From Candidatus Omnitrophota bacterium (GTDB lineage Bacteria; Omnitrophota; Gorgyraeia; Zapsychrales; Zapsychraceae), in assembly GCA_016212005.1 (NCBI GenBank), contig JACRHP010000043.1:99-64098 (forward strand): a stretch of 64,000 nucleotides of DNA, in the 5' to 3' direction. Under the pieces are notes generated by a model, which saw only the letters and a list, made by a program, of their open reading frames with translations, had not been told where the DNA came from and did no database searches. The position numbers and the translations under genes are program-made. Below are positions 1 to 64,000 of this stretch, piece by piece; within the stretch, counting starts at the first letter, position 1, and each line of letters opens with the position of its first letter.

Positions 1-533
1 CTTTCTGGATCAATGCATACAATATCGAGGCGATGAAATTGGTACTTGATCACTATCCGCTAAAACGATCCTTGGGCCTTCAAGCACTCCGTTATCCTGC
101 CAACAGTATTCAGCAAATCCCCAATGTTTGGAATCAAGAAGTGCCCACTGTTTTAGGGAAGAAAGTCAGTCTCAACTATATCGAGAATGAAATATTAAGG
201 AAGGAATTCCCGGACCCGCGTATTCATTTCTCAATCGTTTGCGCGTCTTTGGGATGTCCTGTTCTGCTCGATGAGCCCTATGTGCATGACCGGCTGGATT
301 CGCAATTAAGTGATCGGGTCAGAAAATTTGTTCAGGATTCCAAGAAAGTACGTTATGACTCGCGCAACAATACGCTTTATCTTTCCCCCATTTTCAAATG
401 GTTTAAAGAAGACTTTGAGAAGGTCGGAGGCATTGTCGCGTTTGTTAAAAAATATATGCCTTCAGAGATCAAGTTATCCGACGATGCCAAGATCCAATGG
501 CTGGATTATGACTGGAGCTTGAATGAACAATAG
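1..533 (+). CDS. DUF547 domain protein (5' end outside window)
   Basis: The frame is already open at base 3: FWINAYNIEA precedes the listed Met at 33. FWINAYN and IHFSIVCASLGCP are DUF547 hallmark motifs. Stop at 531-533. Confidence 0.75.
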   Translation, partial: FWINAYNIEAMKLVLDHYPLKRSLGLQALRYPANSIQQIPNVWNQEVPTVLGKKVSLNYIENEILRKEFPDPRIHFSIVCASLGCPVLLDEPYVHDRLDSQLSDRVRKFVQDSKKVRYDSRNNTLYLSPIFKWFKEDFEKVGGIVAFVKKYMPSEIKLSDDAKIQWLDYDWSLNEQ

Positions 534-1956
534 CGGAACATGGATAATGGCGGGGTTGTTTTTTCTGGGGGTTAATATCAAAATTTCCCTTTTAAGCCAC
601 AGTTTTATTTTTGGTGTCAGCCATGCCCAGCGGCCGATTATTGAATTTTTGGTTTATATATATCTGGCCTTCCTGGTTTATTGGTTGGTTCTGGGACAGC
701 TTCGGGAAAATCGATCAGGACGCGGAGTTAAACGGTTTAACTTGGCGTGGATTTTGATTATAGGTATTCTGGCGCGGTTAGTCTATTTCCCTTCTCAGTT
801 GATTCAGGAAACAGATCCCTATCGTTATGTTTGGGACGGCCAAATGATGTTGGCAAAGCAGAATCCTTATTCCCTAACTCCACAGGAGGCGTATGAGAGT
901 GGGTTGCTTTCCTCAGATTCTACGAAGCAGGAAACAATCCAATACGTTAACGAAAGGATTAATCATCCGGGTGTTAAAACGATCTATCCTCCGGGAGCAC
1001 AGTTTCTTTTTGGGTTGTCCCAGATGTTAACGCCCTGGAGTCTGGTCGGATGGAAGATTATGATCGCAGTAACTGAAATCTTAATTATGTTTTTAATGGT
1101 TTTCATATTAAAGCAATTAAGGTTGCGCCCGGATTGGGTTGTCCTTTATGCCTGGTCACCGCTTATTATTAAGGAGTTCTCTAACAGCCTTCATCTGGAT
1201 GTCTTTGCCGTTTTGTTTATTTGCTTGATGATATACGCCTTTATTAGAAAGTATCATCGATTGGCTTTGCTGTCTTTAGCGGTGGCGACAATGATTAAAT
1301 GGTTTGCTATTGTTCTTTTGCCTTTTTTATTAATTATGTTCCGGCAGAGTTTATTGAAGAATTTAGCGTCTGTCGGGCTATTCGCCGGTTTGATTATGGC
1401 TTTTTTCTTTCCGTTTATAAATACTGGAACCGGAGCATTGTTTGAGGGGCTTTTCAGATTTTCAGCCGGATGGAAGGTCAACGACGGCCTTTTTAGTGTT
1501 ATCACAAACATTATTCAGAATTTTCACCTGCCGTTTGATACGAATACTATGAGCCGATTTGTGGTCGGTTTGATTTTTGGCTTAATCGTCATCTGGGCCT
1601 GCCAACGATTACTAAAGAAAAGGACTATCTTTAGATATTTGCAAATGTCGTTGATAAGTTTGTCTGCTTTGTTCTTTCTTATTCCTACAGGTAACCCGTG
1701 GTATTTCACTTGGTTGTTTCCGTTCTTAATTGTTTTTCCTTCAAGAGCGCTGATCGCTTTTTCTGGCTTAGTTTTCCTTTATTACTTGGATTTTTATTTC
1801 ATGTATCACGAGCAAAGAGAGCTGTTTCAGTGGGTTCGGTTAGTGGAATATGGATTATTTTTTATCATTTTGGGATTGGAGTTATGGATCAAAAACCGAC
1901 AGTGGCCATTATTATCCCGGTTCACAATGAGAGCGGTGTCATTGGAGAGGCATTAA
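523..1956 (+). CDS. Polytopic membrane protein, GT-C-type glycosyltransferase-like (DUF2029/PIG-M-like)
   Basis: 477 aa with ten or more hydrophobic segments. The first extracytoplasmic loop carries an acidic motif (ETDPYRYVWDG). ATG at 523 overlaps the upstream stop. The family assignment is by general architecture only. Confidence 0.55.
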   Translation: MNNSGTWIMAGLFFLGVNIKISLLSHSFIFGVSHAQRPIIEFLVYIYLAFLVYWLVLGQLRENRSGRGVKRFNLAWILIIGILARLVYFPSQLIQETDPYRYVWDGQMMLAKQNPYSLTPQEAYESGLLSSDSTKQETIQYVNERINHPGVKTIYPPGAQFLFGLSQMLTPWSLVGWKIMIAVTEILIMFLMVFILKQLRLRPDWVVLYAWSPLIIKEFSNSLHLDVFAVLFICLMIYAFIRKYHRLALLSLAVATMIKWFAIVLLPFLLIMFRQSLLKNLASVGLFAGLIMAFFFPFINTGTGALFEGLFRFSAGWKVNDGLFSVITNIIQNFHLPFDTNTMSRFVVGLIFGLIVIWACQRLLKKRTIFRYLQMSLISLSALFFLIPTGNPWYFTWLFPFLIVFPSRALIAFSGLVFLYYLDFYFMYHEQRELFQWVRLVEYGLFFIILGLELWIKNRQWPLLSRFTMRAVSLERH

Positions 1957-2600
1957 AGCATTTTGTTTCTCTGGGGGCCGACGAAGTGATCGTTGTGGAC
2001 GGGAAGTCAGTCGATGGTACATATGAAATTCTCAAGGGGAGATCCCATGGGGTGATGTGCTATCAAACGGCCTTTCCGGAGCGTTCTTTACAAATGAATC
2101 TGGGCGCGTTCGAATCAAAATCGGATGTTTTTATTTTTGCCCACATTGACATGCGGCTCCCTTTAAATGCCATTGCAGTGGTTCGTGAGAAAGTAAAACA
2201 GGGTTTTATCGGTGGTGGTTTCAAAAAGTCGTATAGCCCGAGTACATGGTTATTGAGAGTTTACATTTATTTGTTAAATCAGATTTATCTAGGGAAGATG
2301 CATTGTTTGGTGGGGACAAATGCCATGTTTGTTGCCAGGGAAGTCTTTGAAAAAATGAATGGATTTTCAGAGGTGGCTCTTTTGGAAGACATGATTTTCT
2401 CTGAGTGCTTGAACAAAGAAGGCAGGATTGCGATTGTTGATCATCCAGTCATCGTTTCGTCAAGAAAGTACCTTAAAAATGGTGTTATTAAGCAGATTTT
2501 ACGTAACGTCCGGATTGTTTTAGGATATAAATTATTGCACGAAAGTCCGGTGAAACTGCGTGAAATATATTCAGGCCTGCCGGTAGGCAGGCAGGGGTAA
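1884..2600 (+). CDS. Family 2 glycosyltransferase, TIGR04283-like (transferase 2, rSAM/selenodomain-associated)
   Basis: The listed ORF is 1698-2600, but the conserved part begins at ATG 1884 (MDQKPTVAIIIPVHNES). VIVVDGKSVDGT and FAHIDMRLP motifs are present. It sits directly upstream of a DUF2064 gene and near arsM/arsS. Confidence 0.75.
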   Translation: MDQKPTVAIIIPVHNESGVIGEALKHFVSLGADEVIVVDGKSVDGTYEILKGRSHGVMCYQTAFPERSLQMNLGAFESKSDVFIFAHIDMRLPLNAIAVVREKVKQGFIGGGFKKSYSPSTWLLRVYIYLLNQIYLGKMHCLVGTNAMFVAREVFEKMNGFSEVALLEDMIFSECLNKEGRIAIVDHPVIVSSRKYLKNGVIKQILRNVRIVLGYKLLHESPVKLREIYSGLPVGRQG

Positions 2601-2602
2601 CT

Positions 2603-3205
2603 ATGGGGCCGGATGTCCTTCTATATTTTGTGAAGTATCCAACGCCGGGCAAGGTCAAAACCCGTTTGGCCAAAACGGTGGGGGAGCAAGTAGCTGCAAG
2701 ATTATATAGCGAGTTAACAGAAAAGAATTTAGAAGTGATTGCGTCATTATATCAGAGAAATATCTGTGACCTTGTGATTGTTTTTGATCCGCCGGAGAAA
2801 AGTAAGGATATTAAACGTTGGCTCTCTTTATCGTGTGAATATTTGCCTCAGTGCGGGGGAGGATTGAGTGAGCGACTCATACGCTCTTTTCACGAAGCAT
2901 TCCAAAGAGGAGGTAAGCGGGTTATGGCCTTGGGGAGCGACACCCTGGGATTAACAACTGACATTATTCAGCATGGATTTGAGGCCCTTCAATCAAGCGA
3001 TGTCGTTATCGGCCCGGCAGAGGATGGTGGTTATTATTTAATTGGATTAAGCAGTTTTCAGCCGGAACTTTTTCAAGGAATTTCTTGGAGTACAGACACA
3101 GTTTTGCAGCAAACATACAACCATATCAGCAAATTAGGTCTAAGTTATCAAATATTGACTCCATTGGAAGATTTAGACGAAATGAAGATAGGAGAAAAAA
3201 TATGA
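2603..3205 (+). CDS. DUF2064 / TIGR04282-like transferase (transferase 1, rSAM/selenodomain-associated)
   Basis: N-terminus LLYFVKYPTPGKVKTRLA and GPAEDGGYYLIGL are typical DUF2064 motifs. The stop overlaps the arsM ATG (ATGA at 3202-3205). Confidence 0.8.
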   Translation: MGPDVLLYFVKYPTPGKVKTRLAKTVGEQVAARLYSELTEKNLEVIASLYQRNICDLVIVFDPPEKSKDIKRWLSLSCEYLPQCGGGLSERLIRSFHEAFQRGGKRVMALGSDTLGLTTDIIQHGFEALQSSDVVIGPAEDGGYYLIGLSSFQPELFQGISWSTDTVLQQTYNHISKLGLSYQILTPLEDLDEMKIGEKI

Positions 3206-4260
3206 ACCCAGCGGTTGTTAATCAGAAAAAAGAAAACGTTAAGAATTATTACGGCAGGATTTTGAAAACAAATGAAGATCTTAAGACCAGCGCTTGCTGT
3301 ACAACCGACAGCCTGCCGGATGAAATAAAATCCATTCTCAAGAATATTGAGCCGGAGATATTGGACAAGTTTTATGGATGCGGTTCCCCGATTCCAAAAC
3401 TTTTAGATGGATGCACAGTCCTGGATTTGGGCAGTGGAACGGGCCGGGACGTTTATGTCATATCCAAATTAGTCGGGCAAAAGGGAATGTCCATTGGGAT
3501 CGATATGACAGAAGAGCAACTGTCGGTTGCGCGTAAATATCAGGATGCTCAAATGAAGAAATTTGGGTATACCAAAGCTAACGTCGATTTTAAGCAAGGA
3601 TACATTGAAGACCTTAAAGAAGCAGGGATCAAGGATAACAGTGTCGATGTCGTCATCTCCAACTGTGTCATCAATCTTTCCCCGGATAAACCACAGGTCT
3701 TTAAGGAAATATTCAGGGTCTTAAAGCCGGGAGGGGAGCTTTATTTTGCGGACGTATTCACTAACGCACGTGTTCCTCAAGAATTTCATGATGATCCGTT
3801 AGCCTATGGCGAATGTTTGGGCGGCGCGCTTTATATTGAGGATTTCAGACGGATTCTTGCCAGGTTAGGTTGTCCGGATTACCGGATTGTACAAAAAAGA
3901 AGAATCGATATTGATGATCCCATTCTTGCCAAAAAAGCCGGGCCGGTAGAATTTTATTCTATGACTATTCGGGCTTTTAAATTGGCTGACCTGGAAGACC
4001 GTTGCGAAGATTTTGGGCAGGCGGCCTATTATCAAGGCACGATTGATGGGTGTCCGAACGCTTTTATTTTGGACGACCACCATACGTTCGTGACTGGTAA
4101 ACCTATATTGGTTTGCGGTAACACGGCTTCTATGCTGATGAATACTCGTTACAGGAAACACTTTAGGGTTAGTGGCGACAAATCCAGACATTTCGGATTG
4201 TTCCCCTGCGGGCCTGCTCCAAGTGAAACCAAATCAACAGGGAAAGGAGGGTGCTGTTAA
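3202..4260 (+). CDS. arsM: Arsenite S-adenosylmethionine methyltransferase
   Basis: Start taken at ATG 3202 (MNPAVVNQ) inside listed ORF 3085-4260. KNYYGRIL...TSACCT cysteine pair, YGCGSPIP and SAM motif VLDLGSGTGRDVY are present. The Cys-rich C-terminus ends GGCC. Confidence 0.85.
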   Translation: MNPAVVNQKKENVKNYYGRILKTNEDLKTSACCTTDSLPDEIKSILKNIEPEILDKFYGCGSPIPKLLDGCTVLDLGSGTGRDVYVISKLVGQKGMSIGIDMTEEQLSVARKYQDAQMKKFGYTKANVDFKQGYIEDLKEAGIKDNSVDVVISNCVINLSPDKPQVFKEIFRVLKPGGELYFADVFTNARVPQEFHDDPLAYGECLGGALYIEDFRRILARLGCPDYRIVQKRRIDIDDPILAKKAGPVEFYSMTIRAFKLADLEDRCEDFGQAAYYQGTIDGCPNAFILDDHHTFVTGKPILVCGNTASMLMNTRYRKHFRVSGDKSRHFGLFPCGPAPSETKSTGKGGCC

Positions 4261-5405
4261 TGGAATGGACGGTTTTCATTATCTTGGCAACATTGTTCGT
4301 CGCTTATACCAATGGTGCGAATGACAATTTCAAAGGTGTGGCGACACTTTTGGGCAGCGGAACAACGGATTATCGAAAGGCTCTTGCTTGGGCGACGGTC
4401 ACTACATTAGCTGGATCCGTCACGGCATTTTTCTTCGCGACGAAATTGGTAAAAACTTTTAGTGGAAAAGGATTGGTTCCGGACGCTTTAATTGGAACGC
4501 CTGAATTCTTATTGGCAGTCGCACTTGGAGCTAGCGCAACGGTTTTATTGGCTACGTTGACGGGAATTCCGATATCAACAACACACAGCTTAACGGGTGC
4601 TCTGGTAGGGGCCGGATTGGTTGCTATCGGAAAAGATTTGGGTTTCTCCACTTTAGGTAAGAATTTCTTTATTCCTTTAATAGCCAGTCCCTTCATTGCC
4701 GTTGTATTTACATTCGTGGTTTATATGGTCTTTCGTTTTATTCGTCAGAAGTTAGGTGTCGGGCGGAGTACTTGCGTTTGTATGGGAGAAAAAGTAATTC
4801 CAGTCGCTAATGTTAATTTGGTTAACGGACAAATGCTTTCAGTGGCAGAGTTGAAGTCTATGGAAATATTTGTCGATGAGAAAAGTCAGTGTCAGGCCAG
4901 AGCTTTAGATCGATATGAGGGACGAGTTATTGGTATTGATGCCCAACAGATTTTAGATACTTTGCATTTTATAAGCGCCGGGGCGGTGAGTTTTGCCCGG
5001 GGATTAAATGACACACCGAAGATTGTCGCGCTTGCCGTAACCGCTGGAGCGTTGGGATTGAAACTTAATATTGGTTTCGTCGCTTTGGTCATGGCTTTGG
5101 GCGGAATTTCAAGTGCGAAGAAAGTGGCGGAAACCATGTCGCATCGGATCACAGCGATGAATCATGGACAGGGATTTACGGCCAATTTGATCACGGCAGT
5201 TTTAGTTATCTTTGCTTCGAAGATGGGTGTGCCGGTTTCAACGACGCATGTTTCCTGCGGTTCATTGTTCGGCATCGGATTGGTGAATGGGAAAGCCAAT
5301 TGGAAAATCATCGGCGGCATTGTCTCGGCGTGGGTTTTGACGTTACCCATCGCCGCATTGTTATCGGCAGGATTTTATATGGGGTTAAGGATGATAGGCT
5401 CCTGA
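4251..5405 (+). CDS. PiT-family inorganic phosphate (possibly arsenate) transporter
   Basis: The duplicated PiT signature appears in both halves (GANDNFKGVATLLGSG and ARGLNDTPKIVAL). The protein is polytopic. The start is GTG 4251 or ATG 4260. Confidence 0.8.
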   Translation: MLLMEWTVFIILATLFVAYTNGANDNFKGVATLLGSGTTDYRKALAWATVTTLAGSVTAFFFATKLVKTFSGKGLVPDALIGTPEFLLAVALGASATVLLATLTGIPISTTHSLTGALVGAGLVAIGKDLGFSTLGKNFFIPLIASPFIAVVFTFVVYMVFRFIRQKLGVGRSTCVCMGEKVIPVANVNLVNGQMLSVAELKSMEIFVDEKSQCQARALDRYEGRVIGIDAQQILDTLHFISAGAVSFARGLNDTPKIVALAVTAGALGLKLNIGFVALVMALGGISSAKKVAETMSHRITAMNHGQGFTANLITAVLVIFASKMGVPVSTTHVSCGSLFGIGLVNGKANWKIIGGIVSAWVLTLPIAALLSAGFYMGLRMIGS

Positions 5406-5452
5406 GGCAGAAGCCTCAGGAGTTTCGGCTGGTGTATGGGTAAACACCAGCC
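5399..5452 (+). promoter_or_regulatory. Two consecutive perfect hairpins between the PiT gene and arsS
   Basis: CTCCTGAGGC-agaa-GCCTCAGGAG (5399-5422, spanning the PiT stop codon) is followed by GGCTGGTGT-atgggtaa-ACACCAGCC (5427-5452). AAGGAGG and the arsS ATG (5472) come directly after. Confidence 0.5.
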
Positions 5453-5471
5453 TCAAGGAGGCCGTTAGACG

Positions 5472-6449
5472 ATGGATTGTTTTAAATCAAAATTAGTAGA
5501 GCACAATATCGACTTGAGGAAACGGAAAATCGAGATTCTTCAAGTGAACGTGGGAAAGTTATGTAATCTCACTTGCGTTCATTGCCATGTGGAGGCGGGA
5601 CCGACAAAAATCAAGGAAAACATGAATCGAGAGACAGCGGAGGCAGTCGTTCGGTTTATGGATGCTTCGGGTGCGACAACGCTCGATATTACCGGCGGTG
5701 CGCCGGAGCTTAATCCTCATTTTAAATATCTGGTCATTGAGGCACAGGCAAGAAATCTTCGTGTTATTGATCGTTGTAATCTGACTATATTTTATGAGAA
5801 TGGAATGTCGGATTTGCCCGATTTTCTCGCCCGCCATCAAGTTGAGGTTGTTGCGTCGCTTCCCTGTTATCAGGAACAAAATGTCGATAAACAAAGAGGT
5901 AACGGAACATTCCATAAATCTATTGAAGCATTGAAATGGCTGAATGATTTGGGGTACGGAAAGAAAAAGGAACTTGTTTTGAATCTTGTCTACAATCCCG
6001 TCGGCCCTCATTTACCACCGGCACAGAAGAAACTGGAAGAGGATTATAAGCAAAGACTTTATGCCGATTTCGGGATTGTTTTTAATAAGTTATACACGAT
6101 CACCAATATGCCCATCACACGGTATGCCAAGTACCTGAAGGCATTTGATCAATACGATGCTTATGTCGAGCTTTTGGTCAGCAGTTTCAATCTCGCCACG
6201 GTGGAAGGGCTGATGTGTGTGAATACCTTGAGCGTCGGCTGGGACGGCAGGTTATATGATTGTGATTTTAATCAAATGCTGGGCATGGGTATACGTAATG
6301 GCAGACCCTTGACCATATCGGATATTCAGTTAAAGGAGTTGAGTAATTGGGAAATCCTGACGGGCAATCATTGTTTCGGCTGCACCGCCGGGGCAGGATC
6401 AAGCTGTCAGGGAGCTTTGGAAAGGAATATGCTCGCAAAGGAGTCGTGA
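5472..6449 (+). CDS. arsS: Arsenosugar biosynthesis radical SAM protein (TIGR04167 rSAM/selenodomain family, Cys form)
   Basis: Radical SAM CxxxCxxC motif in VGKLCNLTCVHCHVEAGP. The C-terminal Cys-rich tail GNHCFGCTAGAGSSCQG is characteristic of this family. There is no in-frame TGA. Confidence 0.85.
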   Translation: MDCFKSKLVEHNIDLRKRKIEILQVNVGKLCNLTCVHCHVEAGPTKIKENMNRETAEAVVRFMDASGATTLDITGGAPELNPHFKYLVIEAQARNLRVIDRCNLTIFYENGMSDLPDFLARHQVEVVASLPCYQEQNVDKQRGNGTFHKSIEALKWLNDLGYGKKKELVLNLVYNPVGPHLPPAQKKLEEDYKQRLYADFGIVFNKLYTITNMPITRYAKYLKAFDQYDAYVELLVSSFNLATVEGLMCVNTLSVGWDGRLYDCDFNQMLGMGIRNGRPLTISDIQLKELSNWEILTGNHCFGCTAGAGSSCQGALERNMLAKES

Positions 6450-7267
6450 TGGAGAAGTCGAATATACCATTTTATCTCTCATTCGCCGGAGTAGCAGGAA
6501 TTGTCTTTTTTCTTGTTTTAGAAAGATTTGTCCCGTTTCGACGGGTATCTTTACCCCAATGGCAGAGATGGCTCATTAATTTCAGTCTAAGTTTTTGTAA
6601 CCTTCTCATTGTTGATCAGAGTTTTGTGGTTCTGCTGCAAAGGACGCCTATTTTTAGCGAGATATTTCATTTTGATCTATATGGCCGGTTGGGGTTAGGC
6701 AGCTTTTGGCGTGTTGTTTTGACTATTCTTATTTTAGATTTTGCGATGTACGTTTGGCACCGGATTAATCATGCAGTCCCTTTTTTGTGGCGGTTCCATC
6801 GCGTCCATCATAGCGATCCGCATGTCGATGTGACCACAGCTTCCCGGTTTCATTTTGGTGAAGTGACGCTTTCCGCTGTCATCAATTATGCTCTCATGCT
6901 TTCCTTGGGAGCTTCCATTTGGGAAGTGCGTATTTTCAAACTGATTTTTGTTTTTATGACCCAGCTTACACATAGTAATATCCGTCTCTTTAAGCCGTTG
7001 GAAAATTTAATCCGGCTCATTTTTGTGTTGCCTTCCATGCACCGTATCCATCATTCGGATATTCGTCGTGAAACCGATTCGAATTACGGGACGATCTTTT
7101 CCATCTGGGATAGATTATTTGCGACGTTCACCAAAGATACTGATTCACAGAAGCTCCATTTTGGTCTTAAAGAATTTCAAGACTCCAAAGAATTAACGTT
7201 ACCAAAACTTATTATTATGCCCCTTAAGCGGGTGGGTAGGGAACCCCGCCAAGGGCGGGGCAAGTAA
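6449..7267 (+). CDS. Fatty acid hydroxylase / sterol desaturase superfamily membrane protein
   Basis: Start ATG 6449 overlaps the arsS stop (TGATG). Histidine boxes WHRINH, FHRVHHSD and MHRIHHSD are present, and the N-terminus is hydrophobic. Confidence 0.75.
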   Translation: MEKSNIPFYLSFAGVAGIVFFLVLERFVPFRRVSLPQWQRWLINFSLSFCNLLIVDQSFVVLLQRTPIFSEIFHFDLYGRLGLGSFWRVVLTILILDFAMYVWHRINHAVPFLWRFHRVHHSDPHVDVTTASRFHFGEVTLSAVINYALMLSLGASIWEVRIFKLIFVFMTQLTHSNIRLFKPLENLIRLIFVLPSMHRIHHSDIRRETDSNYGTIFSIWDRLFATFTKDTDSQKLHFGLKEFQDSKELTLPKLIIMPLKRVGREPRQGRGK

Positions 7268-7280
7268 GAAAGGAATCTTT

Positions 7281-8276
7281 ATGCGAAAGATATTCTTTAT
7301 TGTTTTGATATTGGCAGGGATAGGGGTGTGGCTTATTGCCTGGGCGAATGTCCCTGAATCCCGATTAGTTGATTTTAATTACGAGGTTCTCATTGAAGGC
7401 ATCCCTGAAAAAACCAAAGAATTGAAAATTTGGTTTCCTTATTTATCGGAAACCCCATACCAGGAGATTCAGGAGGTCACCATTGAGCCGCAAGAGGGCG
7501 CCCAGATTAGTTACGATAAAATCTACCATAATAAGATTCTCAATTATATGATTGCCTCACCGCAGAATTCTTCTTTGAAGTTTAATATACGCTATCGTGT
7601 TAAACGTTCCGAGTATTCAAATAAACACGCTCCATCAGGGTCTTTGTCAAAAAAAGAAGATTTACGTAAATACCTTCAGGCTGACAGGCTGGTCACTATA
7701 AGTTCCAAGGTTAAAGGCATGGCTAAAGAAATCACGCAAAGGAAGACAACGACCTTGGATAAAGCCCGCGCGATTTATGATTATATTTTTCAAAATGTTT
7801 CCTACGATAAAACTATCCCCGGCTGGGGTAACGGTGACACCGAAAGAGTTTGTTCGCTAAAAGCAGGTAACTGCACGGATTTTCATTCACTATTTATTTC
7901 ATTGGCCCGCGCTTCAGGGATTCCGGCAAAATTCGTGATGGGTGTTCCCTTAAGTAACGGCAAAAAGGAAGGTGAAATTTCCGGTTATCACTGCTGGGCG
8001 GAATTTTATGATGAGAAATCAGGGTGGGTTCCTGTGGATATTTCGGAGGCCTGGAAGAATAAATCAAGATATGCGTATTATTTTGGGGCAATCGGGGCCG
8101 ATCGTTTGGAGATTAGTGTCGGCCGGGACATCGTTTTAGAACCGAATGCCAACGCGGAACCCTTAAATTATTTCTTTTATCCTTATGTTGAAGTAGATGG
8201 AAGAAAATTCTTGCAGATCAAAACATCGTTTCGATTTAAGGATGTGAACATGCGAAAGGAGGTAAGCAAACTTTAA
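7281..8276 (+). CDS. Transglutaminase-like domain protein, membrane-anchored/secreted
   Basis: N-terminal TM segment. Cys-His-Asp transglutaminase core: GNCTDFHSLFISLARASGIPAKF, GYHCWAEFY, WVPVDISE. Confidence 0.75.
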   Translation: MRKIFFIVLILAGIGVWLIAWANVPESRLVDFNYEVLIEGIPEKTKELKIWFPYLSETPYQEIQEVTIEPQEGAQISYDKIYHNKILNYMIASPQNSSLKFNIRYRVKRSEYSNKHAPSGSLSKKEDLRKYLQADRLVTISSKVKGMAKEITQRKTTTLDKARAIYDYIFQNVSYDKTIPGWGNGDTERVCSLKAGNCTDFHSLFISLARASGIPAKFVMGVPLSNGKKEGEISGYHCWAEFYDEKSGWVPVDISEAWKNKSRYAYYFGAIGADRLEISVGRDIVLEPNANAEPLNYFFYPYVEVDGRKFLQIKTSFRFKDVNMRKEVSKL

Positions 8277-8362
8277 GAAAACCACTAATATTCCCGGGGA
8301 GAAAAAATTAATACACAATTAAAAAATAAAAGTCCCGTTTGAACGGGGCAGGGAGGAAAGCA

Positions 8363-8908
8363 ATGCGTAAAATATTTAATCTTATAATGGTTTTGAGTTT
8401 AATGCTGTGGAGCGCCGCGGTTGTTTCCGCAGCCGAACACGGAGGGGCTTCCGTAGAGAAAAAGGAACATGGCGGGACAGCGCAAAAGGAACACGGGGGT
8501 ACCAGCGCGCCATCGGCTGATGCCATTCGTGCAGCCATGAAGGATCATGTCATGGATAAATCCAAGGCAACGGGAACATTTGATGTTACCGATCCCGAAA
8601 CAAGTAAAACTCGAAAACTGGAATTAATCCGGGTTCATGAGCGGGTAGGAAAGACGGGGAACTATTATTACTCCTGCGCTGATTTTAAGGACACCGAAAG
8701 CGGTCAAATGCTCGATCTGGATTTGGATGTCGAAGATAAAGGAGGTAAATTAAGTGTCGCTGATGTGAGAATCCACAAACTCGAAGGAAAGGAACGTTAT
8801 ACCTACGATGCCAATGACAATCGCATTTCCATCAATGCCGACGGCAGTCATATGGAGGGCAGTCACATGGAAGGTCAAGAACAGGGCAAGGAACATGGTG
8901 GAAAATAA
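8363..8908 (+). CDS. Secreted protein with repeated EHGG / HMEG motifs (possible metal binding)
   Basis: ATG 8363 is preceded by GGGAGG. Signal peptide MRKIFNLIMVLSLMLWSAAVVSA. AEHGG, KEHGG x3 and SHMEG x2 sit at both ends. I recognised no family. Confidence 0.5.
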   Translation: MRKIFNLIMVLSLMLWSAAVVSAAEHGGASVEKKEHGGTAQKEHGGTSAPSADAIRAAMKDHVMDKSKATGTFDVTDPETSKTRKLELIRVHERVGKTGNYYYSCADFKDTESGQMLDLDLDVEDKGGKLSVADVRIHKLEGKERYTYDANDNRISINADGSHMEGSHMEGQEQGKEHGGK

Positions 8909-8921
8909 ATGGGAGAGGGGT

Positions 8922-8960
8922 GCGGACGGATGCTTAAAACGAGCGTTCGTCCGCTCTTTT
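8922..8960 (+). terminator. Putative intrinsic terminator
   Basis: GCGGACG (8922-8928) pairs with CGTCCGC (8948-8954) and is followed by TCTTTT. It lies 14 nt after the stop at 8908. The loop is long (19 nt), so confidence is moderate. Confidence 0.45.
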
Positions 8961-9040
8961 CAATAAGAGCCATCAAGAGGATTATGTGTCGTAAGAGTTA
9001 AAAATTTTTTTTCCCGACACAGAGCAAGGAACGGAATACA

Positions 9041-10057
9041 ATGTCTGAAGTCAGACAAAATTTAGCAACGAGAGAATGGGTCGTCATTGCCCCGGCGCGT
9101 TCCAAGAAACCCAGAAGCCTCAACGTGAATATTGACAAAATAAGAGCCTCTGAGAAGCCCTATGATGCGTCTTGCCCTTTTTGTCCGGGCAATGAAGAAA
9201 TTTCTCCCGTTGAGGAAAAGTTCCGTATTGATAACCCTCAAGGAGATTGGAAGGTCAGGGTCATAAACAATAAATTCAAAATTTTTGCAAGTGAATTATG
9301 TTCTCTGAAACCAGAGCCTTTTCTTACTGAAGGGATATACAAAAAACTCAAGGCTTGCGGGGAGCATGAGTTGATTATCGAAACACCTCAACATAACAAG
9401 GTTATCATCGATATGAGCCAAGAAGAAGTAAAGGATATTATCCTGGCGTTCACGCATAGATACAAAACATTTGAGAAGAATTCCGGCAATTTAATCACAC
9501 TTATTTTCAAGAATTACGGAGCGATGGCCGGCCAGACTCAAATTCATTCTCATACCCAAATTGTGAATTCGCGCATCGTCCCCTCGTATATCCGGTTATT
9601 GCTTAATCAAGCGCAAGAATATTTTGATGATAACGGGACATGCGTTTTTTGCGATATGCTTAATTATGAATTAAAAGACGGTCAACGATTGATCTATGAG
9701 AATGAGGATTATGCCGCCTTTGTCCCGTACGCTGCCGGGACGGAGCATGAGACGTGGATTATGCCGAAGTATCATGGGGCAGGATTAGATTCCCTCCAAA
9801 ATGAAAGAATTGATCGCCTGGCAAGTATTTTACGCGTTGTCTTCAGAAAATTCTATGCGGCTATCAAGGACCCGGATTTCAATTTTGTTATTAGAAATGC
9901 TCCGTATCCTTTAGCGGGAGTGCCATTTTATCATTGGCATATTCAGCTTTTACCGCGGATAAAAATAGTCGGTGGATTTGAGCGGGGCACACGTATCCCG
10001 GTCAATACGATTTATCCGGAAGAATCAGCAAAGCTGTTGAGAGAGTGTCAGGTTTAG
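9041..10057 (+). CDS. GalT-family (HIT superfamily) nucleotidyltransferase / galactose-1-phosphate uridylyltransferase-like
   Basis: Zn-site motif CPFCPGNE near the N-terminus and active-site HxHxQ motif (IHSHTQI). The size (338 aa) is typical. Confidence 0.7.
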   Translation: MSEVRQNLATREWVVIAPARSKKPRSLNVNIDKIRASEKPYDASCPFCPGNEEISPVEEKFRIDNPQGDWKVRVINNKFKIFASELCSLKPEPFLTEGIYKKLKACGEHELIIETPQHNKVIIDMSQEEVKDIILAFTHRYKTFEKNSGNLITLIFKNYGAMAGQTQIHSHTQIVNSRIVPSYIRLLLNQAQEYFDDNGTCVFCDMLNYELKDGQRLIYENEDYAAFVPYAAGTEHETWIMPKYHGAGLDSLQNERIDRLASILRVVFRKFYAAIKDPDFNFVIRNAPYPLAGVPFYHWHIQLLPRIKIVGGFERGTRIPVNTIYPEESAKLLRECQV

Positions 10058-10079
10058 CTTGAGAAAGAGAGTTAAGAAA

Positions 10080-10703
10080 ATGGGAAATCCTGCGCAAATT
10101 AAACCCAACAACAATCTTAAATGGGGTTTCATGGGGGCTATTTCAGCAGCCATTGCCGCTTCTGTTTGTTGCTTGGGTCCGCTGATTCTAGTCGGACTTG
10201 GATTCAGCGGGGCATGGATTGGTGGCTTGTCGGCATTTGAACGTTATCGTCCTCTTTCTATGCTTATCACTTTTGGTTTTCTGGCGTTCGCTTTCTACAA
10301 AGTCTATTCAAAACCAAAAGCAGACTGCTGTGAAACAGACAGTTATTGTGCCAATCCCAAAGCGGATAAAATCAACAAAATTGCCCTTTGGAGTGTAATG
10401 GTTCTTGTTATTGGAATGCTTGTTTCTCCCAATGTCATCGGAGCATTTGCCTCGAAATCTACGCTAACACAACCGGCAACGACAAAACAAGTTGTCTTAA
10501 ATGTCGAGGGAATGACGTGCGCGGCTTGTTCTGTTACTGTAAGCAAAAGTCTTAAACGTGTCGATGGCGTTCAAGAAGCAAATGTCACGCTGATCCCGCC
10601 GGAAGCGGTTGTGACCTTTGATCCGGTAAAAGTCAAGGTTGAACAGCTTGTTGAAGCGACCAAGAACGTCGGATATCCATCATCCGTAAGAGGAGGGAAT
10701 TAA
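10080..10703 (+). CDS. MerT-like mercuric/heavy-metal transporter fused to a C-terminal HMA (MerP-like) domain
   Basis: First TM carries the vicinal Cys pair (AASVCCLGPLIL) as in MerT. The C-terminal domain has GMTCAACSVTV. ATG at 10080, with an alternative TTG at 10059. Confidence 0.75.
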   Translation: MGNPAQIKPNNNLKWGFMGAISAAIAASVCCLGPLILVGLGFSGAWIGGLSAFERYRPLSMLITFGFLAFAFYKVYSKPKADCCETDSYCANPKADKINKIALWSVMVLVIGMLVSPNVIGAFASKSTLTQPATTKQVVLNVEGMTCAACSVTVSKSLKRVDGVQEANVTLIPPEAVVTFDPVKVKVEQLVEATKNVGYPSSVRGGN

Positions 10704-10704
10704 C

Positions 10705-11169
10705 ATGTCAGATTGTTGTTCAACGAACAATAAAAGTAGTACTAATCAGCAAAATTTATCTTGCCCCACTTGCCATGAAAAGGGTAAATCAGTTGATACT
10801 ATTACTTTAAAAAGTCTCTTGAAGCCTGATGCTATGAAGCGTCTTGATTCATCACATAATTATCAATTTTGCCGGACTGCGGATTGCCCTGTTGTTTATT
10901 TTTGTAAATCGGTTTCTTTTCGCCAGGACGAGATTGTTGTTCTAGTTTTTCAAAAGGAAAATTTACCATCGACGCCCGTCTGTTACTGTTTTGGTTTTGA
11001 TAGAAAGGCACTTGTCAACGATGTCAATCAAAATGGGAAAAGCAGTATTCAAGAAAAAATAAAACAATACGTCAAAGATAAAAAATGCGCCTGCGAAATC
11101 CGCAACCCCCAGGGGAGCTGCTGCCTGGGCAATATTTCGCAAGTCGTGAATCAATCAAAAGTGCTTTAA
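10705..11169 (+). CDS. Cys-rich putative metal-binding/metallochaperone protein
   Basis: N-terminal CC, SCPTCHEKG, and C-terminal CACEIRNPQGSCCLGN cluster. It sits between the MerT-like and MerA-like genes. The family was not firmly recognised. Confidence 0.5.
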   Translation: MSDCCSTNNKSSTNQQNLSCPTCHEKGKSVDTITLKSLLKPDAMKRLDSSHNYQFCRTADCPVVYFCKSVSFRQDEIVVLVFQKENLPSTPVCYCFGFDRKALVNDVNQNGKSSIQEKIKQYVKDKKCACEIRNPQGSCCLGNISQVVNQSKVL

Positions 11170-11207
11170 GTAATAAATGTGTTTTTGTAATTATGGGGAG
11201 GCAATGA

Positions 11208-12629
11208 ATGAGTAAATTCGATTACGGGACGATTGTGATCGGTGGGGGAGCGGCTGGTTTAACCTCCTCCATTTGGTCAGCACAGCTTGGTTCTAGGACC
11301 CTGCTTGTTGAAAAAGAAGAGAAGCTGGGAGGAGATTGCCTCCATTACGGTTGCGTCCCGTCGAAATCTTTGATCAAAAGCGCTTATGTTTGTCATTTGA
11401 TGAGGCATGCCGAAGACTATGGCCTTCCCAAGGCTGATATTGCCCCGGTAGATTTTTCCAAGGTGCGTGACCGTATCCAGAGAATTATCGGCGGGATACA
11501 AAAGCACGACTCCCCGGAAGCTTTCAAAAAACAATATAACATTGATACCCAATTCGGTTCGCCCCGATTTGTCGATAATCACACGATTGAGTTAAATGGT
11601 AAAAGTATTACAGCCAACACTTTTATTTTGGCAACAGGTTCTTCGGCCCGGATTCTTCCGATTGAAGGGTTAAGAAATGTTCCTTCTATTACAAATGTCC
11701 AAATCTTTTCTTTAGACAGATTACCAGCATCTCTGATTGTTTTAGGCGGCGGGCCTATCGGCATGGAAATGGCGCAGTCTTTTTCGCGTCTGGGATCAAA
11801 AGTGACTGTCGTTGAATTCGCGGATTGTATTTTGCCCAAAGAAGACCCGGATGTTTCCTGTTATGTTCATGAGCTTCTGGAGAAAGAGGGGATTGAATTT
11901 CTGATTCAAGCTAAAGCCCAGAAGGCCGAAAAGAACGGGAACCTTGTTAAACTGACCGTTGAGCATAGCGGAACGACTAAAGTCGTTGAGGCAGAAAGTT
12001 TGCTGGTTGCTGTTGGCCGTCAGCCTAATTTAGAAGGATTGGATTTAGAGAAGGCCGGCGTGGAATATGCCCCGCAGGGGATCAAAGTCAACAGTCATCT
12101 TCAAACAACAGCGAAGAATATTTATGCCTGTGGTGACTGCAAAGGAGGGTATCTGTTCACGCACGTGGCTGAATATGACGCCCGTATCGCCGCGTTAAAT
12201 TCCCGGCTATCGTTTCCGATTCTAAAAACGGATTATTCCAACGTGCCGTGGTGCACGTATCTTGATCCAGAAGTGGCTTCCGTTGGTCTTAATGAGACAA
12301 TGGCCAAGAAAGCAGGGATAAATTATAAAGTTTATAAATATGAATTTGCCCATGTGGACAGGGCGTTAGCCGAAGGGGCAACAAACGGATTTATTAAGAT
12401 TTTAACAGATGCGAAGCGCAGACTTATCGGAGCGCAGATTGTAGGGCTTCATGCCGGTGAGTTGATTCACGAATGGGTCGCGGTTATAAACGCCAAGATT
12501 GATATAGGCAAGATTGAAAAATCCATTCATGTTTATCCGACATTGGCGCAGATCAACAAAAAAGTCAGCGGTAACTTCTTGGCTGGTCAAAGCGCTTTGG
12601 TCAAAATCGCGACCTATTTGTTGAAATAA
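11208..12629 (+). CDS. Class I pyridine nucleotide-disulfide oxidoreductase, MerA-like core without NmerA or C-terminal Cys pair
   Basis: FAD motif GGGAAGLTSS, redox-active disulfide GGDCLHYGCVPSKSL, and C-terminal interface motif HVYPTLAQ. The protein ends ...ATYLLK with no CC pair. Confidence 0.8.
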   Translation: MSKFDYGTIVIGGGAAGLTSSIWSAQLGSRTLLVEKEEKLGGDCLHYGCVPSKSLIKSAYVCHLMRHAEDYGLPKADIAPVDFSKVRDRIQRIIGGIQKHDSPEAFKKQYNIDTQFGSPRFVDNHTIELNGKSITANTFILATGSSARILPIEGLRNVPSITNVQIFSLDRLPASLIVLGGGPIGMEMAQSFSRLGSKVTVVEFADCILPKEDPDVSCYVHELLEKEGIEFLIQAKAQKAEKNGNLVKLTVEHSGTTKVVEAESLLVAVGRQPNLEGLDLEKAGVEYAPQGIKVNSHLQTTAKNIYACGDCKGGYLFTHVAEYDARIAALNSRLSFPILKTDYSNVPWCTYLDPEVASVGLNETMAKKAGINYKVYKYEFAHVDRALAEGATNGFIKILTDAKRRLIGAQIVGLHAGELIHEWVAVINAKIDIGKIEKSIHVYPTLAQINKKVSGNFLAGQSALVKIATYLLK

Positions 12630-12656
12630 AACGAACTTAAGAAGGGGTGTTAAATT

Positions 12657-13343
12657 ATGGGGAAATTAAAAAATAGTCCGTGGATGAAGTTATTGTTAGT
12701 TGTTGCTTTTTTTGCGGCAATCTTTTTCGCTTTGCGATTTTTTAATGTTGATTTCTCCAAGATGACCGTTGAGTCATTTAAAGAAAAGATAGACTCTTTC
12801 GGCATCTGGGGGTCGGTTATTTATATTGTTCTCTATGTCTTGCGCCCGCTGATTTTATTTCCGGCCGCCGTATTCTCGGCTTCAGCCGGTGTTATTTGGG
12901 GACTCAAGGGCCTTCTGTATCTTCTTGTCGGGGCTAATTTGTCGGCCATCGCGGAATTTATCATTGCTCGATACTTTGCCAGAGAAGCCGTTGAAAAATT
13001 GATAAAAGGTAAATTCAATAGTATTGATCGGGCCGTCGAGAGAAATGGATTTGTCACCGTCCTTTTGATTCGTCTGATCCCTAACGTCGCTTGGGATATT
13101 CAAAATTTGGCGTTGGGCTTAACGAAGGTCAAGTTTCGGGATTACGTTTTGGCTACTTTGATAGGAATTTTGCCGGGGTCGTTTGCGCTTGTGTATTTTG
13201 GATCTTCATTTATCAGCGTCATAACAAACCCGAAACATTTTTGGAAGATTGTTGTGGCCTTTGTCATTTTTGGAGCCGTTTACTATTTGCAGCAATTCTT
13301 GAGGAAAAAGCAGAATCAAGAACCAATTACGCCAGCGAGATAG
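12657..13343 (+). CDS. TVP38/TMEM64 (DedA-related, SNARE-associated) membrane protein
   Basis: Polytopic, with motif region VLYVLRPLILFPAAVFSASAGVIWG. This family commonly accompanies or is fused to MerA-like reductases. Confidence 0.75.
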   Translation: MGKLKNSPWMKLLLVVAFFAAIFFALRFFNVDFSKMTVESFKEKIDSFGIWGSVIYIVLYVLRPLILFPAAVFSASAGVIWGLKGLLYLLVGANLSAIAEFIIARYFAREAVEKLIKGKFNSIDRAVERNGFVTVLLIRLIPNVAWDIQNLALGLTKVKFRDYVLATLIGILPGSFALVYFGSSFISVITNPKHFWKIVVAFVIFGAVYYLQQFLRKKQNQEPITPAR

Positions 13344-13347
13344 CTCA

Positions 13348-14037
13348 ATGATCAGCATTATTATCCCTGTTTATAATGAAGAAGAATTTTTGTCGAAGAA
13401 CGATATTTATTACCAAATAATATCACAGGTGGGAGAACTTATCTTTGTCGATGGTGGCAGTACCGATCGCACAGTTTCATTGGCAAAAAAGTTAGGTCGT
13501 GTTATTATTTCTCCCCAAAATAGAGGGGCACAAATGAATAGGGGAGCGCAAGAGGCAAAACGCCGCATTCTTTTATTTCTTCACGCCGATGCCTTTATTC
13601 ATTTAGAGAATTTACAGCAAATTGTGAAAGCCATTGAAGGGAAGAAGTACATTGGCGGCTGTTTTAGCCAAGTGTTGGATGATCCAGCGATATTGTATCG
13701 ATGGATCGCATGGACGGGAAATTTTAGAGCCAAGGTATCAAAAGTATTTTATGGTGACCAAGCGATCTTTGTCCGCAAGGATGTTTTTCAAGGGTTGGGA
13801 GGATTCCCTGAAGTCAAAATTGGCGAAGATATACTATTCACAAAAAAGTTAAGAAGAAAGGGGAAGGTTGGGGTTCTTCCTTTTGCCGTGAATTGTTCAA
13901 CACGACGCTGGAAGAGACAGGGCGTTTGGCAAACGTTCTTATTAAATTTACGTATTAATACGGCATTAGTTTGGAACAAAGATTTGGATCAATTAGCCAA
14001 TGCTTATCAGGATGTCAGAGAGAACATAAAACGGTAA
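13348..14037 (+). CDS. Family 2 glycosyltransferase, second TIGR04283-like paralogue
   Basis: ISIIIPVYNEEEFL, FVDGGSTDRT, FLHADAF and C-terminal STRRWKRQGVWQT. It has the same architecture as the gene at 1884-2600. Confidence 0.75.
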   Translation: MISIIIPVYNEEEFLSKNDIYYQIISQVGELIFVDGGSTDRTVSLAKKLGRVIISPQNRGAQMNRGAQEAKRRILLFLHADAFIHLENLQQIVKAIEGKKYIGGCFSQVLDDPAILYRWIAWTGNFRAKVSKVFYGDQAIFVRKDVFQGLGGFPEVKIGEDILFTKKLRRKGKVGVLPFAVNCSTRRWKRQGVWQTFLLNLRINTALVWNKDLDQLANAYQDVRENIKR

Positions 14038-14059
14038 CCAATTTAATGGAGGGGAGAGA

Positions 14060-14503
14060 ATGTTACGTAAATTATTCAGTAGTTTGATGGTATTGCTGTT
14101 AGTTTGTTCATTGGGGGCAAACGCATATGCCGCCAAAGGAAAGTATCTGGTCGTTCTTCAGGCAGGGAAGGAAAGCCACGAAGGAATGGCGCGAGCCGTT
14201 CATGCCCTTTTATACAGCAAAGAATTGAAAGAGCATGGCCATGAGGTTGTCCTTTTGTTTGACGGCGCTGGGACGGAGTGGATCGCTGAATGGTCAAAGT
14301 CGGATTCAACCGATAAATTGGCACCGATGTATAAAGAATTAAGAGAAGCGGGAGTAACGCAGGTTATCTGCGATTTTTGTGCGAACGCTTTTCAAGTGAA
14401 ATCAAGTTTGGAAGAAAATAAAACACTTTTAACCGCTGAATACAAAGGTCATCCCAGCATTGCCAAATTTGCCGACAAGGGTTATCAGATCATTATTTTG
14501 TAA
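14060..14503 (+). CDS. Secreted DsrE/DsrF-like family protein (tentative)
   Basis: Signal peptide ...SLGANAYA. Rossmann-like KYLVVLQAGKESHEG...HEVVLLFDGAGTEW resembles the DsrE family. The assignment is weak. Confidence 0.45.
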   Translation: MLRKLFSSLMVLLLVCSLGANAYAAKGKYLVVLQAGKESHEGMARAVHALLYSKELKEHGHEVVLLFDGAGTEWIAEWSKSDSTDKLAPMYKELREAGVTQVICDFCANAFQVKSSLEENKTLLTAEYKGHPSIAKFADKGYQIIIL

Positions 14504-14520
14504 CTTTTCAGGGAATAGAA

Positions 14521-15726
14521 ATGCAAAATTATTTTTTCCATTTTCTAACATTCTTTATAACCGGCTTAGCCGTTAATTTAACGCCTTGCGTTTATCCAAT
14601 GTTGATTGTAACGGTTTCTTTATTTAAACCGCCGGAGGGACAACAGCATTCGCGATTGCTTTCTTCATTCGGCAAGGCGTTAATCTATGTGCTCGGGATG
14701 GCGGTCATGTACAGTTCGTTAGGCGTATTTGCCGCTATGACAGGAGCTTTGTTTGGCGGCATCTTGCAAAATAAGTTGGTTGTTATAACAGTCGCGGTTC
14801 TCATGTTTGGCCTGGCACTTTCCATGTTCGGCGTGTTCCAATTGCGTATCCCATCGGGGTTATTGCAAAAATTGGAGCGATTAAGAAAGATCAAATTCTT
14901 CGGATTATTCCTTTCGGGAATGTTCGTTGGTGTTTTTGCCGCTTCCTGTATCGGACCTCCGGTATTAGCTTTGTTGACCTCAGTGGCTGATCGAGGAGAT
15001 CTTCTTTTTGGCTTTATGTCGTTTTTTATTTTCTCGCTGGGATTGGGATTCCCCTATCTTATTTTGGGGACTTTCTCGGGTTTGCTTAAGAAAATCCCAA
15101 AAGCCGGAAGCTGGTTAATGTGGGTCGAGCATGCTTTTGGGGTTATCCTTTTAGGTTTTTCTCTTTATTATTTTGTCATAGCCGTCAATTCTGAATTTGT
15201 TAAGTGGGTTCCTGCTGTTACGTTAATTTTGGGAGGATTATATCTTGGCTTTTTTGAGCGATCGGGGAACGAAAAACCATTATTTGTCCGCTTAAAATGG
15301 GTCGCGGGTTCAGCGAGTTTGATCTTTGGGATTTCGATCATCGCATCGATTCTCACGCCCAAAGCAAGCCTTGCTTGGGAAGCCTATACTTCTGACAAGG
15401 TTGTCCTCGCCGCAACAAAGAAACAGCCGGTGGTGATTGATTTTTATGCGGATTGGTGCATCACGTGCCATGAGTTGGAGAATTTTGTCTTCACGAATCC
15501 GGCAGTTATCAAAGAGTTGAAAAAGTTTGTGCGTTTGAGAGTTGATGCGACGGATATGATGGCCCCGGCGGTTCAGGAGGCTGTAGAGCAATATCGTGTT
15601 TTTGGTTTACCGATGATTGTCTTTTTGGATGAGAATGGCCAAGAGGCTGAAGATGCTCGTGTCGCCGGGTATCTGCCGCCAGCGGAATTTTTGAAATCTT
15701 TGGGATTGGTCTTAAATGAAGAATAA
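14521..15726 (+). CDS. Thiol:disulfide interchange protein DsbD-like (CcdA membrane core + C-terminal thioredoxin domain)
   Basis: The membrane core has LTPCVYPML and a second Cys-containing TM (AASCIGPP). The C-terminal thioredoxin fold has [14 protein letters not shown]. Confidence 0.8.
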
Positions 15727-18019
15727 GGTATCTATAACGGTTTTCTTAATCGGGATCGCGGCTATTTCTTATATGATTCAACAGGGCATGAATCGCTCTA
15801 ATACAGCTAATCAAACGATCAAAAAACCCGAGATAGCGGAAATGGAATCTAAAGTCGATGCCGTAAGAAAATATCCGGATGAAAATTTGTTATCCAAGGA
15901 AAAGAGTCCTTATTTACTTCAGCACGCTAATAACCCTGTCCACTGGTATCCGTGGGGAGACGACGCTTTTGCCAAAGCCAAGGCGGAGGATAAGCCGGTA
16001 TTCCTTTCCATTGGTTATTCGACCTGCCACTGGTGCCATGTGATGGAACATGAATCCTTTGAGAATCCCAAGATTGCCGAGGTGATGAATAAATATTTTG
16101 TTTCCATCAAAGTGGACAGGGAGGAGCGCCCGGATGTGGACAATATTTACATGAAAGCCGTTATGTCCTTAACCGGAAGCGGGGGCTGGCCATTATCTGT
16201 TTTTGTGACTGCGGACAGGAAGCCATTTTATGGCGGGACGTATTTCCCGCCGGATTCTCAATGGGGACGTCCTGGGTTTAAAGAATTATTGTTGTCGATT
16301 AACGACGCTTGGCAAAACAAAAGGGATGAGCTTATTAAATCAAGTCATTTAATTTCGCAGAATCTTCAATCAAAATCCTTTTGGGGACAAATCGCTGGCA
16401 ATCCCATGCTCGATGAGGGAACGCTTCGAAGCGCTTATGGACAATTTGCCCAGCGGTTTGATTCCCGGCATGGTGGTTTCGGCGGAGCGCCAAAATTCCC
16501 ATCGAGCCATAATCTGTCTTACCTTTTAAGATATTGGAAACGTGCGAATGAACCGAAAGCATTGGAGATGGTTGAAAAGACGTTAACCGAAATGTCCAAA
16601 GGCGGGATGTATGATCACATCGGCGGCGGATTTCATCGCTATTCAACGGATCAGAGGTGGCATATCCCGCATTTTGAGAAAATGATGTATGACCAGGCGA
16701 TTTTGACGAAAACATACCTGGAAGCTTATCAAGCAACCAAAGTTGAAAAATACGCTCAGACCACTCGGGAAATTCTTGAATATGTTTTGAGGGATATGAC
16801 GGACACCAAAGGAGGGTTTTATTCCGCCGAAGACGCGGACAGCCTGCCGCCGGAGAAATTTGCCAATATGACCCCGGCGGAAGGTTTATCCGGTGAGAAA
16901 ACGGAAGGAGCATTTTATCTGTGGCGTTATCAAGAAATTGTTGAGCTTCTTGGCAAGGAAGTGGCAGAGGTTTTTAATTATTATTACGGAGTTGAATCAC
17001 GCGGGAATGCTTTTTCTGATCCTCACGGTGAATTTAGAGGTAAAAATATTCTTTATGTTTCTCATAGCTTGGATGAAACGGCGCAGAAGTTTGGAAAACC
17101 TGCCCGGGAGATTCAGAAAATTCTTAATGAATCCAGAAATAAATTACTTGATGTCCGTAAATTTCGCCCCCGGCCGCATTTGGATGACAAAATACTCGTC
17201 GATTGGAATGGATTGATGATTTCCAGTTTGGCACTGGGGTCTCGTGTGTTGAATGAACCGCGATACGGCCAAGCCGCTGAAAAATCAGCGCAATTCATAT
17301 TGTCAACCTTGGTCAGGAAGGATGGGAGGCTTTTGCACCGTTATCGTGACGGTGAGGCCGGTATTTTAGGAACGCTTGAAGATTACGCGTTCTTTATTCA
17401 CGGACTCATTGATCTTTATGAAGCGACATTTAAAGAAGAATATTTAAAAGAGGCAAAGCGACTGACTGAAGATATGATAAAACTGTTTTGGCATGAGAAG
17501 GAAGGTGGGTTTTTCTTTACGGCTACGGATGCGGAGAGGCTTCTGATTCGGGAAAAGGAGATTTATGACGGGGCGATCCCGTCAGGTAATTCAATAGCGG
17601 CGCTGGATTTGCTTCGCATGGGACGATTGACATTGAATCGTGAATGGGAGAAAAAAGCGCAAGAATATTTTAAGGCATTCGGTCAGGAATTATCTTCAGG
17701 CCCAAGCGCGTATGCCCAATCGCTCATGGCTCTGGATTTCGCCATTGGCCCTTCGAGGGAAATCGTTCTGGTTGGTCAAAAGGACGATCCGCAAACACAA
17801 GAGATGCTCAAGAGTCTTTACAGCAGGTTTATCCCGAACAAAGTTGTAGTTTTAAGACTGAACTCGGATGAGGAGGCAAAGGCCATTTCTGATATAATAC
17901 CATTTGTTAAAGGGCAACGAGCTTTAGATGGCAAGACAACAGCTTATGTATGCAAGAATTACAATTGTGAATTTCCCACCAATGACATTAAGAAGTTTGA
18001 GCAATTATTGGATCGATAG
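15716..18019 (+). CDS. Thioredoxin-domain protein, DUF255/YyaL (SPATA20-like) with six-hairpin glycosidase-like C-terminal region
   Basis: N-terminal [15 protein letters not shown], and [16 protein letters not shown]. The large alpha-helical C-terminal part is typical of DUF255 proteins. Confidence 0.8.
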
Positions 18020-18028
18020 ACTTTTGAT

Positions 18029-18433
18029 ATGCATAAAAAAAGAGTTTTAATCCTCTGCGCAGGGAATTCCTGCCGTTCACAAATGGCTGAAGGGATGTTG
18101 CGGCATTTCGGCGGCGATAGACTTGAAGTGTTTAGCGCAGGAACGAAGCCATCACAAGTTAATCCGGTTGCTATCCGGGTTATGAAGGAAATCGGCATAG
18201 ATATTTCTGGGCACCGCTCGAAGCATGCAGATGAGTTTAAGGGGCAAACTTTTGATTATGTTATTACTGTTTGCGATAACGTTAAGGAATCTTGCCCGAT
18301 CTTTCCCGGTGCGAAGTCAATCCATTGGCCTTTTCCTGATCCCTCACATAATAGAGAGATTGATGACCGGGTTATCAATGAATTCCGCAAAGTCAGAGAT
18401 ATGATTTACGAGAAGTTTAAAAACTTTACATAG
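18029..18433 (+). CDS. arsC: Arsenate reductase, LMW-PTP (thioredoxin-coupled) type
   Basis: P-loop LCAGNSCRSQMAEG and the second and third cysteines in CDNVKESCP. 134 aa. Confidence 0.85.
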   Translation: MHKKRVLILCAGNSCRSQMAEGMLRHFGGDRLEVFSAGTKPSQVNPVAIRVMKEIGIDISGHRSKHADEFKGQTFDYVITVCDNVKESCPIFPGAKSIHWPFPDPSHNREIDDRVINEFRKVRDMIYEKFKNFT

Positions 18434-18822
18434 AATATGAGATTAAAAGAAGTATTTGCCTTCTGGGAATTCTGATTCTTTCGTTCCTGTTGAATTTTTT
18501 CCGGGAATCATTACACGGATTTTCTTTGTATGCAGATCACGTTATTGATTCGGGTAAGTATGTTTATATGATGATCAATATGTCCTGCCGGGATGCCGCA
18601 ACAATTCTTGCGATATACGTATTTTACGCTTTCTTTATGAAAGATATCCTTTGGTTAAAGGCCATGAACTTAAAAATAGGAGGTATATTCTTTATAATCG
18701 GACTATGTATCGCTGTTGTCGTCGAATATCTCCCCCGGCTTTCAGATTGATTTCCGGCCGGGCGCGGGATACAATGAACTTCACAATACGGACACGGCCC
18801 GTTGAACCGAGGGGGAAAATTT

Positions 18823-19245
18823 ATGCGGAAGTGGCAACGATCGGGTTTTCTGCTCATTTTTTTATTTTCAGGACAGACTTTTCTCTTCGCCCAGACCAAC
18901 AAGACGGAAGAGATCCCCCCGTGGATGGAAAAGGTCGATAAAAGGGGGCAGGCGTCTTATCTGGTCCCCAAGGGGTCCAAGGCTGGCAAGTTCGGCGCCG
19001 AGTATAAGGTCGAGACCACTGAAGAGTTTGTGGCCCGCCGGTTTTACGAAATCGACCAGCGTCTGGCCAAGGCGGAACAGCGTGAAGAAGACCTGGAGAA
19101 AGAGCTGGATGAAAAGCTGGAAAATCTTCAGAAACAACTGGCCGATCTTAACACCGCCCTGCAGGACATGAAAAAAGAATCAGCGGTCCAGGCCACGGCG
19201 GGCGGCGCCATCCCCATCGAATCCTTTGACGTCAAAGAACCGTGA
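18823..19245 (+). CDS. Secreted coiled-coil protein, unknown function
   Basis: ATG 18823 follows GAGGGGG. Signal peptide FLLIFLFSGQTFLFAQ. The central region is E/K/L-rich and heptad-like. Confidence 0.45.
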   Translation: MRKWQRSGFLLIFLFSGQTFLFAQTNKTEEIPPWMEKVDKRGQASYLVPKGSKAGKFGAEYKVETTEEFVARRFYEIDQRLAKAEQREEDLEKELDEKLENLQKQLADLNTALQDMKKESAVQATAGGAIPIESFDVKEP

Positions 19246-19255
19246 AGGGGGCTCC

Positions 19256-20029
19256 ATGCTTTATCTGGTCATCGGTATCGTTTCTCTGGTCGCCTCCGGG
19301 CTGACATTGTTTTCCGGTTTTGGCTTGGGGACGATCCTGATGCCCGTATTCGCCGTCTTTTTTCCCGTTGAAGCGGCGATCGCGTTGACCGCCCTTGTCC
19401 ATTTTGCCAATAATATCTTCAAGTTGTTTTTCGTCGGACGTCCCGCGGACTGGCCGGTTGTCCTGCGGTTTGGTCTGCCGGCGATCGCCGCGGCCGTGGC
19501 CGGGGCGTATCTGTTGGTGCGCAGCCAGCAGCTGCCGCCGGTTGCTGTTTATGAGCTGATGGGGCGTACCCATGAAATTTTGTGGATCAAGGTTATCGTG
19601 GCGGGGTTGATGGTTGTCTTCGCGTCGCTGGAAGTGGTCTCTGGTTTGCAAAAGGTCCAATTTGAGAAAAAATATCTGCCGTGGGGAGGCCTGTTGAGCG
19701 GGTTCTTCGGCGGGCTCTCGGGGCACCAGGGGGCTTTGCGCAGCGCGTTTTTGATCAAGTGCGGCTTGAGCAAAGAAAGTTTCATCGCCACGGGTGTCGT
19801 GATCGCGTGTTTGATCGACCTGCCGCGCCTGGCGGTCTATTCTGTTTATTTGCGTCAGATGGATTTCAACCGTTATGGCCCGGCCCTGGTCCTCGCCGGG
19901 TTAGCGGCTTTCCTGGGCGTTTACGCGGGGAGCCGTTTGGTCCCCAAGGTGACCGTGCGCACCATACAGAATATCGTCGGCGGGATGCTTTTGGCCATTG
20001 CCGTTTTGCTTGGGACGGGGATCATTTAG
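19256..20029 (+). CDS. TauE/SafE (DUF81) family anion exporter
   Basis: Start at ATG 19256 (MLYLVIGIVSL). Glycine-rich TM repeats (GFGLGTILMP, GFFGGLSGHQGALRS) are typical of the TauE family. Confidence 0.75.
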   Translation: MLYLVIGIVSLVASGLTLFSGFGLGTILMPVFAVFFPVEAAIALTALVHFANNIFKLFFVGRPADWPVVLRFGLPAIAAAVAGAYLLVRSQQLPPVAVYELMGRTHEILWIKVIVAGLMVVFASLEVVSGLQKVQFEKKYLPWGGLLSGFFGGLSGHQGALRSAFLIKCGLSKESFIATGVVIACLIDLPRLAVYSVYLRQMDFNRYGPALVLAGLAAFLGVYAGSRLVPKVTVRTIQNIVGGMLLAIAVLLGTGII

Positions 20030-20447
20030 CCGCGCGGATCATGAGGATGGGGATGTTGGTGCGGTGGCGGATATTCTCGGCCACACTCCCCAGGATGAAG
20101 TCCTGCAGTAAACGGTGGCCATGGGTCGACATGGCGATCAAATCCACCCCTTCAGCGTCGGCGATGGTCAATATCTGGTCGGGCGGCTCGCCGGCGAGCA
20201 AATGTGTTTTGACCTTTAATCCTTCCTTCGTCAATTCTTCCCGGCACCGTTGCAGATAGGCCCGGTCTTTCTTGATCTCCTCGGATTCTTCCAGATTGAG
20301 CTGGTCCTGAAACCTGGCCGCGAACCCGTCGGCGACGTGGACGAGGACCAATTCCGCGTGCAACTGTTTGGCCAACGGCCGGATGTGATCGAGGATCACT
20401 TTGTCCGACGGTGAATTTTCGAGCGGGATAAGGATATGGCGGTACAT
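20022..20447 (-). CDS. Universal stress protein (UspA family)
   Basis: MYRHILIPLENSPSD..., IAMSTHGH and GSVAENIRHRTNIPILMI match the Usp fold signature. Confidence 0.8.
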   Translation of the reverse strand: MYRHILIPLENSPSDKVILDHIRPLAKQLHAELVLVHVADGFAARFQDQLNLEESEEIKKDRAYLQRCREELTKEGLKVKTHLLAGEPPDQILTIADAEGVDLIAMSTHGHRLLQDFILGSVAENIRHRTNIPILMIRAAK

Positions 20448-20457
20448 AGTCCTCCTT

Positions 20458-21816
20458 TTAGCTTAACCAGGATCGCAGGGTTTGTAAGAGTAAATAAAGA
20501 TTTAAGCTGACGATGACGGCGGTAACGGTCCAGGCGAGCGTATTCAGCCACCGCGCGTTGGCAAAACGGCCCATTTTCTTGGCATCACTGGTGAAGATAA
20601 CCAGAGGAACAATGGCAAAACTCAATTGCAAGGAAAGGATGACCTGGCTCAAGATCAAGAGGTCCCCGGCGCCTTTCGCGCCGTAAAGGGAAGCCACGAT
20701 GACGGCGGGGACGATGGCGACCAGCCGTGTCATGAGCCGGCGCATCCACGGCCGCAGGCGGATCTCCAGGAACCCTTCCATCACGATCTGCCCGGCGAGT
20801 GTTCCGGTCAAAGTCGAATTTTGTCCCGAAGCAAGAAGGGCCACGGCGAACAGAACGCCGGCCAGGGGGGCCCCTAACAACGGTGTTAAAAGTTGGTAAG
20901 CGTCGTTGATATCGGCAACATTCTCATGGGCTGTCCCGTGAAAGACCGCGGCGCTCAAGATCAAAATGGCGGCGTTGATAAAAAAAGCGCACAAGAGCGC
21001 CCCTGTCGAATCGATAGTGGCGTAGCGGATGGCCATGGCCTTGCCTTTGTCGTTACGTTCAAAGGCCCGGGTCTGGACGATGCTCGAATGCAGATACAGG
21101 TTGTGCGGCATGACCGTCGCGCCCAGGATCCCGATGGCGATGTAGAGCATCCCCGGATTTGTAACGATTTCAGGTTTCGGCACGAGACCCGCGACAATCA
21201 GGCCCATGGAAGGGTGGGATATGGCCAGTTCATAGGCGAAGCACCCACCGATAATGACGATCAAGCTTGCAACGATGCACTCGAGGATACGGAATCCTTT
21301 GTTTTGCAGAAGAAGGACGATCATGACGTCGGCGGCGGTGATCAGGATCCCGACGACCAGCGGGATTTTAAACAAAAGGTTCAGCGCGATCGCTGAACCG
21401 ATGACCTCCGCCAGGTCGCAGGCCGCGATGGCGATCTCGCAGATGACCCAGAGGAATATGCTGACCGGCCGCGAGTAGTGGTCGCGGCAGGCCTGGGCCA
21501 GGTCGCGGCCCGTGACGATGCCCAGCTTCAATGACAAATACTGCAGCAGGATCGCCATGAAGTTGGAGATAAGGATGACCGTCAGGAGGGTATAGCCGAA
21601 TCTGGCGCCTCCGGCCAGGTCTGTCGCCCAGTTGCCCGGGTCCATGTATCCGACGGCGACCATGAGCCCCGGCCCGGCGAAAGCCAGGAGTTTGCGCAAG
21701 AAGCGCGCGTCCGCCGGCACGTGCACGGAGGAGAAAACCTCCGGCAGGCTGGGCATTTTTGGCTTTTTGCGCCAGGCCGAGGGATGTTCTTCGTGGTGGA
21801 TTGGGTTGTGTCCCAT
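20458..21816 (-). CDS. mntH: Nramp-family divalent metal (Mn2+/Fe2+) transporter
   Basis: [20 protein letters not shown] (DPGN motif) and MPHNLYLHS. Start taken at the Met of MGHNPIHH (21816) within listed ORF 20458-21855. Confidence 0.85.
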
Positions 21817-21963
21817 AGAAATTATTGTCCCGTTGCTACAGCCTACCACAATCAAGCGTCAGGGCAAGGAGAATTTTATGGTTGAACTCCTTATACCATA
21901 TATATATAATAAATCTTCAATATAAGTACCATTTATAGGAGTTCTTAATAGAAAGGAATAGAA

Positions 21964-22287
21964 ATGGCCGTGATCCATGTAACCGATAGAAATTTTGAAA
22001 CGGAAGTCCTTAAGTCCAACATCCCGGTTTTGGTGGACTTCTGGGCCGAATGGTGCGGGCCGTGCCGCATGATCGCGCCTGTTCTGGAGGAGATCGCCAA
22101 CGAATTGAAAGGCAAGTTGAAGGTGGCGAAAGTCAACGTCGATGAAGCCCAGGAACTGGCCGGACAGTTTAATATCATGTCCATTCCCACTTTACTGGTT
22201 TTCAAAAAAGGCGAGCCCGTCGAACAGATGGTGGGGGCGATGTCCAAGGACCAACTGCTGGCAAAGATTAAACCTCAAATTGTGTAG
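21964..22287 (+). CDS. trxA: Thioredoxin
   Basis: 107 aa with WAEWCGPCRM active site and typical flanks (VLVDFWA..., PTLLVFKKGE). Confidence 0.9.
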   Translation: MAVIHVTDRNFETEVLKSNIPVLVDFWAEWCGPCRMIAPVLEEIANELKGKLKVAKVNVDEAQELAGQFNIMSIPTLLVFKKGEPVEQMVGAMSKDQLLAKIKPQIV

Positions 22288-22350
22288 TCATCAGTCCCCA
22301 GTCCTCAGTCGTCAGATTTGTCTGAAGACTGAAGTTTGATGGCTGACGAC
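22287..22350. repeat. Period-7 tandem-repeat imperfect hairpin (AGTC subfamily)
   Basis: Left arm is tcagtcc ccagtcc tcagtcg tcaga, loop tttg, right arm tctgaag actgaag tttgatg gctgacg. About 22 of 30 arm positions are complementary. It starts at the trxA stop. Confidence 0.6.
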
Positions 22351-22367
22351 TTAAAGGCGTTAATAAC

Positions 22368-22718
22368 ATGTTTATTCAATTCTGCAAATCCAAAATTGCC
22401 CACGCGACGGTGACCGAGGCTGAGCTGCATTACGAGGGCAGCATCACCATCGATGAAGCGCTGCTGAAGGCGGTCGGCCTTATCCCTAGCGAACGGGTCG
22501 AGGTCCTCAATGTTAACAACGGTAACCGTTTTGATACCTACGTCATCGCCGGCAAGGCCGGTTCGGGCGTCATCTGTCTTAACGGCCCGGCGGCCCGCCT
22601 CGGCGTTGTCGGCGACCGCGTGATCATCCTCAGCTACGCCTACATGACGCCGGAAGAAGCCCGAACGGCCCAGACCAAGATCATCCATGTGGACGATAAA
22701 AACAGAATCAAAAAATAG
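22368..22718 (+). CDS. panD: Aspartate 1-decarboxylase
   Basis: KSKIAHATVTEAELHYEGSITID includes the G-S self-processing site. 116 aa. Confidence 0.9.
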   Translation: MFIQFCKSKIAHATVTEAELHYEGSITIDEALLKAVGLIPSERVEVLNVNNGNRFDTYVIAGKAGSGVICLNGPAARLGVVGDRVIILSYAYMTPEEARTAQTKIIHVDDKNRIKK

Positions 22719-22748
22719 CTGTTTTGTCTTGCCCGCGCGATATTGCCT

Positions 22749-23258
22749 ATGACCGGCACCACCCTTGCCATCCGGCTTTACGGAGACCCGTGCCTGCGTA
22801 AAAGATCGGTCCCTGTCGCGCGCGTCGGCGACGGGGAGCTTGCGTTGATCCAGTCCATGCTGGCCGCCATGCGTGAGAACAAAGGGGTCGGACTCGCGGC
22901 CCCCCAGGTCGGCATCAACCGGCAGATTTTTGTGGCTGACGTCGGGACCGGGCCGCTGACGTTTATTAATCCCAGGATCATCCGCCGCCTGGGCGGCGCC
23001 GCGCTCGAAGAGGGGTGCTTGAGCATCCCCGGCGTGACGGTGATGGTCCGGCGTCCGGAGAAGATCGTCGTCCGTTATATGGATGAGCATAACCGGCCGC
23101 AGGAGAAAATTTACGACGACCTTTTGGCCAGGGTGGTCCAGCATGAGATGGACCATCTCGACGGAAGGCTGATCGTCGATTACGCGGGGTTGAAGGAAAA
23201 GATCAAACTGCGCAAGCAGCTTAAAGAGATCGAACGCAAACAGCGAAAGCGGGAATAA
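22749..23258 (+). CDS. def: Peptide deformylase
   Basis: All three PDF motifs are present: GVGLAAPQVG, EGCLSIPG, HEMDHLDG. ATG at 22749, with an alternative TTG at 22743. Confidence 0.9.
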   Translation: MTGTTLAIRLYGDPCLRKRSVPVARVGDGELALIQSMLAAMRENKGVGLAAPQVGINRQIFVADVGTGPLTFINPRIIRRLGGAALEEGCLSIPGVTVMVRRPEKIVVRYMDEHNRPQEKIYDDLLARVVQHEMDHLDGRLIVDYAGLKEKIKLRKQLKEIERKQRKRE

Positions 23259-24175
23259 TGGCGTGTCTCCTCGAGGACAATACCGGTACGGTCGTCGCGC
23301 CGCTGCCCAAGTGGTTCCGTCAGGATATCCCGGACATGGCGAAGATCCGGAAAATGAAGGATTCGTTTCGCCAGGCGGGACTGCACACCGTCTGTGAAAG
23401 CGCCTTGTGTCCGAACCTCGGCCAATGCTGGGGCCGCGGTGTCGCCACATTTATGATCCTGGGTGAGATCTGCACCCGCGCGTGCCGGTTTTGCGGCGTC
23501 AAAACAGGCCGGCCTGCGGGGGTCGATCCGGAGGAACCGCGGCAGGTCGCGCTCGCCGTCCAACAATTAAACCTCCGTTATGTGGTGGTCACCTCGGTCG
23601 CCCGTGATGACTTGGCTGATGAAGGCGCGGGGCAGTTCGTCCAGACGATCCATGCCATTCGTTCCCTGATGCCGCAGACCAGGATCGAGGTTTTGATCCC
23701 GGATTTTTCCAATCAACCGGAGTGTCTTGCGAGGTTGACTGCCGCCCGCCCGGATGTTATCAGCCATAACATGGAAACCGTGCGCCGCTTGTCTCCCGAT
23801 GTCCGTCCGCAAGCGGATTATGAGCGATCGCTGGCGGTTCTGAGGAACCTCAAGAAACTCGCTTCGTCGGCTTTTATCAAATCAGGTTTTATGGTCGGCT
23901 TGGGCGAGACCGATGCGGAAGTCACCGAATTGATGAGCGATCTGGTCGCCGCCGGCTGCGACATGCTCACTATCGGACAGTACCTCGCGCCGGGCCGAAA
24001 AAAACGGTATCTGCGCGTCCAGCGCTTTGTCTCCCCGGAGAAGTTCGCCGATTACAAAACCATCGGCCGGGAACTGGGGCTCAAACACGTCATGAGCGGC
24101 CCCTTGGTGCGCAGTTCTTACATCGCGGAAGAAGGCTACCGCGAGTGTTTTGAGAAAACAGTGAATGGTGAATAG
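23258..24175 (+). CDS. lipA: Lipoyl synthase
   Basis: N-terminal cluster CPNLGQCW and radical SAM CTRACRFCGV. The ATG overlaps the def stop (TAATG). Confidence 0.9.
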   Translation: MACLLEDNTGTVVAPLPKWFRQDIPDMAKIRKMKDSFRQAGLHTVCESALCPNLGQCWGRGVATFMILGEICTRACRFCGVKTGRPAGVDPEEPRQVALAVQQLNLRYVVVTSVARDDLADEGAGQFVQTIHAIRSLMPQTRIEVLIPDFSNQPECLARLTAARPDVISHNMETVRRLSPDVRPQADYERSLAVLRNLKKLASSAFIKSGFMVGLGETDAEVTELMSDLVAAGCDMLTIGQYLAPGRKKRYLRVQRFVSPEKFADYKTIGRELGLKHVMSGPLVRSSYIAEEGYRECFEKTVNGE

Positions 24176-24235
24176 TTAATGGTAAATGGTAAGTAGCTAC
24201 GAAGACTATTTACTATTAACCATGTGCCATTAACC
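24161..24235. repeat. Period-7 tandem-repeat imperfect hairpin (GTNAATG subfamily)
   Basis: Left arm is gtgaatg gtgaata gttaatg gtaaatg gtaagta. Right arm is ctattta ctattaa ccatgtg ccattaa. About 21 of 30 positions are complementary. It spans the lipA stop and the start region of the next gene. Confidence 0.6.
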
Positions 24236-24241
24236 AAGATT

Positions 24242-25240
24242 ATGATTTCCAATGCGGCTATAAAAAATGTGCTTTCGTTTTTTTTGCGTGTCGGCTTAAG
24301 CGGCGCGCTTTTGTGGTATCTTTTTTCGAAAATCGATTTTCAGAAGACGGTAGATATCCTGCGCACGGCGCGGCCGGACTTTTTGGTTTACGCGGGGGTT
24401 TCTTTCCTGGCCATTAACGGGATTCTTCTCTGGCGTTGGGGTATCTTTATCAAAGCGCTGGAGGTTTCCTCGTCCTGGCGCGATGTCGTGCGGTATTATT
24501 TTGCCGGGCTGTTCGGCAATCTTTTTCTACCCAGTTCTATCGGTGGCGATTTTATCAAAATTTACGGCCTGTGCCGTCATAGTTCCCAGAAGACGCGGGT
24601 CGTTGCTTCGGTCCTGCTGGATCGTTTGAGCGGGTTCGCGGGGATCACGCTGGTTTCGGTGCTGGCTTTTATCCTGGGATATAGATTCCTCCAGGAGGGC
24701 GTTGTTGTGGTCCCGATCATCGGGATGGCTGTTCTGGCCGGCGGGGTTGCCTGCGTTTTATTTAATGAAAAGCTTTACAGCTTTTGTTGCGGTATTTTTG
24801 CCAAATTGCCGAAAGTTCAAAAAGCCTTGATGGGCCTTCATTATGATATCGCTCTAATGAAAGGCAAACGCCGCGAGGGTTTTAGCGCGATCGCCGTTTC
24901 TTGTTTTTCGCAGGTCGTTTATGCCGTGTGCTGGTACCTGGTCGCGCGGGCGCTTTCCCAGGACGCTGGCCTGATCTATTTTCTTATTTTTGTCCCCTTG
25001 ACCTGCATCGCGGCCTCGTTCCCGTCGATCGGCGGACTTGGCGTGCGGGAGATCGGCACCGTGTATCTCTTTGGCAAGATCGGCATGGATCCGGGGGTCG
25101 CCGCGAGCATTTCACTTGTTAATTTTTTGTTCATGGTCATTGTTGGATTGATCGGCGGGGTTGTTTATGTCCTTACACTATCTCCTGGACGGGTACAATA
25201 TCATCCATCAGATGCCCGTGTCCGCCCGGAGCAAACTTGA
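24242..25240 (+). CDS. Flippase-like / lysylphosphatidylglycerol synthase TM region family (UPF0104) membrane protein
   Basis: Polytopic. The N-terminus VGLSGALLWYLFSKIDF and FAGLFGNLFLPSSIGGDFIKIY are typical of UPF0104. ATG at 24242, with an alternative GTG at 24224. Confidence 0.65.
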   Translation: MISNAAIKNVLSFFLRVGLSGALLWYLFSKIDFQKTVDILRTARPDFLVYAGVSFLAINGILLWRWGIFIKALEVSSSWRDVVRYYFAGLFGNLFLPSSIGGDFIKIYGLCRHSSQKTRVVASVLLDRLSGFAGITLVSVLAFILGYRFLQEGVVVVPIIGMAVLAGGVACVLFNEKLYSFCCGIFAKLPKVQKALMGLHYDIALMKGKRREGFSAIAVSCFSQVVYAVCWYLVARALSQDAGLIYFLIFVPLTCIAASFPSIGGLGVREIGTVYLFGKIGMDPGVAASISLVNFLFMVIVGLIGGVVYVLTLSPGRVQYHPSDARVRPEQT

Positions 25241-25676
25241 GGACCAGCGCCGGCAGTTGGTCCAGTGGATCGAATCGTGCCGCCCGCAGGGGAGCCCGCG
25301 CAACGCGGTGACGGTTGTCTTTGACGGCAGGTTGGACGTCTGGAGCGCCGCCGCAGGGACGTCATCGGTCCGGATCGTCTTCGCGCAAGGAGAAAGCGCC
25401 GACGATAAAATTGTCCGGACAGTCGAAGAGGCCGCGCACCGCAAGAACGTCGTGGTCGTTACCGATGACCGGGCGCTTCAACGCGGCGTGCGGGCACTGG
25501 GGGCCAAAGTCAGCAGCGTCGCGGATTTTGCGGGCAAGGGAAGGCCGGCGCGGGAAAGCTCCGGCGGGCAGCCGCGCAAGCCCGAAGCGGGGAAAAATAT
25601 TTCAAAGACGCTGGAATACAAGATCACCTCGGAACTGGCCAAGGTCTGGCTGGATAAAGAAAAAAGAGGAAAATGA
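25167..25676 (+). CDS. NYN-domain (YacP-like) predicted RNA-binding nuclease
   Basis: HYLLDGYNIIHQ at the N-terminus, VVFDG and VVVVTDD acidic motifs. It overlaps the upstream gene by about 74 nt. Confidence 0.65.
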   Translation: MSLHYLLDGYNIIHQMPVSARSKLEDQRRQLVQWIESCRPQGSPRNAVTVVFDGRLDVWSAAAGTSSVRIVFAQGESADDKIVRTVEEAAHRKNVVVVTDDRALQRGVRALGAKVSSVADFAGKGRPARESSGGQPRKPEAGKNISKTLEYKITSELAKVWLDKEKRGK

Positions 25677-26446
25677 TAAAAGCGGTGGTTGATGCGGGGT
25701 TTGGCTACACCATGTGGATGGGCAGGGCGCTCTGTTTTCTGGGGGAGGTCGCGGGGCATGTTTTCCGCGGACGCATCCGCTGGCCGCAAGTCTTCCAGCA
25801 GACCTATGAGCAGGGGGTCCAGTCGATATCGATCATCATTTTGACGGCGTTCGCCTCCGGCGCCGTCCTGGCCCTGCAAGGGTACGTGGCGATGGCGCGT
25901 TTCGGCGCCAAGGAATACATCTCCCATCTCGTCGGGCTTTCGCTGGTGCGCGAGCTCGGGCCGGTTTTCACCGCGCTTATTTTCTCCGGGAAGGCCGGTG
26001 CGCGCATCACCGCCGAGCTCGGGACCATGAACGTCAACGACCAGGTCCTGGCGACCCGCACGATGGGGGTTGACCCGGTCGAATATTTGATCGTCCCGCG
26101 GATGGTGGCCTGTTTTTTCGCTTTGCCCATCCTTGTCCTTGTCGCGGAACTGGTCGGCATCGCGGGCGGATATTTTGTCGGCGTGCTGGAGGCCGGCATC
26201 CCGGGCCCGTTTTATATCAGCCAGACCATCAAGGCCATCCAGTACGTGGATTTTTTCGCCGGGTTTATTAAAGTGTTCTTTTTTGCTATCATTATCGGCT
26301 GGACCTGCTGTTACCAGGGCTATTCGACCAGCGGCGGCTCGATGGGGGTCGGCAAATTCACGACCAGGGCCGTCGCTTTCTCGTATATTTTTGTCATTTT
26401 GTCCAATACCATGCTAACCAAGATTATACTGACGCTGTGGGGGTAA
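25673..26446 (+). CDS. mlaE: MlaE-family ABC transporter permease
   Basis: 257 aa. SLVRELGPVFTALIFSGKAGARITAELGTM is the MlaE signature region. It is followed by MlaF-like and MlaD-like genes. Confidence 0.8.
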   Translation: MIKAVVDAGFGYTMWMGRALCFLGEVAGHVFRGRIRWPQVFQQTYEQGVQSISIIILTAFASGAVLALQGYVAMARFGAKEYISHLVGLSLVRELGPVFTALIFSGKAGARITAELGTMNVNDQVLATRTMGVDPVEYLIVPRMVACFFALPILVLVAELVGIAGGYFVGVLEAGIPGPFYISQTIKAIQYVDFFAGFIKVFFFAIIIGWTCCYQGYSTSGGSMGVGKFTTRAVAFSYIFVILSNTMLTKIILTLWG

Positions 26447-26447
26447 A

Positions 26448-26783
26448 ATGAGAGTCATCAGTCTTCAATCTTTAGTCTTTAGCCTGGTGTTTCTGACGGG
26501 ATGTACCACCACTACAGGCAACGTCGGCAATGTCCAGGGGTACGTGTTCCCGGCGGTGGAGACTAAATGGATCCGTGACGGCGAGCCCATTGAATTTGAG
26601 GGGGAATCGTGGTACCCGGCCGACGGCACCGAGGCATTGCTTGATTCCGAAGTTTATTATCTTGGTGAATATAATGGTGTAAAATTTTTCGTTGATAAAC
26701 TGGACGTGCGGCCGTATGAACGCCTTTATACCAAGTTCGGGAAAAACGAATTCCGGTATTTTAAAAGGAGAAAATCGCCTTGA
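26448..26783 (+). CDS. Lipoprotein, unknown function
   Basis: Lipobox FLTGC after a hydrophobic stretch. It lies between mlaE and mlaF with 1-4 nt junctions. The signal peptide is encoded by a heptad repeat (26455-26486). Confidence 0.45.
   Translation: MRVISLQSLVFSLVFLTGCTTTTGNVGNVQGYVFPAVETKWIRDGEPIEFEGESWYPADGTEALLDSEVYYLGEYNGVKFFVDKLDVRPYERLYTKFGKNEFRYFKRRKSP
26455..26486. repeat. Period-7 tandem repeat (AGTC subfamily), inside the 5' codons of a lipoprotein gene
   Basis: tcatcag tcttcaa tctttag tctttag cctg. It shares gtcatcagtc with the 22287 repeat and tctttagtctttag with the 34868 repeat. Confidence 0.55.
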
Positions 26784-27496
26784 TCCGGGTAGAGCATCTT
26801 TATAAATCCTTTCAGGGGCAGAAAGTGCTGGAGGATATCAACCTTGAGGTCAAGAAAGGCGAGCTTTTGGTTGTCCTGGGAGAAAGCGGGACCGGCAAAA
26901 GTGTCCTCTTAAAACACCTGGCGGGGCTCCTGAAGCCCGACCGCGGCAGCGTCCGGATCGACGGGAAAGATATTACCGGGATGCCCGAACGGGAGCTTTT
27001 GAGGGTCCGCAAAGATATCGGGTACCTTTTCCAGGAAGGCGCCTTGTATGATTTTATGAACGTTTTTGAGAACATCGCCTTCCCCTTAAGGGAGCACACG
27101 GCGCTCGACGGCAAAGCTATCCGCGGCAAGGTCCAGGACATTTTAAAACTTATCGGGTTGCAGGGTATTGAGGAAAAATATCCGGCGGAGTTAAGCGGCG
27201 GCATGAAAAAACGCGTGGCGCTGGCCAGGGCGGTCATCCTGGGCTCGAAGATATTGTTTTGCGACGAGCCTACATCGGGGCTGGACCCCTTGCGCAGCCG
27301 GGATATCTCGGAATTGATCCGCGGGGTGGCCGGGAAACTTCACTGCACGACAGTCGTGACGTCTCATGATATTTCCAATTCGTTCCGGATCGCCGACCGG
27401 ATCGCGTTGTTGCAGGACGGCAGGGTCGTGGCCATCGGCACGCCGTCAGAGATCAGAGCTTCCCGCAACGTCTTTGTCCAGGAGTTTATCGCGTGA
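26780..27496 (+). CDS. mlaF: MlaF-family ABC transporter ATP-binding protein
   Basis: Walker A GESGTGKSVLLK, signature LSGGMKKRVALARA, Walker B ILFCDEPTSGLD. TTG start at 26780 overlaps the upstream stop. Confidence 0.8.
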   Translation: MIRVEHLYKSFQGQKVLEDINLEVKKGELLVVLGESGTGKSVLLKHLAGLLKPDRGSVRIDGKDITGMPERELLRVRKDIGYLFQEGALYDFMNVFENIAFPLREHTALDGKAIRGKVQDILKLIGLQGIEEKYPAELSGGMKKRVALARAVILGSKILFCDEPTSGLDPLRSRDISELIRGVAGKLHCTTVVTSHDISNSFRIADRIALLQDGRVVAIGTPSEIRASRNVFVQEFIA

Positions 27497-28167
27497 TGAA
27501 GAAAAAAGAATTGACTAAAGAATTGTTGGCCGGTCTGTTCTTTTTCGCGGGCGTGTTTTTGCTCTTGATGTTCGTGCTTGTCCTGGGCCGTGACAAGGGT
27601 CTGGCTCAATCAAGGTTTCAAGTGTCCGTCTTGTATAAAAACGTCGGGGGGCTGTTGGAAGGCGCGCCGGTACGCCTGGCCGGGGTCAACGTGGGGACCG
27701 TGGACAATATCAGTTTCCTTAATCACGACGTCGCCGGCCGCCGGGTGAAAGTCACGTTGAATATCTTAAGCAAATACCGGCAACAGCTGGAAAAGAATTT
27801 ATCCTTCACCATCAAGACGGAAGGCATCCTTGGGGAGAAACTGATCGAGATCGACGTCCTTGCGGAAGAGCCCGCGGCCGATCTGACGAAGCCGGTGATG
27901 GGGGAGGATTCGCTGGACGTGCAGGACCTGGCGGAGGTCTTTGCCGAGGCGGCCAAATCGTTCACGGCGACGACCAACCAGTTGAGCCAGATCGACCTCG
28001 TCAGCCTCAGCAAAGTCATGGAGGACAGTTCGGAGTCTTTGCTGGTCACTTCGCGGCGCATCAACGAGATCATGGACGACCTTCAGGAAATCGCGAAAAA
28101 GTCCAAGCGGCTGTTGAACCGCATCGAGCAGAAGACCATCGAAGGGAACTTGTTCAAGGTTTTTTAG
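27493..28167 (+). CDS. mlaD: MlaD/MCE-domain protein
   Basis: N-terminal TM followed by an MCE domain (GLLEGAPVRLAGVNVGTVDNI). The start overlaps the mlaF stop. Confidence 0.7.
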   Translation: MMKKKELTKELLAGLFFFAGVFLLLMFVLVLGRDKGLAQSRFQVSVLYKNVGGLLEGAPVRLAGVNVGTVDNISFLNHDVAGRRVKVTLNILSKYRQQLEKNLSFTIKTEGILGEKLIEIDVLAEEPAADLTKPVMGEDSLDVQDLAEVFAEAAKSFTATTNQLSQIDLVSLSKVMEDSSESLLVTSRRINEIMDDLQEIAKKSKRLLNRIEQKTIEGNLFKVF

Positions 28168-28185
28168 CCAACGGGCGCACCTCTT

Positions 28186-29250
28186 ATGGATGAAATAATT
28201 TTGGGGAACATCATGGTGCCGTCGTGGATTATCCTGCCGGCGTTTTTTATCGCCTGGGTCAGCGGCTTATTCGTCTTGAAGAAAATTTTGTTCGGGACGG
28301 TCCGCAAGCTTACCGCCAAGACCCGGACGCGGATCGATGATATCCTGATTTCCGCCGCTGACCTGCCGCTGACGCTTCTTATTTTCGGCAGCGGCGCGGC
28401 GGTGATGGAGCGGCTGATCCCCTACGCCACGCATGCCGGGTTGACCAATGATTTCTTGGTCGCCTTCAAGGCGGTCACCGTCGTCGCCATCGTTCTTTTC
28501 ACGGAACGGGCGCTTACCCGGATTATTTATGAATACGCGGACAAAGTCGAGATCTTGAAAAGCTCCGGGGGTATCGTCCGCGGCTTCATGCGCCTGGCCG
28601 TTATCGGCATCGGCCTGCTGGTCCTGCTGGACAGTTTCGGCGTCTCCGTCACGCCGGTCCTGGCTTCACTGGGGATCGGGTCATTGGCGGTCGCCCTCGC
28701 CCTGCAGCCGACGCTGGAGAATCTCTTCGCGGGGATCCAGATCGTCATTGACAAACCGATCCATGTTGGGCATTTCATCAAGCTGGAATCCGGCGAAGAG
28801 GGTTACGTGCACAAGATCGGATGGCGTTCGACCTGGGTCAGGCTTCTGTCCAATAACATTGTGATCCTGTCGAACAAGAACCTCGTGAATTCGAAAATCA
28901 CCAACTATTATTATCCGGACAAGGAGCTGGCGGTCCTGGTGGAAGTCAGCGTCCACTATCAATCGGACCTGGAGATGGTCGAGCGCGTGACCGTGGAAGA
29001 AGCCAAAAAAGTCATGCGGGAGGTCGCCGGCGGGGTGCCGGTGTTTGAACCGTTTGTCCGTTATCATACGTTTGGGGAATCGGGCGTCGGCTTTACCGTT
29101 ATCCTGCGGGCGAGGGAGTTCACCGATGCGTATCTGATCAAACATGAATTTATCAAACGGCTGCACCAGCGTTTTGCCGGCGAAGGCATCGTTATCCCGT
29201 ATCCGGTCCGCGCGGTCAACTACGAGCAGGAAAAGGCCGCGCGGAAGTAG
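28186..29250 (+). CDS. Small-conductance mechanosensitive channel (MscS family)
   Basis: Three N-terminal TMs, then the pore helix and beta domain: LENLFAGIQIVIDKPIHVGHFIKLESGEEGYVHKIGWRSTWVR. Confidence 0.8.
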   Translation: MDEIILGNIMVPSWIILPAFFIAWVSGLFVLKKILFGTVRKLTAKTRTRIDDILISAADLPLTLLIFGSGAAVMERLIPYATHAGLTNDFLVAFKAVTVVAIVLFTERALTRIIYEYADKVEILKSSGGIVRGFMRLAVIGIGLLVLLDSFGVSVTPVLASLGIGSLAVALALQPTLENLFAGIQIVIDKPIHVGHFIKLESGEEGYVHKIGWRSTWVRLLSNNIVILSNKNLVNSKITNYYYPDKELAVLVEVSVHYQSDLEMVERVTVEEAKKVMREVAGGVPVFEPFVRYHTFGESGVGFTVILRAREFTDAYLIKHEFIKRLHQRFAGEGIVIPYPVRAVNYEQEKAARK

Positions 29251-29278
29251 GCAAGCACAGCAAAAGGGAGGAAAGCGT

Positions 29279-29572
29279 ATGTTTGTTTTGAGCAATTTCT
29301 TCGCGGCCCTCGCGAAGATGGCCGATGTTCTTTTGTCGGTCATGTACTGGCTGATTTTGATCCGTGCCCTGATCAGCTGGGTGAGTCCCGACCCTTTTAA
29401 TCCGGTTGTCCAGTTTTTATACCGGACGACCGACCCGATCCTGGAGCCGATACGAAGACTGCTGCCGCCGATGGGGATCGATATTTCTCCGCTCATTGCC
29501 TTTTTGGCCATCTATTTCTTGAGATCTTTTCTGGTGAGTACGTTGTTTGATTTGGCCTTGCGGCTGCGCTGA
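29279..29572 (+). CDS. YggT family membrane protein
   Basis: Start ATG 29279 within listed ORF 29144-29572. LILIRALISWVSPDPFNPVVQFLYRTTDPILEPIRRLLP is the YggT signature. Confidence 0.75.
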   Translation: MFVLSNFFAALAKMADVLLSVMYWLILIRALISWVSPDPFNPVVQFLYRTTDPILEPIRRLLPPMGIDISPLIAFLAIYFLRSFLVSTLFDLALRLR

Positions 29573-29660
29573 AGCGGCAAAGCGGCGAAAATAGTCTTGA
29601 AAACCACGGGTAAAATATATAAGATGGCAGAATTAATATACCGGAGCGGAAAGGTTGTTT

Positions 29661-29951
29661 ATGCTTGATAAGATCAAACAAATGGTGGAGCTTAAAAAGC
29701 AGGCCGACCAGATCAAACGCGAACTGGACGCGGCCGTCATCGATGTGCAGGAAGTCCGCGGCATCAAGATCGCCGTGAGCGGCGCGCAGAATTTTAAATC
29801 GATTCAAATAGAGGAACAGCTCTTGACTGCGGCCAACAAGGCGCGGCTCGAGGTCGATCTCTTGCGCAGCTTAAACGCGGCCGTCGCGAAATCGCAAGTG
29901 TTGGCGGCCCAGAAGATGAAATCCGTCCTTCCTGGCTTTCCGGGGATTTAA
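29661..29951 (+). CDS. YbaB/EbfC-family nucleoid-associated protein
   Basis: About 96 aa. The pattern is N-terminal helix (KQMVELKKQADQIKREL), beta core (GIKIAVSGAQNFKSIQIEEQLL), then C-terminal helix. Confidence 0.65.
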   Translation: MLDKIKQMVELKKQADQIKRELDAAVIDVQEVRGIKIAVSGAQNFKSIQIEEQLLTAANKARLEVDLLRSLNAAVAKSQVLAAQKMKSVLPGFPGI

Positions 29952-30020
29952 TGGCAGGGAACGCACATATGCGTTCCCTGCATAATTGTAACTCATAACA
30001 CATCATTGAAAGGGGTTATC

Positions 30021-30254
30021 ATGCCTTACGACCAATCGCTGGACAAGGAAACGTTCAAGGAAACCAAAGAATTCGAGGGGACGCGTGTGACCGTCGGGGT
30101 TTTTTCCTACAACGGCGGCGCCAAGAAACTCCAGTTGACCCGCGAGAACAAGGACCAGAACGAGGGGTGGCGCTTCGCCAAGCTGGGGCGCATGACCAAG
30201 GAAGAGGCCCAGGAAATTATCCCCATCATGCTGCGGGCCGCGGAGAAGATGTAA
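30021..30254 (+). CDS. Small protein, possibly PC4/YdbC-like ssDNA-binding fold (tentative)
   Basis: 77 aa. FSYNGGAKKLQLTRE...GWRFAKLGRMTKEEAQEI resembles bacterial PC4-like proteins. ATG at 30021. The assignment is weak. Confidence 0.4.
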   Translation: MPYDQSLDKETFKETKEFEGTRVTVGVFSYNGGAKKLQLTRENKDQNEGWRFAKLGRMTKEEAQEIIPIMLRAAEKM

Positions 30255-30273
30255 GCGGGGCGGGGGAACGGAT

Positions 30274-30750
30274 ATGACGCAGGAAACTTTTTTGACCCGG
30301 GCGGGTTACCAGAAGCTTCATGATGAGCTTGAAGAACTGAAGAAACAGAAGCGCCAGATCTCCAGGGCCATCGGCGAGGCGAGGTTGCAGGGGGATATCT
30401 CCGAGAACGCCGAATACGACGCCGCCAAGGACGCGCAAGCGCACAACGCCGCGAGGATCGCCGAGCTGGAAGGCAAGCTGGCCACGGTGAGGATCATCGA
30501 GGACGAGGATATCCCCGCCGACAAAATTTTTATCGGTGCCATTGTCACTTTGAAAGATCTGGCGACCGGCGAACAATTGAAGTATATGATGGTCTCGCCG
30601 GAAGAGTCGAATTACGAGGAAAACAAGCTTTCCATCCATTCGCCGATCGGCAAGGGGCTCATAGGCCGTAGCGCCGGGGAAGAGGCGCAGATCAAGGTCC
30701 CGGCGGGCGTGCTGCAGTATAAGATCGTCAAGATAGAACGGCCCGGGTAG
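30274..30750 (+). CDS. greA: Transcription elongation factor GreA
   Basis: LTRAGYQKLHDELEELK, GDISENAEYDAAKDAQ and the C-terminal FKBP-like domain (SPIGKGLIGRSAGEE). Confidence 0.9.
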   Translation: MTQETFLTRAGYQKLHDELEELKKQKRQISRAIGEARLQGDISENAEYDAAKDAQAHNAARIAELEGKLATVRIIEDEDIPADKIFIGAIVTLKDLATGEQLKYMMVSPEESNYEENKLSIHSPIGKGLIGRSAGEEAQIKVPAGVLQYKIVKIERPG

Positions 30751-30793
30751 GGAACGGTCGCGACCGTTCCCTGCATTTAAAAGGGGTTTTAAT

Positions 30794-31807
30794 TTGATCA
30801 ATGTCGGTGTCATCGGCTGCGGCCAGTGGGGTCCCAACCATATCCGCATCTTTTCGCATCTGCCCAATTCCCGGGCGCTCATGTGCGCTGACCTCAACGC
30901 GCAGCGGCTTAAGGCCGTCCGGGAAACATTCACCAGCATTGAAACCACGGCGGATTACAGGGATATTCTGAACAATAAAGATATCCGCGCCGTTTGTATC
31001 GCTTCCCCGACCAATACCCATTTTGTTTTTGCCAAAGAGGCCCTTGAGCATGACAAGCATGTTTTGTGTGAGAAACCCCTGGCCCTGACGGCCGATGAAT
31101 GCGGGGAACTTGCCGGGTTGGCCGCCGCGCGCAAAAGGACCCTGATGGTCGGGCATGTCTTCCTTTTCAACGCGGGGATCATGAAATTAAAAGAATATAT
31201 CCGTTCGGGGGAACTGGGGTGTATCCATTACGCGCATTCGACGAGGACCAACCTGGGGCCTTTTCGTTATGACGTCAACGCCCTGTGGGACCTGGCCCCG
31301 CACGATATTTCCATTTTTAATTATTTGTTTGACGGTTGTCCCGTAAACGTCTCGGCGCGCGGACAGAAATGCCTGGGGACGGAACGGGACGACCTGGCCT
31401 TTGGCACTTTGGAATATCCCGGCAACACGGTCGCACACCTTCACGTCAGCTGGATCGATCCCAAGAAAGTGCGGCAGATCACCATTGTCGGGGAGAAAAA
31501 AATGGTCACCTGGGATGATCTTGATGACGCCGGCCCGATCAAGCTCTATGACAAGCACGTCGAGAAGTCAGGCGCTTATTATCTGACTTATGGAGAGTTC
31601 AGGCTTTTGTCCAAAGAGGGCGGGACCACGATCCCTAAAGTTGAGCTCAATGAACCGTTAAGAAATCAGGACCAATATTTTATTGATTGCATCGAGCGTA
31701 ACGTACCGCCGGAGCTGGCCGACGCCCGCAAAGGCCGGGATGTCGTCAGGACGCTCGTCGCTCTGCAGCAGTCGATCGAACGCCGGGGGGCGTGCGTGGA
31801 ACTTTAG
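30794..31807 (+). CDS. Gfo/Idh/MocA family oxidoreductase (WbpB-like sugar-nucleotide dehydrogenase)
   Basis: Rossmann motif INVGVIGCGQWG, and EKPLALT. It is followed by a hexapeptide acetyltransferase and a GT2, a nucleotide-sugar modification context. Confidence 0.8.
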   Translation: MINVGVIGCGQWGPNHIRIFSHLPNSRALMCADLNAQRLKAVRETFTSIETTADYRDILNNKDIRAVCIASPTNTHFVFAKEALEHDKHVLCEKPLALTADECGELAGLAAARKRTLMVGHVFLFNAGIMKLKEYIRSGELGCIHYAHSTRTNLGPFRYDVNALWDLAPHDISIFNYLFDGCPVNVSARGQKCLGTERDDLAFGTLEYPGNTVAHLHVSWIDPKKVRQITIVGEKKMVTWDDLDDAGPIKLYDKHVEKSGAYYLTYGEFRLLSKEGGTTIPKVELNEPLRNQDQYFIDCIERNVPPELADARKGRDVVRTLVALQQSIERRGACVEL

Positions 31808-32350
31808 ATGAATTACTTCAAACATAAAACAGCTTTGGTGGACAAGAAAGCCCGGATCGGCAAAGGCACCCGCCTTTGGGCCTTTACGAACGTCAAGGCC
31901 GGCGCGGCGATCGGCCGCGACTGCAATATTTGCGACGGCAGTTTTGTGGAAGGCGGGGCGGTCATCGGGGATAACGTCACCATCAAACATCATGTCGCCG
32001 TCTTTGACGGGGTGACGCTCGGCAACGGTGTTTTTGTCGGCTCGAACGTGGCGTTTGTCAACGACCGCTATCCGCGCAGCAAGAAAAAGGATTGGGTCCT
32101 GGAAAAGACGTTCGTCGGTAAAGGCGCGACCATCGGCAGCAATGCCGTGGTCCTGTGCGGGGTGACGATCGGCGAATACGCGGTCGTCGGCGCCGGCAGT
32201 GTCGTGACCAAAGATGTCGCGCCTTTTACGGTCGCCCACGGGAACCCGGCCGCGTTCAAAGGGTATGCCTGCCGTTGCGGCCGCAGGCTTGATAAACAAT
32301 TGAAGTGTCCGTGCGGGAAGCGATATTCAAAAGCCGATTTCAATGAATAA
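31808..32350 (+). CDS. Left-handed beta-helix (hexapeptide) N-acetyltransferase, WbpD-like, with C-terminal Cys4 tail
   Basis: Repeated hexapeptide pattern (IGKGTRLW, IGRDCNI, IGDNVTI, IGSNAVV, IGEYAVVGAGSVV). The C-terminus is CRCG...CPCG. Confidence 0.75.
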   Translation: MNYFKHKTALVDKKARIGKGTRLWAFTNVKAGAAIGRDCNICDGSFVEGGAVIGDNVTIKHHVAVFDGVTLGNGVFVGSNVAFVNDRYPRSKKKDWVLEKTFVGKGATIGSNAVVLCGVTIGEYAVVGAGSVVTKDVAPFTVAHGNPAAFKGYACRCGRRLDKQLKCPCGKRYSKADFNE

Positions 32351-33074
32351 GGTCCTGGTTTGCCCCGTCGCCTTTAATGAAAACGTCAAGCTGAAAAGCG
32401 CGATCGAGCGGTTTTTGAAAAGTCCCGCGCGGGACCGGGCAGATTATCTGGTCGTCGATGACGCTTCGACCGACGGGACGACGGAGATGATCCGGGGTTT
32501 CGCCGCGCGCGGAGTGCAAACGATACGGCATGCGGACCGCAGCGGGGTCGGTGCCGCGATCCGCACGGCGATCAAATACGCCACCAGCAAAGGATACGAA
32601 GTCCTGGTGATCATGGCGGGCAATGATAAAGATAACCCTGATGAAATTCCCCGGCTCATCGACCCGGTCGTCAAGGAAGGTTATGATTTTGTCCAGGGTT
32701 CCCGCTATTTAAGCCCCAAGGGGGCGGGGGGAGACATGCCTTTCTACCGGAAAGTGGCGACCCGCGTTCATCCGGCTTTGATGTCGCTCATTGTCGGGAG
32801 AGTCTTGACTGACAGCACGAATGGATTTCGGGCCTTCCGGGTGTCGATATTCGAGAATAAGGCGGTTAACATCGACCAGGAGTGGCTGGACCATTATGAG
32901 TTGGAACCGTATCTGCTCTTTAAGGCCGTTACGTTGGGGTATAAATTCCGGGAAGTCCCCGTCACCAAGATCTACCCGCCGCAGAAACTTGGCTATACCA
33001 AAATGCGGCCTGTCGTCGGATGGTGGAGTATTTTAAAACCTGTAGTTTATCTGGGGCTAAGGATCAAACGCTAG
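32343..33074 (+). CDS. Family 2 glycosyltransferase (polyprenol-phosphate sugar transferase-like)
   Basis: LVVDDASTDGT, a DxD-like region and FRAFR. 243 aa. The start overlaps the upstream stop. Confidence 0.75.
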   Translation: MNKVLVCPVAFNENVKLKSAIERFLKSPARDRADYLVVDDASTDGTTEMIRGFAARGVQTIRHADRSGVGAAIRTAIKYATSKGYEVLVIMAGNDKDNPDEIPRLIDPVVKEGYDFVQGSRYLSPKGAGGDMPFYRKVATRVHPALMSLIVGRVLTDSTNGFRAFRVSIFENKAVNIDQEWLDHYELEPYLLFKAVTLGYKFREVPVTKIYPPQKLGYTKMRPVVGWWSILKPVVYLGLRIKR

Positions 33075-33077
33075 TGG

Positions 33078-33129
33078 TTCGACAGGCTCACCACCGGCCC
33101 TGGGCAAGGCCGAAGGCCGCGTCGAAGGG
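33078..33129. repeat. Small GC-rich element with TTCGAC...GTCGAAGGG termini (intergenic copy)
   Basis: ttcgacaggctcaccaccggccctgggcaaggccgaaggccgcgtcgaaggg. The termini are inverted (TTCGAC/GTCGAA). A second copy with the same termini lies at 50408-50462. Confidence 0.5.
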
Positions 33130-33161
33130 CTAGGAACTTTTACAAAATGGGGAGAAATCAC

Positions 33162-33440
33162 ATGGGGAAGAGAATCGCGGTGTTATTTTTATTTGCGTTT
33201 GTCACAGGATGCACTTATGCCGGAGAACGTAACCTGGAGGATTACCTCAACGACCCCAAGACATGGGTGAAGGACCCTCATTTCGAGAATTATCAGCAAC
33301 AACGTGACAATCTGGAAAGCCGGTATCTGGGCAAAGAGATTTCCTACGCGCAATATCTGGAACAGCGCACGGCCCTGGACGACCGGTACTCCAGGGAAGT
33401 GGCGGAAAGAAACCAGAAGATCATGGACGATGGAAAGTAG
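33162..33440 (+). CDS. Small lipoprotein, unknown function
   Basis: MGKRIAVLFLFAFVTGC lipobox. ATG at 33162 within listed ORF 33147-33440. Confidence 0.45.
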   Translation: MGKRIAVLFLFAFVTGCTYAGERNLEDYLNDPKTWVKDPHFENYQQQRDNLESRYLGKEISYAQYLEQRTALDDRYSREVAERNQKIMDDGK

Positions 33441-33449
33441 GGCGGGCCA

Positions 33450-34184
33450 ATGATGAAGTTATTCGGCAAGAACCCGGTCCTGGAACGCCTGCGGGCCAAC
33501 CCGCAAAGCATCCGCCGGATATTTATCCAGCAGGGCCTTCCCGAGGCCTCTTATATCCATAAAAAGGCCCGGCAGCATGGCATCCAGGTCATTGTCGTCG
33601 CCCCGGCGCGGCTGGAGAAGATCAACCGCACGCGCAACACCCAGGGGGTCCTGGTGGACGTCGACGATTTCGCGTATGTCCCTTATGATGACTTGCTGGA
33701 GACGGCGCGCGATAGCGGGGGGTCGGTCGTTTTTCTGGATAGCGTGACCGATCCCCAGAACCTCGGGGCCATCATCCGCAGCCTCGCCTGCCTGGGAGGG
33801 TTCGCGGTCGTTTTGCCGACGCACGATTCGGTCGGCGTCACGGAGGCCGTCTTGCGGGTCGCCTCCGGCGGGGATAATTACGTGGCCGTCGCCAGAGTCG
33901 CCAATCTGGGCAACGCCATCAGGTCCGCCAAAGAATCCGGGTTCTGGATCGCGGGCGCGGTCGCGGGAGAAGGGCAAAATTTGTTCGAGGCCAGTTTCCC
34001 GTCGCCGGTGGGGCTGGTCGTTGGTTCCGAGCAGAAGGGGATCCGTGATGTCCTGCGAAAACTTCTGGACGCGCAGTTGACGATTCCGATGTCTTCTGCC
34101 ACAATGTCGTTTAACGTGGCGCATGCCACGGCCATTTTTTGTTATGAGATCGCCAAACAGAAAAAAAACGCGGTCAAAAAATAA
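33450..34184 (+). CDS. SpoU/TrmH-family 23S rRNA 2'-O-methyltransferase (RlmB-like)
   Basis: N-terminal substrate-binding domain (GKNPVLERLRANP) and SpoU motifs (TDPQNLGAIIRS, GSEQKGI, IPM...SFNVAHA). Confidence 0.75.
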   Translation: MMKLFGKNPVLERLRANPQSIRRIFIQQGLPEASYIHKKARQHGIQVIVVAPARLEKINRTRNTQGVLVDVDDFAYVPYDDLLETARDSGGSVVFLDSVTDPQNLGAIIRSLACLGGFAVVLPTHDSVGVTEAVLRVASGGDNYVAVARVANLGNAIRSAKESGFWIAGAVAGEGQNLFEASFPSPVGLVVGSEQKGIRDVLRKLLDAQLTIPMSSATMSFNVAHATAIFCYEIAKQKKNAVKK

Positions 34185-34203
34185 TACCGGCGCCCTTAGC
34201 GCC

Positions 34204-34761
34204 GTGAACCTCTTCGCCGAAGCGGGGCTGCTTAAAAGGATCAAACGCAGCGGCTGGTGGGTCGCCGGGATCAAGGACCCGGAGAGCGTCGCCGAGCATT
34301 GTTTCCGCTGCGCCGTGATGGCGTATTACATCGCCCATCTGGAGAAGGCGGATGTCCAGAAGGTGCTCATTATGGCGCTTTTTAATGACGTCCATGAGGC
34401 GCGCATCAACGACCTGCACAAGATGGGGCATTTTTATATCGATTTCAAGGAAGCCGAGAGAAAAGTTTTTAAAGACCAGGTCCGGGACCTGGATCCGGGC
34501 GTTTCCACGCAGCTGGGCGCCTTGCGCCGGGAATACGAGGCCCAGCGCACCAAAGAAAGCCTGGTCGCCCGCGACGCGGACATCCTGGAATGCCTGTTGC
34601 AGGCCAAGGAATACCATGACCACGGGTATCACAAGGCGGAAAAATTTTTCAAGACCGCCCCGGACCATCTTAAAACAAAGACGGCGCGCAAGCTCTGGAA
34701 GACGATCCGGACCTGGGACAGCAGCGCCTGGTGGGAAAGGGTCGTTAAGTTTGAACGATAA
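34204..34761 (+). CDS. HD-domain phosphohydrolase (YfbR-like 5'-nucleotidase family)
   Basis: LKRIKRSGW...ESVAEHCFR and NDVHEARINDL (H...HD...D pattern). The start is uncertain: GTG 34204 was chosen to avoid overlap with the upstream gene, and the listed ORF starts at 34123. Confidence 0.65.
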   Translation: MNLFAEAGLLKRIKRSGWWVAGIKDPESVAEHCFRCAVMAYYIAHLEKADVQKVLIMALFNDVHEARINDLHKMGHFYIDFKEAERKVFKDQVRDLDPGVSTQLGALRREYEAQRTKESLVARDADILECLLQAKEYHDHGYHKAEKFFKTAPDHLKTKTARKLWKTIRTWDSSAWWERVVKFER

Positions 34762-34764
34762 AAT

Positions 34765-34894
34765 CAGACTAAAGACCAATGACTAAAGACTAAAGCTCTA
34801 ATAGCGAGTGATGAATGAGGTGTCACAAATATTTTGTTTCAGGTCAATCCAGAAGTTTTTAGTTTTTGGTCTTCAGTCTTTAGTCTTTAGTCTG
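34765..34894. repeat. Split period-7 inverted repeat bracketing the 5' end of the M48 peptidase gene
   Basis: Left arm is cagactaaagaccaatgactaaagactaaagctc (34765-34798). Right arm is ggtcttcagtctttagtctttagtctg (34868-34894), whose reverse complement begins with the identical 12-mer cagactaaagac. The spacer of about 70 nt contains the GTG/ATG start codons. Confidence 0.6.
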
Positions 34895-35644
34895 TTTCTG
34901 CAAGGTTGCGCGACGGTGTATAATCCCGCGACCGGCCACCGGGAGTTCATCATGATCTCCACCGGGGAGGAGGTCGAGATGGGCAAAAGCGTGCATCAGA
35001 GCATCGCCCGGCAGTACAAGTTCCCGGACAGCCCGGCAAAGCTGGAACGGCTCCGGCGCATTGGCCAGCGGCTGGCAAAGGTGTCCGACCGGCAGGATTA
35101 CACGTATAATTTTTATCTGATCGAGGACAAGGAAATGAACGCGTTCACCACCCCCGGCGGCAACGTCTATATGTACACGGGGCTGCTGGACAAATTGACG
35201 AGCGATGACCAGGTCGCTGCCGTCCTGGCGCACGAGATCGGCCATTGCGCGGCCCGGCATACCGTCAAGAAATTCCAGGCGGCGCTCGGCTATGATCTAA
35301 TCAGCCGTATTGTCCTTAGCCAGATCGGCGGGGACCAGGCCAGGGAGATCACCGCCTTGAGCACCAACGCGGTGATGAATATTGTTTTTTCGGGTTACAG
35401 CCGCCAGGACGAATTTGAGGCGGACCGTCTGGGCGTCAAATACGCGTACCTGGCCTGTTACGATCCGCGGGGAAGTGTTGAAACGTTTAAAATACTCGAG
35501 GCCGGTTCCCAGGGGCCTGACGTCCCGCTTTTTTTGCGCAGTCATCCTTATCTCCGGGACCGTATCGGTATGGTTGAAGAGGAGATCAGGTCTGCCGGGC
35601 AGAAATACGGCCCCGCGCCGTGTGGAGGACCTTTGGGCCTGTGA
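34808..35644 (+). CDS. M48-family zinc metallopeptidase, lipoprotein
   Basis: HEIGHCAARH (HExxH), lipobox FLQGC, and downstream E...D ligand region EFEADRLG. GTG at 34808, with ATGs at 34811 and 34814. Confidence 0.75.
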   Translation: MMNEVSQIFCFRSIQKFLVFGLQSLVFSLFLQGCATVYNPATGHREFIMISTGEEVEMGKSVHQSIARQYKFPDSPAKLERLRRIGQRLAKVSDRQDYTYNFYLIEDKEMNAFTTPGGNVYMYTGLLDKLTSDDQVAAVLAHEIGHCAARHTVKKFQAALGYDLISRIVLSQIGGDQAREITALSTNAVMNIVFSGYSRQDEFEADRLGVKYAYLACYDPRGSVETFKILEAGSQGPDVPLFLRSHPYLRDRIGMVEEEIRSAGQKYGPAPCGGPLGL

Positions 35645-35937
35645 AACGCATCGGCATAGCCGCGAGCAAGATCAGCAAGGGGAACACGGTATTTTACAAT
35701 CTTTGTGTTGTCCTGATCGCGTGTTTGTTTTCCTTGTTTATCTTTATCGTCGCCGGGGCGACCATCGCGCTCGCCCTTATGCTGATCGGTTATATCGGCA
35801 CCGAAGTGATGGGGCATGAATTCCAGAAGAACTGGTACTTTGTGATGGCCGTGTGCATGGCGGCGCTGACGGTCGTGGTGGTGTTGTTCAACGTTTTTGC
35901 CATTCTCATGAATATAAGATGGACGAAAAAATCCTAG
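35641..35937 (+). CDS. Small two-TM membrane protein, unknown function
   Basis: GTG 35641 overlaps the upstream TGA. Two long hydrophobic segments are present. I recognised no family. Confidence 0.35.
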   Translation: MKRIGIAASKISKGNTVFYNLCVVLIACLFSLFIFIVAGATIALALMLIGYIGTEVMGHEFQKNWYFVMAVCMAALTVVVVLFNVFAILMNIRWTKKS

Positions 35938-36269
35938 ATCTTGCCGAATTTATGGAGAGGATCCAGGGCGACAAGGCGCTCGCCCTGGAACTGCTGGATA
36001 TCTTTGTCCCGGATTTCCGCGAGAAGCGGCGGTTGATGGGCGAGGCCATTTCCAACAACGACGCCGACCAGATGCGGAAGTTGTCCCACGCCCTGAAGGG
36101 ATCGACGGGGAACATTTCGGCCCACGCCTTGCATGTGATCCTGGCCCAGTTGGAGGACATGGGCAAGAGGAACGATCTGACGGGTGCCGGCGCGCTGGTG
36201 GCGGACCTGGACACGAAATTCGAGGCCCTGATGGCGCGTATCGCCATTTTGAGAGAGGAGTTGAAATGA
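35919..36269 (+). CDS. Hpt (histidine phosphotransfer) domain protein
   Basis: ATG 35919 (MDEKILDL). The phospho-accepting His sits in SHALKGSTGNISA. About 116 aa, four-helix-bundle size. Confidence 0.65.
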   Translation: MDEKILDLAEFMERIQGDKALALELLDIFVPDFREKRRLMGEAISNNDADQMRKLSHALKGSTGNISAHALHVILAQLEDMGKRNDLTGAGALVADLDTKFEALMARIAILREELK

Positions 36270-37835
36270 GTGGCCGCTCCTTTTAAAAAGACAGTGTTAA
36301 GGTGTGTCCCCCTGGCCTTGTGCCTCCTGGGATTCCTGGCTTACGGCCAGACGCTGAGATACCCTTTCGTCCACGACGAGATCATTTCCATCCAGAATAA
36401 TCCGCTGATCACACATTTCGATTGGAACGAGATTATTCACGGGACCGGGACGGCGGCTGTCAAATGGTCATCGTCGATCAATAACGCCTATTACAGGCCT
36501 TTTCTGGAGTTATTTTACAGGATCGAATACGCGCTCTTTGGTCTTCACCCCGCCGGGTATCATTTCCTGAATATCGTTGTTCATATCCTTAACAGCCTGC
36601 TGGTTTACAGGCTGATGAATATCTTCTTAGACAATAAGAAAGGGTCCGCCTTCGCCGTATCTCTTTTATTCCTTCTGCATCCCGTCCAGACCGAATCGGT
36701 TGCCTGTGTCTCGGGTATATCCAATCTGTTGTTTGCATTCTTCAGTCTTGCCGGCATTTATTTTTATTGTCTGGCGGCGCATCAACGGGCGAACAGGAGA
36801 ATATACTGGGCATCCCTGGCGGCTTCTTTTTTTGCCCTTTTGACCAAAGAGCAGGCGGTCATGCTGCCGGTTTTGATCTTTGGGCTGGATATGGTCATGA
36901 CCCCGCGCGAAGGCCGTTGGTCCTTTGAAGAATTCAGGCGTATCGCGGGACACTTCGCTGTCCTTGCCTGCTATTTTATCCTGCGCAAATTCTTGATGGC
37001 CGGCGGGGCCGTGCCTTTCATCCCGCTGAACAACGAACTCCTTTTGCGGATCGGGTCGATCCCCGGTACACTTCTTATGTATTCAGGCATTATTTTTTAT
37101 CCATCGAGTCTTCATTATTATCGGAGCGTGGATATCCTGGCGCCGGCCGTTGTCCCGGCGGAGATATTTTTGGTTGTGGTCCTGGCGCTCGTCCTGGTAA
37201 TCCGGCGCACGCCTGATCCACACCGGCGGATCCTGGTCGCCGGGGCGGGCTGGTTTATCATCAGCCTGCTGCCGGTCCTGAACATCGTGCCGGTCATTAA
37301 CGAATATTCCCTGATATTGACCGCCGAACATTTTCTTTATTTGCCGCTGGTGGGTGTTTTGATGTTTGTTTTCGGGATTGGGTCTTTTCTGATGGGCCGG
37401 ATACGGGCGCAGCGCCAGGGCGTTTGCGCCGCCGTCGTCATCGGGGGGCTGGCGCTCGTTTCTCTGGTGGCTACGGTGCGCCAGAATACCGTCTGGGCGG
37501 GGGAGGTGCCCCTTCTGGAACGGACGGTGCGTTTTGAACCCCATTTGGGCCGCGCCCGGATGTTGCTGGCGGATGCTTATTATCACCATCATGAATATAA
37601 CAAAGCGATTATAGAGTACCGGCGGGCGCTGGATATTATGAACGGATATCTGGACAGGGTGGGACGTTCGCCGGCCAGGGCCGTATACGCCGCGTTTATC
37701 GAACAAATTTACATTGGTTTGGCCAATAGCGCCATGGCGCTCGGCGACTTTCAGCAGTTCCTTGAAGGGTACAAGCAGGCCGCCATTGTCCGGAATCATC
37801 CGGGACAGTTCACGTTGTTCGAAGAGGAAAAATAA
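36270..37835 (+). CDS. Polytopic membrane protein with C-terminal TPR region (PMT_2/TMTC-like glycosyltransferase family)
   Basis: YPFVHDEIISIQNNPLI at the first loop, about 10 TMs, and C-terminal TPR-like LLADAYYHHHEYNKAIIEYRRAL. GTG start. Confidence 0.65.
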   Translation: MAAPFKKTVLRCVPLALCLLGFLAYGQTLRYPFVHDEIISIQNNPLITHFDWNEIIHGTGTAAVKWSSSINNAYYRPFLELFYRIEYALFGLHPAGYHFLNIVVHILNSLLVYRLMNIFLDNKKGSAFAVSLLFLLHPVQTESVACVSGISNLLFAFFSLAGIYFYCLAAHQRANRRIYWASLAASFFALLTKEQAVMLPVLIFGLDMVMTPREGRWSFEEFRRIAGHFAVLACYFILRKFLMAGGAVPFIPLNNELLLRIGSIPGTLLMYSGIIFYPSSLHYYRSVDILAPAVVPAEIFLVVVLALVLVIRRTPDPHRRILVAGAGWFIISLLPVLNIVPVINEYSLILTAEHFLYLPLVGVLMFVFGIGSFLMGRIRAQRQGVCAAVVIGGLALVSLVATVRQNTVWAGEVPLLERTVRFEPHLGRARMLLADAYYHHHEYNKAIIEYRRALDIMNGYLDRVGRSPARAVYAAFIEQIYIGLANSAMALGDFQQFLEGYKQAAIVRNHPGQFTLFEEEK

Positions 37836-38519
37836 ATGATGTCCACTAATCTCATGATTACACTGGGAATTATTTTTGTTGTTGTGTGCCTTTTGATGCT
37901 GATTTTTATCCCCACGACCCAAAAACTTCCCAGGAAAAAACGCCGGGCCGTCCCGGAAGCGCCGCCTGCGGCTAAAACCGAGCAGGAGACGGTCCTGCGG
38001 CTGCAAAAACATATCCAGTCTTTGCGCGGCGAGATTGCCGCCGGGGAACAGCGGGAAAAGACCAGTCAATACGAGTTGACCATCGAAAAGGTCAAGATCA
38101 AGAAATTACAGGAGAAATTGACCCAGGAACGCGAATGGCACGGGCGCGAACAAAGCGCGCTGGATAAGAAAGCCGGGGAATTCCAGCGTTCCAAAGAGGA
38201 GCTGGCGAGGGTCCAGGAGCAATTTAACCGCGAGCACGTGGAAAACCTGCGCCAAGGCAAGGCGATTGAAGAACTCAAGCGCGAGGTCGCGGGCTTGCAG
38301 GATAGCCGCCGGGCCGCGGAAGCCGAGAGCGCCCGGTTGAGGGCCAAAATGGAAAATCAACAGGGAGAGCTCGCTCAACTGCGCAAGGAAAACACGGCGC
38401 TGCGCAAACAAAAGGAAGACACGACGTGGGTGGCCAAAGCCGACTATGACAAGGTCGAACAGCAGCTGCGCGAGAAACAGAAAGAGCTCGAGCGGATCAA
38501 GCGGGAGTCCGGCAAGTAA
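37836..38519 (+). CDS. Membrane-anchored coiled-coil protein, unknown function
   Basis: One N-terminal TM, then about 190 aa of E/K/Q/R-rich heptad-like sequence. Confidence 0.45.
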   Translation: MMSTNLMITLGIIFVVVCLLMLIFIPTTQKLPRKKRRAVPEAPPAAKTEQETVLRLQKHIQSLRGEIAAGEQREKTSQYELTIEKVKIKKLQEKLTQEREWHGREQSALDKKAGEFQRSKEELARVQEQFNREHVENLRQGKAIEELKREVAGLQDSRRAAEAESARLRAKMENQQGELAQLRKENTALRKQKEDTTWVAKADYDKVEQQLREKQKELERIKRESGK

Positions 38520-38630
38520 ACCGCCTCAATTTTGGGCTGGAAATCGATGACGACGGGGGATGTATCATGCCTTTAACCGTTGCCTGTCAGGACCTTGCCT
38601 GGAGCAGTGCCCGCACGGCTGAAAGATGAG

Positions 38631-38734
38631 ATGAGAAAACAACATGTTTCCTTGCTGCCGCGATCGACTTCGAGACCGCGGACTACGGGCGCGACAGCGC
38701 GTGTGCCGTCGCGGTCGTACGCGTTGAAGGTTAA
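38631..38734 (+). pseudogene. Remnant of a DEDD (DnaQ-like) 3'-5' exonuclease N-terminus
   Basis: The frame starting at 38648 reads FLAAAIDFETADYGRDSACAVAVVRVEG then stops at 38732-38734. IDFETA is the Exo I motif. The only nearby ATG (38631, MRKQH) is in a different frame, so the remnant is both frameshifted and truncated. Confidence 0.45.
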
Positions 38735-38797
38735 GTCTGACGCCGAAGCGTGTGCGAGGATTGTCATCGCGGCGGCGAAGACAGGAGGGAAAAAATC

Positions 38798-39148
38798 ATG
38801 ACTAAAGGATCTTTGCCTGTGCGCGGGAATAGATCCTTTGAAGATTTGAAGAAAAGAAACGAACATGGCGCTGAATATTGGAGCGCGAGGGACCTTCAGT
38901 CGCTATTAGGGTACGGGCAGTGGCGGCGTTTCGAGGATGCCATTAAAAGGGCGATCACTTCCTGTAAACAGTCGGGAAATGAACCTGGTCATCACTTTGC
39001 CAACGCCGGCAAACCGATAACGGGCGGGAAGGGGGCGGTGCAGATCGCACAGGACTACCACCGCCCGCGTAAAGCGCGGCATGTTTTCGGGCCATCGTTT
39101 CGCGGCGGATCATTTGGGTCGTTGGGCTGTAAGAGAGAAATGAGATGA
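38798..39148 (+). pseudogene. DinD-like (DNA-damage-inducible protein D) N-terminal fragment
   Basis: RBS AGGAGGG and ATG 38798. FEDLKKRNEHGAEYWSARDLQSLLGYGQWRRFEDAIKRAITSCKQSG...HF parallels E. coli DinD residues about 8-70 as I recall that sequence. Similarity ends after DYH, and the ORF is 116 aa versus about 270 aa for DinD. Confidence 0.55.
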
Positions 39149-41670
39149 TAAAGGAAGCCAAAGCAAGGATTCTGATCAACGACCTTCTCCGGAGGTCCGG
39201 CTGGCGCTTTTTTGACGACGAGACCGGCCCCGCCAACATCGCGCTTGAAGCAAACGTCAAACTCAAGAAGAAGGGCATTGAAGATCTCGGCGACGATTTC
39301 GAGAAGACCGCCACAGGCTTTATTGATTACCTTCTGCTGGACGAACGCGGCTTCCCGATAGCCGTTCTTGAAGCCAAGTCGGAGAAGTTCGACCCTCTCG
39401 TCGGCAAGGAACAGGCCAGGAAATACGCCCGTTCGCAGAATGTCCGGTTTGTCATCCTGTCCAACGGCAATCTGCATTACTTCTGGGACCTGGAGCAAGG
39501 CAATCCGGCCATCATCACCGGGTTCCCGACGCCGGATTCCCTGGGACATTTTCACGCGTTCAAGCCCAACCCCGACGCGCTGGTCGTCGAGAAGGTGGAG
39601 ACCGACTACGTCGCCATCACCCAGAACCCGGGTTACCGGAACGATCCTCGCTGGAACGATCCCGGGCAGCGTGATGCCTTCATCAAAGACGCGGAGCTGA
39701 AGTTCCTGCGCCCCTACCAGATCCGGGCGATTGCGGCGCTTCAAGACGCCGCGCGCAACGGCGGGACGCGGTTCTTGTTCGAAATGGCCACCGGCACGGG
39801 GAAAACGCTTATTGCCGCCGCTGTCATAAAGCTTTTTCTACGTACATGTAACGCCAACCGCATCCTGTTCCTGGTAGACCGCCTCGAACTGGAAGATCAG
39901 GCGAGAAAACGCTTTGTGCAGTTTCTCAAGAACGATTTCCGCACGGTCATCTACAAGGAAAACCGCGACGACTGGCGCAAGGCCGAGATCGTGGTTTCCA
40001 CGGTCCAAAGCCTCCAGTTCAACAACAAGTACCGGCGGCTTTTTTCGCCGACCGATTTTGACCTCCTGATTTCCGACGAGGCGCACCGCTCCATCGGCGG
40101 CAACAGCCGCGCGGTGTTTGAATACTTCATCGGTTACAAGCTCGGCCTGACCGCGACGCCGAAGGACTATCTCAAGAAGATTGACCCGGCCAGGATCAGC
40201 GCGCGCGATCCGCGCGAGTGGGAACGCCGCCAACTGCTGGACACCTATAAGACATTCGGATGCGAGAGCGGCGCGCCGACCTTCCGCTACAGCCTCGTTG
40301 ACGGCGTGCGCGAAGGTTACCTGCTCAATCCGGTTGTCGTGGACGCGCGGACGGAAATCACCACGGAATTACTCGCCGAAGAAGGCTATTCTATCATGCA
40401 GGAAAACGAAGACGGGGAATTGGTCGAGCAGACTTTTTTCGGCAAGGATTTTGAAAAGAAGTTTTTCTCGGACGAGACCAACCGTATCTTCTGCGAAACC
40501 TTCTTGAAGAGCGCCCTTCGTGATCCGTTGAGCGGGGAGATCGGGAAGAGCATCGTGTTCTGTGTCCGGCAGGACCACGCCACCCGGATCACCCGGACGC
40601 TCAACGAAATGGCGCGCGCCATGTTTCCCGGCAAGTACACCTCCGACTTTGCCGTTCAGGTGACCTCCAATGTCGGCGACACCGCCCAGCAAATGGCGGT
40701 CAGCTTCGCCAACAACAACCTCAACGGCCACACCCGGTTTCTGGAAGGCTACATCAGCGCGAAGACACGCGTCTGCGTGACTGTCGGCATGATGACGACC
40801 GGTTACGACTGCGAAGACCTCCTGAATATCGTCCTGCTTCGGCCGATCTTTTCACCGACGGATTTCATCCAGATCAAAGGCCGCGGAACACGCAAGTTCA
40901 CTTTCCGTTATGTCGAGAGGGAAGGCGGCCAGGCGCAGGAGCACACGAAGCCGAAAGAGAAGTTCAAACTTTTCGACTTCTTCGCTGTCTGCGAGTATTT
41001 TGAGAAGAAGTTTAACTACGATGAGATTATCGAATTGCCGCCTATCACAGGAACCGGCGGGGGTGGCGGTGGAGGTGGCGGCGGGACCGATAAGGACTTC
41101 ACGAATGTGAACCCGGATCCGCTCAAGACGATGATTGAAACACCGGTTCCAGTCTACGGCATGAGGATTGATCGCAAGTTCTTCGAGAAATTCGAGGACA
41201 AGGTCAAGGCCGCGCCGGAAGTGCGCGAGCGCTACGAGCGCGGCGACATCAAGGGGGCGGAAGAGATTGTCGTCGCCTCCCTGTTCAATAAACCGGAGGA
41301 CTTTTTCAACCTTGACAAGCTCCGGAAAGCCGTCCAACTGGACAGGCGGGTTACGCTCCGCGAGATTCTGGCCAAAGCGTTTGGTGAGATTGACCGCTTC
41401 AAGACCAAGGACGAGTTGCTTGAAGAAGAGCTGGCGAAGTTTGTTTCCATCCACAAACCCGACGCCGCCCACATACTCGTGATCCGGCAGTTTTTCAAGG
41501 CGTATGTGACCGACGGCGGAGTCCGGGCCATCGTGGATTCCCGTGAGTTTCCACGGCTGGCGGACAATCCCAAGGTTTCACTCGCGGATGTCCGCGCCCT
41601 CGGCCAGTGGCGGGATGTTATCCCGGAATACGTGAAGGACTATGTTTCGTTGAACCAGTTTGCGGCGTAG
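39145..41670 (+). CDS. hsdR: Type I restriction enzyme R subunit (HSDR_N nuclease + SF2 helicase + EcoEI_R_C-like C-terminus)
   Basis: PD-(D/E)xK region FIDYLLLDERGFPIAVLEAKSE. Helicase motifs FEMATGTGKT, LLISDEAHRS, QIKGRGTR. The start overlaps the dinD-fragment stop (ATGA). Confidence 0.85.
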   Translation: MIKEAKARILINDLLRRSGWRFFDDETGPANIALEANVKLKKKGIEDLGDDFEKTATGFIDYLLLDERGFPIAVLEAKSEKFDPLVGKEQARKYARSQNVRFVILSNGNLHYFWDLEQGNPAIITGFPTPDSLGHFHAFKPNPDALVVEKVETDYVAITQNPGYRNDPRWNDPGQRDAFIKDAELKFLRPYQIRAIAALQDAARNGGTRFLFEMATGTGKTLIAAAVIKLFLRTCNANRILFLVDRLELEDQARKRFVQFLKNDFRTVIYKENRDDWRKAEIVVSTVQSLQFNNKYRRLFSPTDFDLLISDEAHRSIGGNSRAVFEYFIGYKLGLTATPKDYLKKIDPARISARDPREWERRQLLDTYKTFGCESGAPTFRYSLVDGVREGYLLNPVVVDARTEITTELLAEEGYSIMQENEDGELVEQTFFGKDFEKKFFSDETNRIFCETFLKSALRDPLSGEIGKSIVFCVRQDHATRITRTLNEMARAMFPGKYTSDFAVQVTSNVGDTAQQMAVSFANNNLNGHTRFLEGYISAKTRVCVTVGMMTTGYDCEDLLNIVLLRPIFSPTDFIQIKGRGTRKFTFRYVEREGGQAQEHTKPKEKFKLFDFFAVCEYFEKKFNYDEIIELPPITGTGGGGGGGGGGTDKDFTNVNPDPLKTMIETPVPVYGMRIDRKFFEKFEDKVKAAPEVRERYERGDIKGAEEIVVASLFNKPEDFFNLDKLRKAVQLDRRVTLREILAKAFGEIDRFKTKDELLEEELAKFVSIHKPDAAHILVIRQFFKAYVTDGGVRAIVDSREFPRLADNPKVSLADVRALGQWRDVIPEYVKDYVSLNQFAA

Positions 41671-41688
41671 AAGGAGGGCAGAGGAAGC

Positions 41689-42288
41689 ATGAATAACTTA
41701 ATGATACCGGCTGAAAAGATACAGAAAGTGATTTACCTGATCCGGGCACAGAAGGTCATGTTGGACCGCGATTTGGCTGCAATGTACGGTGTGCCTACAA
41801 AGGTTCTCAAGCAGGCCGTGAGGCGCAATGCCACACGTTTTCCCGCTGATTTTATGTTCGTCCTTACGCGGGAAGAATTTGCCGATTGGAGGTCACAATT
41901 TATGACCTCCGATGCCGATCGGGCAGAGTTTTTGAGGTCACAATCTGTGACCTCAAAAACGGACCCTCGCGGGGGCACGCAGTATCCGCCAATGGTTTTT
42001 ACTGAACAAGGCGTCGCCATGCTGTCGAGCGTGCTCAACAGCGAACGGGCCATTCAGGTCAACATCGCGATCATGCGGACGTTTACGCAGTTGAGGCAAA
42101 TGCTGTTATCGAATACAGAACTTGCCCGGAAACTGGCCGACTTGGAAAAGAGGTACGACACGCAATTCAAGGTGGTTTTTGATGCGATTCGCCAGCTCAT
42201 GACCCCGCCCGATCTGCCCCGCAAGCCGATCGGTTTCCATGTGCGGGAGCCGGGCGCGAAATATGGCATCCGCCGCAAGGAAAAATGA
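41689..42288 (+). CDS. ORF6N (KilA-N-like) DNA-binding domain protein
   Basis: VMLDRDLAAMYGV, RFPADFMF, RSQxxTS motif (present twice) and FTEQGVAMLSSVL. This is a common passenger between type I R-M genes. Confidence 0.8.
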   Translation: MNNLMIPAEKIQKVIYLIRAQKVMLDRDLAAMYGVPTKVLKQAVRRNATRFPADFMFVLTREEFADWRSQFMTSDADRAEFLRSQSVTSKTDPRGGTQYPPMVFTEQGVAMLSSVLNSERAIQVNIAIMRTFTQLRQMLLSNTELARKLADLEKRYDTQFKVVFDAIRQLMTPPDLPRKPIGFHVREPGAKYGIRRKEK

Positions 42289-42291
42289 CCG

Positions 42292-44685
42292 ATGCTCGAT
42301 TCCGAAACCAAATCCCGTATTGACTCCGCGCGCGACATTCTCGTCGGCAAGGTGCCCGACCCGAAATCGCAGGTGGAGCAGATCACCATCGCGCTGATCT
42401 ACAAGTTCATGGACGACATGGACCGCCAGTCCGAAGAACTCGGCGGCAAGGCGGCGTTCTTTTCCGGCGGCTTCAAGAAGTACCGCTGGGCCAACCTGCT
42501 TGACAAGCGTCTCGGCGGCCATGAACGCCTGATCCTCTATGCCGAAGGCCTCGAGAAGATGAACGTGAACAAGAACATTCCCCAGCTTTTCCGGGACATC
42601 TTCAAGGGCGTGTTCCTGCCTTATCGCGATCCCGAGACGCTCAACCTGTTCTTAAAAGAGATCAACGGCTTCACCTACGACCACAGCGAACGGCTCGGCG
42701 ACGCCTTCGAATACCTGCTGTCCGTTCTCGGTACACAGGGCGACGCCGGGCAATTCCGCACCCCGCGCCATATCATTGATTTCATCGTCGCCGTGGTGGA
42801 CCCGAAGAAGAACGAGACCGTCCTTGACCCTGCCTGCGGCACGGCGGGTTTTCTCATATCGGCATTCAAGCACATTTTGAGGAGTTGCTCCTCAAAACCC
42901 TCACCCCGTTCCCCTCTCCCAGTGGGAGAGGGGCCAGGGGGAGAGGGTGCGGCAACGCGGCTTAGGAGAGGGAGCGAGCACTATCGCGGCGGTTTCGATT
43001 TTGCCGGGTTGAAGGAACGGGCGAGAGAATTCAGGCAAACGCAAACAGACGCGGAAAAGCTGCTTTGGGAATTGCTCCGGGACCGTCAGCTCGGCGGCGC
43101 GAAGTTCCGGCGTCAACACCAGTTCGGGGACTACATCTGTGACTTCTACTGCGCGGACGCGAAGTTGATTGTGGAATGCGATGGTTCCGTTCACAACACA
43201 GATCGGCGAAAAAAGACTGATCAAAAACGTGATGCCTATCTCAAATCCCAGGGTTTGACTGTGCTTCGCCTTGAAAATGCTCAAGTCTTGAGCGACACCG
43301 AAGCCGTTTTGTCCGCAATTTTCGACCAACTCCCCTCTCCCCCTGGGAGAGGGGATGGGGGTGAGGGTATCCCCGATACAGGGGATAGTGGTATCCCCGG
43401 CGAACTGTCTCCAGATGAGCGTGCGCAAATGATGGCGAATTCCCGGGGATATGACATCGCGCCCGACATGGTGCGGCTGTCCCGCGCCAATATGTACCTG
43501 CACGGTTTCCCTAATCCCGTCATCCACGAGTACGACACGCTGACCAGCGAAGAGCGGTGGGACGAGCGGTGCGACGTGATTATGGCCAATCCGCCGTTCA
43601 TGTCGCCGAAAGGCGGCATCCGCCCGCACAACCGGTTTTCAATCAAGGCCAAGCGCAGCGAAGTGCTTTTCGTGGATTACATCGCTGAACATCTCAACCC
43701 GGGCGGCCGCGCCGGTGTTATCGTGCCCGAGGGGATCATCTTCCAGAGCCAAAACGCCTACAAGGCCCTGCGGAAGATGCTCGTAGAGAATTACCTCTGG
43801 GCCGTGGTCAGCTTGCCCGCCGGCGTGTTCAATCCTTATGAGGGCGTCAAGACATCGATCTTGTTCCTCGACAAGTCACTGGCCAGGAAGACGGACACCA
43901 TCGTCTTCTTCAAAATCGAAAACGACGGCTTCGGCCTCGGCGCACAGCGGCGACCGATAGACAAGAACGACCTCCCGCAGGTGAAGGCCGAACTTGACGC
44001 CTACCTTCACGCTCTGCGCAGCCAAAAATTCATAGAACCCTCTCCCTCTGGGAGAGGGCAGGGTGAGGGCTTCCAGCCCACCTGCGGCCTGATCGTTGCG
44101 AAAGAAAAAATCGCCGCGAATGGAGACTACAACCTCAGCGGGGAGAGATATCGGGAGGGGGCAGCGCAGTCCACGCATTTCCCTTGGAGGACGATAGAGT
44201 CCATCGTCGAGACAATCACTCCACCAGCGAAGATTCAGAAGACAGCGTTCGGGCGGGTCGGTCGATTCCCCATCATCGATCAATCGCAAGATGACATTGC
44301 AGGATGGACCGATGATGCGTCCACGTTGATTCGCCCCACCAAACCGCTGGTAATCTTTGGCGATCACACCTGCGCAGTTAAAATCGTTGACACGCCTTTC
44401 GCGCAAGGGGCAGACGGCATCAAGATTCTCCAGACGATAGACGCACTTGATCCGCGATTCCTATTTCACGTCCTTCGATCCAGACCGATAGAGAGCGACG
44501 GCTATCAAAGACACTATTCCAAACTCAAGGAACACCAAATCCCACTGCCGCCGCTGGAGGTGCAGAAGGAGATCGTGGCGGAGATCGAGCATGAGCAGAG
44601 GGGCATAGAAGCTTGCAAGTCGTTGATCGAAAAACATCAGCAAAAAATCAAAGCCCGTATTGCGAAGGTGTGGGGGGAGAAGTGA
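42292..44685 (+). CDS. hsdM: Type I R-M methyltransferase fused to a single-TRD half specificity subunit, interrupted in-frame by a DUF559 domain
   Basis: HsdM motifs FRTPRHI, VLDPACGTAGFL and IMANPPF. A DUF559 block lies between motif I and NPPF (AEKLLWELLRDRQLGGAKFRRQHQFGDYICDFYCADAKLIVECDGSVH). The C-terminal 200 aa resemble one HsdS TRD plus conserved helix (IPLPPLEVQKEIVAEIE). Confidence 0.8.
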   Translation: MLDSETKSRIDSARDILVGKVPDPKSQVEQITIALIYKFMDDMDRQSEELGGKAAFFSGGFKKYRWANLLDKRLGGHERLILYAEGLEKMNVNKNIPQLFRDIFKGVFLPYRDPETLNLFLKEINGFTYDHSERLGDAFEYLLSVLGTQGDAGQFRTPRHIIDFIVAVVDPKKNETVLDPACGTAGFLISAFKHILRSCSSKPSPRSPLPVGEGPGGEGAATRLRRGSEHYRGGFDFAGLKERAREFRQTQTDAEKLLWELLRDRQLGGAKFRRQHQFGDYICDFYCADAKLIVECDGSVHNTDRRKKTDQKRDAYLKSQGLTVLRLENAQVLSDTEAVLSAIFDQLPSPPGRGDGGEGIPDTGDSGIPGELSPDERAQMMANSRGYDIAPDMVRLSRANMYLHGFPNPVIHEYDTLTSEERWDERCDVIMANPPFMSPKGGIRPHNRFSIKAKRSEVLFVDYIAEHLNPGGRAGVIVPEGIIFQSQNAYKALRKMLVENYLWAVVSLPAGVFNPYEGVKTSILFLDKSLARKTDTIVFFKIENDGFGLGAQRRPIDKNDLPQVKAELDAYLHALRSQKFIEPSPSGRGQGEGFQPTCGLIVAKEKIAANGDYNLSGERYREGAAQSTHFPWRTIESIVETITPPAKIQKTAFGRVGRFPIIDQSQDDIAGWTDDASTLIRPTKPLVIFGDHTCAVKIVDTPFAQGADGIKILQTIDALDPRFLFHVLRSRPIESDGYQRHYSKLKEHQIPLPPLEVQKEIVAEIEHEQRGIEACKSLIEKHQQKIKARIAKVWGEK
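42875..43367 (+). mobile_element. DUF559 (Vsr-fold endonuclease) cassette flanked by about 36-nt terminal inverted repeats, inserted in-frame in hsdM
   Basis: Left end is ccctcaccccgttcccctctcccagtgggagagggg (42898-42933). The reverse complement of the right end (43332-43367) is ccctcacccccatcccctctcccagggggagagggg. A perfect palindrome TTTTGAGGAG-ttg-CTCCTCAAAA lies at 42875-42897. The exact limits are uncertain. Confidence 0.5.
44038..44069. repeat. Solo copy of the DUF559-element terminus (in right-end orientation)
   Basis: ccctctccctctgggagagggcagggtgaggg closely matches the right TIR at 43332-43367. It encodes EPSPSGRGQGEGF at the HsdM/HsdS-like junction. Confidence 0.55.
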
Positions 44686-46061
44686 ATCTAGAAGAACAGA
44701 TTAGAGTTATTAATAACCCTCAAGAGTTCGTAGATTTGTGTAATACGATTTTTACCGAGAAATATGGGAATGATTTTCAGATTATTGATGGAACAAGGGC
44801 TGATGATGGAAACGACGGGTATGTTTATTCAGAAAAAAGAATTTTTGCTATTTATTGCCCAGTTAAACCCGAAAACAAAAGAGATGAAGATTTTAAAAAG
44901 AAAATAGGTGGTGACTTAAATAAAGCTAAAGAATTACAAGACACAGGAAAGCTGGAAGTCAAAAAATGGACTTTTATTACTCCGTGCAAGCTTAGCAATG
45001 GAGTGATTTCATATCTGGTCGAGAAAGCGAAAGAATTCAATCTTGAAGCGAATCAGATAGAGTCTGCCTTCTTGGCCGGAGAATTATATAAGCACCAACA
45101 TTTGTTAAGTAAATTCCCTCGCTTGCATATCTCGCAGATAGAGCCGAAATTGGATGAAATTTTGAAAGAGCTAAGGGGGAGCAAAGACATTGTGGAATTG
45201 CCTAATAAACCATATACACAGAAAAATGAGAAGCCAAGCGAAGACCTAAAAAAGGTGTTTAAAATATTAAGTATAGAGCAAGCTGAGAAAAGTAAGTCCG
45301 AATTAAAAATTATATTCTATAAAACGTCAGATAAGATTGCCCAAGTAAATGCAATATTAGGTTTACTAAAATGGTTTAATCCGCTAGAAGATAGCGACGA
45401 AGACATGATTGATTGGTGCGATCAAGGAATGAAAATTGCCGAGACTTTGAAAGACAAAGGACTTCGTGCGATATTTCTTTCTAATAAGGCTTTTTATCTT
45501 TCACAAATTTGGTCCAGAGAAGATATGAATACCGCATATACTCTTAAAGCAGGCAATTTAATAGGCATTCAAGTAATTTCAAGTGAAGAAATACAAAGGA
45601 AAGTGAAGATGTTGCACGATCTGGAAACTCAGTTTTTGAGTGCCTTTAAAGAAGCTTTAGATATTACTATTGAAATCAAAAATGGCTATTTAATAGCGCA
45701 AATATTATTAAACATTGGGCAAGCAGCGGGGGTAAGATACATTCATCTTAATGCCTTGAGGATTGGTCGAGCAGAACAAGAAAAAAGACTATCAAAAGAG
45801 GCATTGCTTCAGGCAAGAAATCTTTATTCAAGCATGGGTTATGAATTAGGCGTTGGTTACGCGCTGCATAACTTAGCTAATCAGCTTTTTATATTTGGAG
45901 AAAAAGAAGAGGCTATGCAATTAAATAAAACTGTTGCCGAGATTGCCAAGAAACACAATGATGAATCTTTATTACAAACGGCATCTTGGTTGAGAGAAAG
46001 TTTAGAAACAGACAGGATTCCTGATTATATTCATGGTGAAAGAAGAGAACGGAAAAGATAA
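44682..46061 (+). CDS. Unknown protein: N-terminal Mrr/PD-(D/E)xK-like region + C-terminal helical-repeat (TPR-like) region
   Basis: GTG 44682 overlaps the hsdM-S stop (GTGA) and follows GGGGGGAGA. The N-terminus FVDLCNTIFTEKYGNDFQIIDGTRADDGNDGYVYSEKRIFAIYCP resembles restriction-endonuclease cores. The C-terminus contains GYELGVGYALHNLANQLFIFGEKEEAMQL. There is no Walker A motif. The gene is AT-rich. Confidence 0.55.
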   Translation: MNLEEQIRVINNPQEFVDLCNTIFTEKYGNDFQIIDGTRADDGNDGYVYSEKRIFAIYCPVKPENKRDEDFKKKIGGDLNKAKELQDTGKLEVKKWTFITPCKLSNGVISYLVEKAKEFNLEANQIESAFLAGELYKHQHLLSKFPRLHISQIEPKLDEILKELRGSKDIVELPNKPYTQKNEKPSEDLKKVFKILSIEQAEKSKSELKIIFYKTSDKIAQVNAILGLLKWFNPLEDSDEDMIDWCDQGMKIAETLKDKGLRAIFLSNKAFYLSQIWSREDMNTAYTLKAGNLIGIQVISSEEIQRKVKMLHDLETQFLSAFKEALDITIEIKNGYLIAQILLNIGQAAGVRYIHLNALRIGRAEQEKRLSKEALLQARNLYSSMGYELGVGYALHNLANQLFIFGEKEEAMQLNKTVAEIAKKHNDESLLQTASWLRESLETDRIPDYIHGERRERKR

Positions 46062-46064
46062 TAG

Positions 46065-46100
46065 TACGAAATACGAAATAACCCGTGAATAACCCGTGAC
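46065..46100. repeat. Tandem direct repeats in the intergenic gap of the AT-rich cassette
   Basis: (tacgaaa)x2 followed by (taacccgtga)x2. The 12-mer cgaaatacgaaa is shared with the hairpin arm at 55797. Confidence 0.5.
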
Positions 46101-46201
46101 AGGCACGAATTTTCACAACGCCACAAATAATTCCTCGAAATTTCTGAGGGGAGAATCAAAGCCCCCTATTGCGAAAGCAGGGCGCCAGCAAATTTTTTCA
46201 T

Positions 46202-46993
46202 ATGCTAATTCAAATCAAAAAAGTCGAAGCCAGGCAGTTCAGAAGAGTATTGAAATCCGGCAGGACAACTCCCTTGCTATTTGAATGCGAGGACGTCGCA
46301 ACTGGCCAGAAAGAGGAGTATGTTGTAAAATTGAAGGGCAGTTTGGACAGGAGAGACCGGGGTTTGATTTGTGAACTGGTCTCCTCGACTATTGCCCGGT
46401 TTATGGGGTTCAATACGCCACCCATAGCCGTAGTCAATATTGATGCTCAAATGGCTTCGCTTATTGATGCAATTCCCAAAGATAAAATAGACTCAAGCAT
46501 TGGCTTGAATTTTGGCAGTAAATTACTTTCCGGAGGCTACTTTAATCTGCCCAACGATTATCCATTGACCAATCATATGGAACAGGCTGCGGCAGAAATC
46601 ATCATATTTGATGCGTTGATTCAGAATTTCGACCGGAGAGCCGGGAAACCGAATATGTTTATTAAGGGGGATGAGATTTATATTTTTGATCATGAACTGG
46701 CATTTTCTTTTCTTGAGCTGATCGGAAAGAGAGACAGTCCTTGGGAACAGGCCGCATTTTCTAGTTGTGTGCGGGGGCACTTTTTTTACAGGCAGTTAAA
46801 GGGGAGGACGTTGAGCTTGGAAAGAATTACGCAGGGCATTAAGAACATGGGCGATGATTTCTTGTTAGATGTCCAGGCGAGTATTCCTGAAGAATGGAAG
46901 GATGGGGAAATTGGTCATATTTTTGATCATTTAAAGGCAATCGTAGAAAACGCCGACCGGTTCATTGAAGGCGTAAGGAGGGAAATGGTATGA
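46202..46993 (+). CDS. HipA-like kinase-fold protein (HipA_2-type, DUF3037-associated)
   Basis: Catalytic-loop-like DALIQNFDRRAGKPNMFI and IFDHELAF. N-terminal TPLLFECED...EEYVVKLKG. ATG at 46202, with an alternative TTG at 46169. No obvious SD. Confidence 0.7.
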   Translation: MLIQIKKVEARQFRRVLKSGRTTPLLFECEDVATGQKEEYVVKLKGSLDRRDRGLICELVSSTIARFMGFNTPPIAVVNIDAQMASLIDAIPKDKIDSSIGLNFGSKLLSGGYFNLPNDYPLTNHMEQAAAEIIIFDALIQNFDRRAGKPNMFIKGDEIYIFDHELAFSFLELIGKRDSPWEQAAFSSCVRGHFFYRQLKGRTLSLERITQGIKNMGDDFLLDVQASIPEEWKDGEIGHIFDHLKAIVENADRFIEGVRREMV

Positions 46994-47847
46994 AAAAGCA
47001 ATATTCGTATACGGTTTTGCGATACATCCATGACATTACTACCGAGGAGTTTATTAACATCGGCGTGGTTTTGTATTCACCGCAGGAGAAATTTTTGAGC
47101 GCCGCGTGCACGAACAAATATGGCCGGTTGTCCAGGATGTTTTTTGATGTTGAAGGAGATCGGTTTAAACAGGTTGTCAAATATATCCAGGATCAAATTA
47201 ATGAGTTGGGCGGCAGAATCCATCAGGAATTAGAATTTGAGAAGCTGCCTGATTCTGTAAACAAGATTGTCGGTAAAATCTTGCCTCCTGACGACGGATC
47301 TTTGCAGTTTTCCGATGCGGGAAAAGGGGTAGCTGAAGATTTACCGGAAACACTGGATGAATTATTTGTGAGGTATGTCGCGAAATATCTGGAGAAATCG
47401 GATTTAAGAAGCAGATCTGATGAAGAGGTTTTGAAATCGTTTAAGAAAGAATTCGGAGAAAAGGGAATCCTGGACGCGTTGAAGCCATTTAAAGTGGAGT
47501 CCGAAGACGATGAACATGAATTCCCCTATGCCTGGAAAAACTCAACATGGCATGTTCTGCAGCCTCTTTCATTTGATTTGGTCGATCCAGAATCTATCAA
47601 AAGAAAAGCACATACTTGGCTGGGTGTGGGCCATAGTCTGCTGCGCCCGGAGGAAGTGAAAAAGAAGATTCGGGAAGGAGTAACATTGAATTTTCTCTTG
47701 GGGGCCCCCAAAGAGCAAAAGCTGTTGAACTATTTTAACAAAGCAAAAAGTATTTTAGACAAGATGCCTTGTGAGCATAAATTTGTCCATGAAGAAGAGG
47801 CGTCGGCTTTTGCTGAAGAAATCAAAAAAGATTTGGGAAGCCATTAA
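46990..47847 (+). CDS. DUF3037 domain protein
   Basis: The N-terminus YSYTVLRYIHDITTEEFINIGVVLYSP is the DUF3037 signature. The ATG overlaps the kinase stop (ATGA at 46990-46993). Confidence 0.75.
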   Translation: MKKQYSYTVLRYIHDITTEEFINIGVVLYSPQEKFLSAACTNKYGRLSRMFFDVEGDRFKQVVKYIQDQINELGGRIHQELEFEKLPDSVNKIVGKILPPDDGSLQFSDAGKGVAEDLPETLDELFVRYVAKYLEKSDLRSRSDEEVLKSFKKEFGEKGILDALKPFKVESEDDEHEFPYAWKNSTWHVLQPLSFDLVDPESIKRKAHTWLGVGHSLLRPEEVKKKIREGVTLNFLLGAPKEQKLLNYFNKAKSILDKMPCEHKFVHEEEASAFAEEIKKDLGSH

Positions 47848-47968
47848 ATCTCTGAAGAGTTCGCGAGTTCGGGGGATGTGTAACGGGACACGGACACGAG
47901 GGACACAATCTTATTTCTATAGAGTTAGGTAATGTGTCCCAAATGGTGCAGACTCGATACCTGCCAAA

Positions 47969-48054
47969 AATCCTGCCAAAATGGCAGGATTCGTGATTGG
48001 ATTTCGGCGGGCGGACAAAAATCCCGACAATAATCCCGACAAAGTGTCGGGATT
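47969..48054 (+). promoter_or_regulatory. Two paralogous perfect hairpins, each followed by CGTG, immediately upstream of radC
   Basis: AATCCTGCCA-aaa-TGGCAGGATT cgtg (47969-47995) and AATCCCGAC-aaagt-GTCGGGATT cgtg (48032-48058). Each is preceded by a direct copy of its left arm (cctgccaaaaatcctgcca; tcccgacaataatcccgac). Confidence 0.55.
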
Positions 48055-48063
48055 CGTGTGGTT

Positions 48064-48726
48064 ATGAAAACTATCAAAGACATGCCGAAACACAGCCGCC
48101 CCCGCGAGAAACTGCGGGAGAAAGGCGCTTGTGCTCTTTCCGACGAGGAACTTGTCGCGGCGATTCTCGGCATGGGTACGGCGGGCGTTGACGTGCGCAC
48201 GATTGCCCGGCAAGTTGCCGGACTCATTCGGGAACACAAAGACAACCTGAAGCTTGATCACTTGCAGGCCGTTCCCGGCGTCAAACTTGCCAAGGCGGCG
48301 CAGATCCTTTCGGCATTCGAGCTCGCCCGGCGTTACCTGCTCAAGGATACGGTCAAGATCGCCGTTGCCCGGGATGTCCTGCCGCTGGTGGCCGACATCG
48401 CGGGCAAGCAGCAGGAGTATTTCGTCTGCATCTCGCTGAACGGAGCTAACGAGGTCATCGAAAAGCGCGTGGTCACAATCGGTCTTCTCGACAAAACCCC
48501 GGTTCATCCGCGCGAAGTGTTTGCCGACGTTATTGCCGACCGGGCCGCCGCTGTGATCTTTGCCCACAATCACCCCTCCGGCGAACTGCAACCCAGCGAA
48601 GCCGATCTGCGGATGCACGAGCAATTGACCGAAGCCGGAAAGATTCTTGGGCTTCGTGTCCTGGACCATGTGATCGTGACGCGCAAAGGCCATTACAGTT
48701 TTCAGGAAGCCGGTTTGATCCGATGA
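48064..48726 (+). CDS. radC: RadC-family JAB/MPN domain protein
   Basis: N-terminal HhH region (RPREKLREKGACALSDEELVAAILG) and JAMM motif HNHPSGELQPSEAD. ATG at 48064, with an alternative GTG at 48058. Confidence 0.85.
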   Translation: MKTIKDMPKHSRPREKLREKGACALSDEELVAAILGMGTAGVDVRTIARQVAGLIREHKDNLKLDHLQAVPGVKLAKAAQILSAFELARRYLLKDTVKIAVARDVLPLVADIAGKQQEYFVCISLNGANEVIEKRVVTIGLLDKTPVHPREVFADVIADRAAAVIFAHNHPSGELQPSEADLRMHEQLTEAGKILGLRVLDHVIVTRKGHYSFQEAGLIR

Positions 48727-48841
48727 CGACACGCCTTGAGAGGATAATAATCGGAGAATGTCCAATGCATAAATCCCAAAAGCCGTAAAAAGCCGTAAAG
48801 ATTACCTTGAATGCTTTGTAGAAACCTGTTATCTTTATTCT

Positions 48842-49024
48842 ATGACTATAAAAGAAAAAGTAATAAAAGTGGTGCGGGCCCTGCCGAATAATGCTTCGAT
48901 AGAAGACGCCATGGAACGCCTGTTATTCCTGGCCAAGATTGAAAAGGGTCTGAACCAGGCGGATTCGGGCCAAACCATCCCGCATAGTCGAGTGAAAGAG
49001 AAAATGTCGAAATGGTTGAAGTAA
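48842..49024 (+). CDS. Antitoxin (small, partner of the ParE/RelE toxin)
   Basis: 60 aa. It overlaps the downstream toxin gene by 13 nt. ...IEDAMERLLFLAKIEKGLNQADSG... is typical of this antitoxin class. Confidence 0.65.
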   Translation: MTIKEKVIKVVRALPNNASIEDAMERLLFLAKIEKGLNQADSGQTIPHSRVKEKMSKWLK

Positions 49025-49314
49025 GATGGACTCCTGAAGCGGCAGGTGACCTGGAAGCTATCGCAAACTTTATTGCTAAAGACTCGCCATATTACGCCCG
49101 CCTTTTCGTCATTGATGTATTAGAAGCAGTTGATCGACTTCTCGATTTTCCAAGATTAGGCAGAGTTGTTCCGGAGTTGAGAAACCCGGTTATCCGTGAA
49201 ATTATTTTAGGTAACTATAGGCTTGTTTATCGACTGCGAAAGCAGGCTGTTGAGATCCTCACGGTTTATCACGGCACTAAATTACTCAATTCTTCCAAAA
49301 TAAATCGTGGATAA
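49012..49314 (+). CDS. Type II toxin, ParE/RelE superfamily
   Basis: 100 aa. WTPEAAGDLEAIANFIAKDSP...FPRLGRVVPEL...REIILGNYRLVYRL...VEILTVYHG matches the ParE/RelE pattern. Confidence 0.8.
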   Translation: MVEVRWTPEAAGDLEAIANFIAKDSPYYARLFVIDVLEAVDRLLDFPRLGRVVPELRNPVIREIILGNYRLVYRLRKQAVEILTVYHGTKLLNSSKINRG

Positions 49315-50563
49315 AATTTTTTCCCACCGCACCAACTGGCCGTTATCTTCCAACCGTATCACACAGACGCTTGATCGGCTCAAGAAAGAAAATATTGCGG
49401 TCATTGATCTGACCGAATCCAACCCCACACGCTGTGGCTTCGCTTATCCTTCCGAAAGAATTCTCCGGCCGCTGGCCTCCGACAAGAATTTGCGTTATGA
49501 GCCCCAGCCGCAGGGTTCCCTTGAGGCCCGCGAGGCCGTCGCCTGTTATTATAAAAGCCAGGGGATAACGGTCCTGGCTGAACAGATATTTTTGACCGCG
49601 AGCACTTCGGAAGCGTACTCTTATTTGTTCCGTCTTCTCGCGGACGCCGGAGAGGAAGTATTGTTCCCGCGGCCCAGTTATCCGCTTTTCCAGTTTTTGG
49701 GAGACCTCAACGATGTCACGCTGCGTTATTATCTTCTGGAGCACACGGACCGATGGCGCATTAATTTCAACTCGCTTGAAAAAATGGCCGGGCCCAAGAC
49801 GAAAGCGGTCGTCCTGGTCAACCCCAATAACCCGACGGGGTCGTTTATTTTTAAGGATGAGCTGGACAGCCTCAACGGCATCTGCCAACGGAAAAATATA
49901 GCTATTGTTTCCGATGAAGTGTTTTGGGACTACGCCCTGACCCCGGCTCCGCCGGGAAAAAGCGTCCGGGCCAGTCTGGCCGGGAACCGGGAGACGCTGA
50001 CTTTTGCCCTGGGCGGTCTGTCCAAGACGCTTGCCTTGCCGCAGATGAAGCTTTCCTGGATCATTGTCAGCGGGCCGGAAAAATTAGCGAGTGAGGCCTG
50101 TCAGCGCCTGGAGATGATCGCGGACACGTATCTTTCGGTCAACACGCCCGTCCAGAACGCGGTGCCGGAGTGGTTATCTCGCAAGGAGGAATTCCAGACC
50201 CCAGTTAAACAACGCATTGGGGATAATCTCCGTTTTCTGGAAGAAGCGGTCAAGACGACAAAATGTCAGTTGCTTAAACCCGAAGGCGGCTGGTACGCCG
50301 TTTTGCGGATCCCGCTGAATAAAATTTCGGAAGAAGAATTTATCCTGCAACTGCTTGAGAAGGAGCATGTGTTCGTCCACCCGGGGTATTTTTTTGATTT
50401 TGACCCATTCGACGGCCCCGTAACGGGGCCGCTCAGGGTCAACCCTGAGCGTAGTCGAAGGGTTGATGAAGAGGGGTTTCTGGTCGTGAGCCTTTTGCCG
50501 CCGGCAGATGATTTTAGGAAAGGGATAGAAAAGATATTGCAAAGAATCGCCCGGGTGCCTTAG
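49307..50563 (+). CDS. Class I/II PLP-dependent aminotransferase, with a small repeat element in-frame near the C-terminus
   Basis: VIDLTESNPT, VLVNPNNPTG and the PLP-lysine region LGGLSKTLALPQMKLSW. GTG 49307 overlaps the parE-like stop. The C-terminal GPLRVNPERSRRV is encoded by the element at 50408-50462. Confidence 0.75.
   Translation: MDKIFSHRTNWPLSSNRITQTLDRLKKENIAVIDLTESNPTRCGFAYPSERILRPLASDKNLRYEPQPQGSLEAREAVACYYKSQGITVLAEQIFLTASTSEAYSYLFRLLADAGEEVLFPRPSYPLFQFLGDLNDVTLRYYLLEHTDRWRINFNSLEKMAGPKTKAVVLVNPNNPTGSFIFKDELDSLNGICQRKNIAIVSDEVFWDYALTPAPPGKSVRASLAGNRETLTFALGGLSKTLALPQMKLSWIIVSGPEKLASEACQRLEMIADTYLSVNTPVQNAVPEWLSRKEEFQTPVKQRIGDNLRFLEEAVKTTKCQLLKPEGGWYAVLRIPLNKISEEEFILQLLEKEHVFVHPGYFFDFDPFDGPVTGPLRVNPERSRRVDEEGFLVVSLLPPADDFRKGIEKILQRIARVP
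50408..50462. repeat. Small GC-rich element with TTCGAC...GTCGAAGGG termini (intragenic copy)
   Basis: ttcgacggccccgtaacggggccgctcagggtcaaccctgagcgtagtcgaaggg. It contains the perfect hairpins GGCCCCG-taa-CGGGGCC and CTCAGGGT-ca-ACCCTGAG. The termini match the copy at 33078-33129. Confidence 0.5.
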
Positions 50564-50672
50564 GATCAACCGTTTGACCTTCTGCCGGGCCATCGCTTTT
50601 TGGTAACCGGATAAAAGGGGGCAGGTATTCTGGACAATCTATACACTTCCGTATAAATTGTCCATTATTTAT

Positions 50673-50701
50673 TTGACAGTGCCGTCGAGCGGCATTATAG
50701 T
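50673..50701 (+). promoter_or_regulatory. Sigma70-like promoter, possibly giving a leaderless mRNA
   Basis: TTGACA (50673-50678), 17 nt, then TATAGT (50696-50701). ATG codons lie at 50702 and 50708, so transcription would start at or near the ATG at 50708. Confidence 0.45.
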
Positions 50702-50707
50702 ATGGTC

Positions 50708-51964
50708 ATGGAACTTTCAAGAGACATTTTAGAGCGTTTAAGGAAAGACTTCGACCGCAAGGAGGCCCGCATTATCATCGGGCCCCGGCAGGTCGGCAAG
50801 ACGACCGTCCTTAAAAGGGTCGCGAAGCATTGCTCTGTCCGGAAAATTCCGTATGTATATTTCAACCTCGAGGTCCCGGCGCATGCCGAATATTTTGCCC
50901 GTCCCATGGGGGTTGTCCTGAAAGAATTGACGGCTAAGGGCCAAGTGGTTTTCATTGATGAGTTTCATTACTTGCCTAACGCCACCAAGTTATTTAAGGC
51001 TATCTTTGATCAATATCCATCGGTCCGTATTTATGCTTCCGGTTCTTCCGTGATTGAAATGCATAAGCATCTGAAGGAGAGCCTGGCCGGAAGACGGCTG
51101 CTTTACCGGGTTTTCCCTTTGTCTTTCGCGGAATGGGTCCCGAGCCGGTCGAAGGTAAGGTTGCCCGGTTCGTGGAGTGCCGCCGTTCCCAAGCGGGGAC
51201 ACGCGGCCCTTCGGCGTCTTTCGGAAGAATTCGTGATTTTTGGCGGCATGCCGGGGCTGGTCCATGAAAAGACGGCAGGGGATAGAAAAAGGCTTCTTTT
51301 GGACCTGGTGGAAACGTATATCCAGAAGGATATCAAGGCGCTCTTGAGGGAGGAAGATATTCTGTCTTTTAACCGGTTGTTGTCGCTTTTGGCATCACAG
51401 GAGGGAGGGATCTTAAGCGAGATCAGTCTTTCGCAGATGCTCAATTATTCGCTCCGGCAGGTGCGCAAGGATCTGGCTATTCTGCAACAAATGTTTTTTT
51501 TGAGCGTAATCAAACCGTTCTTCAATAACCGTGGGCGTGAGCTGAAACAGGCGAACAAGATCTATTTCTTTGATACAGGGATAAGGAATGCCATTTTAAG
51601 GGATTTCAGGTCGTTGCAGGATCGGGATGACAAAGGGGAACTATGGGAGTCGTTTGTTCTGGCGGAAATGCAGAAGAACCTGGGTGTCGGGCAGGACATT
51701 CATTACTGGCGGACGCGGCGTAAGGATGAGGTTGATTTTATCATCGTTCAGGACAGGACGCCTGTAGCGGTTGAGGTTAAGTCTAAACTATCAGGTCCGG
51801 ATATTCCGCAGGGTGTGCGGGTTTTCCTGCAACAATACCCTGATTGCCGTAAGGCCGTCGTGTTGAACAACGACATCTTTCAGAAGGTGGTTTTTGACGG
51901 CAGGGAGGTTATATTTGCGCCTCATTATTATGCGCGATTGATCCCGGCATTGTTTCGGAAGTAA
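50708..51964 (+). CDS. AAA ATPase with DUF4143 C-terminal domain
   Basis: Walker A GPRQVGKTT, Walker B VVFIDEFHY. The C-terminus DEVDFIIV...PVAVEVK is a restriction-endonuclease-like DUF4143 pattern. Start at 50702 or 50708. Confidence 0.75.
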   Translation: MELSRDILERLRKDFDRKEARIIIGPRQVGKTTVLKRVAKHCSVRKIPYVYFNLEVPAHAEYFARPMGVVLKELTAKGQVVFIDEFHYLPNATKLFKAIFDQYPSVRIYASGSSVIEMHKHLKESLAGRRLLYRVFPLSFAEWVPSRSKVRLPGSWSAAVPKRGHAALRRLSEEFVIFGGMPGLVHEKTAGDRKRLLLDLVETYIQKDIKALLREEDILSFNRLLSLLASQEGGILSEISLSQMLNYSLRQVRKDLAILQQMFFLSVIKPFFNNRGRELKQANKIYFFDTGIRNAILRDFRSLQDRDDKGELWESFVLAEMQKNLGVGQDIHYWRTRRKDEVDFIIVQDRTPVAVEVKSKLSGPDIPQGVRVFLQQYPDCRKAVVLNNDIFQKVVFDGREVIFAPHYYARLIPALFRK

Positions 51965-52059
51965 TAGGGAGTAATCCGGAAGAAGAATTTATCCTGCAGC
52001 TGCTTGACACAGGGCATCTTAAACCTTGCAATCCGGGGATGATTTGGTAAAATTCTTCC

Positions 52060-52533
52060 ATGAATAAAAGACCCGACTGGGATGAATATTTTTTGAAGCT
52101 GGCCATGCTGGCGTCCGAGCGCGCCACGTGCCCGCGGATGCATTGCGGCTGCGTGCTCGTGAAGGATAAAAGGGTCGTCTCCACCGGTTATAACGGTTCG
52201 ATCCCCGGGGACGAGCATTGCGAAGAGGTCGGGTGCCTGGTCGTGGACAACCATTGCGTGCGCACCGTCCACGCCGAGATGAACGCGATCGTCCAGGCGG
52301 CCAAGCGCGGGCACGCGATCGACGGCGCCACCGCCTACGTGACCAATATGCCTTGCACCGGCTGCGCGAAGGCGCTCATTACCGCCGGGATCAAGCGCGT
52401 GGTCGTCTTTTCGGATTATCATGACACGCTGGCGACGCAATTTTTCGCCAAGGCCGGCGTCAAGATCGACAAGCATGCCGTCCCTTCCACCGCAATCGTG
52501 TATAATCTCAAGGATTATTCCTCCGCCCGTTAA
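52060..52533 (+). CDS. dCMP deaminase (ComEB family)
   Basis: Zinc motifs VHAEMNAI and PCTGCAKAL. The N-terminus KRPDWDEYFLKLA is typical. Confidence 0.85.
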   Translation: MNKRPDWDEYFLKLAMLASERATCPRMHCGCVLVKDKRVVSTGYNGSIPGDEHCEEVGCLVVDNHCVRTVHAEMNAIVQAAKRGHAIDGATAYVTNMPCTGCAKALITAGIKRVVVFSDYHDTLATQFFAKAGVKIDKHAVPSTAIVYNLKDYSSAR

Positions 52534-52538
52534 AAATT

Positions 52539-52958
52539 ATGGGAGACCTGCTCGAAAATATTAATATCAAAGTCCTCATGGCTGAGGACGAAGCGGAGGT
52601 CCTGGACATTATGTCCCAAAAAATTGCCGCGGCCGGTTACACGGTCATCACCGCCAACGACGGCGAAGAGGCGTGGGAGAAGATCCAGAAAGAATCGCCG
52701 GATGTGATCATCCTGGATTTGATTATGCCCCGGACAAACGGTTTCGACGTCCTGCGCCGGGTGAGGGAGCATCCGGTCCCGGGCCGATGGCAGCCGGTCA
52801 TTATCGTTTCCGCCAAAAGGGAACTGGAAGACCTGCGGGAAGGTTACGCCCTGGACGCGGACCACTACATCACCAAGCCCTGCCAGGTCGACGATATCCT
52901 CAAGTCTATTAGTCTCATGGCGCGTCTTATCCCGCAGCGCCAGGCTGAAGGGCGCTGA
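52539..52958 (+). CDS. Stand-alone response regulator receiver (CheY-like)
   Basis: KVLMAEDE acidic pocket, phospho-acceptor in VIILDLIMPRTNGF, and conserved SAK and K-P (ITKP). Confidence 0.75.
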   Translation: MGDLLENINIKVLMAEDEAEVLDIMSQKIAAAGYTVITANDGEEAWEKIQKESPDVIILDLIMPRTNGFDVLRRVREHPVPGRWQPVIIVSAKRELEDLREGYALDADHYITKPCQVDDILKSISLMARLIPQRQAEGR

Positions 52959-52968
52959 CCGCCGGCCT

Positions 52969-53775
52969 ATGCAGATCATCTCCTTTCTCATTATTGCCGT
53001 GGTCGTGATGGCCGCCGGCGTGCGTTATCTGGAAAATCAATCTGTTTTTTATCCAGTCCGCGGTGTCGTTGCCACGCCCGCCGCCCTCGGCCTGCCGTTC
53101 GAGGATGTCTTTTTGAAAACGCGGGATAACGTCTCCATCCACGGCTGGCTGGTCAAATCCACGACGGCCAGAGGCATGCTCCTGTTCCTGCACGGCAACG
53201 CGGGCAATATCGGCGACCGGTTGGGAAAAATACAGATGTTCCACCAGATGGGCTTCCATGTTTTCATTATCGATTACCGTGGGTACGGAAAAAGCCAGGG
53301 GCGCCCGAGCGAAACCGGCATTTATCTGGATGCCCTGGCCGCTTACGATTATCTGCGCGGCCGTCCGGATATCGCTTCCAGCAAGATTGTCGGTTACGGC
53401 GAATCTCTCGGCGGGGCCGTCGTCGTTGACCTGGCTGCCAAAAGAGAGCTCGCCGCCTTGATCGTCGATTCTTCGTTCACCAACGCCGCCGACATGGCCA
53501 AACTCGTGTATCCTTTTGTCCCTTCTTTTTTGATCAAAACGAAGCTGGACTCCATCGGGAAAATCCGCGCTGTAACCGCCCCCAAGTTATTGCTCCACAG
53601 CCGTGAGGATGAGCTCGTCCCGTTCGCGTTGGGAGAGAAATTGTACCAGGCGGCCGCTGACCCCAAGGAATTTCTGGAGATCACCGGCGGGCACAATACC
53701 GGTTTCGACGGTTCACAGGAGAAAATGCTGCGGGGCGTAACCGATTTTTTGCGGCGTAACCGCGTCATCGAATAA
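52969..53775 (+). CDS. Alpha/beta hydrolase (S9/S33-like, BAAT/acyl-CoA thioester hydrolase-type)
   Basis: N-terminal TM, HGNAGN oxyanion region, nucleophile elbow GYGESLGG, and C-terminal D and H (GGHNT). Confidence 0.75.
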   Translation: MQIISFLIIAVVVMAAGVRYLENQSVFYPVRGVVATPAALGLPFEDVFLKTRDNVSIHGWLVKSTTARGMLLFLHGNAGNIGDRLGKIQMFHQMGFHVFIIDYRGYGKSQGRPSETGIYLDALAAYDYLRGRPDIASSKIVGYGESLGGAVVVDLAAKRELAALIVDSSFTNAADMAKLVYPFVPSFLIKTKLDSIGKIRAVTAPKLLLHSREDELVPFALGEKLYQAAADPKEFLEITGGHNTGFDGSQEKMLRGVTDFLRRNRVIE

Positions 53776-53797
53776 TCCGGGATAATGGACAAGCGGC

Positions 53798-55000
53798 ATG
53801 AATAAATTTTTAAGAGTTCATCAAAGGCAAATCATCCAGGAGAACGGTCAACCCGTTTTTTTGAAAGGCGTCAACTTCGGCGGCTGGCTGATGATGGAGG
53901 CGTACATCCTGGGCGCCCCTAATCGCCCTGAAAAGATGTTCCGCCGGGAATTCACGCGGCGTCTGGGGCCAAAGGCGATGGAGGGCTTCGACAGGGCCTT
54001 CCGGGAGAATTTTATCCGCGAGGACGATGTCCGCAAGGTCGCCGGGTGGGGGTTGAACTGCGTCCGCGTGCCGTTTCATTACCGCGTCCTTGAAGACGCG
54101 CCGTTTAGCTACCGCGGTGTTGGCTTGCGGTTTTTGGACAAAGTCATCGGCTGGGCCAGGAAACACAAGACATGGATCATCCTGGACCTGCACGCCGCGC
54201 CGGGCGCGCAGAACAAAGACTGGCACGCCGACAGCGACGGCACAGTGCTTTTCTGGGGCAACAAAAATTATCAGGAGCGGGTCTACGCTCTCTGGGAATT
54301 TCTCGCCGACCGGTATAAAGATGAAGAACAGATCGCCGGATACGACCTTTTGAATGAAGCGGTCACCGATAATGCGCGGATTTTGAACCGTTTTTATAAG
54401 ACGCTGATCAAGCGGATCCGGAAGATCGACCGTAAGCATATCCTTTTCGTGGAAGCCAACACCTGGGCGACGGACCTCGATTGTCTGGAAGAATTTGACG
54501 ACGATAACCACGCGTTAAGTATCCATAGTTACGACCCGCCGGCGCTGACGTTTAACTTTGTCCCCAACCGCCGGTATCCGTGTTTTAACGGCCCGGGCAG
54601 GTGTAATCCATCGACGCTGCGGCAGCACATGTCTCAATATGAACGGATTTCCCAAAAGCGGCGGGTGCCCATTTACTTGGGGGAGTTTGGCATCAATTAC
54701 CGGCAAGGGTTTTTCGGGGAGGACGGCTGGCTCAAGGACATGCTCGCGTGCTGCAAGGAATATCAATTCCACTGGACGTACTGGACGTACAAGACGGTCA
54801 AAAGCGGCATATTCCCCGACGGGGTCTTAAGTTATTACGACAACCCGGCGTGGGTCAACCGCGCCGGGCCGGCGAGCGGGCTGGAGGCGTACGCGTCCTG
54901 CTGGCCTTCCTTGCGCGAAGGAATGGTCCGTTCCTGGCGTAGCGACGCGTTTGAAATCAACACGCGCACCTTAAAGGCCCTGCGACATGCCGCGCGATAA
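53798..55000 (+). CDS. Glycoside hydrolase family 5
   Basis: GVNFGGWL, acid/base YDLLNE, nucleophile region YLGEFG, and HSYDP. Confidence 0.75.
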   Translation: MNKFLRVHQRQIIQENGQPVFLKGVNFGGWLMMEAYILGAPNRPEKMFRREFTRRLGPKAMEGFDRAFRENFIREDDVRKVAGWGLNCVRVPFHYRVLEDAPFSYRGVGLRFLDKVIGWARKHKTWIILDLHAAPGAQNKDWHADSDGTVLFWGNKNYQERVYALWEFLADRYKDEEQIAGYDLLNEAVTDNARILNRFYKTLIKRIRKIDRKHILFVEANTWATDLDCLEEFDDDNHALSIHSYDPPALTFNFVPNRRYPCFNGPGRCNPSTLRQHMSQYERISQKRRVPIYLGEFGINYRQGFFGEDGWLKDMLACCKEYQFHWTYWTYKTVKSGIFPDGVLSYYDNPAWVNRAGPASGLEAYASCWPSLREGMVRSWRSDAFEINTRTLKALRHAAR

Positions 55001-55793
55001 AATTACCAGCCTGACCAACCCGCGCGTCAAAGAGCTCGTCCGTCTGAGGACGGGAGGGTACCGCAAGAGTTCCGGCTTGACGGTTGTCGACGGGCCTCGT
55101 GAGGTCCTGCGCGCCCTGGAAGGCGGGGTCAAGTTCCGGGAATTTTATCTGTGCCCGGAATTGCTGGGGCCCGGGGAGGAAGAAAAACAGTTAAAGGTAA
55201 GATTGTCCGGCGCGGACGTTCCCGTATTTGAAGTCACCAAAATCGTTTTCGCCAAGATCGCTTACGGAGACCGACAGGAAGGAATATTGGGAATCTGCGA
55301 GATTCCTCACAGATCTTTAACGGGATTTCAGTTGCAATCAAATCCGCTGGTGGTCGTTATTGAGCACGTGGAGAAGCCCGGGAATCTTGGCGCGATCTTG
55401 CGCACGTGCGACGGCGCCGGGGTGGACGGCGTCCTTGTCTGCGACAGCCAGACGGACCTGTACAACCCCAACGTCATCCGCGCGAGCGTGGGGACGATCT
55501 TTACCGTCGCTGCGGTTCAGTGTTCGAACGACGAGGCCCTCCGCTTTTTGAGAAACAAAGGAATCAAGATCTGCACCGCGTCGCCGCAGGCACAAACAAT
55601 TTATACTCAAATGGATTTCTCCGGCCCGGTGGCCGTTGTCTTGGGCAGTGAGCAGGAGGGATTAAGCGATTTTTGGGAGAAGAACGCCGACCGGCTGGTG
55701 AAAATCCCGATGTTTGGGGCCGCGGATTCACTCAACGTTTCCACCTCCGCGGCGATCTTGATTTACGAAGTTGTCAGACAGAGATCAAGATAA
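54987..55793 (+). CDS. SpoU/TrmH-family RNA 2'-O-methyltransferase
   Basis: EKPGNLGAILRTCDGAG, GSEQEGLS and IPMFGAADSLNVSTSAAI. The start overlaps the GH5 stop by 14 nt. Confidence 0.75.
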   Translation: MPRDKITSLTNPRVKELVRLRTGGYRKSSGLTVVDGPREVLRALEGGVKFREFYLCPELLGPGEEEKQLKVRLSGADVPVFEVTKIVFAKIAYGDRQEGILGICEIPHRSLTGFQLQSNPLVVVIEHVEKPGNLGAILRTCDGAGVDGVLVCDSQTDLYNPNVIRASVGTIFTVAAVQCSNDEALRFLRNKGIKICTASPQAQTIYTQMDFSGPVAVVLGSEQEGLSDFWEKNADRLVKIPMFGAADSLNVSTSAAILIYEVVRQRSR

Positions 55794-55796
55794 ACT

Positions 55797-55921
55797 CGAA
55801 ATACGAAACCCGAAATCCGAAACAATACCAAAATTCAAATATTAAAAATTTTAAACAGTTGGTTTAGGTCATTGTAATTTAGAGCTTTAGATTTGTTTCG
55901 TATTGCGTGCTTCGGATTTCG
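55797..55921. repeat. Split period-7 inverted repeat (CGAAA subfamily) between the trmH-like and pseudouridine synthase genes
   Basis: Left arm is cgaaata cgaaacc cgaaatc cgaaaca a (55797-55825). Right arm is ttgtttcg tattgcg tgcttcg gatttcg (55893-55921). The spacer is AT-rich and about 67 nt. Confidence 0.6.
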
Positions 55922-55934
55922 AATTTTTAAATTA

Positions 55935-56738
55935 ATGCAAAATAATTTAATACGGCTGCAGGTTTTTCTGTCCCGCAACGGTGTCTGTTCCCGGCGCAAA
56001 GCCTTGGGCCTGGTCACGGGCGGTCGCGTGAGCGTCAACGGCCGGCCGGTGGTCGAGCCCTCGACACCGGTCGACCCGGCCAAAGACAAGATCTGCGTCG
56101 ACGGCAAGGCCGTCGCGGCCAAGGCGTACACGTACATTCTTTTTAACAAGCCGCAAGGGTGTGTCACGACCCGTGAAGACCGTTTCGCGGAGAAAACGGT
56201 CTTTGATTTGCTGCCGGCGGAATTTCGTCATTTGGTGCCTGTGGGGCGGCTGGACAAAGACACGGAAGGGCTGCTGCTTTTGACCAACGACGGCGACCTG
56301 ACCCACCGCCTGACGCACCCGAGCTTTGGCGTTGACAAGACGTACCGGGTCAAAATGACCGGGACGCTGGAGGCAAAAGACCGGGAGGCGTTGGAAAAAG
56401 GGGTCGTGATCGAGGGCCGGCGCACCGCGCCCGCCCGGGTCCAGGACGTGCGCCGTTCGGGGGGCGGGACGGAATTGACCATCACGATCCACGAAGGGCG
56501 CAAGCGCCAGGTCCGGCTGATGGCCGCGGCCGTCGGTAGAAAAGTCATTTATTTGCAGCGTGTCGCCCAGGGGCCGCTGCGGCTTGGCGGCCTTCAGGCC
56601 GGCCGCTGGAGAGAATTAACGGGAAACGAGATCCAGGGTTTGAGGAAAATTCCGGCCGGCCGCAGGTTCCCGCGGGTTTCCCGCGGGAACAATCCGGGGG
56701 CGGCGGAGGAAAAGAATTCCGGCCGGCAATCCGGGTAA
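55935..56738 (+). CDS. RsuA/RluB-family pseudouridine synthase with S4 domain
   Basis: ATG 55935 (MQNNLIRLQVFLSRNGVCSRRKA, the S4 domain). Catalytic motif VGRLDKDTEGLLLLTNDG. Confidence 0.8.
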   Translation: MQNNLIRLQVFLSRNGVCSRRKALGLVTGGRVSVNGRPVVEPSTPVDPAKDKICVDGKAVAAKAYTYILFNKPQGCVTTREDRFAEKTVFDLLPAEFRHLVPVGRLDKDTEGLLLLTNDGDLTHRLTHPSFGVDKTYRVKMTGTLEAKDREALEKGVVIEGRRTAPARVQDVRRSGGGTELTITIHEGRKRQVRLMAAAVGRKVIYLQRVAQGPLRLGGLQAGRWRELTGNEIQGLRKIPAGRRFPRVSRGNNPGAAEEKNSGRQSG

Positions 56739-56747
56739 GGCAAAAAA

Positions 56748-58691
56748 ATGGTCATTCTTAACAATCTGACAATGGGGTTTTCGCAGCGGACGCTGTTCAA
56801 GGACGTGTCGCTGAGCATTTTCAAGAACGAGAAAATCGGTTTGACCGGGCCCAACGGGGCGGGCAAGACGACCTTGTTCTCGATCATCCGCGGGGAGATG
56901 GAACCCGTCGCCGGCTTTGTGCAGGTCCAGAAAAATATCCACGTCGGGTACCTCCCGCAGGAAGCGCATTTCGCTTCCACGAAGACCGTGATGGAAGAGA
57001 TCACCGAAGGCGACGAGCGCATCGCGGCCCTGATGGAAGAAAAGCGCAAGATCGAAGACGCCGGCAAGGCGGACAGCCCCCGCTACGGCGATGTCGTCGC
57101 GCAGCTCGAAGGGATGGGCATTTACGACCTGGAACACACGGCCGAGAAAATCCTCGTCGGGCTGGGTTTTAAGGAAACGGATTTCCACCGGCCCGTCGCT
57201 GAATTAAGCGGCGGCTGGCAGATGCGCGTGCTCCTGGCCAAATTGCTCACGTGTCCTTTTGACCTGCTGCTCCTGGACGAGCCGACCAACCACCTGGACC
57301 TGGAGGCGACGCTTTGGCTGAAGGATTTCCTGAAAAATTACGACGGGGCGTTTGTCCTGATCTCCCACGACCGCGTCTTGCTCAACGAGGTCACCAATTA
57401 CACGATCATCCTGGAAGGGTCCCGGATGACCAAGCTCCGGGGCAATTACGAGACCTACGAAGAGCAGAAGGGGATCCAGAAAAAGACCCTGGAGAAGCAG
57501 CAGAAGGTCATCGAGAAAAAGCGCGACCAGCTTGAGCGTTTTGCCCAGCGGTTCCACGCGCAGCCCAACCGGGCCTCGGCGGTGCGCAACAAGCGCAAGA
57601 TGCTCGAGCGCCTCGAGCAGGTCGATGTGCCCCAGGAACACAAAAGTATCGGTGAGTTCGAGTTCTCCGGCGTGCGCCAGGGCGGTTACGTCGTCGCCCG
57701 TGCCGGGAAGATCGGCAAGTCTTACGGCGAGCGGCGCGTTTATCAGGACCTGGATCTTGAGATCATCCGAGGCCAGAAAATTTGTCTGGTCGGGCCCAAC
57801 GGCGCGGGTAAATCGACGCTTCTTAAAATGCTCGCCGGCGTCCTGCCGCCGGATGCCGGGACGGTCCAGTACGGCCATGAAGTCAGCGTCGGATATTTTT
57901 CGCAGAAGCGCCTGGATGTGCTCGACCCCAACCGCAATGTCCTGGATGAATTGATGGTCTGCGCGCAGCAGGGGACACCCGCCTTGAAAGCGCGGGGACT
58001 GCTGGGGCTGTTTAATTTTCACGGGGACGACGTGTTCAAGCAGGTCAAGGTCCTCTCCGGCGGGGAAAAAAGCCGGCTTATCCTGGCGAAACTTTTGATC
58101 AACCCGCCCAATTTTATGTGCCTGGATGAGCCCACGACCCACCTGGACGTCGACGGTGTCAAGGCTTTAACGATGGCGTTCCAGGAATTTGGTGGGACAT
58201 TGTGTTTTATCAGCCACGATCTGTATTTTATCAAAGAGATCGCGACAACCATCGTAGAAACGCAGAACGGGCAACTCAAAACGTATCTCGGCGGGCTGGA
58301 TTATTATCTGGAGAAAAGACGCGAGCAAGCCGCGCAGGACCAGCACGTTTCAGCTAAAGCCGACGCGGACCGCAAGAAGAAAGAAAAGTCGGCCAAATCT
58401 CACGATACGGCGATGCCGCCTCACTTGAAGGCACTGCACGACCGGCATCAGCAGGCGCTCAAAAGGGTCAAAGAGATCAAAAACACCATCAAGGAGCTGG
58501 AGCAGGAGCGCAAAGATCTCGAAACTGAAAGCTACATCAAGGGCCGCAGCCTTTCCGAGGCGTTCGGCCGGGACCCGGCAACGCTCAAGGAATACGGCCA
58601 GCGGTTGAAAGCGATCCAGGCGCGGCTGCGTGAGATCGAAAGCACTCTTAAAAAGCTTGAGGAAGAGAAGGAAAGGATTGAGAAAGCGTGA
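56748..58691 (+). CDS. ABC-F family ATPase (translation-associated, Uup/EttA-like)
   Basis: Two ABC cassettes (GPNGAGKTT and GPNGAGKST; LSGGWQMR and LSGGEKSR), no TM domain, and a charged coiled-coil C-terminal extension. Confidence 0.85.
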   Translation: MVILNNLTMGFSQRTLFKDVSLSIFKNEKIGLTGPNGAGKTTLFSIIRGEMEPVAGFVQVQKNIHVGYLPQEAHFASTKTVMEEITEGDERIAALMEEKRKIEDAGKADSPRYGDVVAQLEGMGIYDLEHTAEKILVGLGFKETDFHRPVAELSGGWQMRVLLAKLLTCPFDLLLLDEPTNHLDLEATLWLKDFLKNYDGAFVLISHDRVLLNEVTNYTIILEGSRMTKLRGNYETYEEQKGIQKKTLEKQQKVIEKKRDQLERFAQRFHAQPNRASAVRNKRKMLERLEQVDVPQEHKSIGEFEFSGVRQGGYVVARAGKIGKSYGERRVYQDLDLEIIRGQKICLVGPNGAGKSTLLKMLAGVLPPDAGTVQYGHEVSVGYFSQKRLDVLDPNRNVLDELMVCAQQGTPALKARGLLGLFNFHGDDVFKQVKVLSGGEKSRLILAKLLINPPNFMCLDEPTTHLDVDGVKALTMAFQEFGGTLCFISHDLYFIKEIATTIVETQNGQLKTYLGGLDYYLEKRREQAAQDQHVSAKADADRKKKEKSAKSHDTAMPPHLKALHDRHQQALKRVKEIKNTIKELEQERKDLETESYIKGRSLSEAFGRDPATLKEYGQRLKAIQARLREIESTLKKLEEEKERIEKA

Positions 58692-58710
58692 TATATTAAG
58701 AGTGAAAGTT

Positions 58711-59202
58711 ATGAATAATTTTCTTAAACCAGGAAGTCTCGTACATCGTACATTGTCCATCGTACATCGAAGTACGAAGCACAATCAACGATGGACGTGC
58801 ATTTTGATAATTACATTTTTTTTCGCCGGCTGCGCCAAGATTGCGCACATGGACCAGCTTTTGACGCTTAAGGCTGTTTCCGACGAGCAAACGCAGATGG
58901 GCAAAGAGATCAAGCGCCAGGATGCGAAGTTTGAACGTCTTGTTGCCGCTGTTGAGGAAGGTTTAATTGCTAAGTATAAAAGTCAGAAAAGCGTCTCCGG
59001 GGAATTCGGCCAACCGGTTTATGTCTGGCAGACCGACGATGATGGGCAGTCGCTCGAGGTCTGGGCCTACCGCTACGCCGCGCAATTTTTTGGTTCTCCG
59101 AAAGTTTATCTCTACTGGAACCAGTCGGGAGAGTTGGTCCGGTGGGAATATCAAGGAGGGAAAAATGGGAAAAACGAGCAAGAAGCCGCGCCAAAAATTT
59201 GA
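58711..59202 (+). CDS. Lipoprotein, unknown function
   Basis: ATG 58711. Lipobox FFFAGC. The N-terminal 28 codons are encoded by a heptad repeat (58741-58798), so the true start is uncertain. Confidence 0.45.
   Translation: MNNFLKPGSLVHRTLSIVHRSTKHNQRWTCILIITFFFAGCAKIAHMDQLLTLKAVSDEQTQMGKEIKRQDAKFERLVAAVEEGLIAKYKSQKSVSGEFGQPVYVWQTDDDGQSLEVWAYRYAAQFFGSPKVYLYWNQSGELVRWEYQGGKNGKNEQEAAPKI
58741..58798. repeat. Period-7 tandem repeat (CGTACAT subfamily) with internal stems
   Basis: cgtacat cgtacat tgtccat cgtacat cgaagta cgaagca caatcaa cgatgga cg. GTCCATCGT pairs with ACGATGGAC, and TCGTAC pairs with GTACGA. Confidence 0.55.
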
Positions 59203-59299
59203 CCCCAAGAAATTCAGCGCCCCGGAAGGACCCCCCGTTAAAAAGGAGAAAGACTGGTCGTTTGATGATATCGTGCGCTCCAAAACTCATCGGCGTTAG
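59175..59299 (+). CDS. Small basic protein (41 aa), unknown function
   Basis: Strong SD AAGGAGGG lies 5 nt before ATG 59175. Sequence MGKTSKKPRQKFDPKKFSAPEGPPVKKEKDWSFDDIVRSKTHRR. It overlaps the upstream gene by 28 nt and abuts the next gene's start. Confidence 0.35.
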
Positions 59300-59301
59300 T
59301 G

Positions 59302-60054
59302 ATGGACCGCAAGACAAAGACCATCCTTGTCCAGATTTATCAGAAGTTATATAAAAAGTTCGGTCCGCAGCGCTGGTGGCCGGCGCAGACGCAGTTCGAG
59401 GTGATCGTCGGCGCCATCCTGACCCAGAACACCAACTGGGGCAACGTCGAGAAAGCCATCCATCGTCTAAAAGCTGCCGGAGTGCTCTCGGCGCGCGTCC
59501 TGCGCGATATCTCTGTCACGAAGCTCGCCGCGCTCATCAAACCCGCCGGTTATTTCAACGTTAAAGCCCAGCGTCTTAAGAATTTCATGCGGTTTCTGTT
59601 CGATGAATACGATGGCAATCTCAAGACGCTGGGAGGTGAGGAATTATCGCATCTGCGGCACAAACTTTTGAAGGTCAACGGCATCGGGCCCGAGACCGCG
59701 GATTCCATTTTGCTTTACGCGCTCGACAAGCCCGTCTTTGTCGTCGACGCGTATAGCAAACGGTTCCTCTATCGGCATAATCTTATTGACCGTAATGCTG
59801 ATTATCACCAGATCCAAGAGTTGTTCATGGGGTATTTTGACCACGATACGGCGATGTTCAACGAATATCATGCCCTGATCGTGGCGCTGGGAAAGAATTA
59901 CTGCAAGCCGAACCCTTCCTGTGATCGTTGCCCTTTGAACCGTACTCAATATTCTCTCACATTTAAATGCGGCTCCTGCCACCGCGCGTTTTTAAAAGGC
60001 GAGAAGCGGATCGCAGAAAAATCCGGCTTTCTTTGTTCTGAGTGTCGGGTGTAG
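59302..60054 (+). CDS. Endonuclease III-like HhH-GPD domain protein with C-terminal Cys-rich extension
   Basis: WWPAQTQFEVIVGAILTQNTNW, HhH motif GIGPETADSILLYA, and a C-terminal Cys cluster (CKPNPSCDRCPL, CGSC, CSEC). Confidence 0.75.
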   Translation: MDRKTKTILVQIYQKLYKKFGPQRWWPAQTQFEVIVGAILTQNTNWGNVEKAIHRLKAAGVLSARVLRDISVTKLAALIKPAGYFNVKAQRLKNFMRFLFDEYDGNLKTLGGEELSHLRHKLLKVNGIGPETADSILLYALDKPVFVVDAYSKRFLYRHNLIDRNADYHQIQELFMGYFDHDTAMFNEYHALIVALGKNYCKPNPSCDRCPLNRTQYSLTFKCGSCHRAFLKGEKRIAEKSGFLCSECRV

Positions 60055-60163
60055 AATTCTTTGTCTGACATCCACACAAATGAGCGCTATAAGAAAATAC
60101 GTTGCGGTAAAGGCCGCGCTCCCCTGCAGGATCCCTTGAACTTTAAAACTTGAAGGAGTTGCC

Positions 60164-61057
60164 ATGGATTACCAAGAATTTCCCGAGGACGAACTGACGG
60201 AACTTTTGTTGACGGAGGAAGACCGCCTGCCGCGGGCGGCGGTGGATGAGTTCATCCGCCGCGGGGACAAGATGATCCCGTTTCTGGAGGAGATTGTCTC
60301 CGATCAGTTCCACTGGACCCGGGACGTCCCGAAGTGGTGGGCGGTGGTCCACGCCGCCTTCATCCTCGGCGCCATCGGCACGAAAACAACGATTATCCCG
60401 CTTTTGCGCGCCCTACGCTGGGCCGACGCCTTTGACTGCGACTGGGTGACCGAGGCGCTGCCGGCCATTTTCGGCAGGATAGGATCCGCGGCAATTCTAC
60501 CGCTTAAAACAATGGCAGTGGATCGGACGAACGGGTGTTATACCCGATCTATAGCCATGGAGGGGCTTGGACTGATCGCCTGGCGCAATCCCGGCACGAA
60601 AGAGGAAATCAGCGCTTTTATCTATTCAATATTTTCGGATAAAAACAATGACCTGGATGTGCGGCAGTCCGCCGGAAGTACGCTTCTTGACCTGGGGTGC
60701 CCGCAATACCGGGAACCGCTTCTGGCCTTTGGCCGGCAGGAAAAAGAGCTCAAACGCCAGAATAAATTCTACCTCGCTCATTTCTTTGACGATGACGTTG
60801 AGAAGGCGTTTAAGGCCGGCGGGAAGAACATGAAAGATTTCGACAGGGACTGGCTGTCGTTTTATGACGAGGACGAGATCCGGAAGCGTCAGAAAAGGTG
60901 GGAAGAGGAGAAAGAAAGCGAGCCGGAAGAAGAGGATCCGGGGAGGTTGATAACCTCCGGCGAGCGGCCCTATGTCAGGCAGACATTCACGGGAAGAAAC
61001 GACCCCTGCCCGTGCGGGAGCGGAAAGAAGTACAAGAAGTGCTGTCTCGGGAAATAA
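60164..61057 (+). CDS. DUF1186-like protein with C-terminal SEC-C zinc motif
   Basis: C-terminal [16 protein letters not shown] (SEC-C motif). The N-terminal helical-repeat region resembles DUF1186. Confidence 0.7.
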
Positions 61058-61190
61058 ATCCCGCGGCGGGGTTCATTTATGACATGCAGACACGACTATA
61101 AAAATGCGATACAAATCGGCAGTGTGGATTACGTGTGCCCGTTATGCAAACAAGCATTGGATCCCCTGGAGTGGTTTTTGATGAACAGTT

Positions 61191-61427
61191 TTGAGTTTGG
61201 CGATGTTGTCCCTGATGCAGGGTTACCTGTCGGATGTCAAAAGCGAATTATTTCGGGAATCATCGCGTTTGTCGCCGGCCGCGCTTTGCCGGCGCATGAA
61301 TATTGCCGAGGGGCCCGATGAATATCTGAAACCCCAAAATGCCGGGCTGCTGTTTTTCAGCGATGATCCGGAAAAATTTTTTCCCGGCGCGCGGATCGAT
61401 GTGGTTGAATTCGTAAATGACAAGTAA
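61191..61427 (+). pseudogene. Fragment of an AlbA_2/Schlafen-type (divergent AAA-associated) DNA-binding protein
   Basis: NAGLLFFSDDPEKFFPGARIDVVEF matches the end of the AlbA_2 domain. The ORF is only 78 aa with no recognisable N- or C-terminal partner domains. It sits at the GC-to-AT composition boundary. Confidence 0.4.
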
Positions 61428-61438
61428 AATTTGGCGCG

Positions 61439-61466
61439 TTGACAAATACAAACCATGTAGTACAAT
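61439..61466 (+). promoter_or_regulatory. Sigma70-like promoter of the TetR gene, probably leaderless
   Basis: TTGACA (61439-61444), 16 nt, then TACAAT (61461-61466). The ATG at 61473 lies 6 nt after the -10 box and no SD is present. Confidence 0.5.
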
Positions 61467-61472
61467 TCAAGT

Positions 61473-62072
61473 ATGAAAGCCGTTCAAGAACGAAGCCAAA
61501 AAACCCGTTCGAATATCATTCAAGCCGCCTTTGATCTGTTTCATGAACAGGGTGTTAATGCCACGAGCGTGGATGAAATCCTGAAGGAATCGGGGGCGGG
61601 AAAGAGCCAGTTTTATCATTATTTCAAGAGTAAAGATGACTTGATCCATGAAGTTGTAAAAAGTTTTTCTGAAAAGCTCCGCAGCAAGAAGCTTCCCGTC
61701 AAATATGACATCGAATCCTGGGACGATCTGGAGCAGTGGTTTTATTTCTTTGTTAATTTTCAGAAATCTGTCCATTGCGAGCGCGGCTGTCCGATGGCAA
61801 CGATCGGCTATGAATTGACCAATGACCAGGAATTGATCCGCCAGGATATTAATCTTATTTTTGAATTTACAAAAAATTCTCTTTCAAGGTTCTTCCATGG
61901 CCTTAAAGCCAAGGGCAAGCTGAAGAAATCGGCTGATCCAGACGCCTTGGCCGACTTTTGTTTCTCGATCATGCAGGGGGGAATGATCACAGCGAAAATC
62001 AAGAAAGAGACGACTCCTTTTGAGAATGCCGTCCACCATGCCATAATCTATCTGAAGTCCCTTACAAGATAA
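61473..62072 (+). CDS. TetR/AcrR family transcriptional regulator
   Basis: N-terminal HTH (RSNIIQAAFDLFHEQGVNATSVDEILKESGAGKSQFYHYF) and a helical C-terminal ligand domain. Confidence 0.8.
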   Translation: MKAVQERSQKTRSNIIQAAFDLFHEQGVNATSVDEILKESGAGKSQFYHYFKSKDDLIHEVVKSFSEKLRSKKLPVKYDIESWDDLEQWFYFFVNFQKSVHCERGCPMATIGYELTNDQELIRQDINLIFEFTKNSLSRFFHGLKAKGKLKKSADPDALADFCFSIMQGGMITAKIKKETTPFENAVHHAIIYLKSLTR

Positions 62073-62085
62073 TTCTTGTTGCGGG

Positions 62086-62146
62086 TTTAAATTTGCTTAA
62101 CAAAATGTACTGATTAGTATATATTTTCGGTAAGTACAAATTTAAA
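62086..62146. promoter_or_regulatory. Inverted repeat in the tetR-GST intergenic region (candidate TetR operator/promoter)
   Basis: GTTTAAATTTG (62086-62096) and CAAATTTAAAC (62136-62146) are perfect reverse complements. An inner TGTAC/GTACA pair is present, and the enclosed sequence contains tagtatatat (-10-like). Confidence 0.4.
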
Positions 62147-62172
62147 CAAACCCAAGAATAAAGGAGGATGTG

Positions 62173-62826
62173 ATGATCAAACTTTACGGAGTTGGGATTT
62201 CTTTCAATGTCAACAAGGTGCGTTATTGCCTGAACTATCTCAATCTAAAGTATGATTGGGTGCAGACCAATCCCATGCAGGGTGAAAATCAGAAACCGGA
62301 ATATTTGGAGATATGCCCTACAGGAAAAATTCCTGCCATGGAGATCGATGGGCTGAAATTATTTGAAAGCAATGCGATCAATAAGTATCTGGCCACGACC
62401 AACAATTCGCCGATTTATCCGCAGGATGCCCAAAAGCGGGCCGTTGTCGATGCCTGGATGGACTATACGGCTATCCATGTCGCTGCCGCCGTGGGGCGTG
62501 TCTTTTTTAACCGGGTCGTGGCGCCGATGCTCGGCCAAAAGGTTGATGGAGCTTCCCTGCAGGTGGGCCTGGAGTTCCTGGATAAATATTTCCCAATTCT
62601 TGAGAAGCAGTTGTCCCAAAATACATATTTGGCCGGGACGGAATTCAGTTTGGCCGACATCAACTTGCTGGCCGTGCTCGACCCCTGCGAGCTGGCCCAG
62701 ATCAGCTTGGCGAAATATCCCTCCATCACGAAATGGCGAAACGGCTTGAGATCCCAGAACTTTTACCAAAAATGTTATAAGGATTACACCCAATTTGTTC
62801 AAGAGGCCATGAGCGCGAAGGCGTGA
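62173..62826 (+). CDS. Glutathione S-transferase
   Basis: N-terminal thioredoxin-like fold (KIPAMEIDGLKLFESNAINKYL) and a C-terminal helical domain (FSLADINLLAVL). Confidence 0.8.
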   Translation: MIKLYGVGISFNVNKVRYCLNYLNLKYDWVQTNPMQGENQKPEYLEICPTGKIPAMEIDGLKLFESNAINKYLATTNNSPIYPQDAQKRAVVDAWMDYTAIHVAAAVGRVFFNRVVAPMLGQKVDGASLQVGLEFLDKYFPILEKQLSQNTYLAGTEFSLADINLLAVLDPCELAQISLAKYPSITKWRNGLRSQNFYQKCYKDYTQFVQEAMSAKA

Positions 62827-62854
62827 GCATAGGAGAGTGGTAGAACGTGGATTA

Positions 62855-63238
62855 ATGGCTAAAGAATATCTCGAACAATTGTCCTCTTATATGAAGGAGG
62901 CAATTTCAGGCAGATCTAAAAATGTTAAGTTGGAGTGCAAACATTTCTTCAGTGGGGCGGCCGTGTATGCGAATGGGAAAATTTGTATGTCGTGGACTCC
63001 GGCCGGCTTCGCCATAAAGCTGCCCGAAGAATTACGAATAATTTTACTGAAACAAAAAGGTACAAAACCTCTTCGATATTTTCCTAAAGGGCCGATCAAG
63101 AAAGATTACGTCATCTTGTCAAAAACCATCTTGAACGACGTAAAGATTTTACGGCATTGGATAAAACTCTGTATTGAACACGTGGCTTCACTGCCGGACC
63201 CTGTCCGGAAAAAATCAAGTGATCCGGGAGCCGCATAA
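62855..63238 (+). CDS. TfoX N-terminal domain protein
   Basis: CKHFFSGAAVYANGKICMSW...GFAIKL pattern of TfoX_N. ATG at 62855 within listed ORF 62837-63238. Confidence 0.65.
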   Translation: MAKEYLEQLSSYMKEAISGRSKNVKLECKHFFSGAAVYANGKICMSWTPAGFAIKLPEELRIILLKQKGTKPLRYFPKGPIKKDYVILSKTILNDVKILRHWIKLCIEHVASLPDPVRKKSSDPGAA

Positions 63239-63447
63239 CACGACGCTCAACCGGATCTGGGGGATGCTACGCGTCCTCTCGACCGATTACGCGAGTGTTG
63301 AGCGGCAAGAAAGGAACACCGATGGCCGACAGAAAATGCGCGCATGCCGATCTTCCGCCGACGGGAGTGTCGTGTCCAAGTTGCAAACAAGGCGCGCTGG
63401 AAGTCGCGAGAGGACGTTTGGGCCCGATTTCAACAACGGAGAAAAAT

Positions 63448-63684
63448 ATGAAGACAATGACCTGCAAACAGCTTGGTGGTGCTTGTGACAAGCAATTTCA
63501 TGCAACCTCATTTGACGAGATTGCTGGAATGAGCAAACAACATGCCATGGAAATGTTTCAGAAAAAGGATACTGCGCATCTTAAAGCCATGAATGAAATG
63601 CAAGAGCTTATGAAGAAACCGGAAGCAATGAAAGAATGGTTTGAGAACAAAAAGAAGGAATTTGAGGCATTACCCGAGAAATAA
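63448..63684 (+). CDS. DUF1059 domain protein
   Basis: ATG 63448 (MKTMTCKQLGGACD...), the typical DUF1059 N-terminus, about 78 aa. The upstream part of listed ORF 63295-63684 is not conserved-looking. Confidence 0.65.
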   Translation: MKTMTCKQLGGACDKQFHATSFDEIAGMSKQHAMEMFQKKDTAHLKAMNEMQELMKKPEAMKEWFENKKKEFEALPEK

Positions 63685-63717
63685 AAATGGCGGTAATGTC
63701 GCGAACCAGCAACACAC

Positions 63718-63800
63718 CTAACAACGCCATCAACGCGGACAGTAAAAAGCGGTGCGCCTTCGTTGCCCCGCTTTTCACTGCCGGTTATGGCGAACGTTAT
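63718..63800. repeat. REP-like nested palindromic element downstream of the DUF1059 gene
   Basis: Inner stem AGTAAAAAGCGG (63741-63752) pairs with CCGCTTTTCACT (63768-63779), 11 of 12 paired. Outer arms are CTAACAACGCCAT (63718-63730) and ATGGCGAACGTTAT (63787-63800). Confidence 0.5.
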
Positions 63801-63840
63801 ATTTCTTTGGCATCAACGGTGGCGACACAAAAATTGGAGA

Positions 63841-64000
63841 ATGAAGATGTGGGATGAAAGACATAGTTCAGAAGAGTATGCATATGGCACAACTCCAAAC
63901 GAATTTTTGGTAGAGAAAGTCAGCTGTATTCCAAGAGGCAAAGTTCTTAGCCTAGCTGAAGGGGAAGGACGGAATGCCGTTTTCCTTGCGAAACAGGGCT
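63841..64000 (+). CDS. Class I SAM-dependent methyltransferase (TehB-like), 3' end outside window
   Basis: MKMWDERHSSEEYAYGTTPNEFL...KVLSLAEGEGRNAVFLAKQG includes the SAM-binding motif I region (E-G-x-G-R-N). The ORF is open to the window end. Confidence 0.6.
   Translation, partial: MKMWDERHSSEEYAYGTTPNEFLVEKVSCIPRGKVLSLAEGEGRNAVFLAKQG

Follow-up and report, generated by a model that had tools for sequence, protein, structure and literature searches.

Heptanucleotide-repeat hairpins at gene junctions of a Candidatus Omnitrophota lineage

Results

Repeat loci and their genes

The DNA analyzed here, a stretch of 64,000 nucleotides referred to as the window, is part of a contig from a Candidatus Omnitrophota MAG and carries seven loci of short tandem heptanucleotide repeats within 37 kb. 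The elements consist of three to six degenerate 7-nt units, usually beside an inverted array of the identical word; all are described on the + strand. Arrays were called with Tandem Repeats Finder (TRF), which reports copies and percent matches for each array, and with a period scan of our own.

Locus A (22286-22351) is a hairpin of AGTCNTC units, with one arm at 22286-22316, a 4-nt loop, and the inverted arm at 22321-22351. It occupies the whole spacer between the thioredoxin and PanD genes, and the thioredoxin TAG stop codon (22285-22287) lies within its first unit. Its arms pair at 23 of 31 positions, the RNA-fold z score is -4.75, and TRF finds 4.3 copies with 82% matches at 22286-22315. 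Locus B (24161-24234) is built of GTGAATG/GTTAATG units, with arms at 24161-24190 (a TRF array of 4.3 copies, 82% matches) and 24205-24234 and a z score of -5.26. The lipoyl synthase gene, which ends at 24175, takes its last five codons and its TAG stop from the first arm; the following gene begins with the ATG at 24242.

Locus D (34760-34899) is a long hairpin in which an AGACTAA array (34766-34795; 4.3 copies, 82% matches) pairs with an AGTCTTT array (34854-34893; 5.7 copies, 84% matches), giving a paired region of 33 nt at 85% and a z score of -5.64. Arm 1 directly follows the stop codon of an HD-hydrolase gene (34761), the loop of ∼60 to 70 nt contains the ATG (34811) of an M48 peptidase lipoprotein, and arm 2 encodes the signal peptide of that lipoprotein. 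Locus G (58739-58797), a TCGTACA-unit hairpin with arms at 58740-58765 and 58772-58797 and a 6-nt loop (z score of -4.12; TRF array at 58739-58769, 4.4 copies, 83% matches), lies in frame within the 5' end of a lipoprotein open reading frame (ORF; ATG at 58711), in the signal-peptide n-region. The order of the arms is opposite between loci A and D, and each hairpin contains both orientations.

Locus E (55783-55945) is an insertion element of ∼135 nt, consisting of a CGAAAYN arm (55792-55839), an AT-rich center, and an inverted arm (55879-55926). The 48-nt arms are 75% complementary and fold weakly (z score of -1.92), with a TRF array of 4.6 copies and 76% matches at 55792-55823. The flanks of the element (55783-55793 and 55934-55945) are a duplication of ∼11 to 12 nt that goes back to a former overlap between the stop of SpoU and the start of RluB.

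Two loci are unpaired. Locus C (26453-26485) is a lone AGTCTTN array (TRF, 26460-26482; 3.3 copies, 81% matches) whose translation is the signal peptide (MRVISLQSLVFSLVFLTGC) of the lipoprotein gene at 26448-26783. The original prediction had listed 26455-26486 among its heptamer loci; the array is real, but it lacks an inverted partner in the window and has a z score of +0.23. Locus F (46065-46099), which begins 4 nt past the stop of the ORF at 44613-46061, is marginal. The period-7 tract predicted at 46065-46100 does exist, but it comprises only 2.3 copies of TACGAAA (TRF, 46065-46080, 100% matches) followed by two copies of the 11-mer AATAACCCGTG, and RNA folding gives no hairpin there (z score of -0.15).

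Period-7 excess and placement at stop codons

Our scan of the window found 7 period-7 arrays, compared to a mean of 0.07 and a maximum of 1 in 30 block-wise dinucleotide shuffles, which bears out the proposal of a real, dispersed period-7 family. Other periods outside multiples of 3 or 7 gave 0 to 1 arrays (periods 4, 5, 8, 10, 11, and 13, each 0 to 1), while periods 12, 14, and 15 gave 4, 4, and 2, respectively. The same scan found zero period-7 arrays in the low-GC block at 1-18000. Heptanucleotide tandem repeats are expected to have at least about three head-to-tail copies, to exceed in frequency what composition would give, and to be dispersed and mostly extragenic or at gene ends; TRF counted 3.3 to 5.7 copies at six loci, and the seven loci are spread over 37 kb in such positions. 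Within a unit, 4 to 6 positions are conserved and 1 to 3 are free, as in AGTC[N]TC. At least five unrelated words stand side by side in these 37 kb of one genome, and the three exact seeds said to be common to pairs of loci are all present.

The arrays lie close to stop codons. Measured from the end of the stop codon, six of the seven array starts in the window fall between -14 and +7 nt and one at +48 nt. As the zone from -15 to +50 around stops makes up 7% of the region, the probability that all seven arrays would fall within it is about 8e-9, in agreement with the predicted location at gene boundaries. Stop-codon-proximal placement was also found in 13 related contigs. The genes on both sides of every hairpin lie on the + strand, and the hairpins would thus be transcribed.

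Pairing of the arms and RNA-level tests

An inverted partner array of the identical word is present at five of the seven loci (A, B, D, E, and G), where the arms show 74 to 83% Watson-Crick complementarity over 26 to 48 nt. The earlier statement that heptamers are usually paired with an inverted set therefore holds for these five and fails for C and F. Folding is strong for four hairpins in the window (z scores of -4.1 to -5.6) and weak for E (-1.9).

One reading of these data is that selection maintains the hairpins as RNA elements of polycistronic mRNAs, comparable to REP sequences, which would stabilize the upstream mRNA against 3' exonucleases, serve as RNase III or other processing sites, or damp initiation of downstream translation. 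The expected transcription across the hairpins and the high stability of four of them count in favor of this reading, and the genes downstream frequently encode membrane proteins or lipoproteins, with the start codon sometimes inside the hairpin, as for the M48 peptidase gene in the loop of D. Occupancy also persists at two sites while the word changes (see below). The pairing itself, on the other hand, lacks the marks of selection on RNA. Complementarity is 77% in the native register and almost as high, at 67 to 68%, with the arms shifted against each other by 7 or 14 nt. In the stems of 20 hairpins, some of them orthologous, sense-strand G·U pairs (27) do not outnumber A·C (35), and the variable unit position is mostly mismatched. 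The covariance analysis that had been suggested gave no significant compensatory signal at site A, where 68 of 500 shuffles of the four sequences scored equally high. The suggested Rfam search returned no gathering-level match in the window, the only hits being sub-threshold miRNA-precursor look-alikes at B and E. In addition, sister lineages with the same gene order do without the hairpins. We consider selection as RNA elements unlikely, and the earlier idea of RNA regulators or insulators is left unsupported by the wobble counts, the slid registers, and the covariation test. An RNA-level function is possible but unsupported.

No hairpin was called terminator-like, and terminator-like counts did not exceed those in shuffles; intrinsic terminators, with a GC-rich stem, short loop, and U-tract, were therefore ruled out. 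A search of the window for tRNAs found none. The exclusion of CRISPR repeats, classic REP elements, and terminators in the original prediction was upheld on defining features.

Occurrence and turnover in related genomes

The comparison set consisted of 13 related contigs; the sample amounts to just ∼64 kb from this genome and ∼0.24 Mb from close relatives. In the thioredoxin-PanD spacer, orthologous AGTCNTC hairpins occur in the window and in contigs L003, L161, and L165, CGTACAT hairpins in L164, L166, and L167, and a purine-rich hairpin in L001, while the spacers of L163, L004, L009, and L014 have none. The word types at this site are not monophyletic on a neighbor-joining tree. Depending on the strain, the arms comprise 3, 4, or 5 units, i.e., they differ by whole heptamers. 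Site G carries a CGTACAT hairpin in the window, L168, and L170, another word in L171, and no hairpin in L169. Despite these sequence changes, hairpins occupy site A in 8/9 and site G in 4/5 close relatives, and such persistence could mean that a hairpin is selected there for its own sake.

Hairpin B is complete in L002, reduced to arm 1 in L001, and missing in L003, and presence/absence variation (B, E, and G) accompanies the copy-number variation at site A. At locus C, L161 has gained an inverted arm upstream of the array. At locus D, both arms are present in the window and, with a changed word, in L001, whereas L163 has just an arm-2-like sequence. At the level of sequence comparison, these differences show that inverted arms joined preexisting arrays later, at C (L161) and at D (the window and L001 versus L163). 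Together with the whole-unit differences between arms, these later additions fit the slippage-and-fold-back origin that had been guessed.

Because unit number at site A varies among strains, 7 is not a multiple of three, and C, G, and arm 2 of D lie in the 5' coding regions of lipoprotein genes, the arrays might be taken for phase-variation (contingency) repeats, in which gain or loss of 7 nt would switch the downstream lipoprotein frames. Contingency simple sequence repeats (SSRs) are near-perfect tracts in which a change of length alters the reading frame or the promoter spacing, but these arrays are degenerate (76 to 84% matches) and would be a poor substrate for high-rate slippage. Moreover, the frames through C and G are open in every relative that reads cleanly, with the lipobox retained at C, and the majority of arrays are intergenic and paired in hairpins. 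We rejected assignment to the contingency SSR class and regard frame switching as scarcely credible.

An insertion element at gene junctions

Elements of the E type were found at three unrelated junctions in two genomes, one in the window and two in L002, each placed exactly between a stop and a start codon that abut in relatives. The site of the window copy is empty in L168 to L171, and both of its ∼11- to 12-nt flanks align to one and the same segment of the empty site in L170. The two insertions in L002 have no clear flanking duplication; the duplication is thus documented for one insertion only. With nhmmer, just these three copies, ∼75% identical, were retrieved from about 2.2 Mb of DNA.

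The elements, at 60 to 140 nt with inverted arms, are within the size range (50 to 500 bp) and terminal structure of MITEs. We did not classify them as such, since MITEs form many near-identical copies with an autonomous relative, and here three copies of ∼75% identity and no autonomous partner were seen. A RAYT (Y1 transposase) gene flanked by its repeats is a mark of REPINs; Pfam scans of 40 window ORFs turned up no Y1/RAYT or other transposase, and no other mobilizing enzyme was identified. A phage or plasmid origin was also rejected, as there was no phage match and plasmid matches were gene-level only.

Distribution within and beyond the phylum

Array density is 25 in 195 kb for close relatives, 7 in 156 kb for distant Omnitrophota, and 27 in 1.08 Mb for other phyla. 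Among close relatives, 18/25 arrays (72%) have an inverted partner, compared to 3/75 random segments. Identical words recur in at least 12 related Omnitrophota contigs, in orthologous as well as nonorthologous copies. Period 7 is the top noncoding tandem period in every sample, including those from unrelated phyla; an additional sample for these statistics comprised metagenome contigs found with an MlaD-like protein (relatives at <40% identity). The family is therefore not genome specific, as had first been claimed. Over-representation of heptanucleotide repeats in prokaryotes has been known since 2007 (Mrazek 2007, as cited in PMC4679880 and PMC4692102).

The AGTC core, on the other hand, is clade specific, occurring in 18/25 arrays of the close clade versus 0/27 and 2/68 in other sampled genomes, so that common descent with STRR words is unsupported. 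A universal AGTC/ACTG core joining the Omnitrophota words with STRR1/3 and TAACTGA was considered and treated as coincidence or a clade-specific word.

The strict 7-nt period common to several phyla, the units with 4 to 6 conserved and 1 to 3 free positions, and the recurrence of a few words at unrelated sites and across genomes could also be accommodated if the arrays were platforms for an oligomeric protein contacting one site per 7 nt of DNA, single-stranded DNA, or RNA. Such a protein might form a ring like HutP, whose triplet targets are separated by 4 nt, or resemble Csp, S1, or CsrA, and the hairpin would compete with binding. For another heptamer repeat there is precedent, as a Csp-, S1-, or CsrA-like binding factor was proposed for the TAACTGA repeats of Beggiatoa (PMC4679880). 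With at least five unrelated words in 37 kb, however, several proteins or very loose specificity would be needed. Each hairpin presents both orientations, loci A and D have their arms in different order, coding sequence tolerates arrays, and a candidate protein was not identified. We judge binding platforms to be quite improbable.

Discussion

Interpretation

We interpret the loci as STRR-like heptanucleotide-repeat palindromic elements of a Candidatus Omnitrophota lineage, that is, fast-evolving repeat DNA that is selfish or near neutral, and assign this reading a probability of roughly 0.6. In this model, arrays would gain and lose 7-nt units by slipped-strand mispairing, which would account for the whole-unit differences between strains. 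Next, an array already in place would acquire an inverted copy at its side, with fold-back or template switching as the probable route, consistent with the later addition of arms at C and D. Whole hairpins would in turn be copied into new gene junctions, as shown by the E-type insertions, one of which has the ∼11- to 12-nt flanking duplication. Finally, only copies at gene ends would survive; we propose that this is because little is disrupted there. TAG/TAA-rich arrays would give the upstream gene new stop codons, and the downstream gene would take up T-rich or basic-coding frames in its signal-peptide region, which tolerates them. Co-directional transcripts would form imperfect hairpins with a mismatch about every 7 nt, and if the stability or translation of the mRNA is affected, this would be a side effect and not what the elements exist for.

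A more far-reaching reading, which we consider doubtful, is that these hairpins form a separate class of miniature mobile elements with self-expanding heptamer arms. An enzyme would copy them to stop/start junctions with a target duplication of ∼11 to 12 nt, and the same junctions would be occupied again and again. The host would routinely take the elements into its proteins, both in C-terminal tails and in the n- and h-regions of lipoprotein signal peptides. On this reading, the period-7 excess across phyla would point to an active mechanism common to them instead of passive slippage of the polymerase.

These loci do not reveal a new regulatory RNA. The elements are of a kind already known, although poorly understood, namely, bacterial heptanucleotide repeats; what is new is the lineage, and the uncultivated phylum Omnitrophota is now added to their hosts. 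Because several syntenic relatives are at hand, the life cycle of the repeats can be read directly: whole-unit change, gain of an inverted partner, insertion and loss at junctions, and absorption into signal peptides and C termini. The lineage is thus a useful comparative system for models of slippage, template switching, and transposition. For annotators, start and stop codons at such junctions often come from repeat DNA.

Relation to known repeats

Heptanucleotide repeats have been known in cyanobacteria since 1990, when Mazel et al. are said to have described the STRR words CCCCAGT, TTGGTCA, and CAACAGT in heterocystous species. The window unit AGTCCCC is a rotation of STRR1 (CCCCAGT), and the AGTCNNC pattern fits STRR3 (CAACAGT). 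The loci are nevertheless not STRR in the strict sense, as the host belongs to the Omnitrophota and only single units match rotated STRR words while the consensus differs. Like STRR and other prokaryotic heptanucleotide repeats ("long simple sequence repeats" [LSSR]), the Omnitrophota elements are short, dispersed 7-nt arrays, mainly extragenic, which vary in 7-nt length steps and in presence or absence among close relatives (PMC4679880). Unlike STRR, they combine several unrelated words in short, degenerate arrays, 72% of which belong to hairpin-forming inverted pairs. For heptamer repeats elsewhere, polymerase slippage has been proposed as the origin, and 7-nt-increment indels, patchy presence, and occasional inverted pairs have been described (PMC4679880, PMC4692102).

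With MITEs and with REPINs, which are mobilized by RAYTs (Bertels & Rainey 2011, PMC3116915), the Omnitrophota elements share dispersed, extragenic hairpins of ∼60 to 140 nt made of inverted arms and a spacer, a non-autonomous nature, and insertion of copies into or beside existing elements. MITE-like behavior is seen in the E-type element, three copies of which occupy unrelated junctions; one of these insertions bears a flanking duplication. Although two inverted arms and a spacer together form a single long hairpin, as in REPINs, membership in REP/REPIN was rejected. REP arms are conserved short palindromes, whereas the arms here are direct heptamer arrays, non-palindromic and able to pair in several registers; minimum free energy (MFE) folds pair arm to arm, with no stem-loop within an arm, and the words vary by locus. 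For most types, copies share the word alone rather than a full-length consensus, unlike a REPIN.

The TAACTGA repeats of Beggiatoaceae, Cyanobacteria, and Bacteroidetes (MacGregor 2015, PMC4679880) likewise form sets of 2 to 6 heptamer copies tight at gene boundaries, and the reverse complement of tandem TAACTGA, AGTTATC, differs by one base from AGTCATC, a unit of loci A and C. TAACTGA sets are nearly always direct repeats, with 169 direct sets versus one "indirect repeat" in the BOGUAY genome (PMC4679880), and they closely precede start codons in a single orientation, whereas the Omnitrophota arrays abut stops and mostly form inverted pairs.

The Xanthomonas GGGAATC and Nostoc GGGGAYT repeats are intergenic, heterogeneous heptamer arrays, mostly of about four units (Rehm et al. 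2015, PMC4692102); many occur at the same gene pairs in related species while being highly variable in length and sequence (PMC4692102). As in the Omnitrophota, their units have conserved and variable positions, and some inverted pairs can form stem-loops (PMC4692102). Those words are G-rich, potentially quadruplex forming, and limited to one per genus, whereas the Omnitrophota words lack G-tracts and several coexist. Inverted pairing, the exception in Xanthomonas and Nostoc, is the rule in the Omnitrophota.

Period-7 arrays and hairpins in the window

Tandem Repeats Finder reported eight arrays of period 7 at loci A to G: 22286-22315 (A), 24161-24190 (B), 26460-26482 (C), 34766-34795 and 34854-34893 (first and second arrays of D), 55792-55823 (E), 46065-46080 (F), and 58739-58769 (G), with 2.3 to 5.7 copies and 76 to 100% matches. 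Locus F is marginal, consisting of 2.3 heptamers followed by two copies of an 11-mer. In a separate custom scan, for which 30 block-wise dinucleotide shuffles served as the null, seven period-7 arrays were observed in the window versus a mean of 0.07 in the shuffles; the dispersed arrays described in the original prediction are thus far above chance. The same scan returned 0 or 1 array at each of periods 4, 5, 8, 10, 11, and 13, and besides period 7 only periods 12, 14, and 15 were elevated. The sequences and shared seeds cited in that prediction match the DNA as described.

Inverted pairing, described as usual for these loci in the original prediction, was recovered at five of the seven: A (arms 22286-22316 and 22321-22351), B (24161-24190 and 24205-24234), D (34760-34794 and 34865-34899), E (55792-55839 and 55879-55926), and G (58740-58765 and 58772-58797). 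Each of these hairpins pairs an array with an inverted partner array at 74 to 83% Watson-Crick complementarity, and the strongest local inverted repeats of the 46-kb region searched belong to this set. RNA-fold z-scores were -4.75 (A), -5.26 (B), -5.64 (D), -4.12 (G), and -1.92 (E), while C (26453-26485) and F (46065-46100) folded no better than shuffles. The period-7 hairpin finding is genuine and well above chance. No hairpin was called terminator-like, as had been anticipated, and an Rfam search of the loci matched no family.

Position at gene junctions and overlap with coding sequence

The window spans almost the entire 64,866-nt contig of a Candidatus Omnitrophica/Omnitrophota MAG, with nearly all genes on the + strand. 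The hairpins neighbor housekeeping genes (thioredoxin, PanD, Def, LipA, MlaE/F/D, SpoU methylases, RluB-like, ABC-F, and M48 peptidase). Relative to the end of a stop codon, six arrays start at -14 to +7 nt and the G array at +48. The zone from -15 to +50 covers 7% of the region, and the probability that all seven arrays fall inside it is P ~8e-9, in agreement with the predicted boundary preference.

At several loci, the arrays extend into coding sequence. The first unit of A contains the thioredoxin TAG stop, and LipA takes its last five codons and stop from arm 1 of hairpin B; LipA of relative L003, which is without the B element, has a different end. Translation of the C array yields the lipoprotein signal peptide MRVISLQSLVFSLVFLTGC, whose reading frame and lipobox are preserved in every relative with cleanly readable sequence; a more distant ortholog (L009) has a signal peptide that lacks the repeat. 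Arm 2 of D codes for the M48 lipoprotein's signal peptide, and the start codon of that gene sits within the hairpin loop. In the window, L168, and L170, hairpin G is an in-frame part of a lipoprotein signal peptide's n-region; in L169 the signal peptide is short and the hairpin missing. Three of the seven repeat loci (window 26448-26510, 34811-34915, and 58711-58835) sit at 5' ends of lipobox-Cys lipoprotein genes, where Ser in the repeat-derived codons alternates between AGT and TCT, and Leu is encoded by TTA. In relatives, automatic gene calling was inconsistent about where these genes start.

Low-GC blocks of the window

Two low-GC blocks, 1-18000 and ~44-48 kb, look like islands. The first has 42 to 45% GC versus 54 to 57% in the core, and the array scan found no period-7 array in it; the sole array of the second is the marginal F. 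Block 1-18000 encodes an ArsM-like methyltransferase, a PHO4 transporter, a DUF3641 radical-SAM protein, a transglutaminase, GalT/HIT, a pyridine nucleotide-disulfide oxidoreductase, DsbD, and a DUF255 thioredoxin. It has no synteny to relatives, in which Rrf2 and an ABC transporter precede trx, and was probably acquired as an island.

Window 38750-47847 is a type I restriction-modification and defence island comprising HsdR (39145-41670), an ORF6N protein (41689-42288), HsdM with a DUF559 endonuclease-like insert (42292-44685), an ORF without a Pfam match that is possibly HsdS (44613-46061), a HipA_2 kinase (46169-46993), and DUF3037 (46990-47847); GC falls to 42% over 44-48 kb. Within the ORF6N gene (41886-41957), the near-palindrome GAGGTCACAAT..TGTGACCTC occurs twice (~41888-41909 and 41934-41954), giving inverted arms of 24 nt with 83% complementarity and no heptamer periodicity.

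Pairing between arms

Arm complementarity was 77% in the chosen register, 67 to 68% when the arms were slid by 7 or 14 nt, and 20 to 33% off register; the small excess of the chosen register is that expected from taking the best of five. Mismatches fall mainly at the variable position of the unit (e.g., AGTC[N]TC). Among oppositions in 20 hairpins, we counted 27 G·U, 35 A·C, and 77 transversion-type mismatches; G·U does not exceed A·C, and the signature of a sense-strand RNA is therefore absent. Covariation at site A was not significant, with 68 of 500 shuffles equally high. The arms pair through being inverted arrays of one word, not through maintenance of individual pairs. The compensatory pairing looked for in the original prediction did not emerge, and these tests lend no support to its suggestion of RNA-level regulators. 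Selected RNA elements with a REP-like role are conceivable because some junctions keep carrying a hairpin (8 of 9 close relatives at the A site and 4 of 5 at the G site), but the register, G·U, and covariation results make this reading unlikely.

Turnover among relatives

We aligned 13 close-relative contigs (LipA 78 to 88% or ABC-F 83 to 90% identity). At the Trx-PanD junction (locus A), the window, L003, L161, and L165 carry AGTCNTC hairpins with 3 to 5 units per arm; L164, L166, and L167 carry CGTACAT hairpins, the word of locus G in the window; L001 has a purine-rich hairpin; and no hairpin is present in L163, L004, L009, or L014. These types are nonmonophyletic on a neighbor-joining tree of the PanD-LipA region. 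The loop of the L166 hairpin (7422-7459) holds AGTCATCAGA, part of the AGTCNTC word that other strains use at this site, which may be left over from a nested or replaced element. The G site has CGTACAT in three genomes, another word in L171, and nothing in L169. Hairpin B is complete, half, or missing across relatives. At C, the older array has acquired an inverted partner on its upstream side in L161. At D, basal L163 has arm-2-like coding sequence only, both arms are present in the window and L001, and the word is altered in both arms together in L001.

Gene content also varies. An MscS-like mechanosensitive channel gene (28186-29250) is found in the window, L002, L161, and L165 and is not at that position in L001 and L163, a gene-level indel amid otherwise conserved synteny. 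In L169 (7720-12115), type I-C cas genes (Cas3, Cas5d, and Csd1) lie 3' of an HhH-GPD glycosylase gene, where L168 and L170, the relatives with sequence there, have unrelated genes.

The E-type element (~130-145 nt) has CGAAAYN arms and an AT-rich center. Of its three copies, ~75% identical, the window has one; the other two are in L002 at different junctions, where they sit precisely between a stop and a start that adjoin (TAG|ATG) in the window, L001, L161, and L165. L168-L171 lack the element at the window E site. Both flanks of E match one and the same stretch of ~11-12 nt in the empty site, GATGCAAAGTAA, a former SpoU-stop/RluB-start overlap; the insertion therefore has a flanking duplication.

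Unit-number changes, added arms, insertions, and this single flanking duplication are observed directly. We favor, at a probability of about 0.6, repeat DNA whose arrays would lengthen or shorten in 7-nt steps through slippage, acquire inverted copies through fold-back or template switching, be copied into gene junctions, and persist only where gene ends tolerate it; the molecular enzymology we infer. The slippage and fold-back origin raised in the original prediction fits the 3 to 5 units per arm at site A and the later addition of inverted arms at C and D. We consider it improbable that the arrays are a protein-binding platform, and more improbable by far that they are phase-variation repeats.

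Distribution and comparison with known repeats

The close clade yielded 25 period-7 arrays in 195 kb, distant Omnitrophota 7 in 156 kb, other phyla 27 in 1.08 Mb, and metagenome loci 68 in 754 kb; period 7 ranked top in all four sets. Contrary to the original prediction, the family is not genome specific. Inverted partners accompany 18/25 arrays in the clade versus 7/27 elsewhere and ~4% of random segments; the AGTC core is clade specific (18/25 versus 0/27 and 2/68 in other sets). In metagenome loci L081-L160, unlike in the genome sets, period-8 arrays (35) were elevated beside period 7. Unrelated Bacteroidales and Phycisphaerae genomes, where period 7 is again the top tandem period, contain long heptamer arrays (L057 9785-9969, L078 4820-4888, L054 4746-6462, and L022 12216-17120), including an inverted pair of telomere-like GGGTTAA/AACCCNT units (≤12 copies), CGAACTA in 10 copies, and repeated ATTGACG/ATTGAAC arrays.

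Heptanucleotide repeats of cyanobacteria are known as STRR. A literature search naming Omnitrophota explicitly returned no report of such repeats in that phylum. As summarized in PMC4679880 and PMC4692102, Mrazek (2007) found that heptanucleotides outnumber other long simple-sequence repeats in the majority of prokaryotic genomes examined, with polymerase slippage as the proposed cause. Described cases include cyanobacterial heptanucleotide repeats and TAACTGA in Beggiatoaceae, Cyanobacteria, and Bacteroidetes (PMC4679880), as well as GGGAATC in Xanthomonas and GGGGAYT in Nostoc (PMC4692102). The window hairpins are an Omnitrophota member of this class: the Xanthomonas and Nostoc repeats likewise have inverted pairs and vary between species (PMC4692102), and known heptamer repeats also show 7-nt indels and presence or absence between relatives (PMC4679880). 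The closest mobile-element analogue is the REPIN (PMC3116915), although REPIN arms are conserved palindromes linked to a RAYT gene.

Follow-up and report, generated by a model that had tools for sequence, protein, structure and literature searches.

The window, the whole stretch of 64,000 nucleotides analyzed here, contains a type I restriction-modification operon. We found an intact hsdR (Pfam ResIII, E=4e-38, with SWI2_SNF2 and HSDR_N) and, adjacent to it, a gene in which the S part, with one TRD only, is fused to HsdM. Pfam detects N6_Mtase in two split stretches of this ORF, together with a weak HsdM_N and one Methylase_S TRD. The gene has the hallmarks of a type I hsdM, namely, N6_Mtase with motifs I and IV, a neighboring hsdR, and a specificity TRD. 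All of its methyltransferase motifs are intact, and its AlphaFold model resembles the solved type I HsdM structures 2okc, 5ybb, and 2y7c. No identical protein was on record. The features of the locus are as follows.

39145-41670, + strand: hsdR, type I restriction subunit, 841 aa, intact; operon context
42292-44685, + strand: host gene, HsdM-HsdS fusion, 797 aa, single TRD, uninterrupted ORF
42826-42852, + strand: motif I of HsdM, DPACGTAGF
42875-42897, no strand: perfect 10-nt palindrome TTTTGAGGAG-ttg-CTCCTCAAAA adjoining the left repeat, encoding ILRSCSSK; DNA fold z=-4.9
42898-42947, no strand: left repeat, palindromic full unit of BoxC/TMECO type, encoding the linker PSPRSPLPVGEGPGGEG
42979-43332, + strand: predicted DUF559/Vsr-like nuclease domain (Pfam PF04480), HsdM aa 230-347, lacking its own start codon
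43333-43367, + strand: right repeat, '+' unit of BoxC/TMECO type, CCCTCTCCC-CCT-GGGAGAGGG-GATGG-GGGTGAGGG, encoding PSPPGRGDGGEG
43368-43404, + strand: degenerate duplication of the repeat tail with a 24-nt period, encoding IPDTGDSGIPGE; end of the insert relative to empty alleles
43588-43599, + strand: motif IV of HsdM, NPPF
44038-44069, + strand: third, solo repeat unit, EPSPSGRGQGEG, in frame, aa 582-593, on the loop that joins the methyltransferase core to the TRD

A complete DUF559 domain lies in frame within HsdM after motif I, flanked by 37-nt inverted repeats (arms 42897-42933 and 43332-43368, 92% complementary). A preliminary description had placed an in-frame cassette with inverted termini between motif I and the catalytic NPPF. 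The ORF at 42292-44685 and the split N6_Mtase match confirm this arrangement, and all of the features it quoted are in place. Alignment with uninterrupted alleles puts the insert at about aa 200-371 (nt ~42889-43404), or ~172 codons instead of the ~165 first proposed. It replaces a 7-residue loop, DAKGHST, and so is not a pure insertion; it starts at ...SSKPSP and ends at ...IPGE/LSPDE. The GC contents of the cassette (0.577) and the host gene (0.566) are not distinguishable, and this comparison gave no signal of foreign composition.

The left repeat consists of a '-' unit (42898-42932) and a '+' unit (42912-42947) with a hairpin common to both (DNA fold, -22.1 kcal/mol; z=-4.7). Both repeats had been described as abutted by further palindromes. 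The left palindrome held up, and we found it in this allele only, as it is absent from the homologous loci compared. The right one (tatcccc/ggggata, 43368-43404) did not, and is instead the degenerate tail duplication listed above. Tail duplications of a similar kind occur in relatives L002 and L005. The third copy, at 44038-44069, had been missed; the same site is also filled in P0005, P0007, and P0098, and the model has low pLDDT at residues 587-590. Within the window the repeat is found in the hsdM fusion gene only. Its hairpin core, CCCTCTCCC-N3-GGGAGAGGG, occurs 3 times in 64 kb versus 0.02 expected, and its outer arm occurs twice versus 0.00 expected from 100 dinucleotide shuffles.

The DUF559 domain matches PF04480 with 123.4 bits (cutoff, 20.6; E=4.9e-36) over profile positions 3-108 of 109, at aa 240-347. 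It also matches PDB 3hrl (E=1e-25) and, distantly, 3r3p (I-Bth0305I; E=0.02). Its catalytic-type residues are D284 (43141), E295, D297 (43180), H301 (43192), D310 (43219), and R313. All of these but R313 are invariant or nearly so in 30 aligned relatives, and the same five match the active-site positions of I-Bth0305I, the EDxHD equivalents of Vsr D51/H64/H69/D97 (PMC3239194). The cassette domain lacks any distinct DNA-binding region comparable to the NUMOD motifs of I-Bth0305I. Among relatives, identity at the three codon positions of the domain is 0.71/0.82/0.41, and the 4-fold sites, at 0.33, are saturated. In the flanking repeat units, by comparison with that 0.33 at synonymous sites, identity is 0.84, and their stems show conservation of at least 90%. 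These patterns indicate that the domain is under purifying selection with its catalytic residues kept, and we predict that it functions as a nuclease.

Since the cassette is in frame and has neither a stop nor its own start, it is translated as an internal HsdM domain. The repeats are open in three frames (PLPxGEG, PSPxGRG, and LSxGERE) and encode disordered P/S/G linkers. Consistently with this, the AlphaFold model gives a separate folded DUF559 domain with a pLDDT of 80 to 90 on linkers (residues 201-243, including the left repeat, and 350-370) with a pLDDT of ~30. The nuclease domain therefore hangs from the loop after the motif-I helix; whether the insert protrudes had been an early question. 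It had also been suggested that the insert might inactivate the methyltransferase. We consider this unlikely because fusion ORFs of 700 to 1,300 aa remain open across ~34% amino acid divergence of the insert, with synonymous sites saturated. Most likely, HsdM stays active and carries the predicted nuclease as an extra domain.

Judged by their sequence, the inverted termini are copies of the widespread intrastrand-triplex repeat known as BoxC/PIT/TMECO and not element-specific transposon ends. This repeat is reported to have been recognized in E. coli from the 1990s onward and to be present in hundreds of genomes, with no function, origin, or spreading mechanism known, and its E. coli loci are hotspots of rearrangement (PMC4666352). 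Holder et al. 2015 credit the name PIT to Maher and coworkers (2000) and BoxC to E. coli work of the 1990s (PMC4666352). The pattern CCCTCNCCC-N3-6-GGGNGAGGG-N3-GGGNGAGGG has no exact match in the window, and four units match when the second loop is allowed to be 1 to 6 nt; the loops observed are 2 to 5 nt. Copies in E. coli and Citrobacter have a 3-nt loop and otherwise the same sequence. In silico folding covered the hairpin part of this putative triplex. Rfam gave nothing above threshold, its weaker chance matches being to miRNA models from eukaryotes and to a single sRNA model (whalefall-1).

Copies of the terminus occur in many genomes, contrary to the earlier refuting scenario of unique termini. 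Among the matches listed in a genomic search, the repeat is found in at least 120 stretches from many phyla; 2 of 120 occurrences adjoin a DUF559 gene, and 118 have none in the stored locus (up to 8 kb). In E. coli, 4,372 of 5,426 genomes have a match, with a per-genome median of 5 places. Across related loci, repeat density is 28-fold higher at distances of up to 200 nt from the DUF559 domain. Of the 69 more distant units in these loci, 55 fall within long ORFs and 44 share the reading frame of the hsd ORF that carries the domain, often where other alleles carry cassettes. The preliminary description had called the termini the TIRs of a mobile element. The discrete, mobile-like cassette at fixed and recurrent sites stands; the ends themselves are copies of a repeat that is mostly solo.

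We compared the hsdM site among the 120 best HsdM homologues. It had been asked whether homologues generally carry the domain without such flanks. They do not: 6 of 120 carry DUF559, each with both repeats, and ~95% have no insert. Approximately 12 to 15 have a solo or degenerate repeat only, and the remainder read NT-DAKGHST-LTPD or, in the window's own clade, have a shorter loop (e.g., NNENLTPDE). Cassette, solo-repeat, and empty alleles coexist at one site among closely related hsdM genes. The carriers fall in at least four separate clades of the HsdM tree. Each has an empty neighbor 88 to 94% identical to it outside the loop, while identity among the carriers themselves is only 77%. The divergence of cassettes (~34%) is comparable in order of magnitude to that of hosts (~23% between carrier alleles), and long vertical coevolution, interrupted now and then by the replacement of an allele, could therefore account for some of the pattern. 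The insertion point had been proposed as a place to look for a target-site duplication; we found none at 29 junction pairs across sites. Coconversion of the flanks of carrier alleles (40 aa beside the site) gave no signal, with a near/far identity ratio of 1.105 versus 1.085 and 1.065 in controls.

The cassette belongs to a large family, ~430 to 510 bp in length, that resides almost only in restriction-modification genes. Among the best 80 metagenomic relatives, 71 lie inside hsdR or hsdM; all 71 are co-oriented with the host, and ~66 are in frame on both sides. There are at least eight further insertion sites in HsdR and HsdM, again in frame and co-oriented, and Pfam finds these hosts complete. 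The structurally equivalent loop in another HsdM family (site M3) also carries cassettes. Other host genes encode HsdS, type ISP, type IIG/MmeI-like enzymes, and BREX PglX, and restriction-modification proteins make up 19 of another 20 large hosts. Some small elements are bounded by the repeats but have no ORF (L034, L120, and L124). In neighbor-joining trees built on short alignments, DUF559 clusters mainly by insertion site, with lineages mostly faithful to one site. No near-identical cassettes were found among relatives at different sites or in distant hosts, and for this reason, recent mobility is not demonstrated. We found no such cassette, and no link between DUF559 and the repeat, in the literature mentioning DUF559 or in the TMECO/BoxC literature searched.

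Several known element types were considered and set aside. The cassette is not an intein, as Pfam finds no Hint domain and the insert ends lack splicing blocks (N-terminal Cys/Ser; C-terminal His-Asn and then Cys/Ser/Thr). It is not an intron or a free-standing homing gene, since the ORF is continuous. The original statement that it is neither intein nor intron was therefore correct. A TIR transposon or MITE would fit the inverted ends (37 nt, 92%) but not the lack of a target-site duplication and of a transposase; the only coding content is the DUF559 domain. As for a phage origin, viral contigs contain distant relatives only, at most 41% identical.

We favor, with a probability of about 0.55, the reading that this is an evolutionarily mobile, intein-like but nonsplicing nuclease cassette that is tolerated as a linker-tethered domain. 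A predicted nuclease ORF that keeps to one position in its host gene and is present in some homologous alleles but absent from others is a trait of homing genes, and the cassette shows it. The view of the element as homing-like and formerly or currently mobile is supported by this polymorphism among near-identical alleles and by the many in-frame sites in restriction-modification genes. According to this model, the cassette would act like the homing endonuclease of an intein minus splicing. It would rely on host translation and persist where an insertion with flexible linkers is tolerated. Spread between alleles would occur by homologous recombination, probably stimulated by the predicted cleavage of cassette-less or repeat-only alleles by its own nuclease. 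Deletion between the two palindromic hairpin cores would cause decay and leave in-frame solo repeats, such as that at 44038. Counting against this reading are the lack of target-site duplications and of a coconversion signal, the lack of a NUMOD-like module, the comparable divergence of cassette and host, and the confinement of the repeat to one gene in the window.

Four other explanations have to be weighed against this one. DUF559 could be a working accessory nuclease module of restriction-modification enzymes, moved from gene to gene for the benefit it brings (it might, for instance, let M or S subunits cleave on their own or stand in for the nuclease domain of type IIG enzymes), with the repeat peptides as linkers. 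The nearly exclusive choice of hosts, the purifying selection with an intact active site, and the conserved fusion ORFs all agree with this. So do the Eco57I/MmeI-like hosts P0311 and P0307, in which the domain is near the N terminus, the usual place of the type IIG nuclease. We nevertheless think it rather unlikely as the main account. There are at least nine unrelated insertion points, some of which fall within the nuclease domain of HsdR or separate helicase motifs. Only ~5% of family alleles carry the cassette, and the carriers are scattered in the host tree. The nucleotide conservation of the flanks (0.84 versus 0.33) goes beyond what a linker peptide needs, solo repeats occur at the same sites, and the window has an intact hsdR already. 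A useful module is compatible with mobility and does not exclude it. It is also conceivable, and in our judgment improbable, that recombinogenic BoxC/TMECO units spread on their own and carry along, trapped between two of them, a passenger DUF559 ORF that contributes nothing to its own spread. The rearrangement hotspots at TMECO loci in E. coli (PMC4666352), the excess of solo copies (118 of 120 listed matches, as above), the many solo units in hosts, and the repeat-bounded elements without an ORF would all be expected. A passenger should decay, yet this one is under strong purifying selection and has invariant catalytic residues. Moreover, DUF559 genes in five bacterial groups have lineage-specific repeat variants, at 1.76/kb versus 0.082/kb, which looks like coevolution of enzyme and repeat.

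An ancestral domain that was lost repeatedly and was never mobile would account for the similar divergence of cassette and host and for lineages that are mostly site specific. We regard this as very improbable: most empty alleles have the conserved DAKGHST loop (shorter in the window's clade), which deletion of a cassette could not regenerate, and the carriers are nested within empty clades next to their 88 to 94% identical neighbors. The multiple unrelated sites and host families also argue against it. Least credible of all is a programmed inversion that switches hsdM off and on. The flanks are indeed inverted repeats, flipping the segment would bring 10 stops into hsdM, and one study reports an excess of DUF559 proteins in predicted inversion targets (PMC9881135). 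However, all 71 hsd cassettes read in the sense direction, with not one inverted, and the ORFs scanned beside the cassette included no recombinase gene. The antisense ORF (42901-43629) is out of the hsdM frame and is not conserved, with 61 of the 80 best relatives lacking an open antisense frame. We rejected both the switch and an antisense gene.

The link between DUF559 and the repeat extends beyond the cassette. At DUF559 genes in general, E. coli ycjD included, repeats are ~20-fold enriched (the densities given above). In cultured Gamma-, Beta-, and Alphaproteobacteria, Cyanobacteria, and Deinococcota, the flanks of distant DUF559 genes have triplex-motif variants that are specific to each lineage. 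At the loci examined, triplex-type repeats adjoin ycjD in E. coli and the DUF559 gene in N. gonorrhoeae. Of 5,426 E. coli genomes, 3,346 have an unbroken fabI-ycjD-sapF region. O157:H7 has a TetR/RND island in its place, with a breakpoint ~40 nt from a BoxC unit; this is replacement by an island and not simple presence or absence, and we dropped ycjD as a clean empty-site case. Tentatively, and with less confidence than we have in the nonsplicing cassette itself, we propose that DUF559 is the missing enzyme partner of BoxC/PIT/TMECO repeats across bacteria, in the manner of RAYT and REP. The nuclease may recognize or cut the repeat structure, and one branch may have become a nonsplicing, intein-like homing cassette in frame in restriction-modification and BREX genes. 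If true, this partnership would explain how the repeats spread and why they mark unstable loci.

The physical tie of DUF559, including ycjD, to these repeats opens a testable question about repeat function. A selfish nuclease in conserved genes without an intron or intein would represent a third mode of residence, in which the cassette brings its own flexible linkers and these are also its DNA-level ends. Its near-exclusive residence in restriction-modification and BREX genes suggests either a specialized parasite of defense genes or a natural plug-in nuclease module. Either matters for the evolution of defense, and the cassette would be a route to new chimeric defense enzymes. Proteins that bear it are now annotated simply as "N-6 DNA methylase" or "very-short-patch-repair endonuclease."

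The cassette repeats share with BoxC/PIT/TMECO a C-rich arm, a loop, the GGGAGAGGG arm, a second loop, and the mirror GGGTGAGGG arm, in nearly the same sequence. In E. coli MG1655, these repeats are reported to be always intergenic, not tied to mobile elements, and of no known function (PMC4666352), whereas all four units in the window are inside the hsdM coding sequence and are translated. The cassette also differs from the E. coli copies in having an inverted pair around a predicted nuclease ORF and a second loop of 2 to 5 nt instead of 3. Rickettsia palindromic elements (RPEs), which are in-frame MITEs, are likewise short palindromic repeats translated in coding genes (PMC10969869), as are the solo units at 44038 and in many hsd genes. 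However, RPEs are ~150 bp, are confined to one genus, and have no enzyme (PMC10969869), while the cassette unit is ~35 nt, occurs across phyla, can bracket a nuclease domain, and shows no target-site duplication. As in REP/RAYT systems (REPINs), a single-domain enzyme gene lies between inverted copies of a far commoner dispersed hairpin, and the repeat varies with the enzyme lineage. That trait is present here, but the HUH/Y1 enzyme is absent; RAYTs are HUH/Y1 transposases, whereas DUF559 is of the PD-(D/E)xK/Vsr type, which has no strand transfer alone.

Homing endonucleases, including those encoded in inteins, resemble the cassette in their fixed sites beside conserved motifs, their allele polymorphism, and their site-specific lineages. 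Vsr-fold homing endonucleases are an established family, represented by I-Bth0305I (PMC3239194). These EDxHD enzymes have the same fold, the conserved E/D/H/D residues, and expression within a host gene. Unlike I-Bth0305I and inteins, the cassette has no intron, splicing domain, or NUMOD, and the insert stays in the mature protein; the similarity to I-Bth0305I is distant, as noted earlier. Finally, E. coli YcjD and the NGO1050-type protein (3hrl) belong to the same Pfam family and have repeats beside the gene, but they are free-standing proteins of ~110 to 120 aa with their own start codons.

We found that a DUF559 cassette lies in frame inside hsdM, as the preliminary description had proposed. 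By Pfam, aa 240-347 form a near-complete DUF559 domain (E = 4.9e-36) in an uninterrupted ORF that also contains one Methylase_S TRD and an N6_Mtase domain in two stretches, which makes the host an HsdM-HsdS fusion. The source is a Candidatus Omnitrophica MAG, in which the protein's annotation is "N-6 DNA methylase" only. The region contains the following features.

39145-41670: hsdR, upstream of hsdM, intact
41689-42288: ORF6N-domain (antirepressor-like) gene between hsdR and hsdM (Pfam)
42292-44685, + strand: HsdM-HsdS fusion ORF, 797 aa
42897-42933 and 43332-43368: inverted arms, 37 nt, 92% complementary
44038-44069: third hairpin-core copy, a solo unit in frame within the fusion gene, EPSPSGRGQGEG
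46169-46993: HipA_2 kinase gene, after a 482-aa ORF
46990-47847: DUF3037 gene, after the HipA_2 kinase gene

The window contains three copies of the hairpin core, against an expectation of 0.02, and two of the outer arm (0.00 expected). The preliminary description had recognized the copies on both flanks and missed the third. A perfect 10+10-nt palindrome, TTTTGAGGAG ttg CTCCTCAAAA, lies flush against the left repeat at 42875-42897; it is absent from every homologous locus examined and could be a template-switch or repair scar. In its C-terminal part (44100-44685), the fusion has a single TRD and ends after a conserved coiled-coil region. Most homologues have two TRDs (about 815 aa without any insert), and the homologue P0013 has a "half-S" form like the window's.

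ORF6N (locus L002) or KilA-N (L004 and L007) genes also lie between hsdR and hsdM in related loci. Because they recur there, this gap has the appearance of a conserved slot for accessory genes in this type I family. Directly downstream of hsdM is a low-GC block (44613-47847; 0.33-0.44 versus 0.57 in the hsd genes), where the 482-aa ORF (44613-46061) shares 73 nt with the 3' end of hsdM. L007 has a DUF8370/DUF8371 protein of equal length (482 aa) after hsdM, and the HipA_2/DUF3037 pair also follows a cassette-bearing hsdM in L005.

The arms, previously described as terminal inverted repeats, are real, but they belong to a known repeat. From its sequence and the literature, we identify it as the BoxC/PIT/TMECO intrastrand-triplex motif (PMC4666352). 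TMECO has the pattern CCCTCNCCC-N3-6-GGGNGAGGG-N3-GGGNGAGGG and is present in 3610 copies in 262 proteobacterial genomes; the 23 copies in MG1655 are without exception intergenic (PMC4666352). It forms a triplex in vitro and is tied to local genomic instability, no mobile-element association was found, and its function is not known (PMC4666352). The window units have the same architecture, but their second loop is 2-5 nt instead of 3. When we scanned one genome per species, at least 120 stretches matched the repeat pattern, and those listed include Pseudomonas, Enterobacter, Citrobacter, Klebsiella, Xanthomonas, Variovorax, Planctomycetes, Chloroflexi, Acidobacteria, Omnitrophota, Myxococcota, and others. 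A DUF559 gene lay near the repeat in only 2 of 120 loci among the matches listed. In E. coli, the repeat occurs at 5 sites per genome (median), e.g., between ppiC and ilvC.

Some stretches (L034:1074-1206, L120:3281-3390, L124:730-845, L040:3648-3692, and L110:5671-5717) show ORF-less arrangements: an inverted unit pair 45-65 nt apart, with a MITE-like look, or a fully palindromic unit. Inverted symmetry continues into the flanking sequence in L120 and L110. The triplex unit also lies inside longer tandem repeats in Pseudomonas crudilactis (L008:421-756) and Citrobacter (L060:2440-2567), with periods of about 151 and 95 nt; a terminator-like hairpin precedes each Citrobacter copy.

We set the insertion point by aligning the window protein with homologues, of which the best 120 were taken. 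Most uninterrupted alleles read ...ILKxNT-DAKGHST-LTPDxKG..., and about 172 residues (aa ~200-371) replace the 7-residue DAKGHST in the window allele. Such an alignment with uninterrupted homologues had been proposed as a check. We saw no target-site duplication at the insertion junctions. DUF559 is present at exactly this site in 6 of the 120 homologues: the window protein, one from Kiritimatiellae, one from Deltaproteobacteria, and three of metagenomic origin. All six share the peptide flanks PSPxPLPxGEG ... PSPxGRGxGGEG and keep the DNA flanks (left, A/CCCTCACCCCC-NN-CCCCTCTCCC-NNN-GGGAGAGGGG; right, its reverse complement). Another 12-15 alleles have a solo or degenerate repeat alone at this site (e.g., "LPSPSGRGAGGEG" in P0004), and a solo repeat at the position of 44038-44069 occurs in three further alleles.

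The distribution of the cassette at this fixed site is polymorphic and polyphyletic. A neighbor-joining tree of 112 host sequences stripped of the loop placed the DUF559 carriers in at least four separate clades nested among DAKGHST-loop alleles. Every carrier has an empty neighbor 88-94% identical outside the loop, versus only 77% between carriers. Since cassette deletion cannot regenerate DAKGHST, allelic exchange (gain or replacement) is required. We found no signal of extended co-conversion in the 40 residues flanking the site.

The insert's closest relatives (60-70% identity) are of two kinds: free-standing 136-aa ORFs with the C-terminus ...LPSPxGRGxGGEGL*, and fragments joined to HsdR or HsdM sequence. 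No close relatives were found in viral contigs. Of the 80 best metagenomic loci, 71 have the cassette within hsdR or hsdM, in each case co-oriented with the gene around it. The reading frame is kept at both ends in about 66, and hundreds of codons are open both upstream and downstream; frame breaks occur in four or five hsd cassettes, and nine loci are truly free-standing. Pfam found complete HsdR and HsdM architectures around the insert. The sites are as follows.

HsdR: within the N-terminal nuclease domain, ...DGIPVEF/.../RRWExVRLIDF
HsdR: immediately before Walker A, ...NRAVEALLR/.../NRIGVFWHTQGSGKS
HsdR: before the DEAH box, ...GGVIFTTIQKF/.../NIVVIADEAHRSQ
HsdR: ...EWFKVWRE/.../KATLELQ
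HsdM: the window's site
HsdM: between HsdM_N and the catalytic domain
HsdM: loop after motif I in classical HsdM, the structural equivalent of the window's site
HsdM: C-terminal

Searching 1.84 billion cluster representatives with the DUF559 profile gave 36,422 matches at E≤1e-3, 17,727 at E≤1e-10, and 336 at E≤1e-30. Restriction-modification enzymes made up 19 of the 20 large proteins among the best matches (HsdR, HsdM, HsdS between its two TRDs, type ISP, and Eco57I/MmeI-type IIG). Most of the eight large hosts that we read have repeat-like peptides on both sides of the domain; one has them downstream only. In-frame recurrence in many restriction-modification genes is a property of the cassette. 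In a Synechocystis sp. B12 plasmid (L232, CP101716.1), a DUF559 gene with triplex-type repeats interrupts BREX pglX, lying between pglX fragments, and DUF559 genes adjoin DUF1156 (methylase-like) genes in L218 and L229. These cases extend the host range beyond classical restriction-modification systems. Some proteins, including P0241 (377 aa), P0244 (1214 aa), and P0295 (711 aa), have two or three DUF559 stretches, so several cassettes per ORF are possible.

Across 66 in-frame cassettes, the DUF559 domain has 66% amino acid identity, and identity at the three codon positions is 0.71, 0.82, and 0.41. Four-fold sites are saturated (0.33 identical) while the protein is conserved; therefore, the domain is under purifying selection. 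The flanking units, located by a fuzzy pattern at 50/66 left and 40/66 right ends, have 0.84 nucleotide identity, with stems at least 90% conserved and variation in loops only. The repeats are thus constrained as DNA (or RNA), beyond the linker peptides. Equivalents of the Vsr/I-Bth0305I active-site residues (D284, E295, D297, H301, and D310) are invariant or nearly so (compared with PMC3239194). Among solved structures, that of a Neisseria gonorrhoeae DUF559 protein is nearest (3hrl, E = 1e-25), and 3r3p, the homing endonuclease I-Bth0305I, matches weakly (E = 0.02).

An AlphaFold2 model (43-sequence alignment, mean pLDDT 75) agreed with the idea of a separate nuclease domain. DUF559 (about aa 245-349) is predicted to be a confidently folded unit (pLDDT 80-90), and the repeat-encoded linkers to the methyltransferase (201-243 and 350-370) are predicted to be disordered (pLDDT about 30). 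The solo-repeat peptide (aa 582-593) overlaps a low-confidence segment (587-590), and solved type I HsdM structures match the host portion of the model. The cassette had been suspected of inactivating HsdM. This is unlikely because motifs I and IV are intact and the fusion ORFs are conserved long-term, and HsdM would be left active.

In cultured bacteria, we examined 15 DUF559 loci with a sequence-agnostic detector of our own for a C-rich hairpin with a mirror G-tract; the loci come from E. coli, Neisseria, Sinorhizobium, Azospirillum, Sphingomonas, Novosphingobium, Shinella, Deinococcus, Synechocystis, Pseudanabaena, and Picosynechococcus. Triplex-type units lay ≤300 nt from the DUF559 gene in 13/15 loci: 24 units in 13.6 kb near DUF559 (1.76/kb) versus 8 in the remaining 97.7 kb of these loci (0.082/kb). 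Stems are lineage specific (CCCTCTCCC, CCCCTCCCC, CCTCCCCCC, and TCCCCCC). In E. coli K-12 (L129, NC_000913.3 1351030-1351830), the DUF559 gene ycjD has a degenerate hairpin at its end/stop codon, and a TMECO unit plus a duplicated 3'-end fragment (last ~40 nt) lies about 170 nt downstream, between ycjD and fabI. Of 5426 complete E. coli genomes, only 3346 contain the entire fabI-ycjD-sapF region; in O157:H7 (L224), about 40 nt before the BoxC unit, the sequence gives way to a TetR/RND efflux island. "DUF559 domain-containing protein" is enriched (odds ratio 14) among predicted programmed-inversion targets (PMC9881135), which may be a by-product of inverted triplex repeats flanking the genes. 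The DUF559-repeat link is unreported in the literature found mentioning DUF559 and in the TMECO paper.

We hypothesize that the cassette spreads between alleles by recombination that its own nuclease would stimulate (homing) and that it decays to solo repeats. The main rival, that DUF559 is a useful plug-in nuclease domain for restriction-modification enzymes, is compatible with homing. A neighbor-joining tree of 118 DUF559 residues, not robust in detail, groups the domains mostly by insertion site; among the few exceptions, the before-DEAH site is polyphyletic and the window copy clusters with two HsdR copies. Site-faithful lineages that jump rarely would be expected to give such a pattern. 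Repeat units occur at 5.1/kb within 200 nt of the domain versus 0.18/kb farther out (28-fold), and, of the 69 units beyond that distance, 44 are in the reading frame of the same hsd ORF, often where other alleles bear cassettes. Because each flanking unit holds a palindromic hairpin, the pair also form direct repeats. The in-frame scars may plausibly have arisen by deletion between the two, which would leave one unit behind. Alternatively, solo units come first and act as landing sites. Restriction-modification genes might be favored, speculatively, by their frequent horizontal transfer and allelic exchange, by the penalty when modification is lost while restriction is active, or by the host enzyme's DNA binding, borrowed by a nuclease without a DNA-binding module.

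The original finding is real and more general than the sequence alone could reveal: a stereotyped, repeat-bracketed DUF559 cassette is translated as an internal domain. Free-standing DUF559 genes with flanking triplex-type repeats also lie between housekeeping or catabolic operon genes (L225 of Sphingomonas parapaucimobilis, L226, L221, and L231 of Deinococcus), at sufB/sufC and in hpa and paa clusters; free-standing homing-endonuclease genes are often placed likewise. The DUF559-repeat link resembles the RAYT-REP relationship, but DUF559 is no transposase. The parts are known (a Vsr-fold homing-type nuclease, in-frame palindromic repeats, and the BoxC/TMECO motif), and it is their combination, rather than a wholly new category, that is new.
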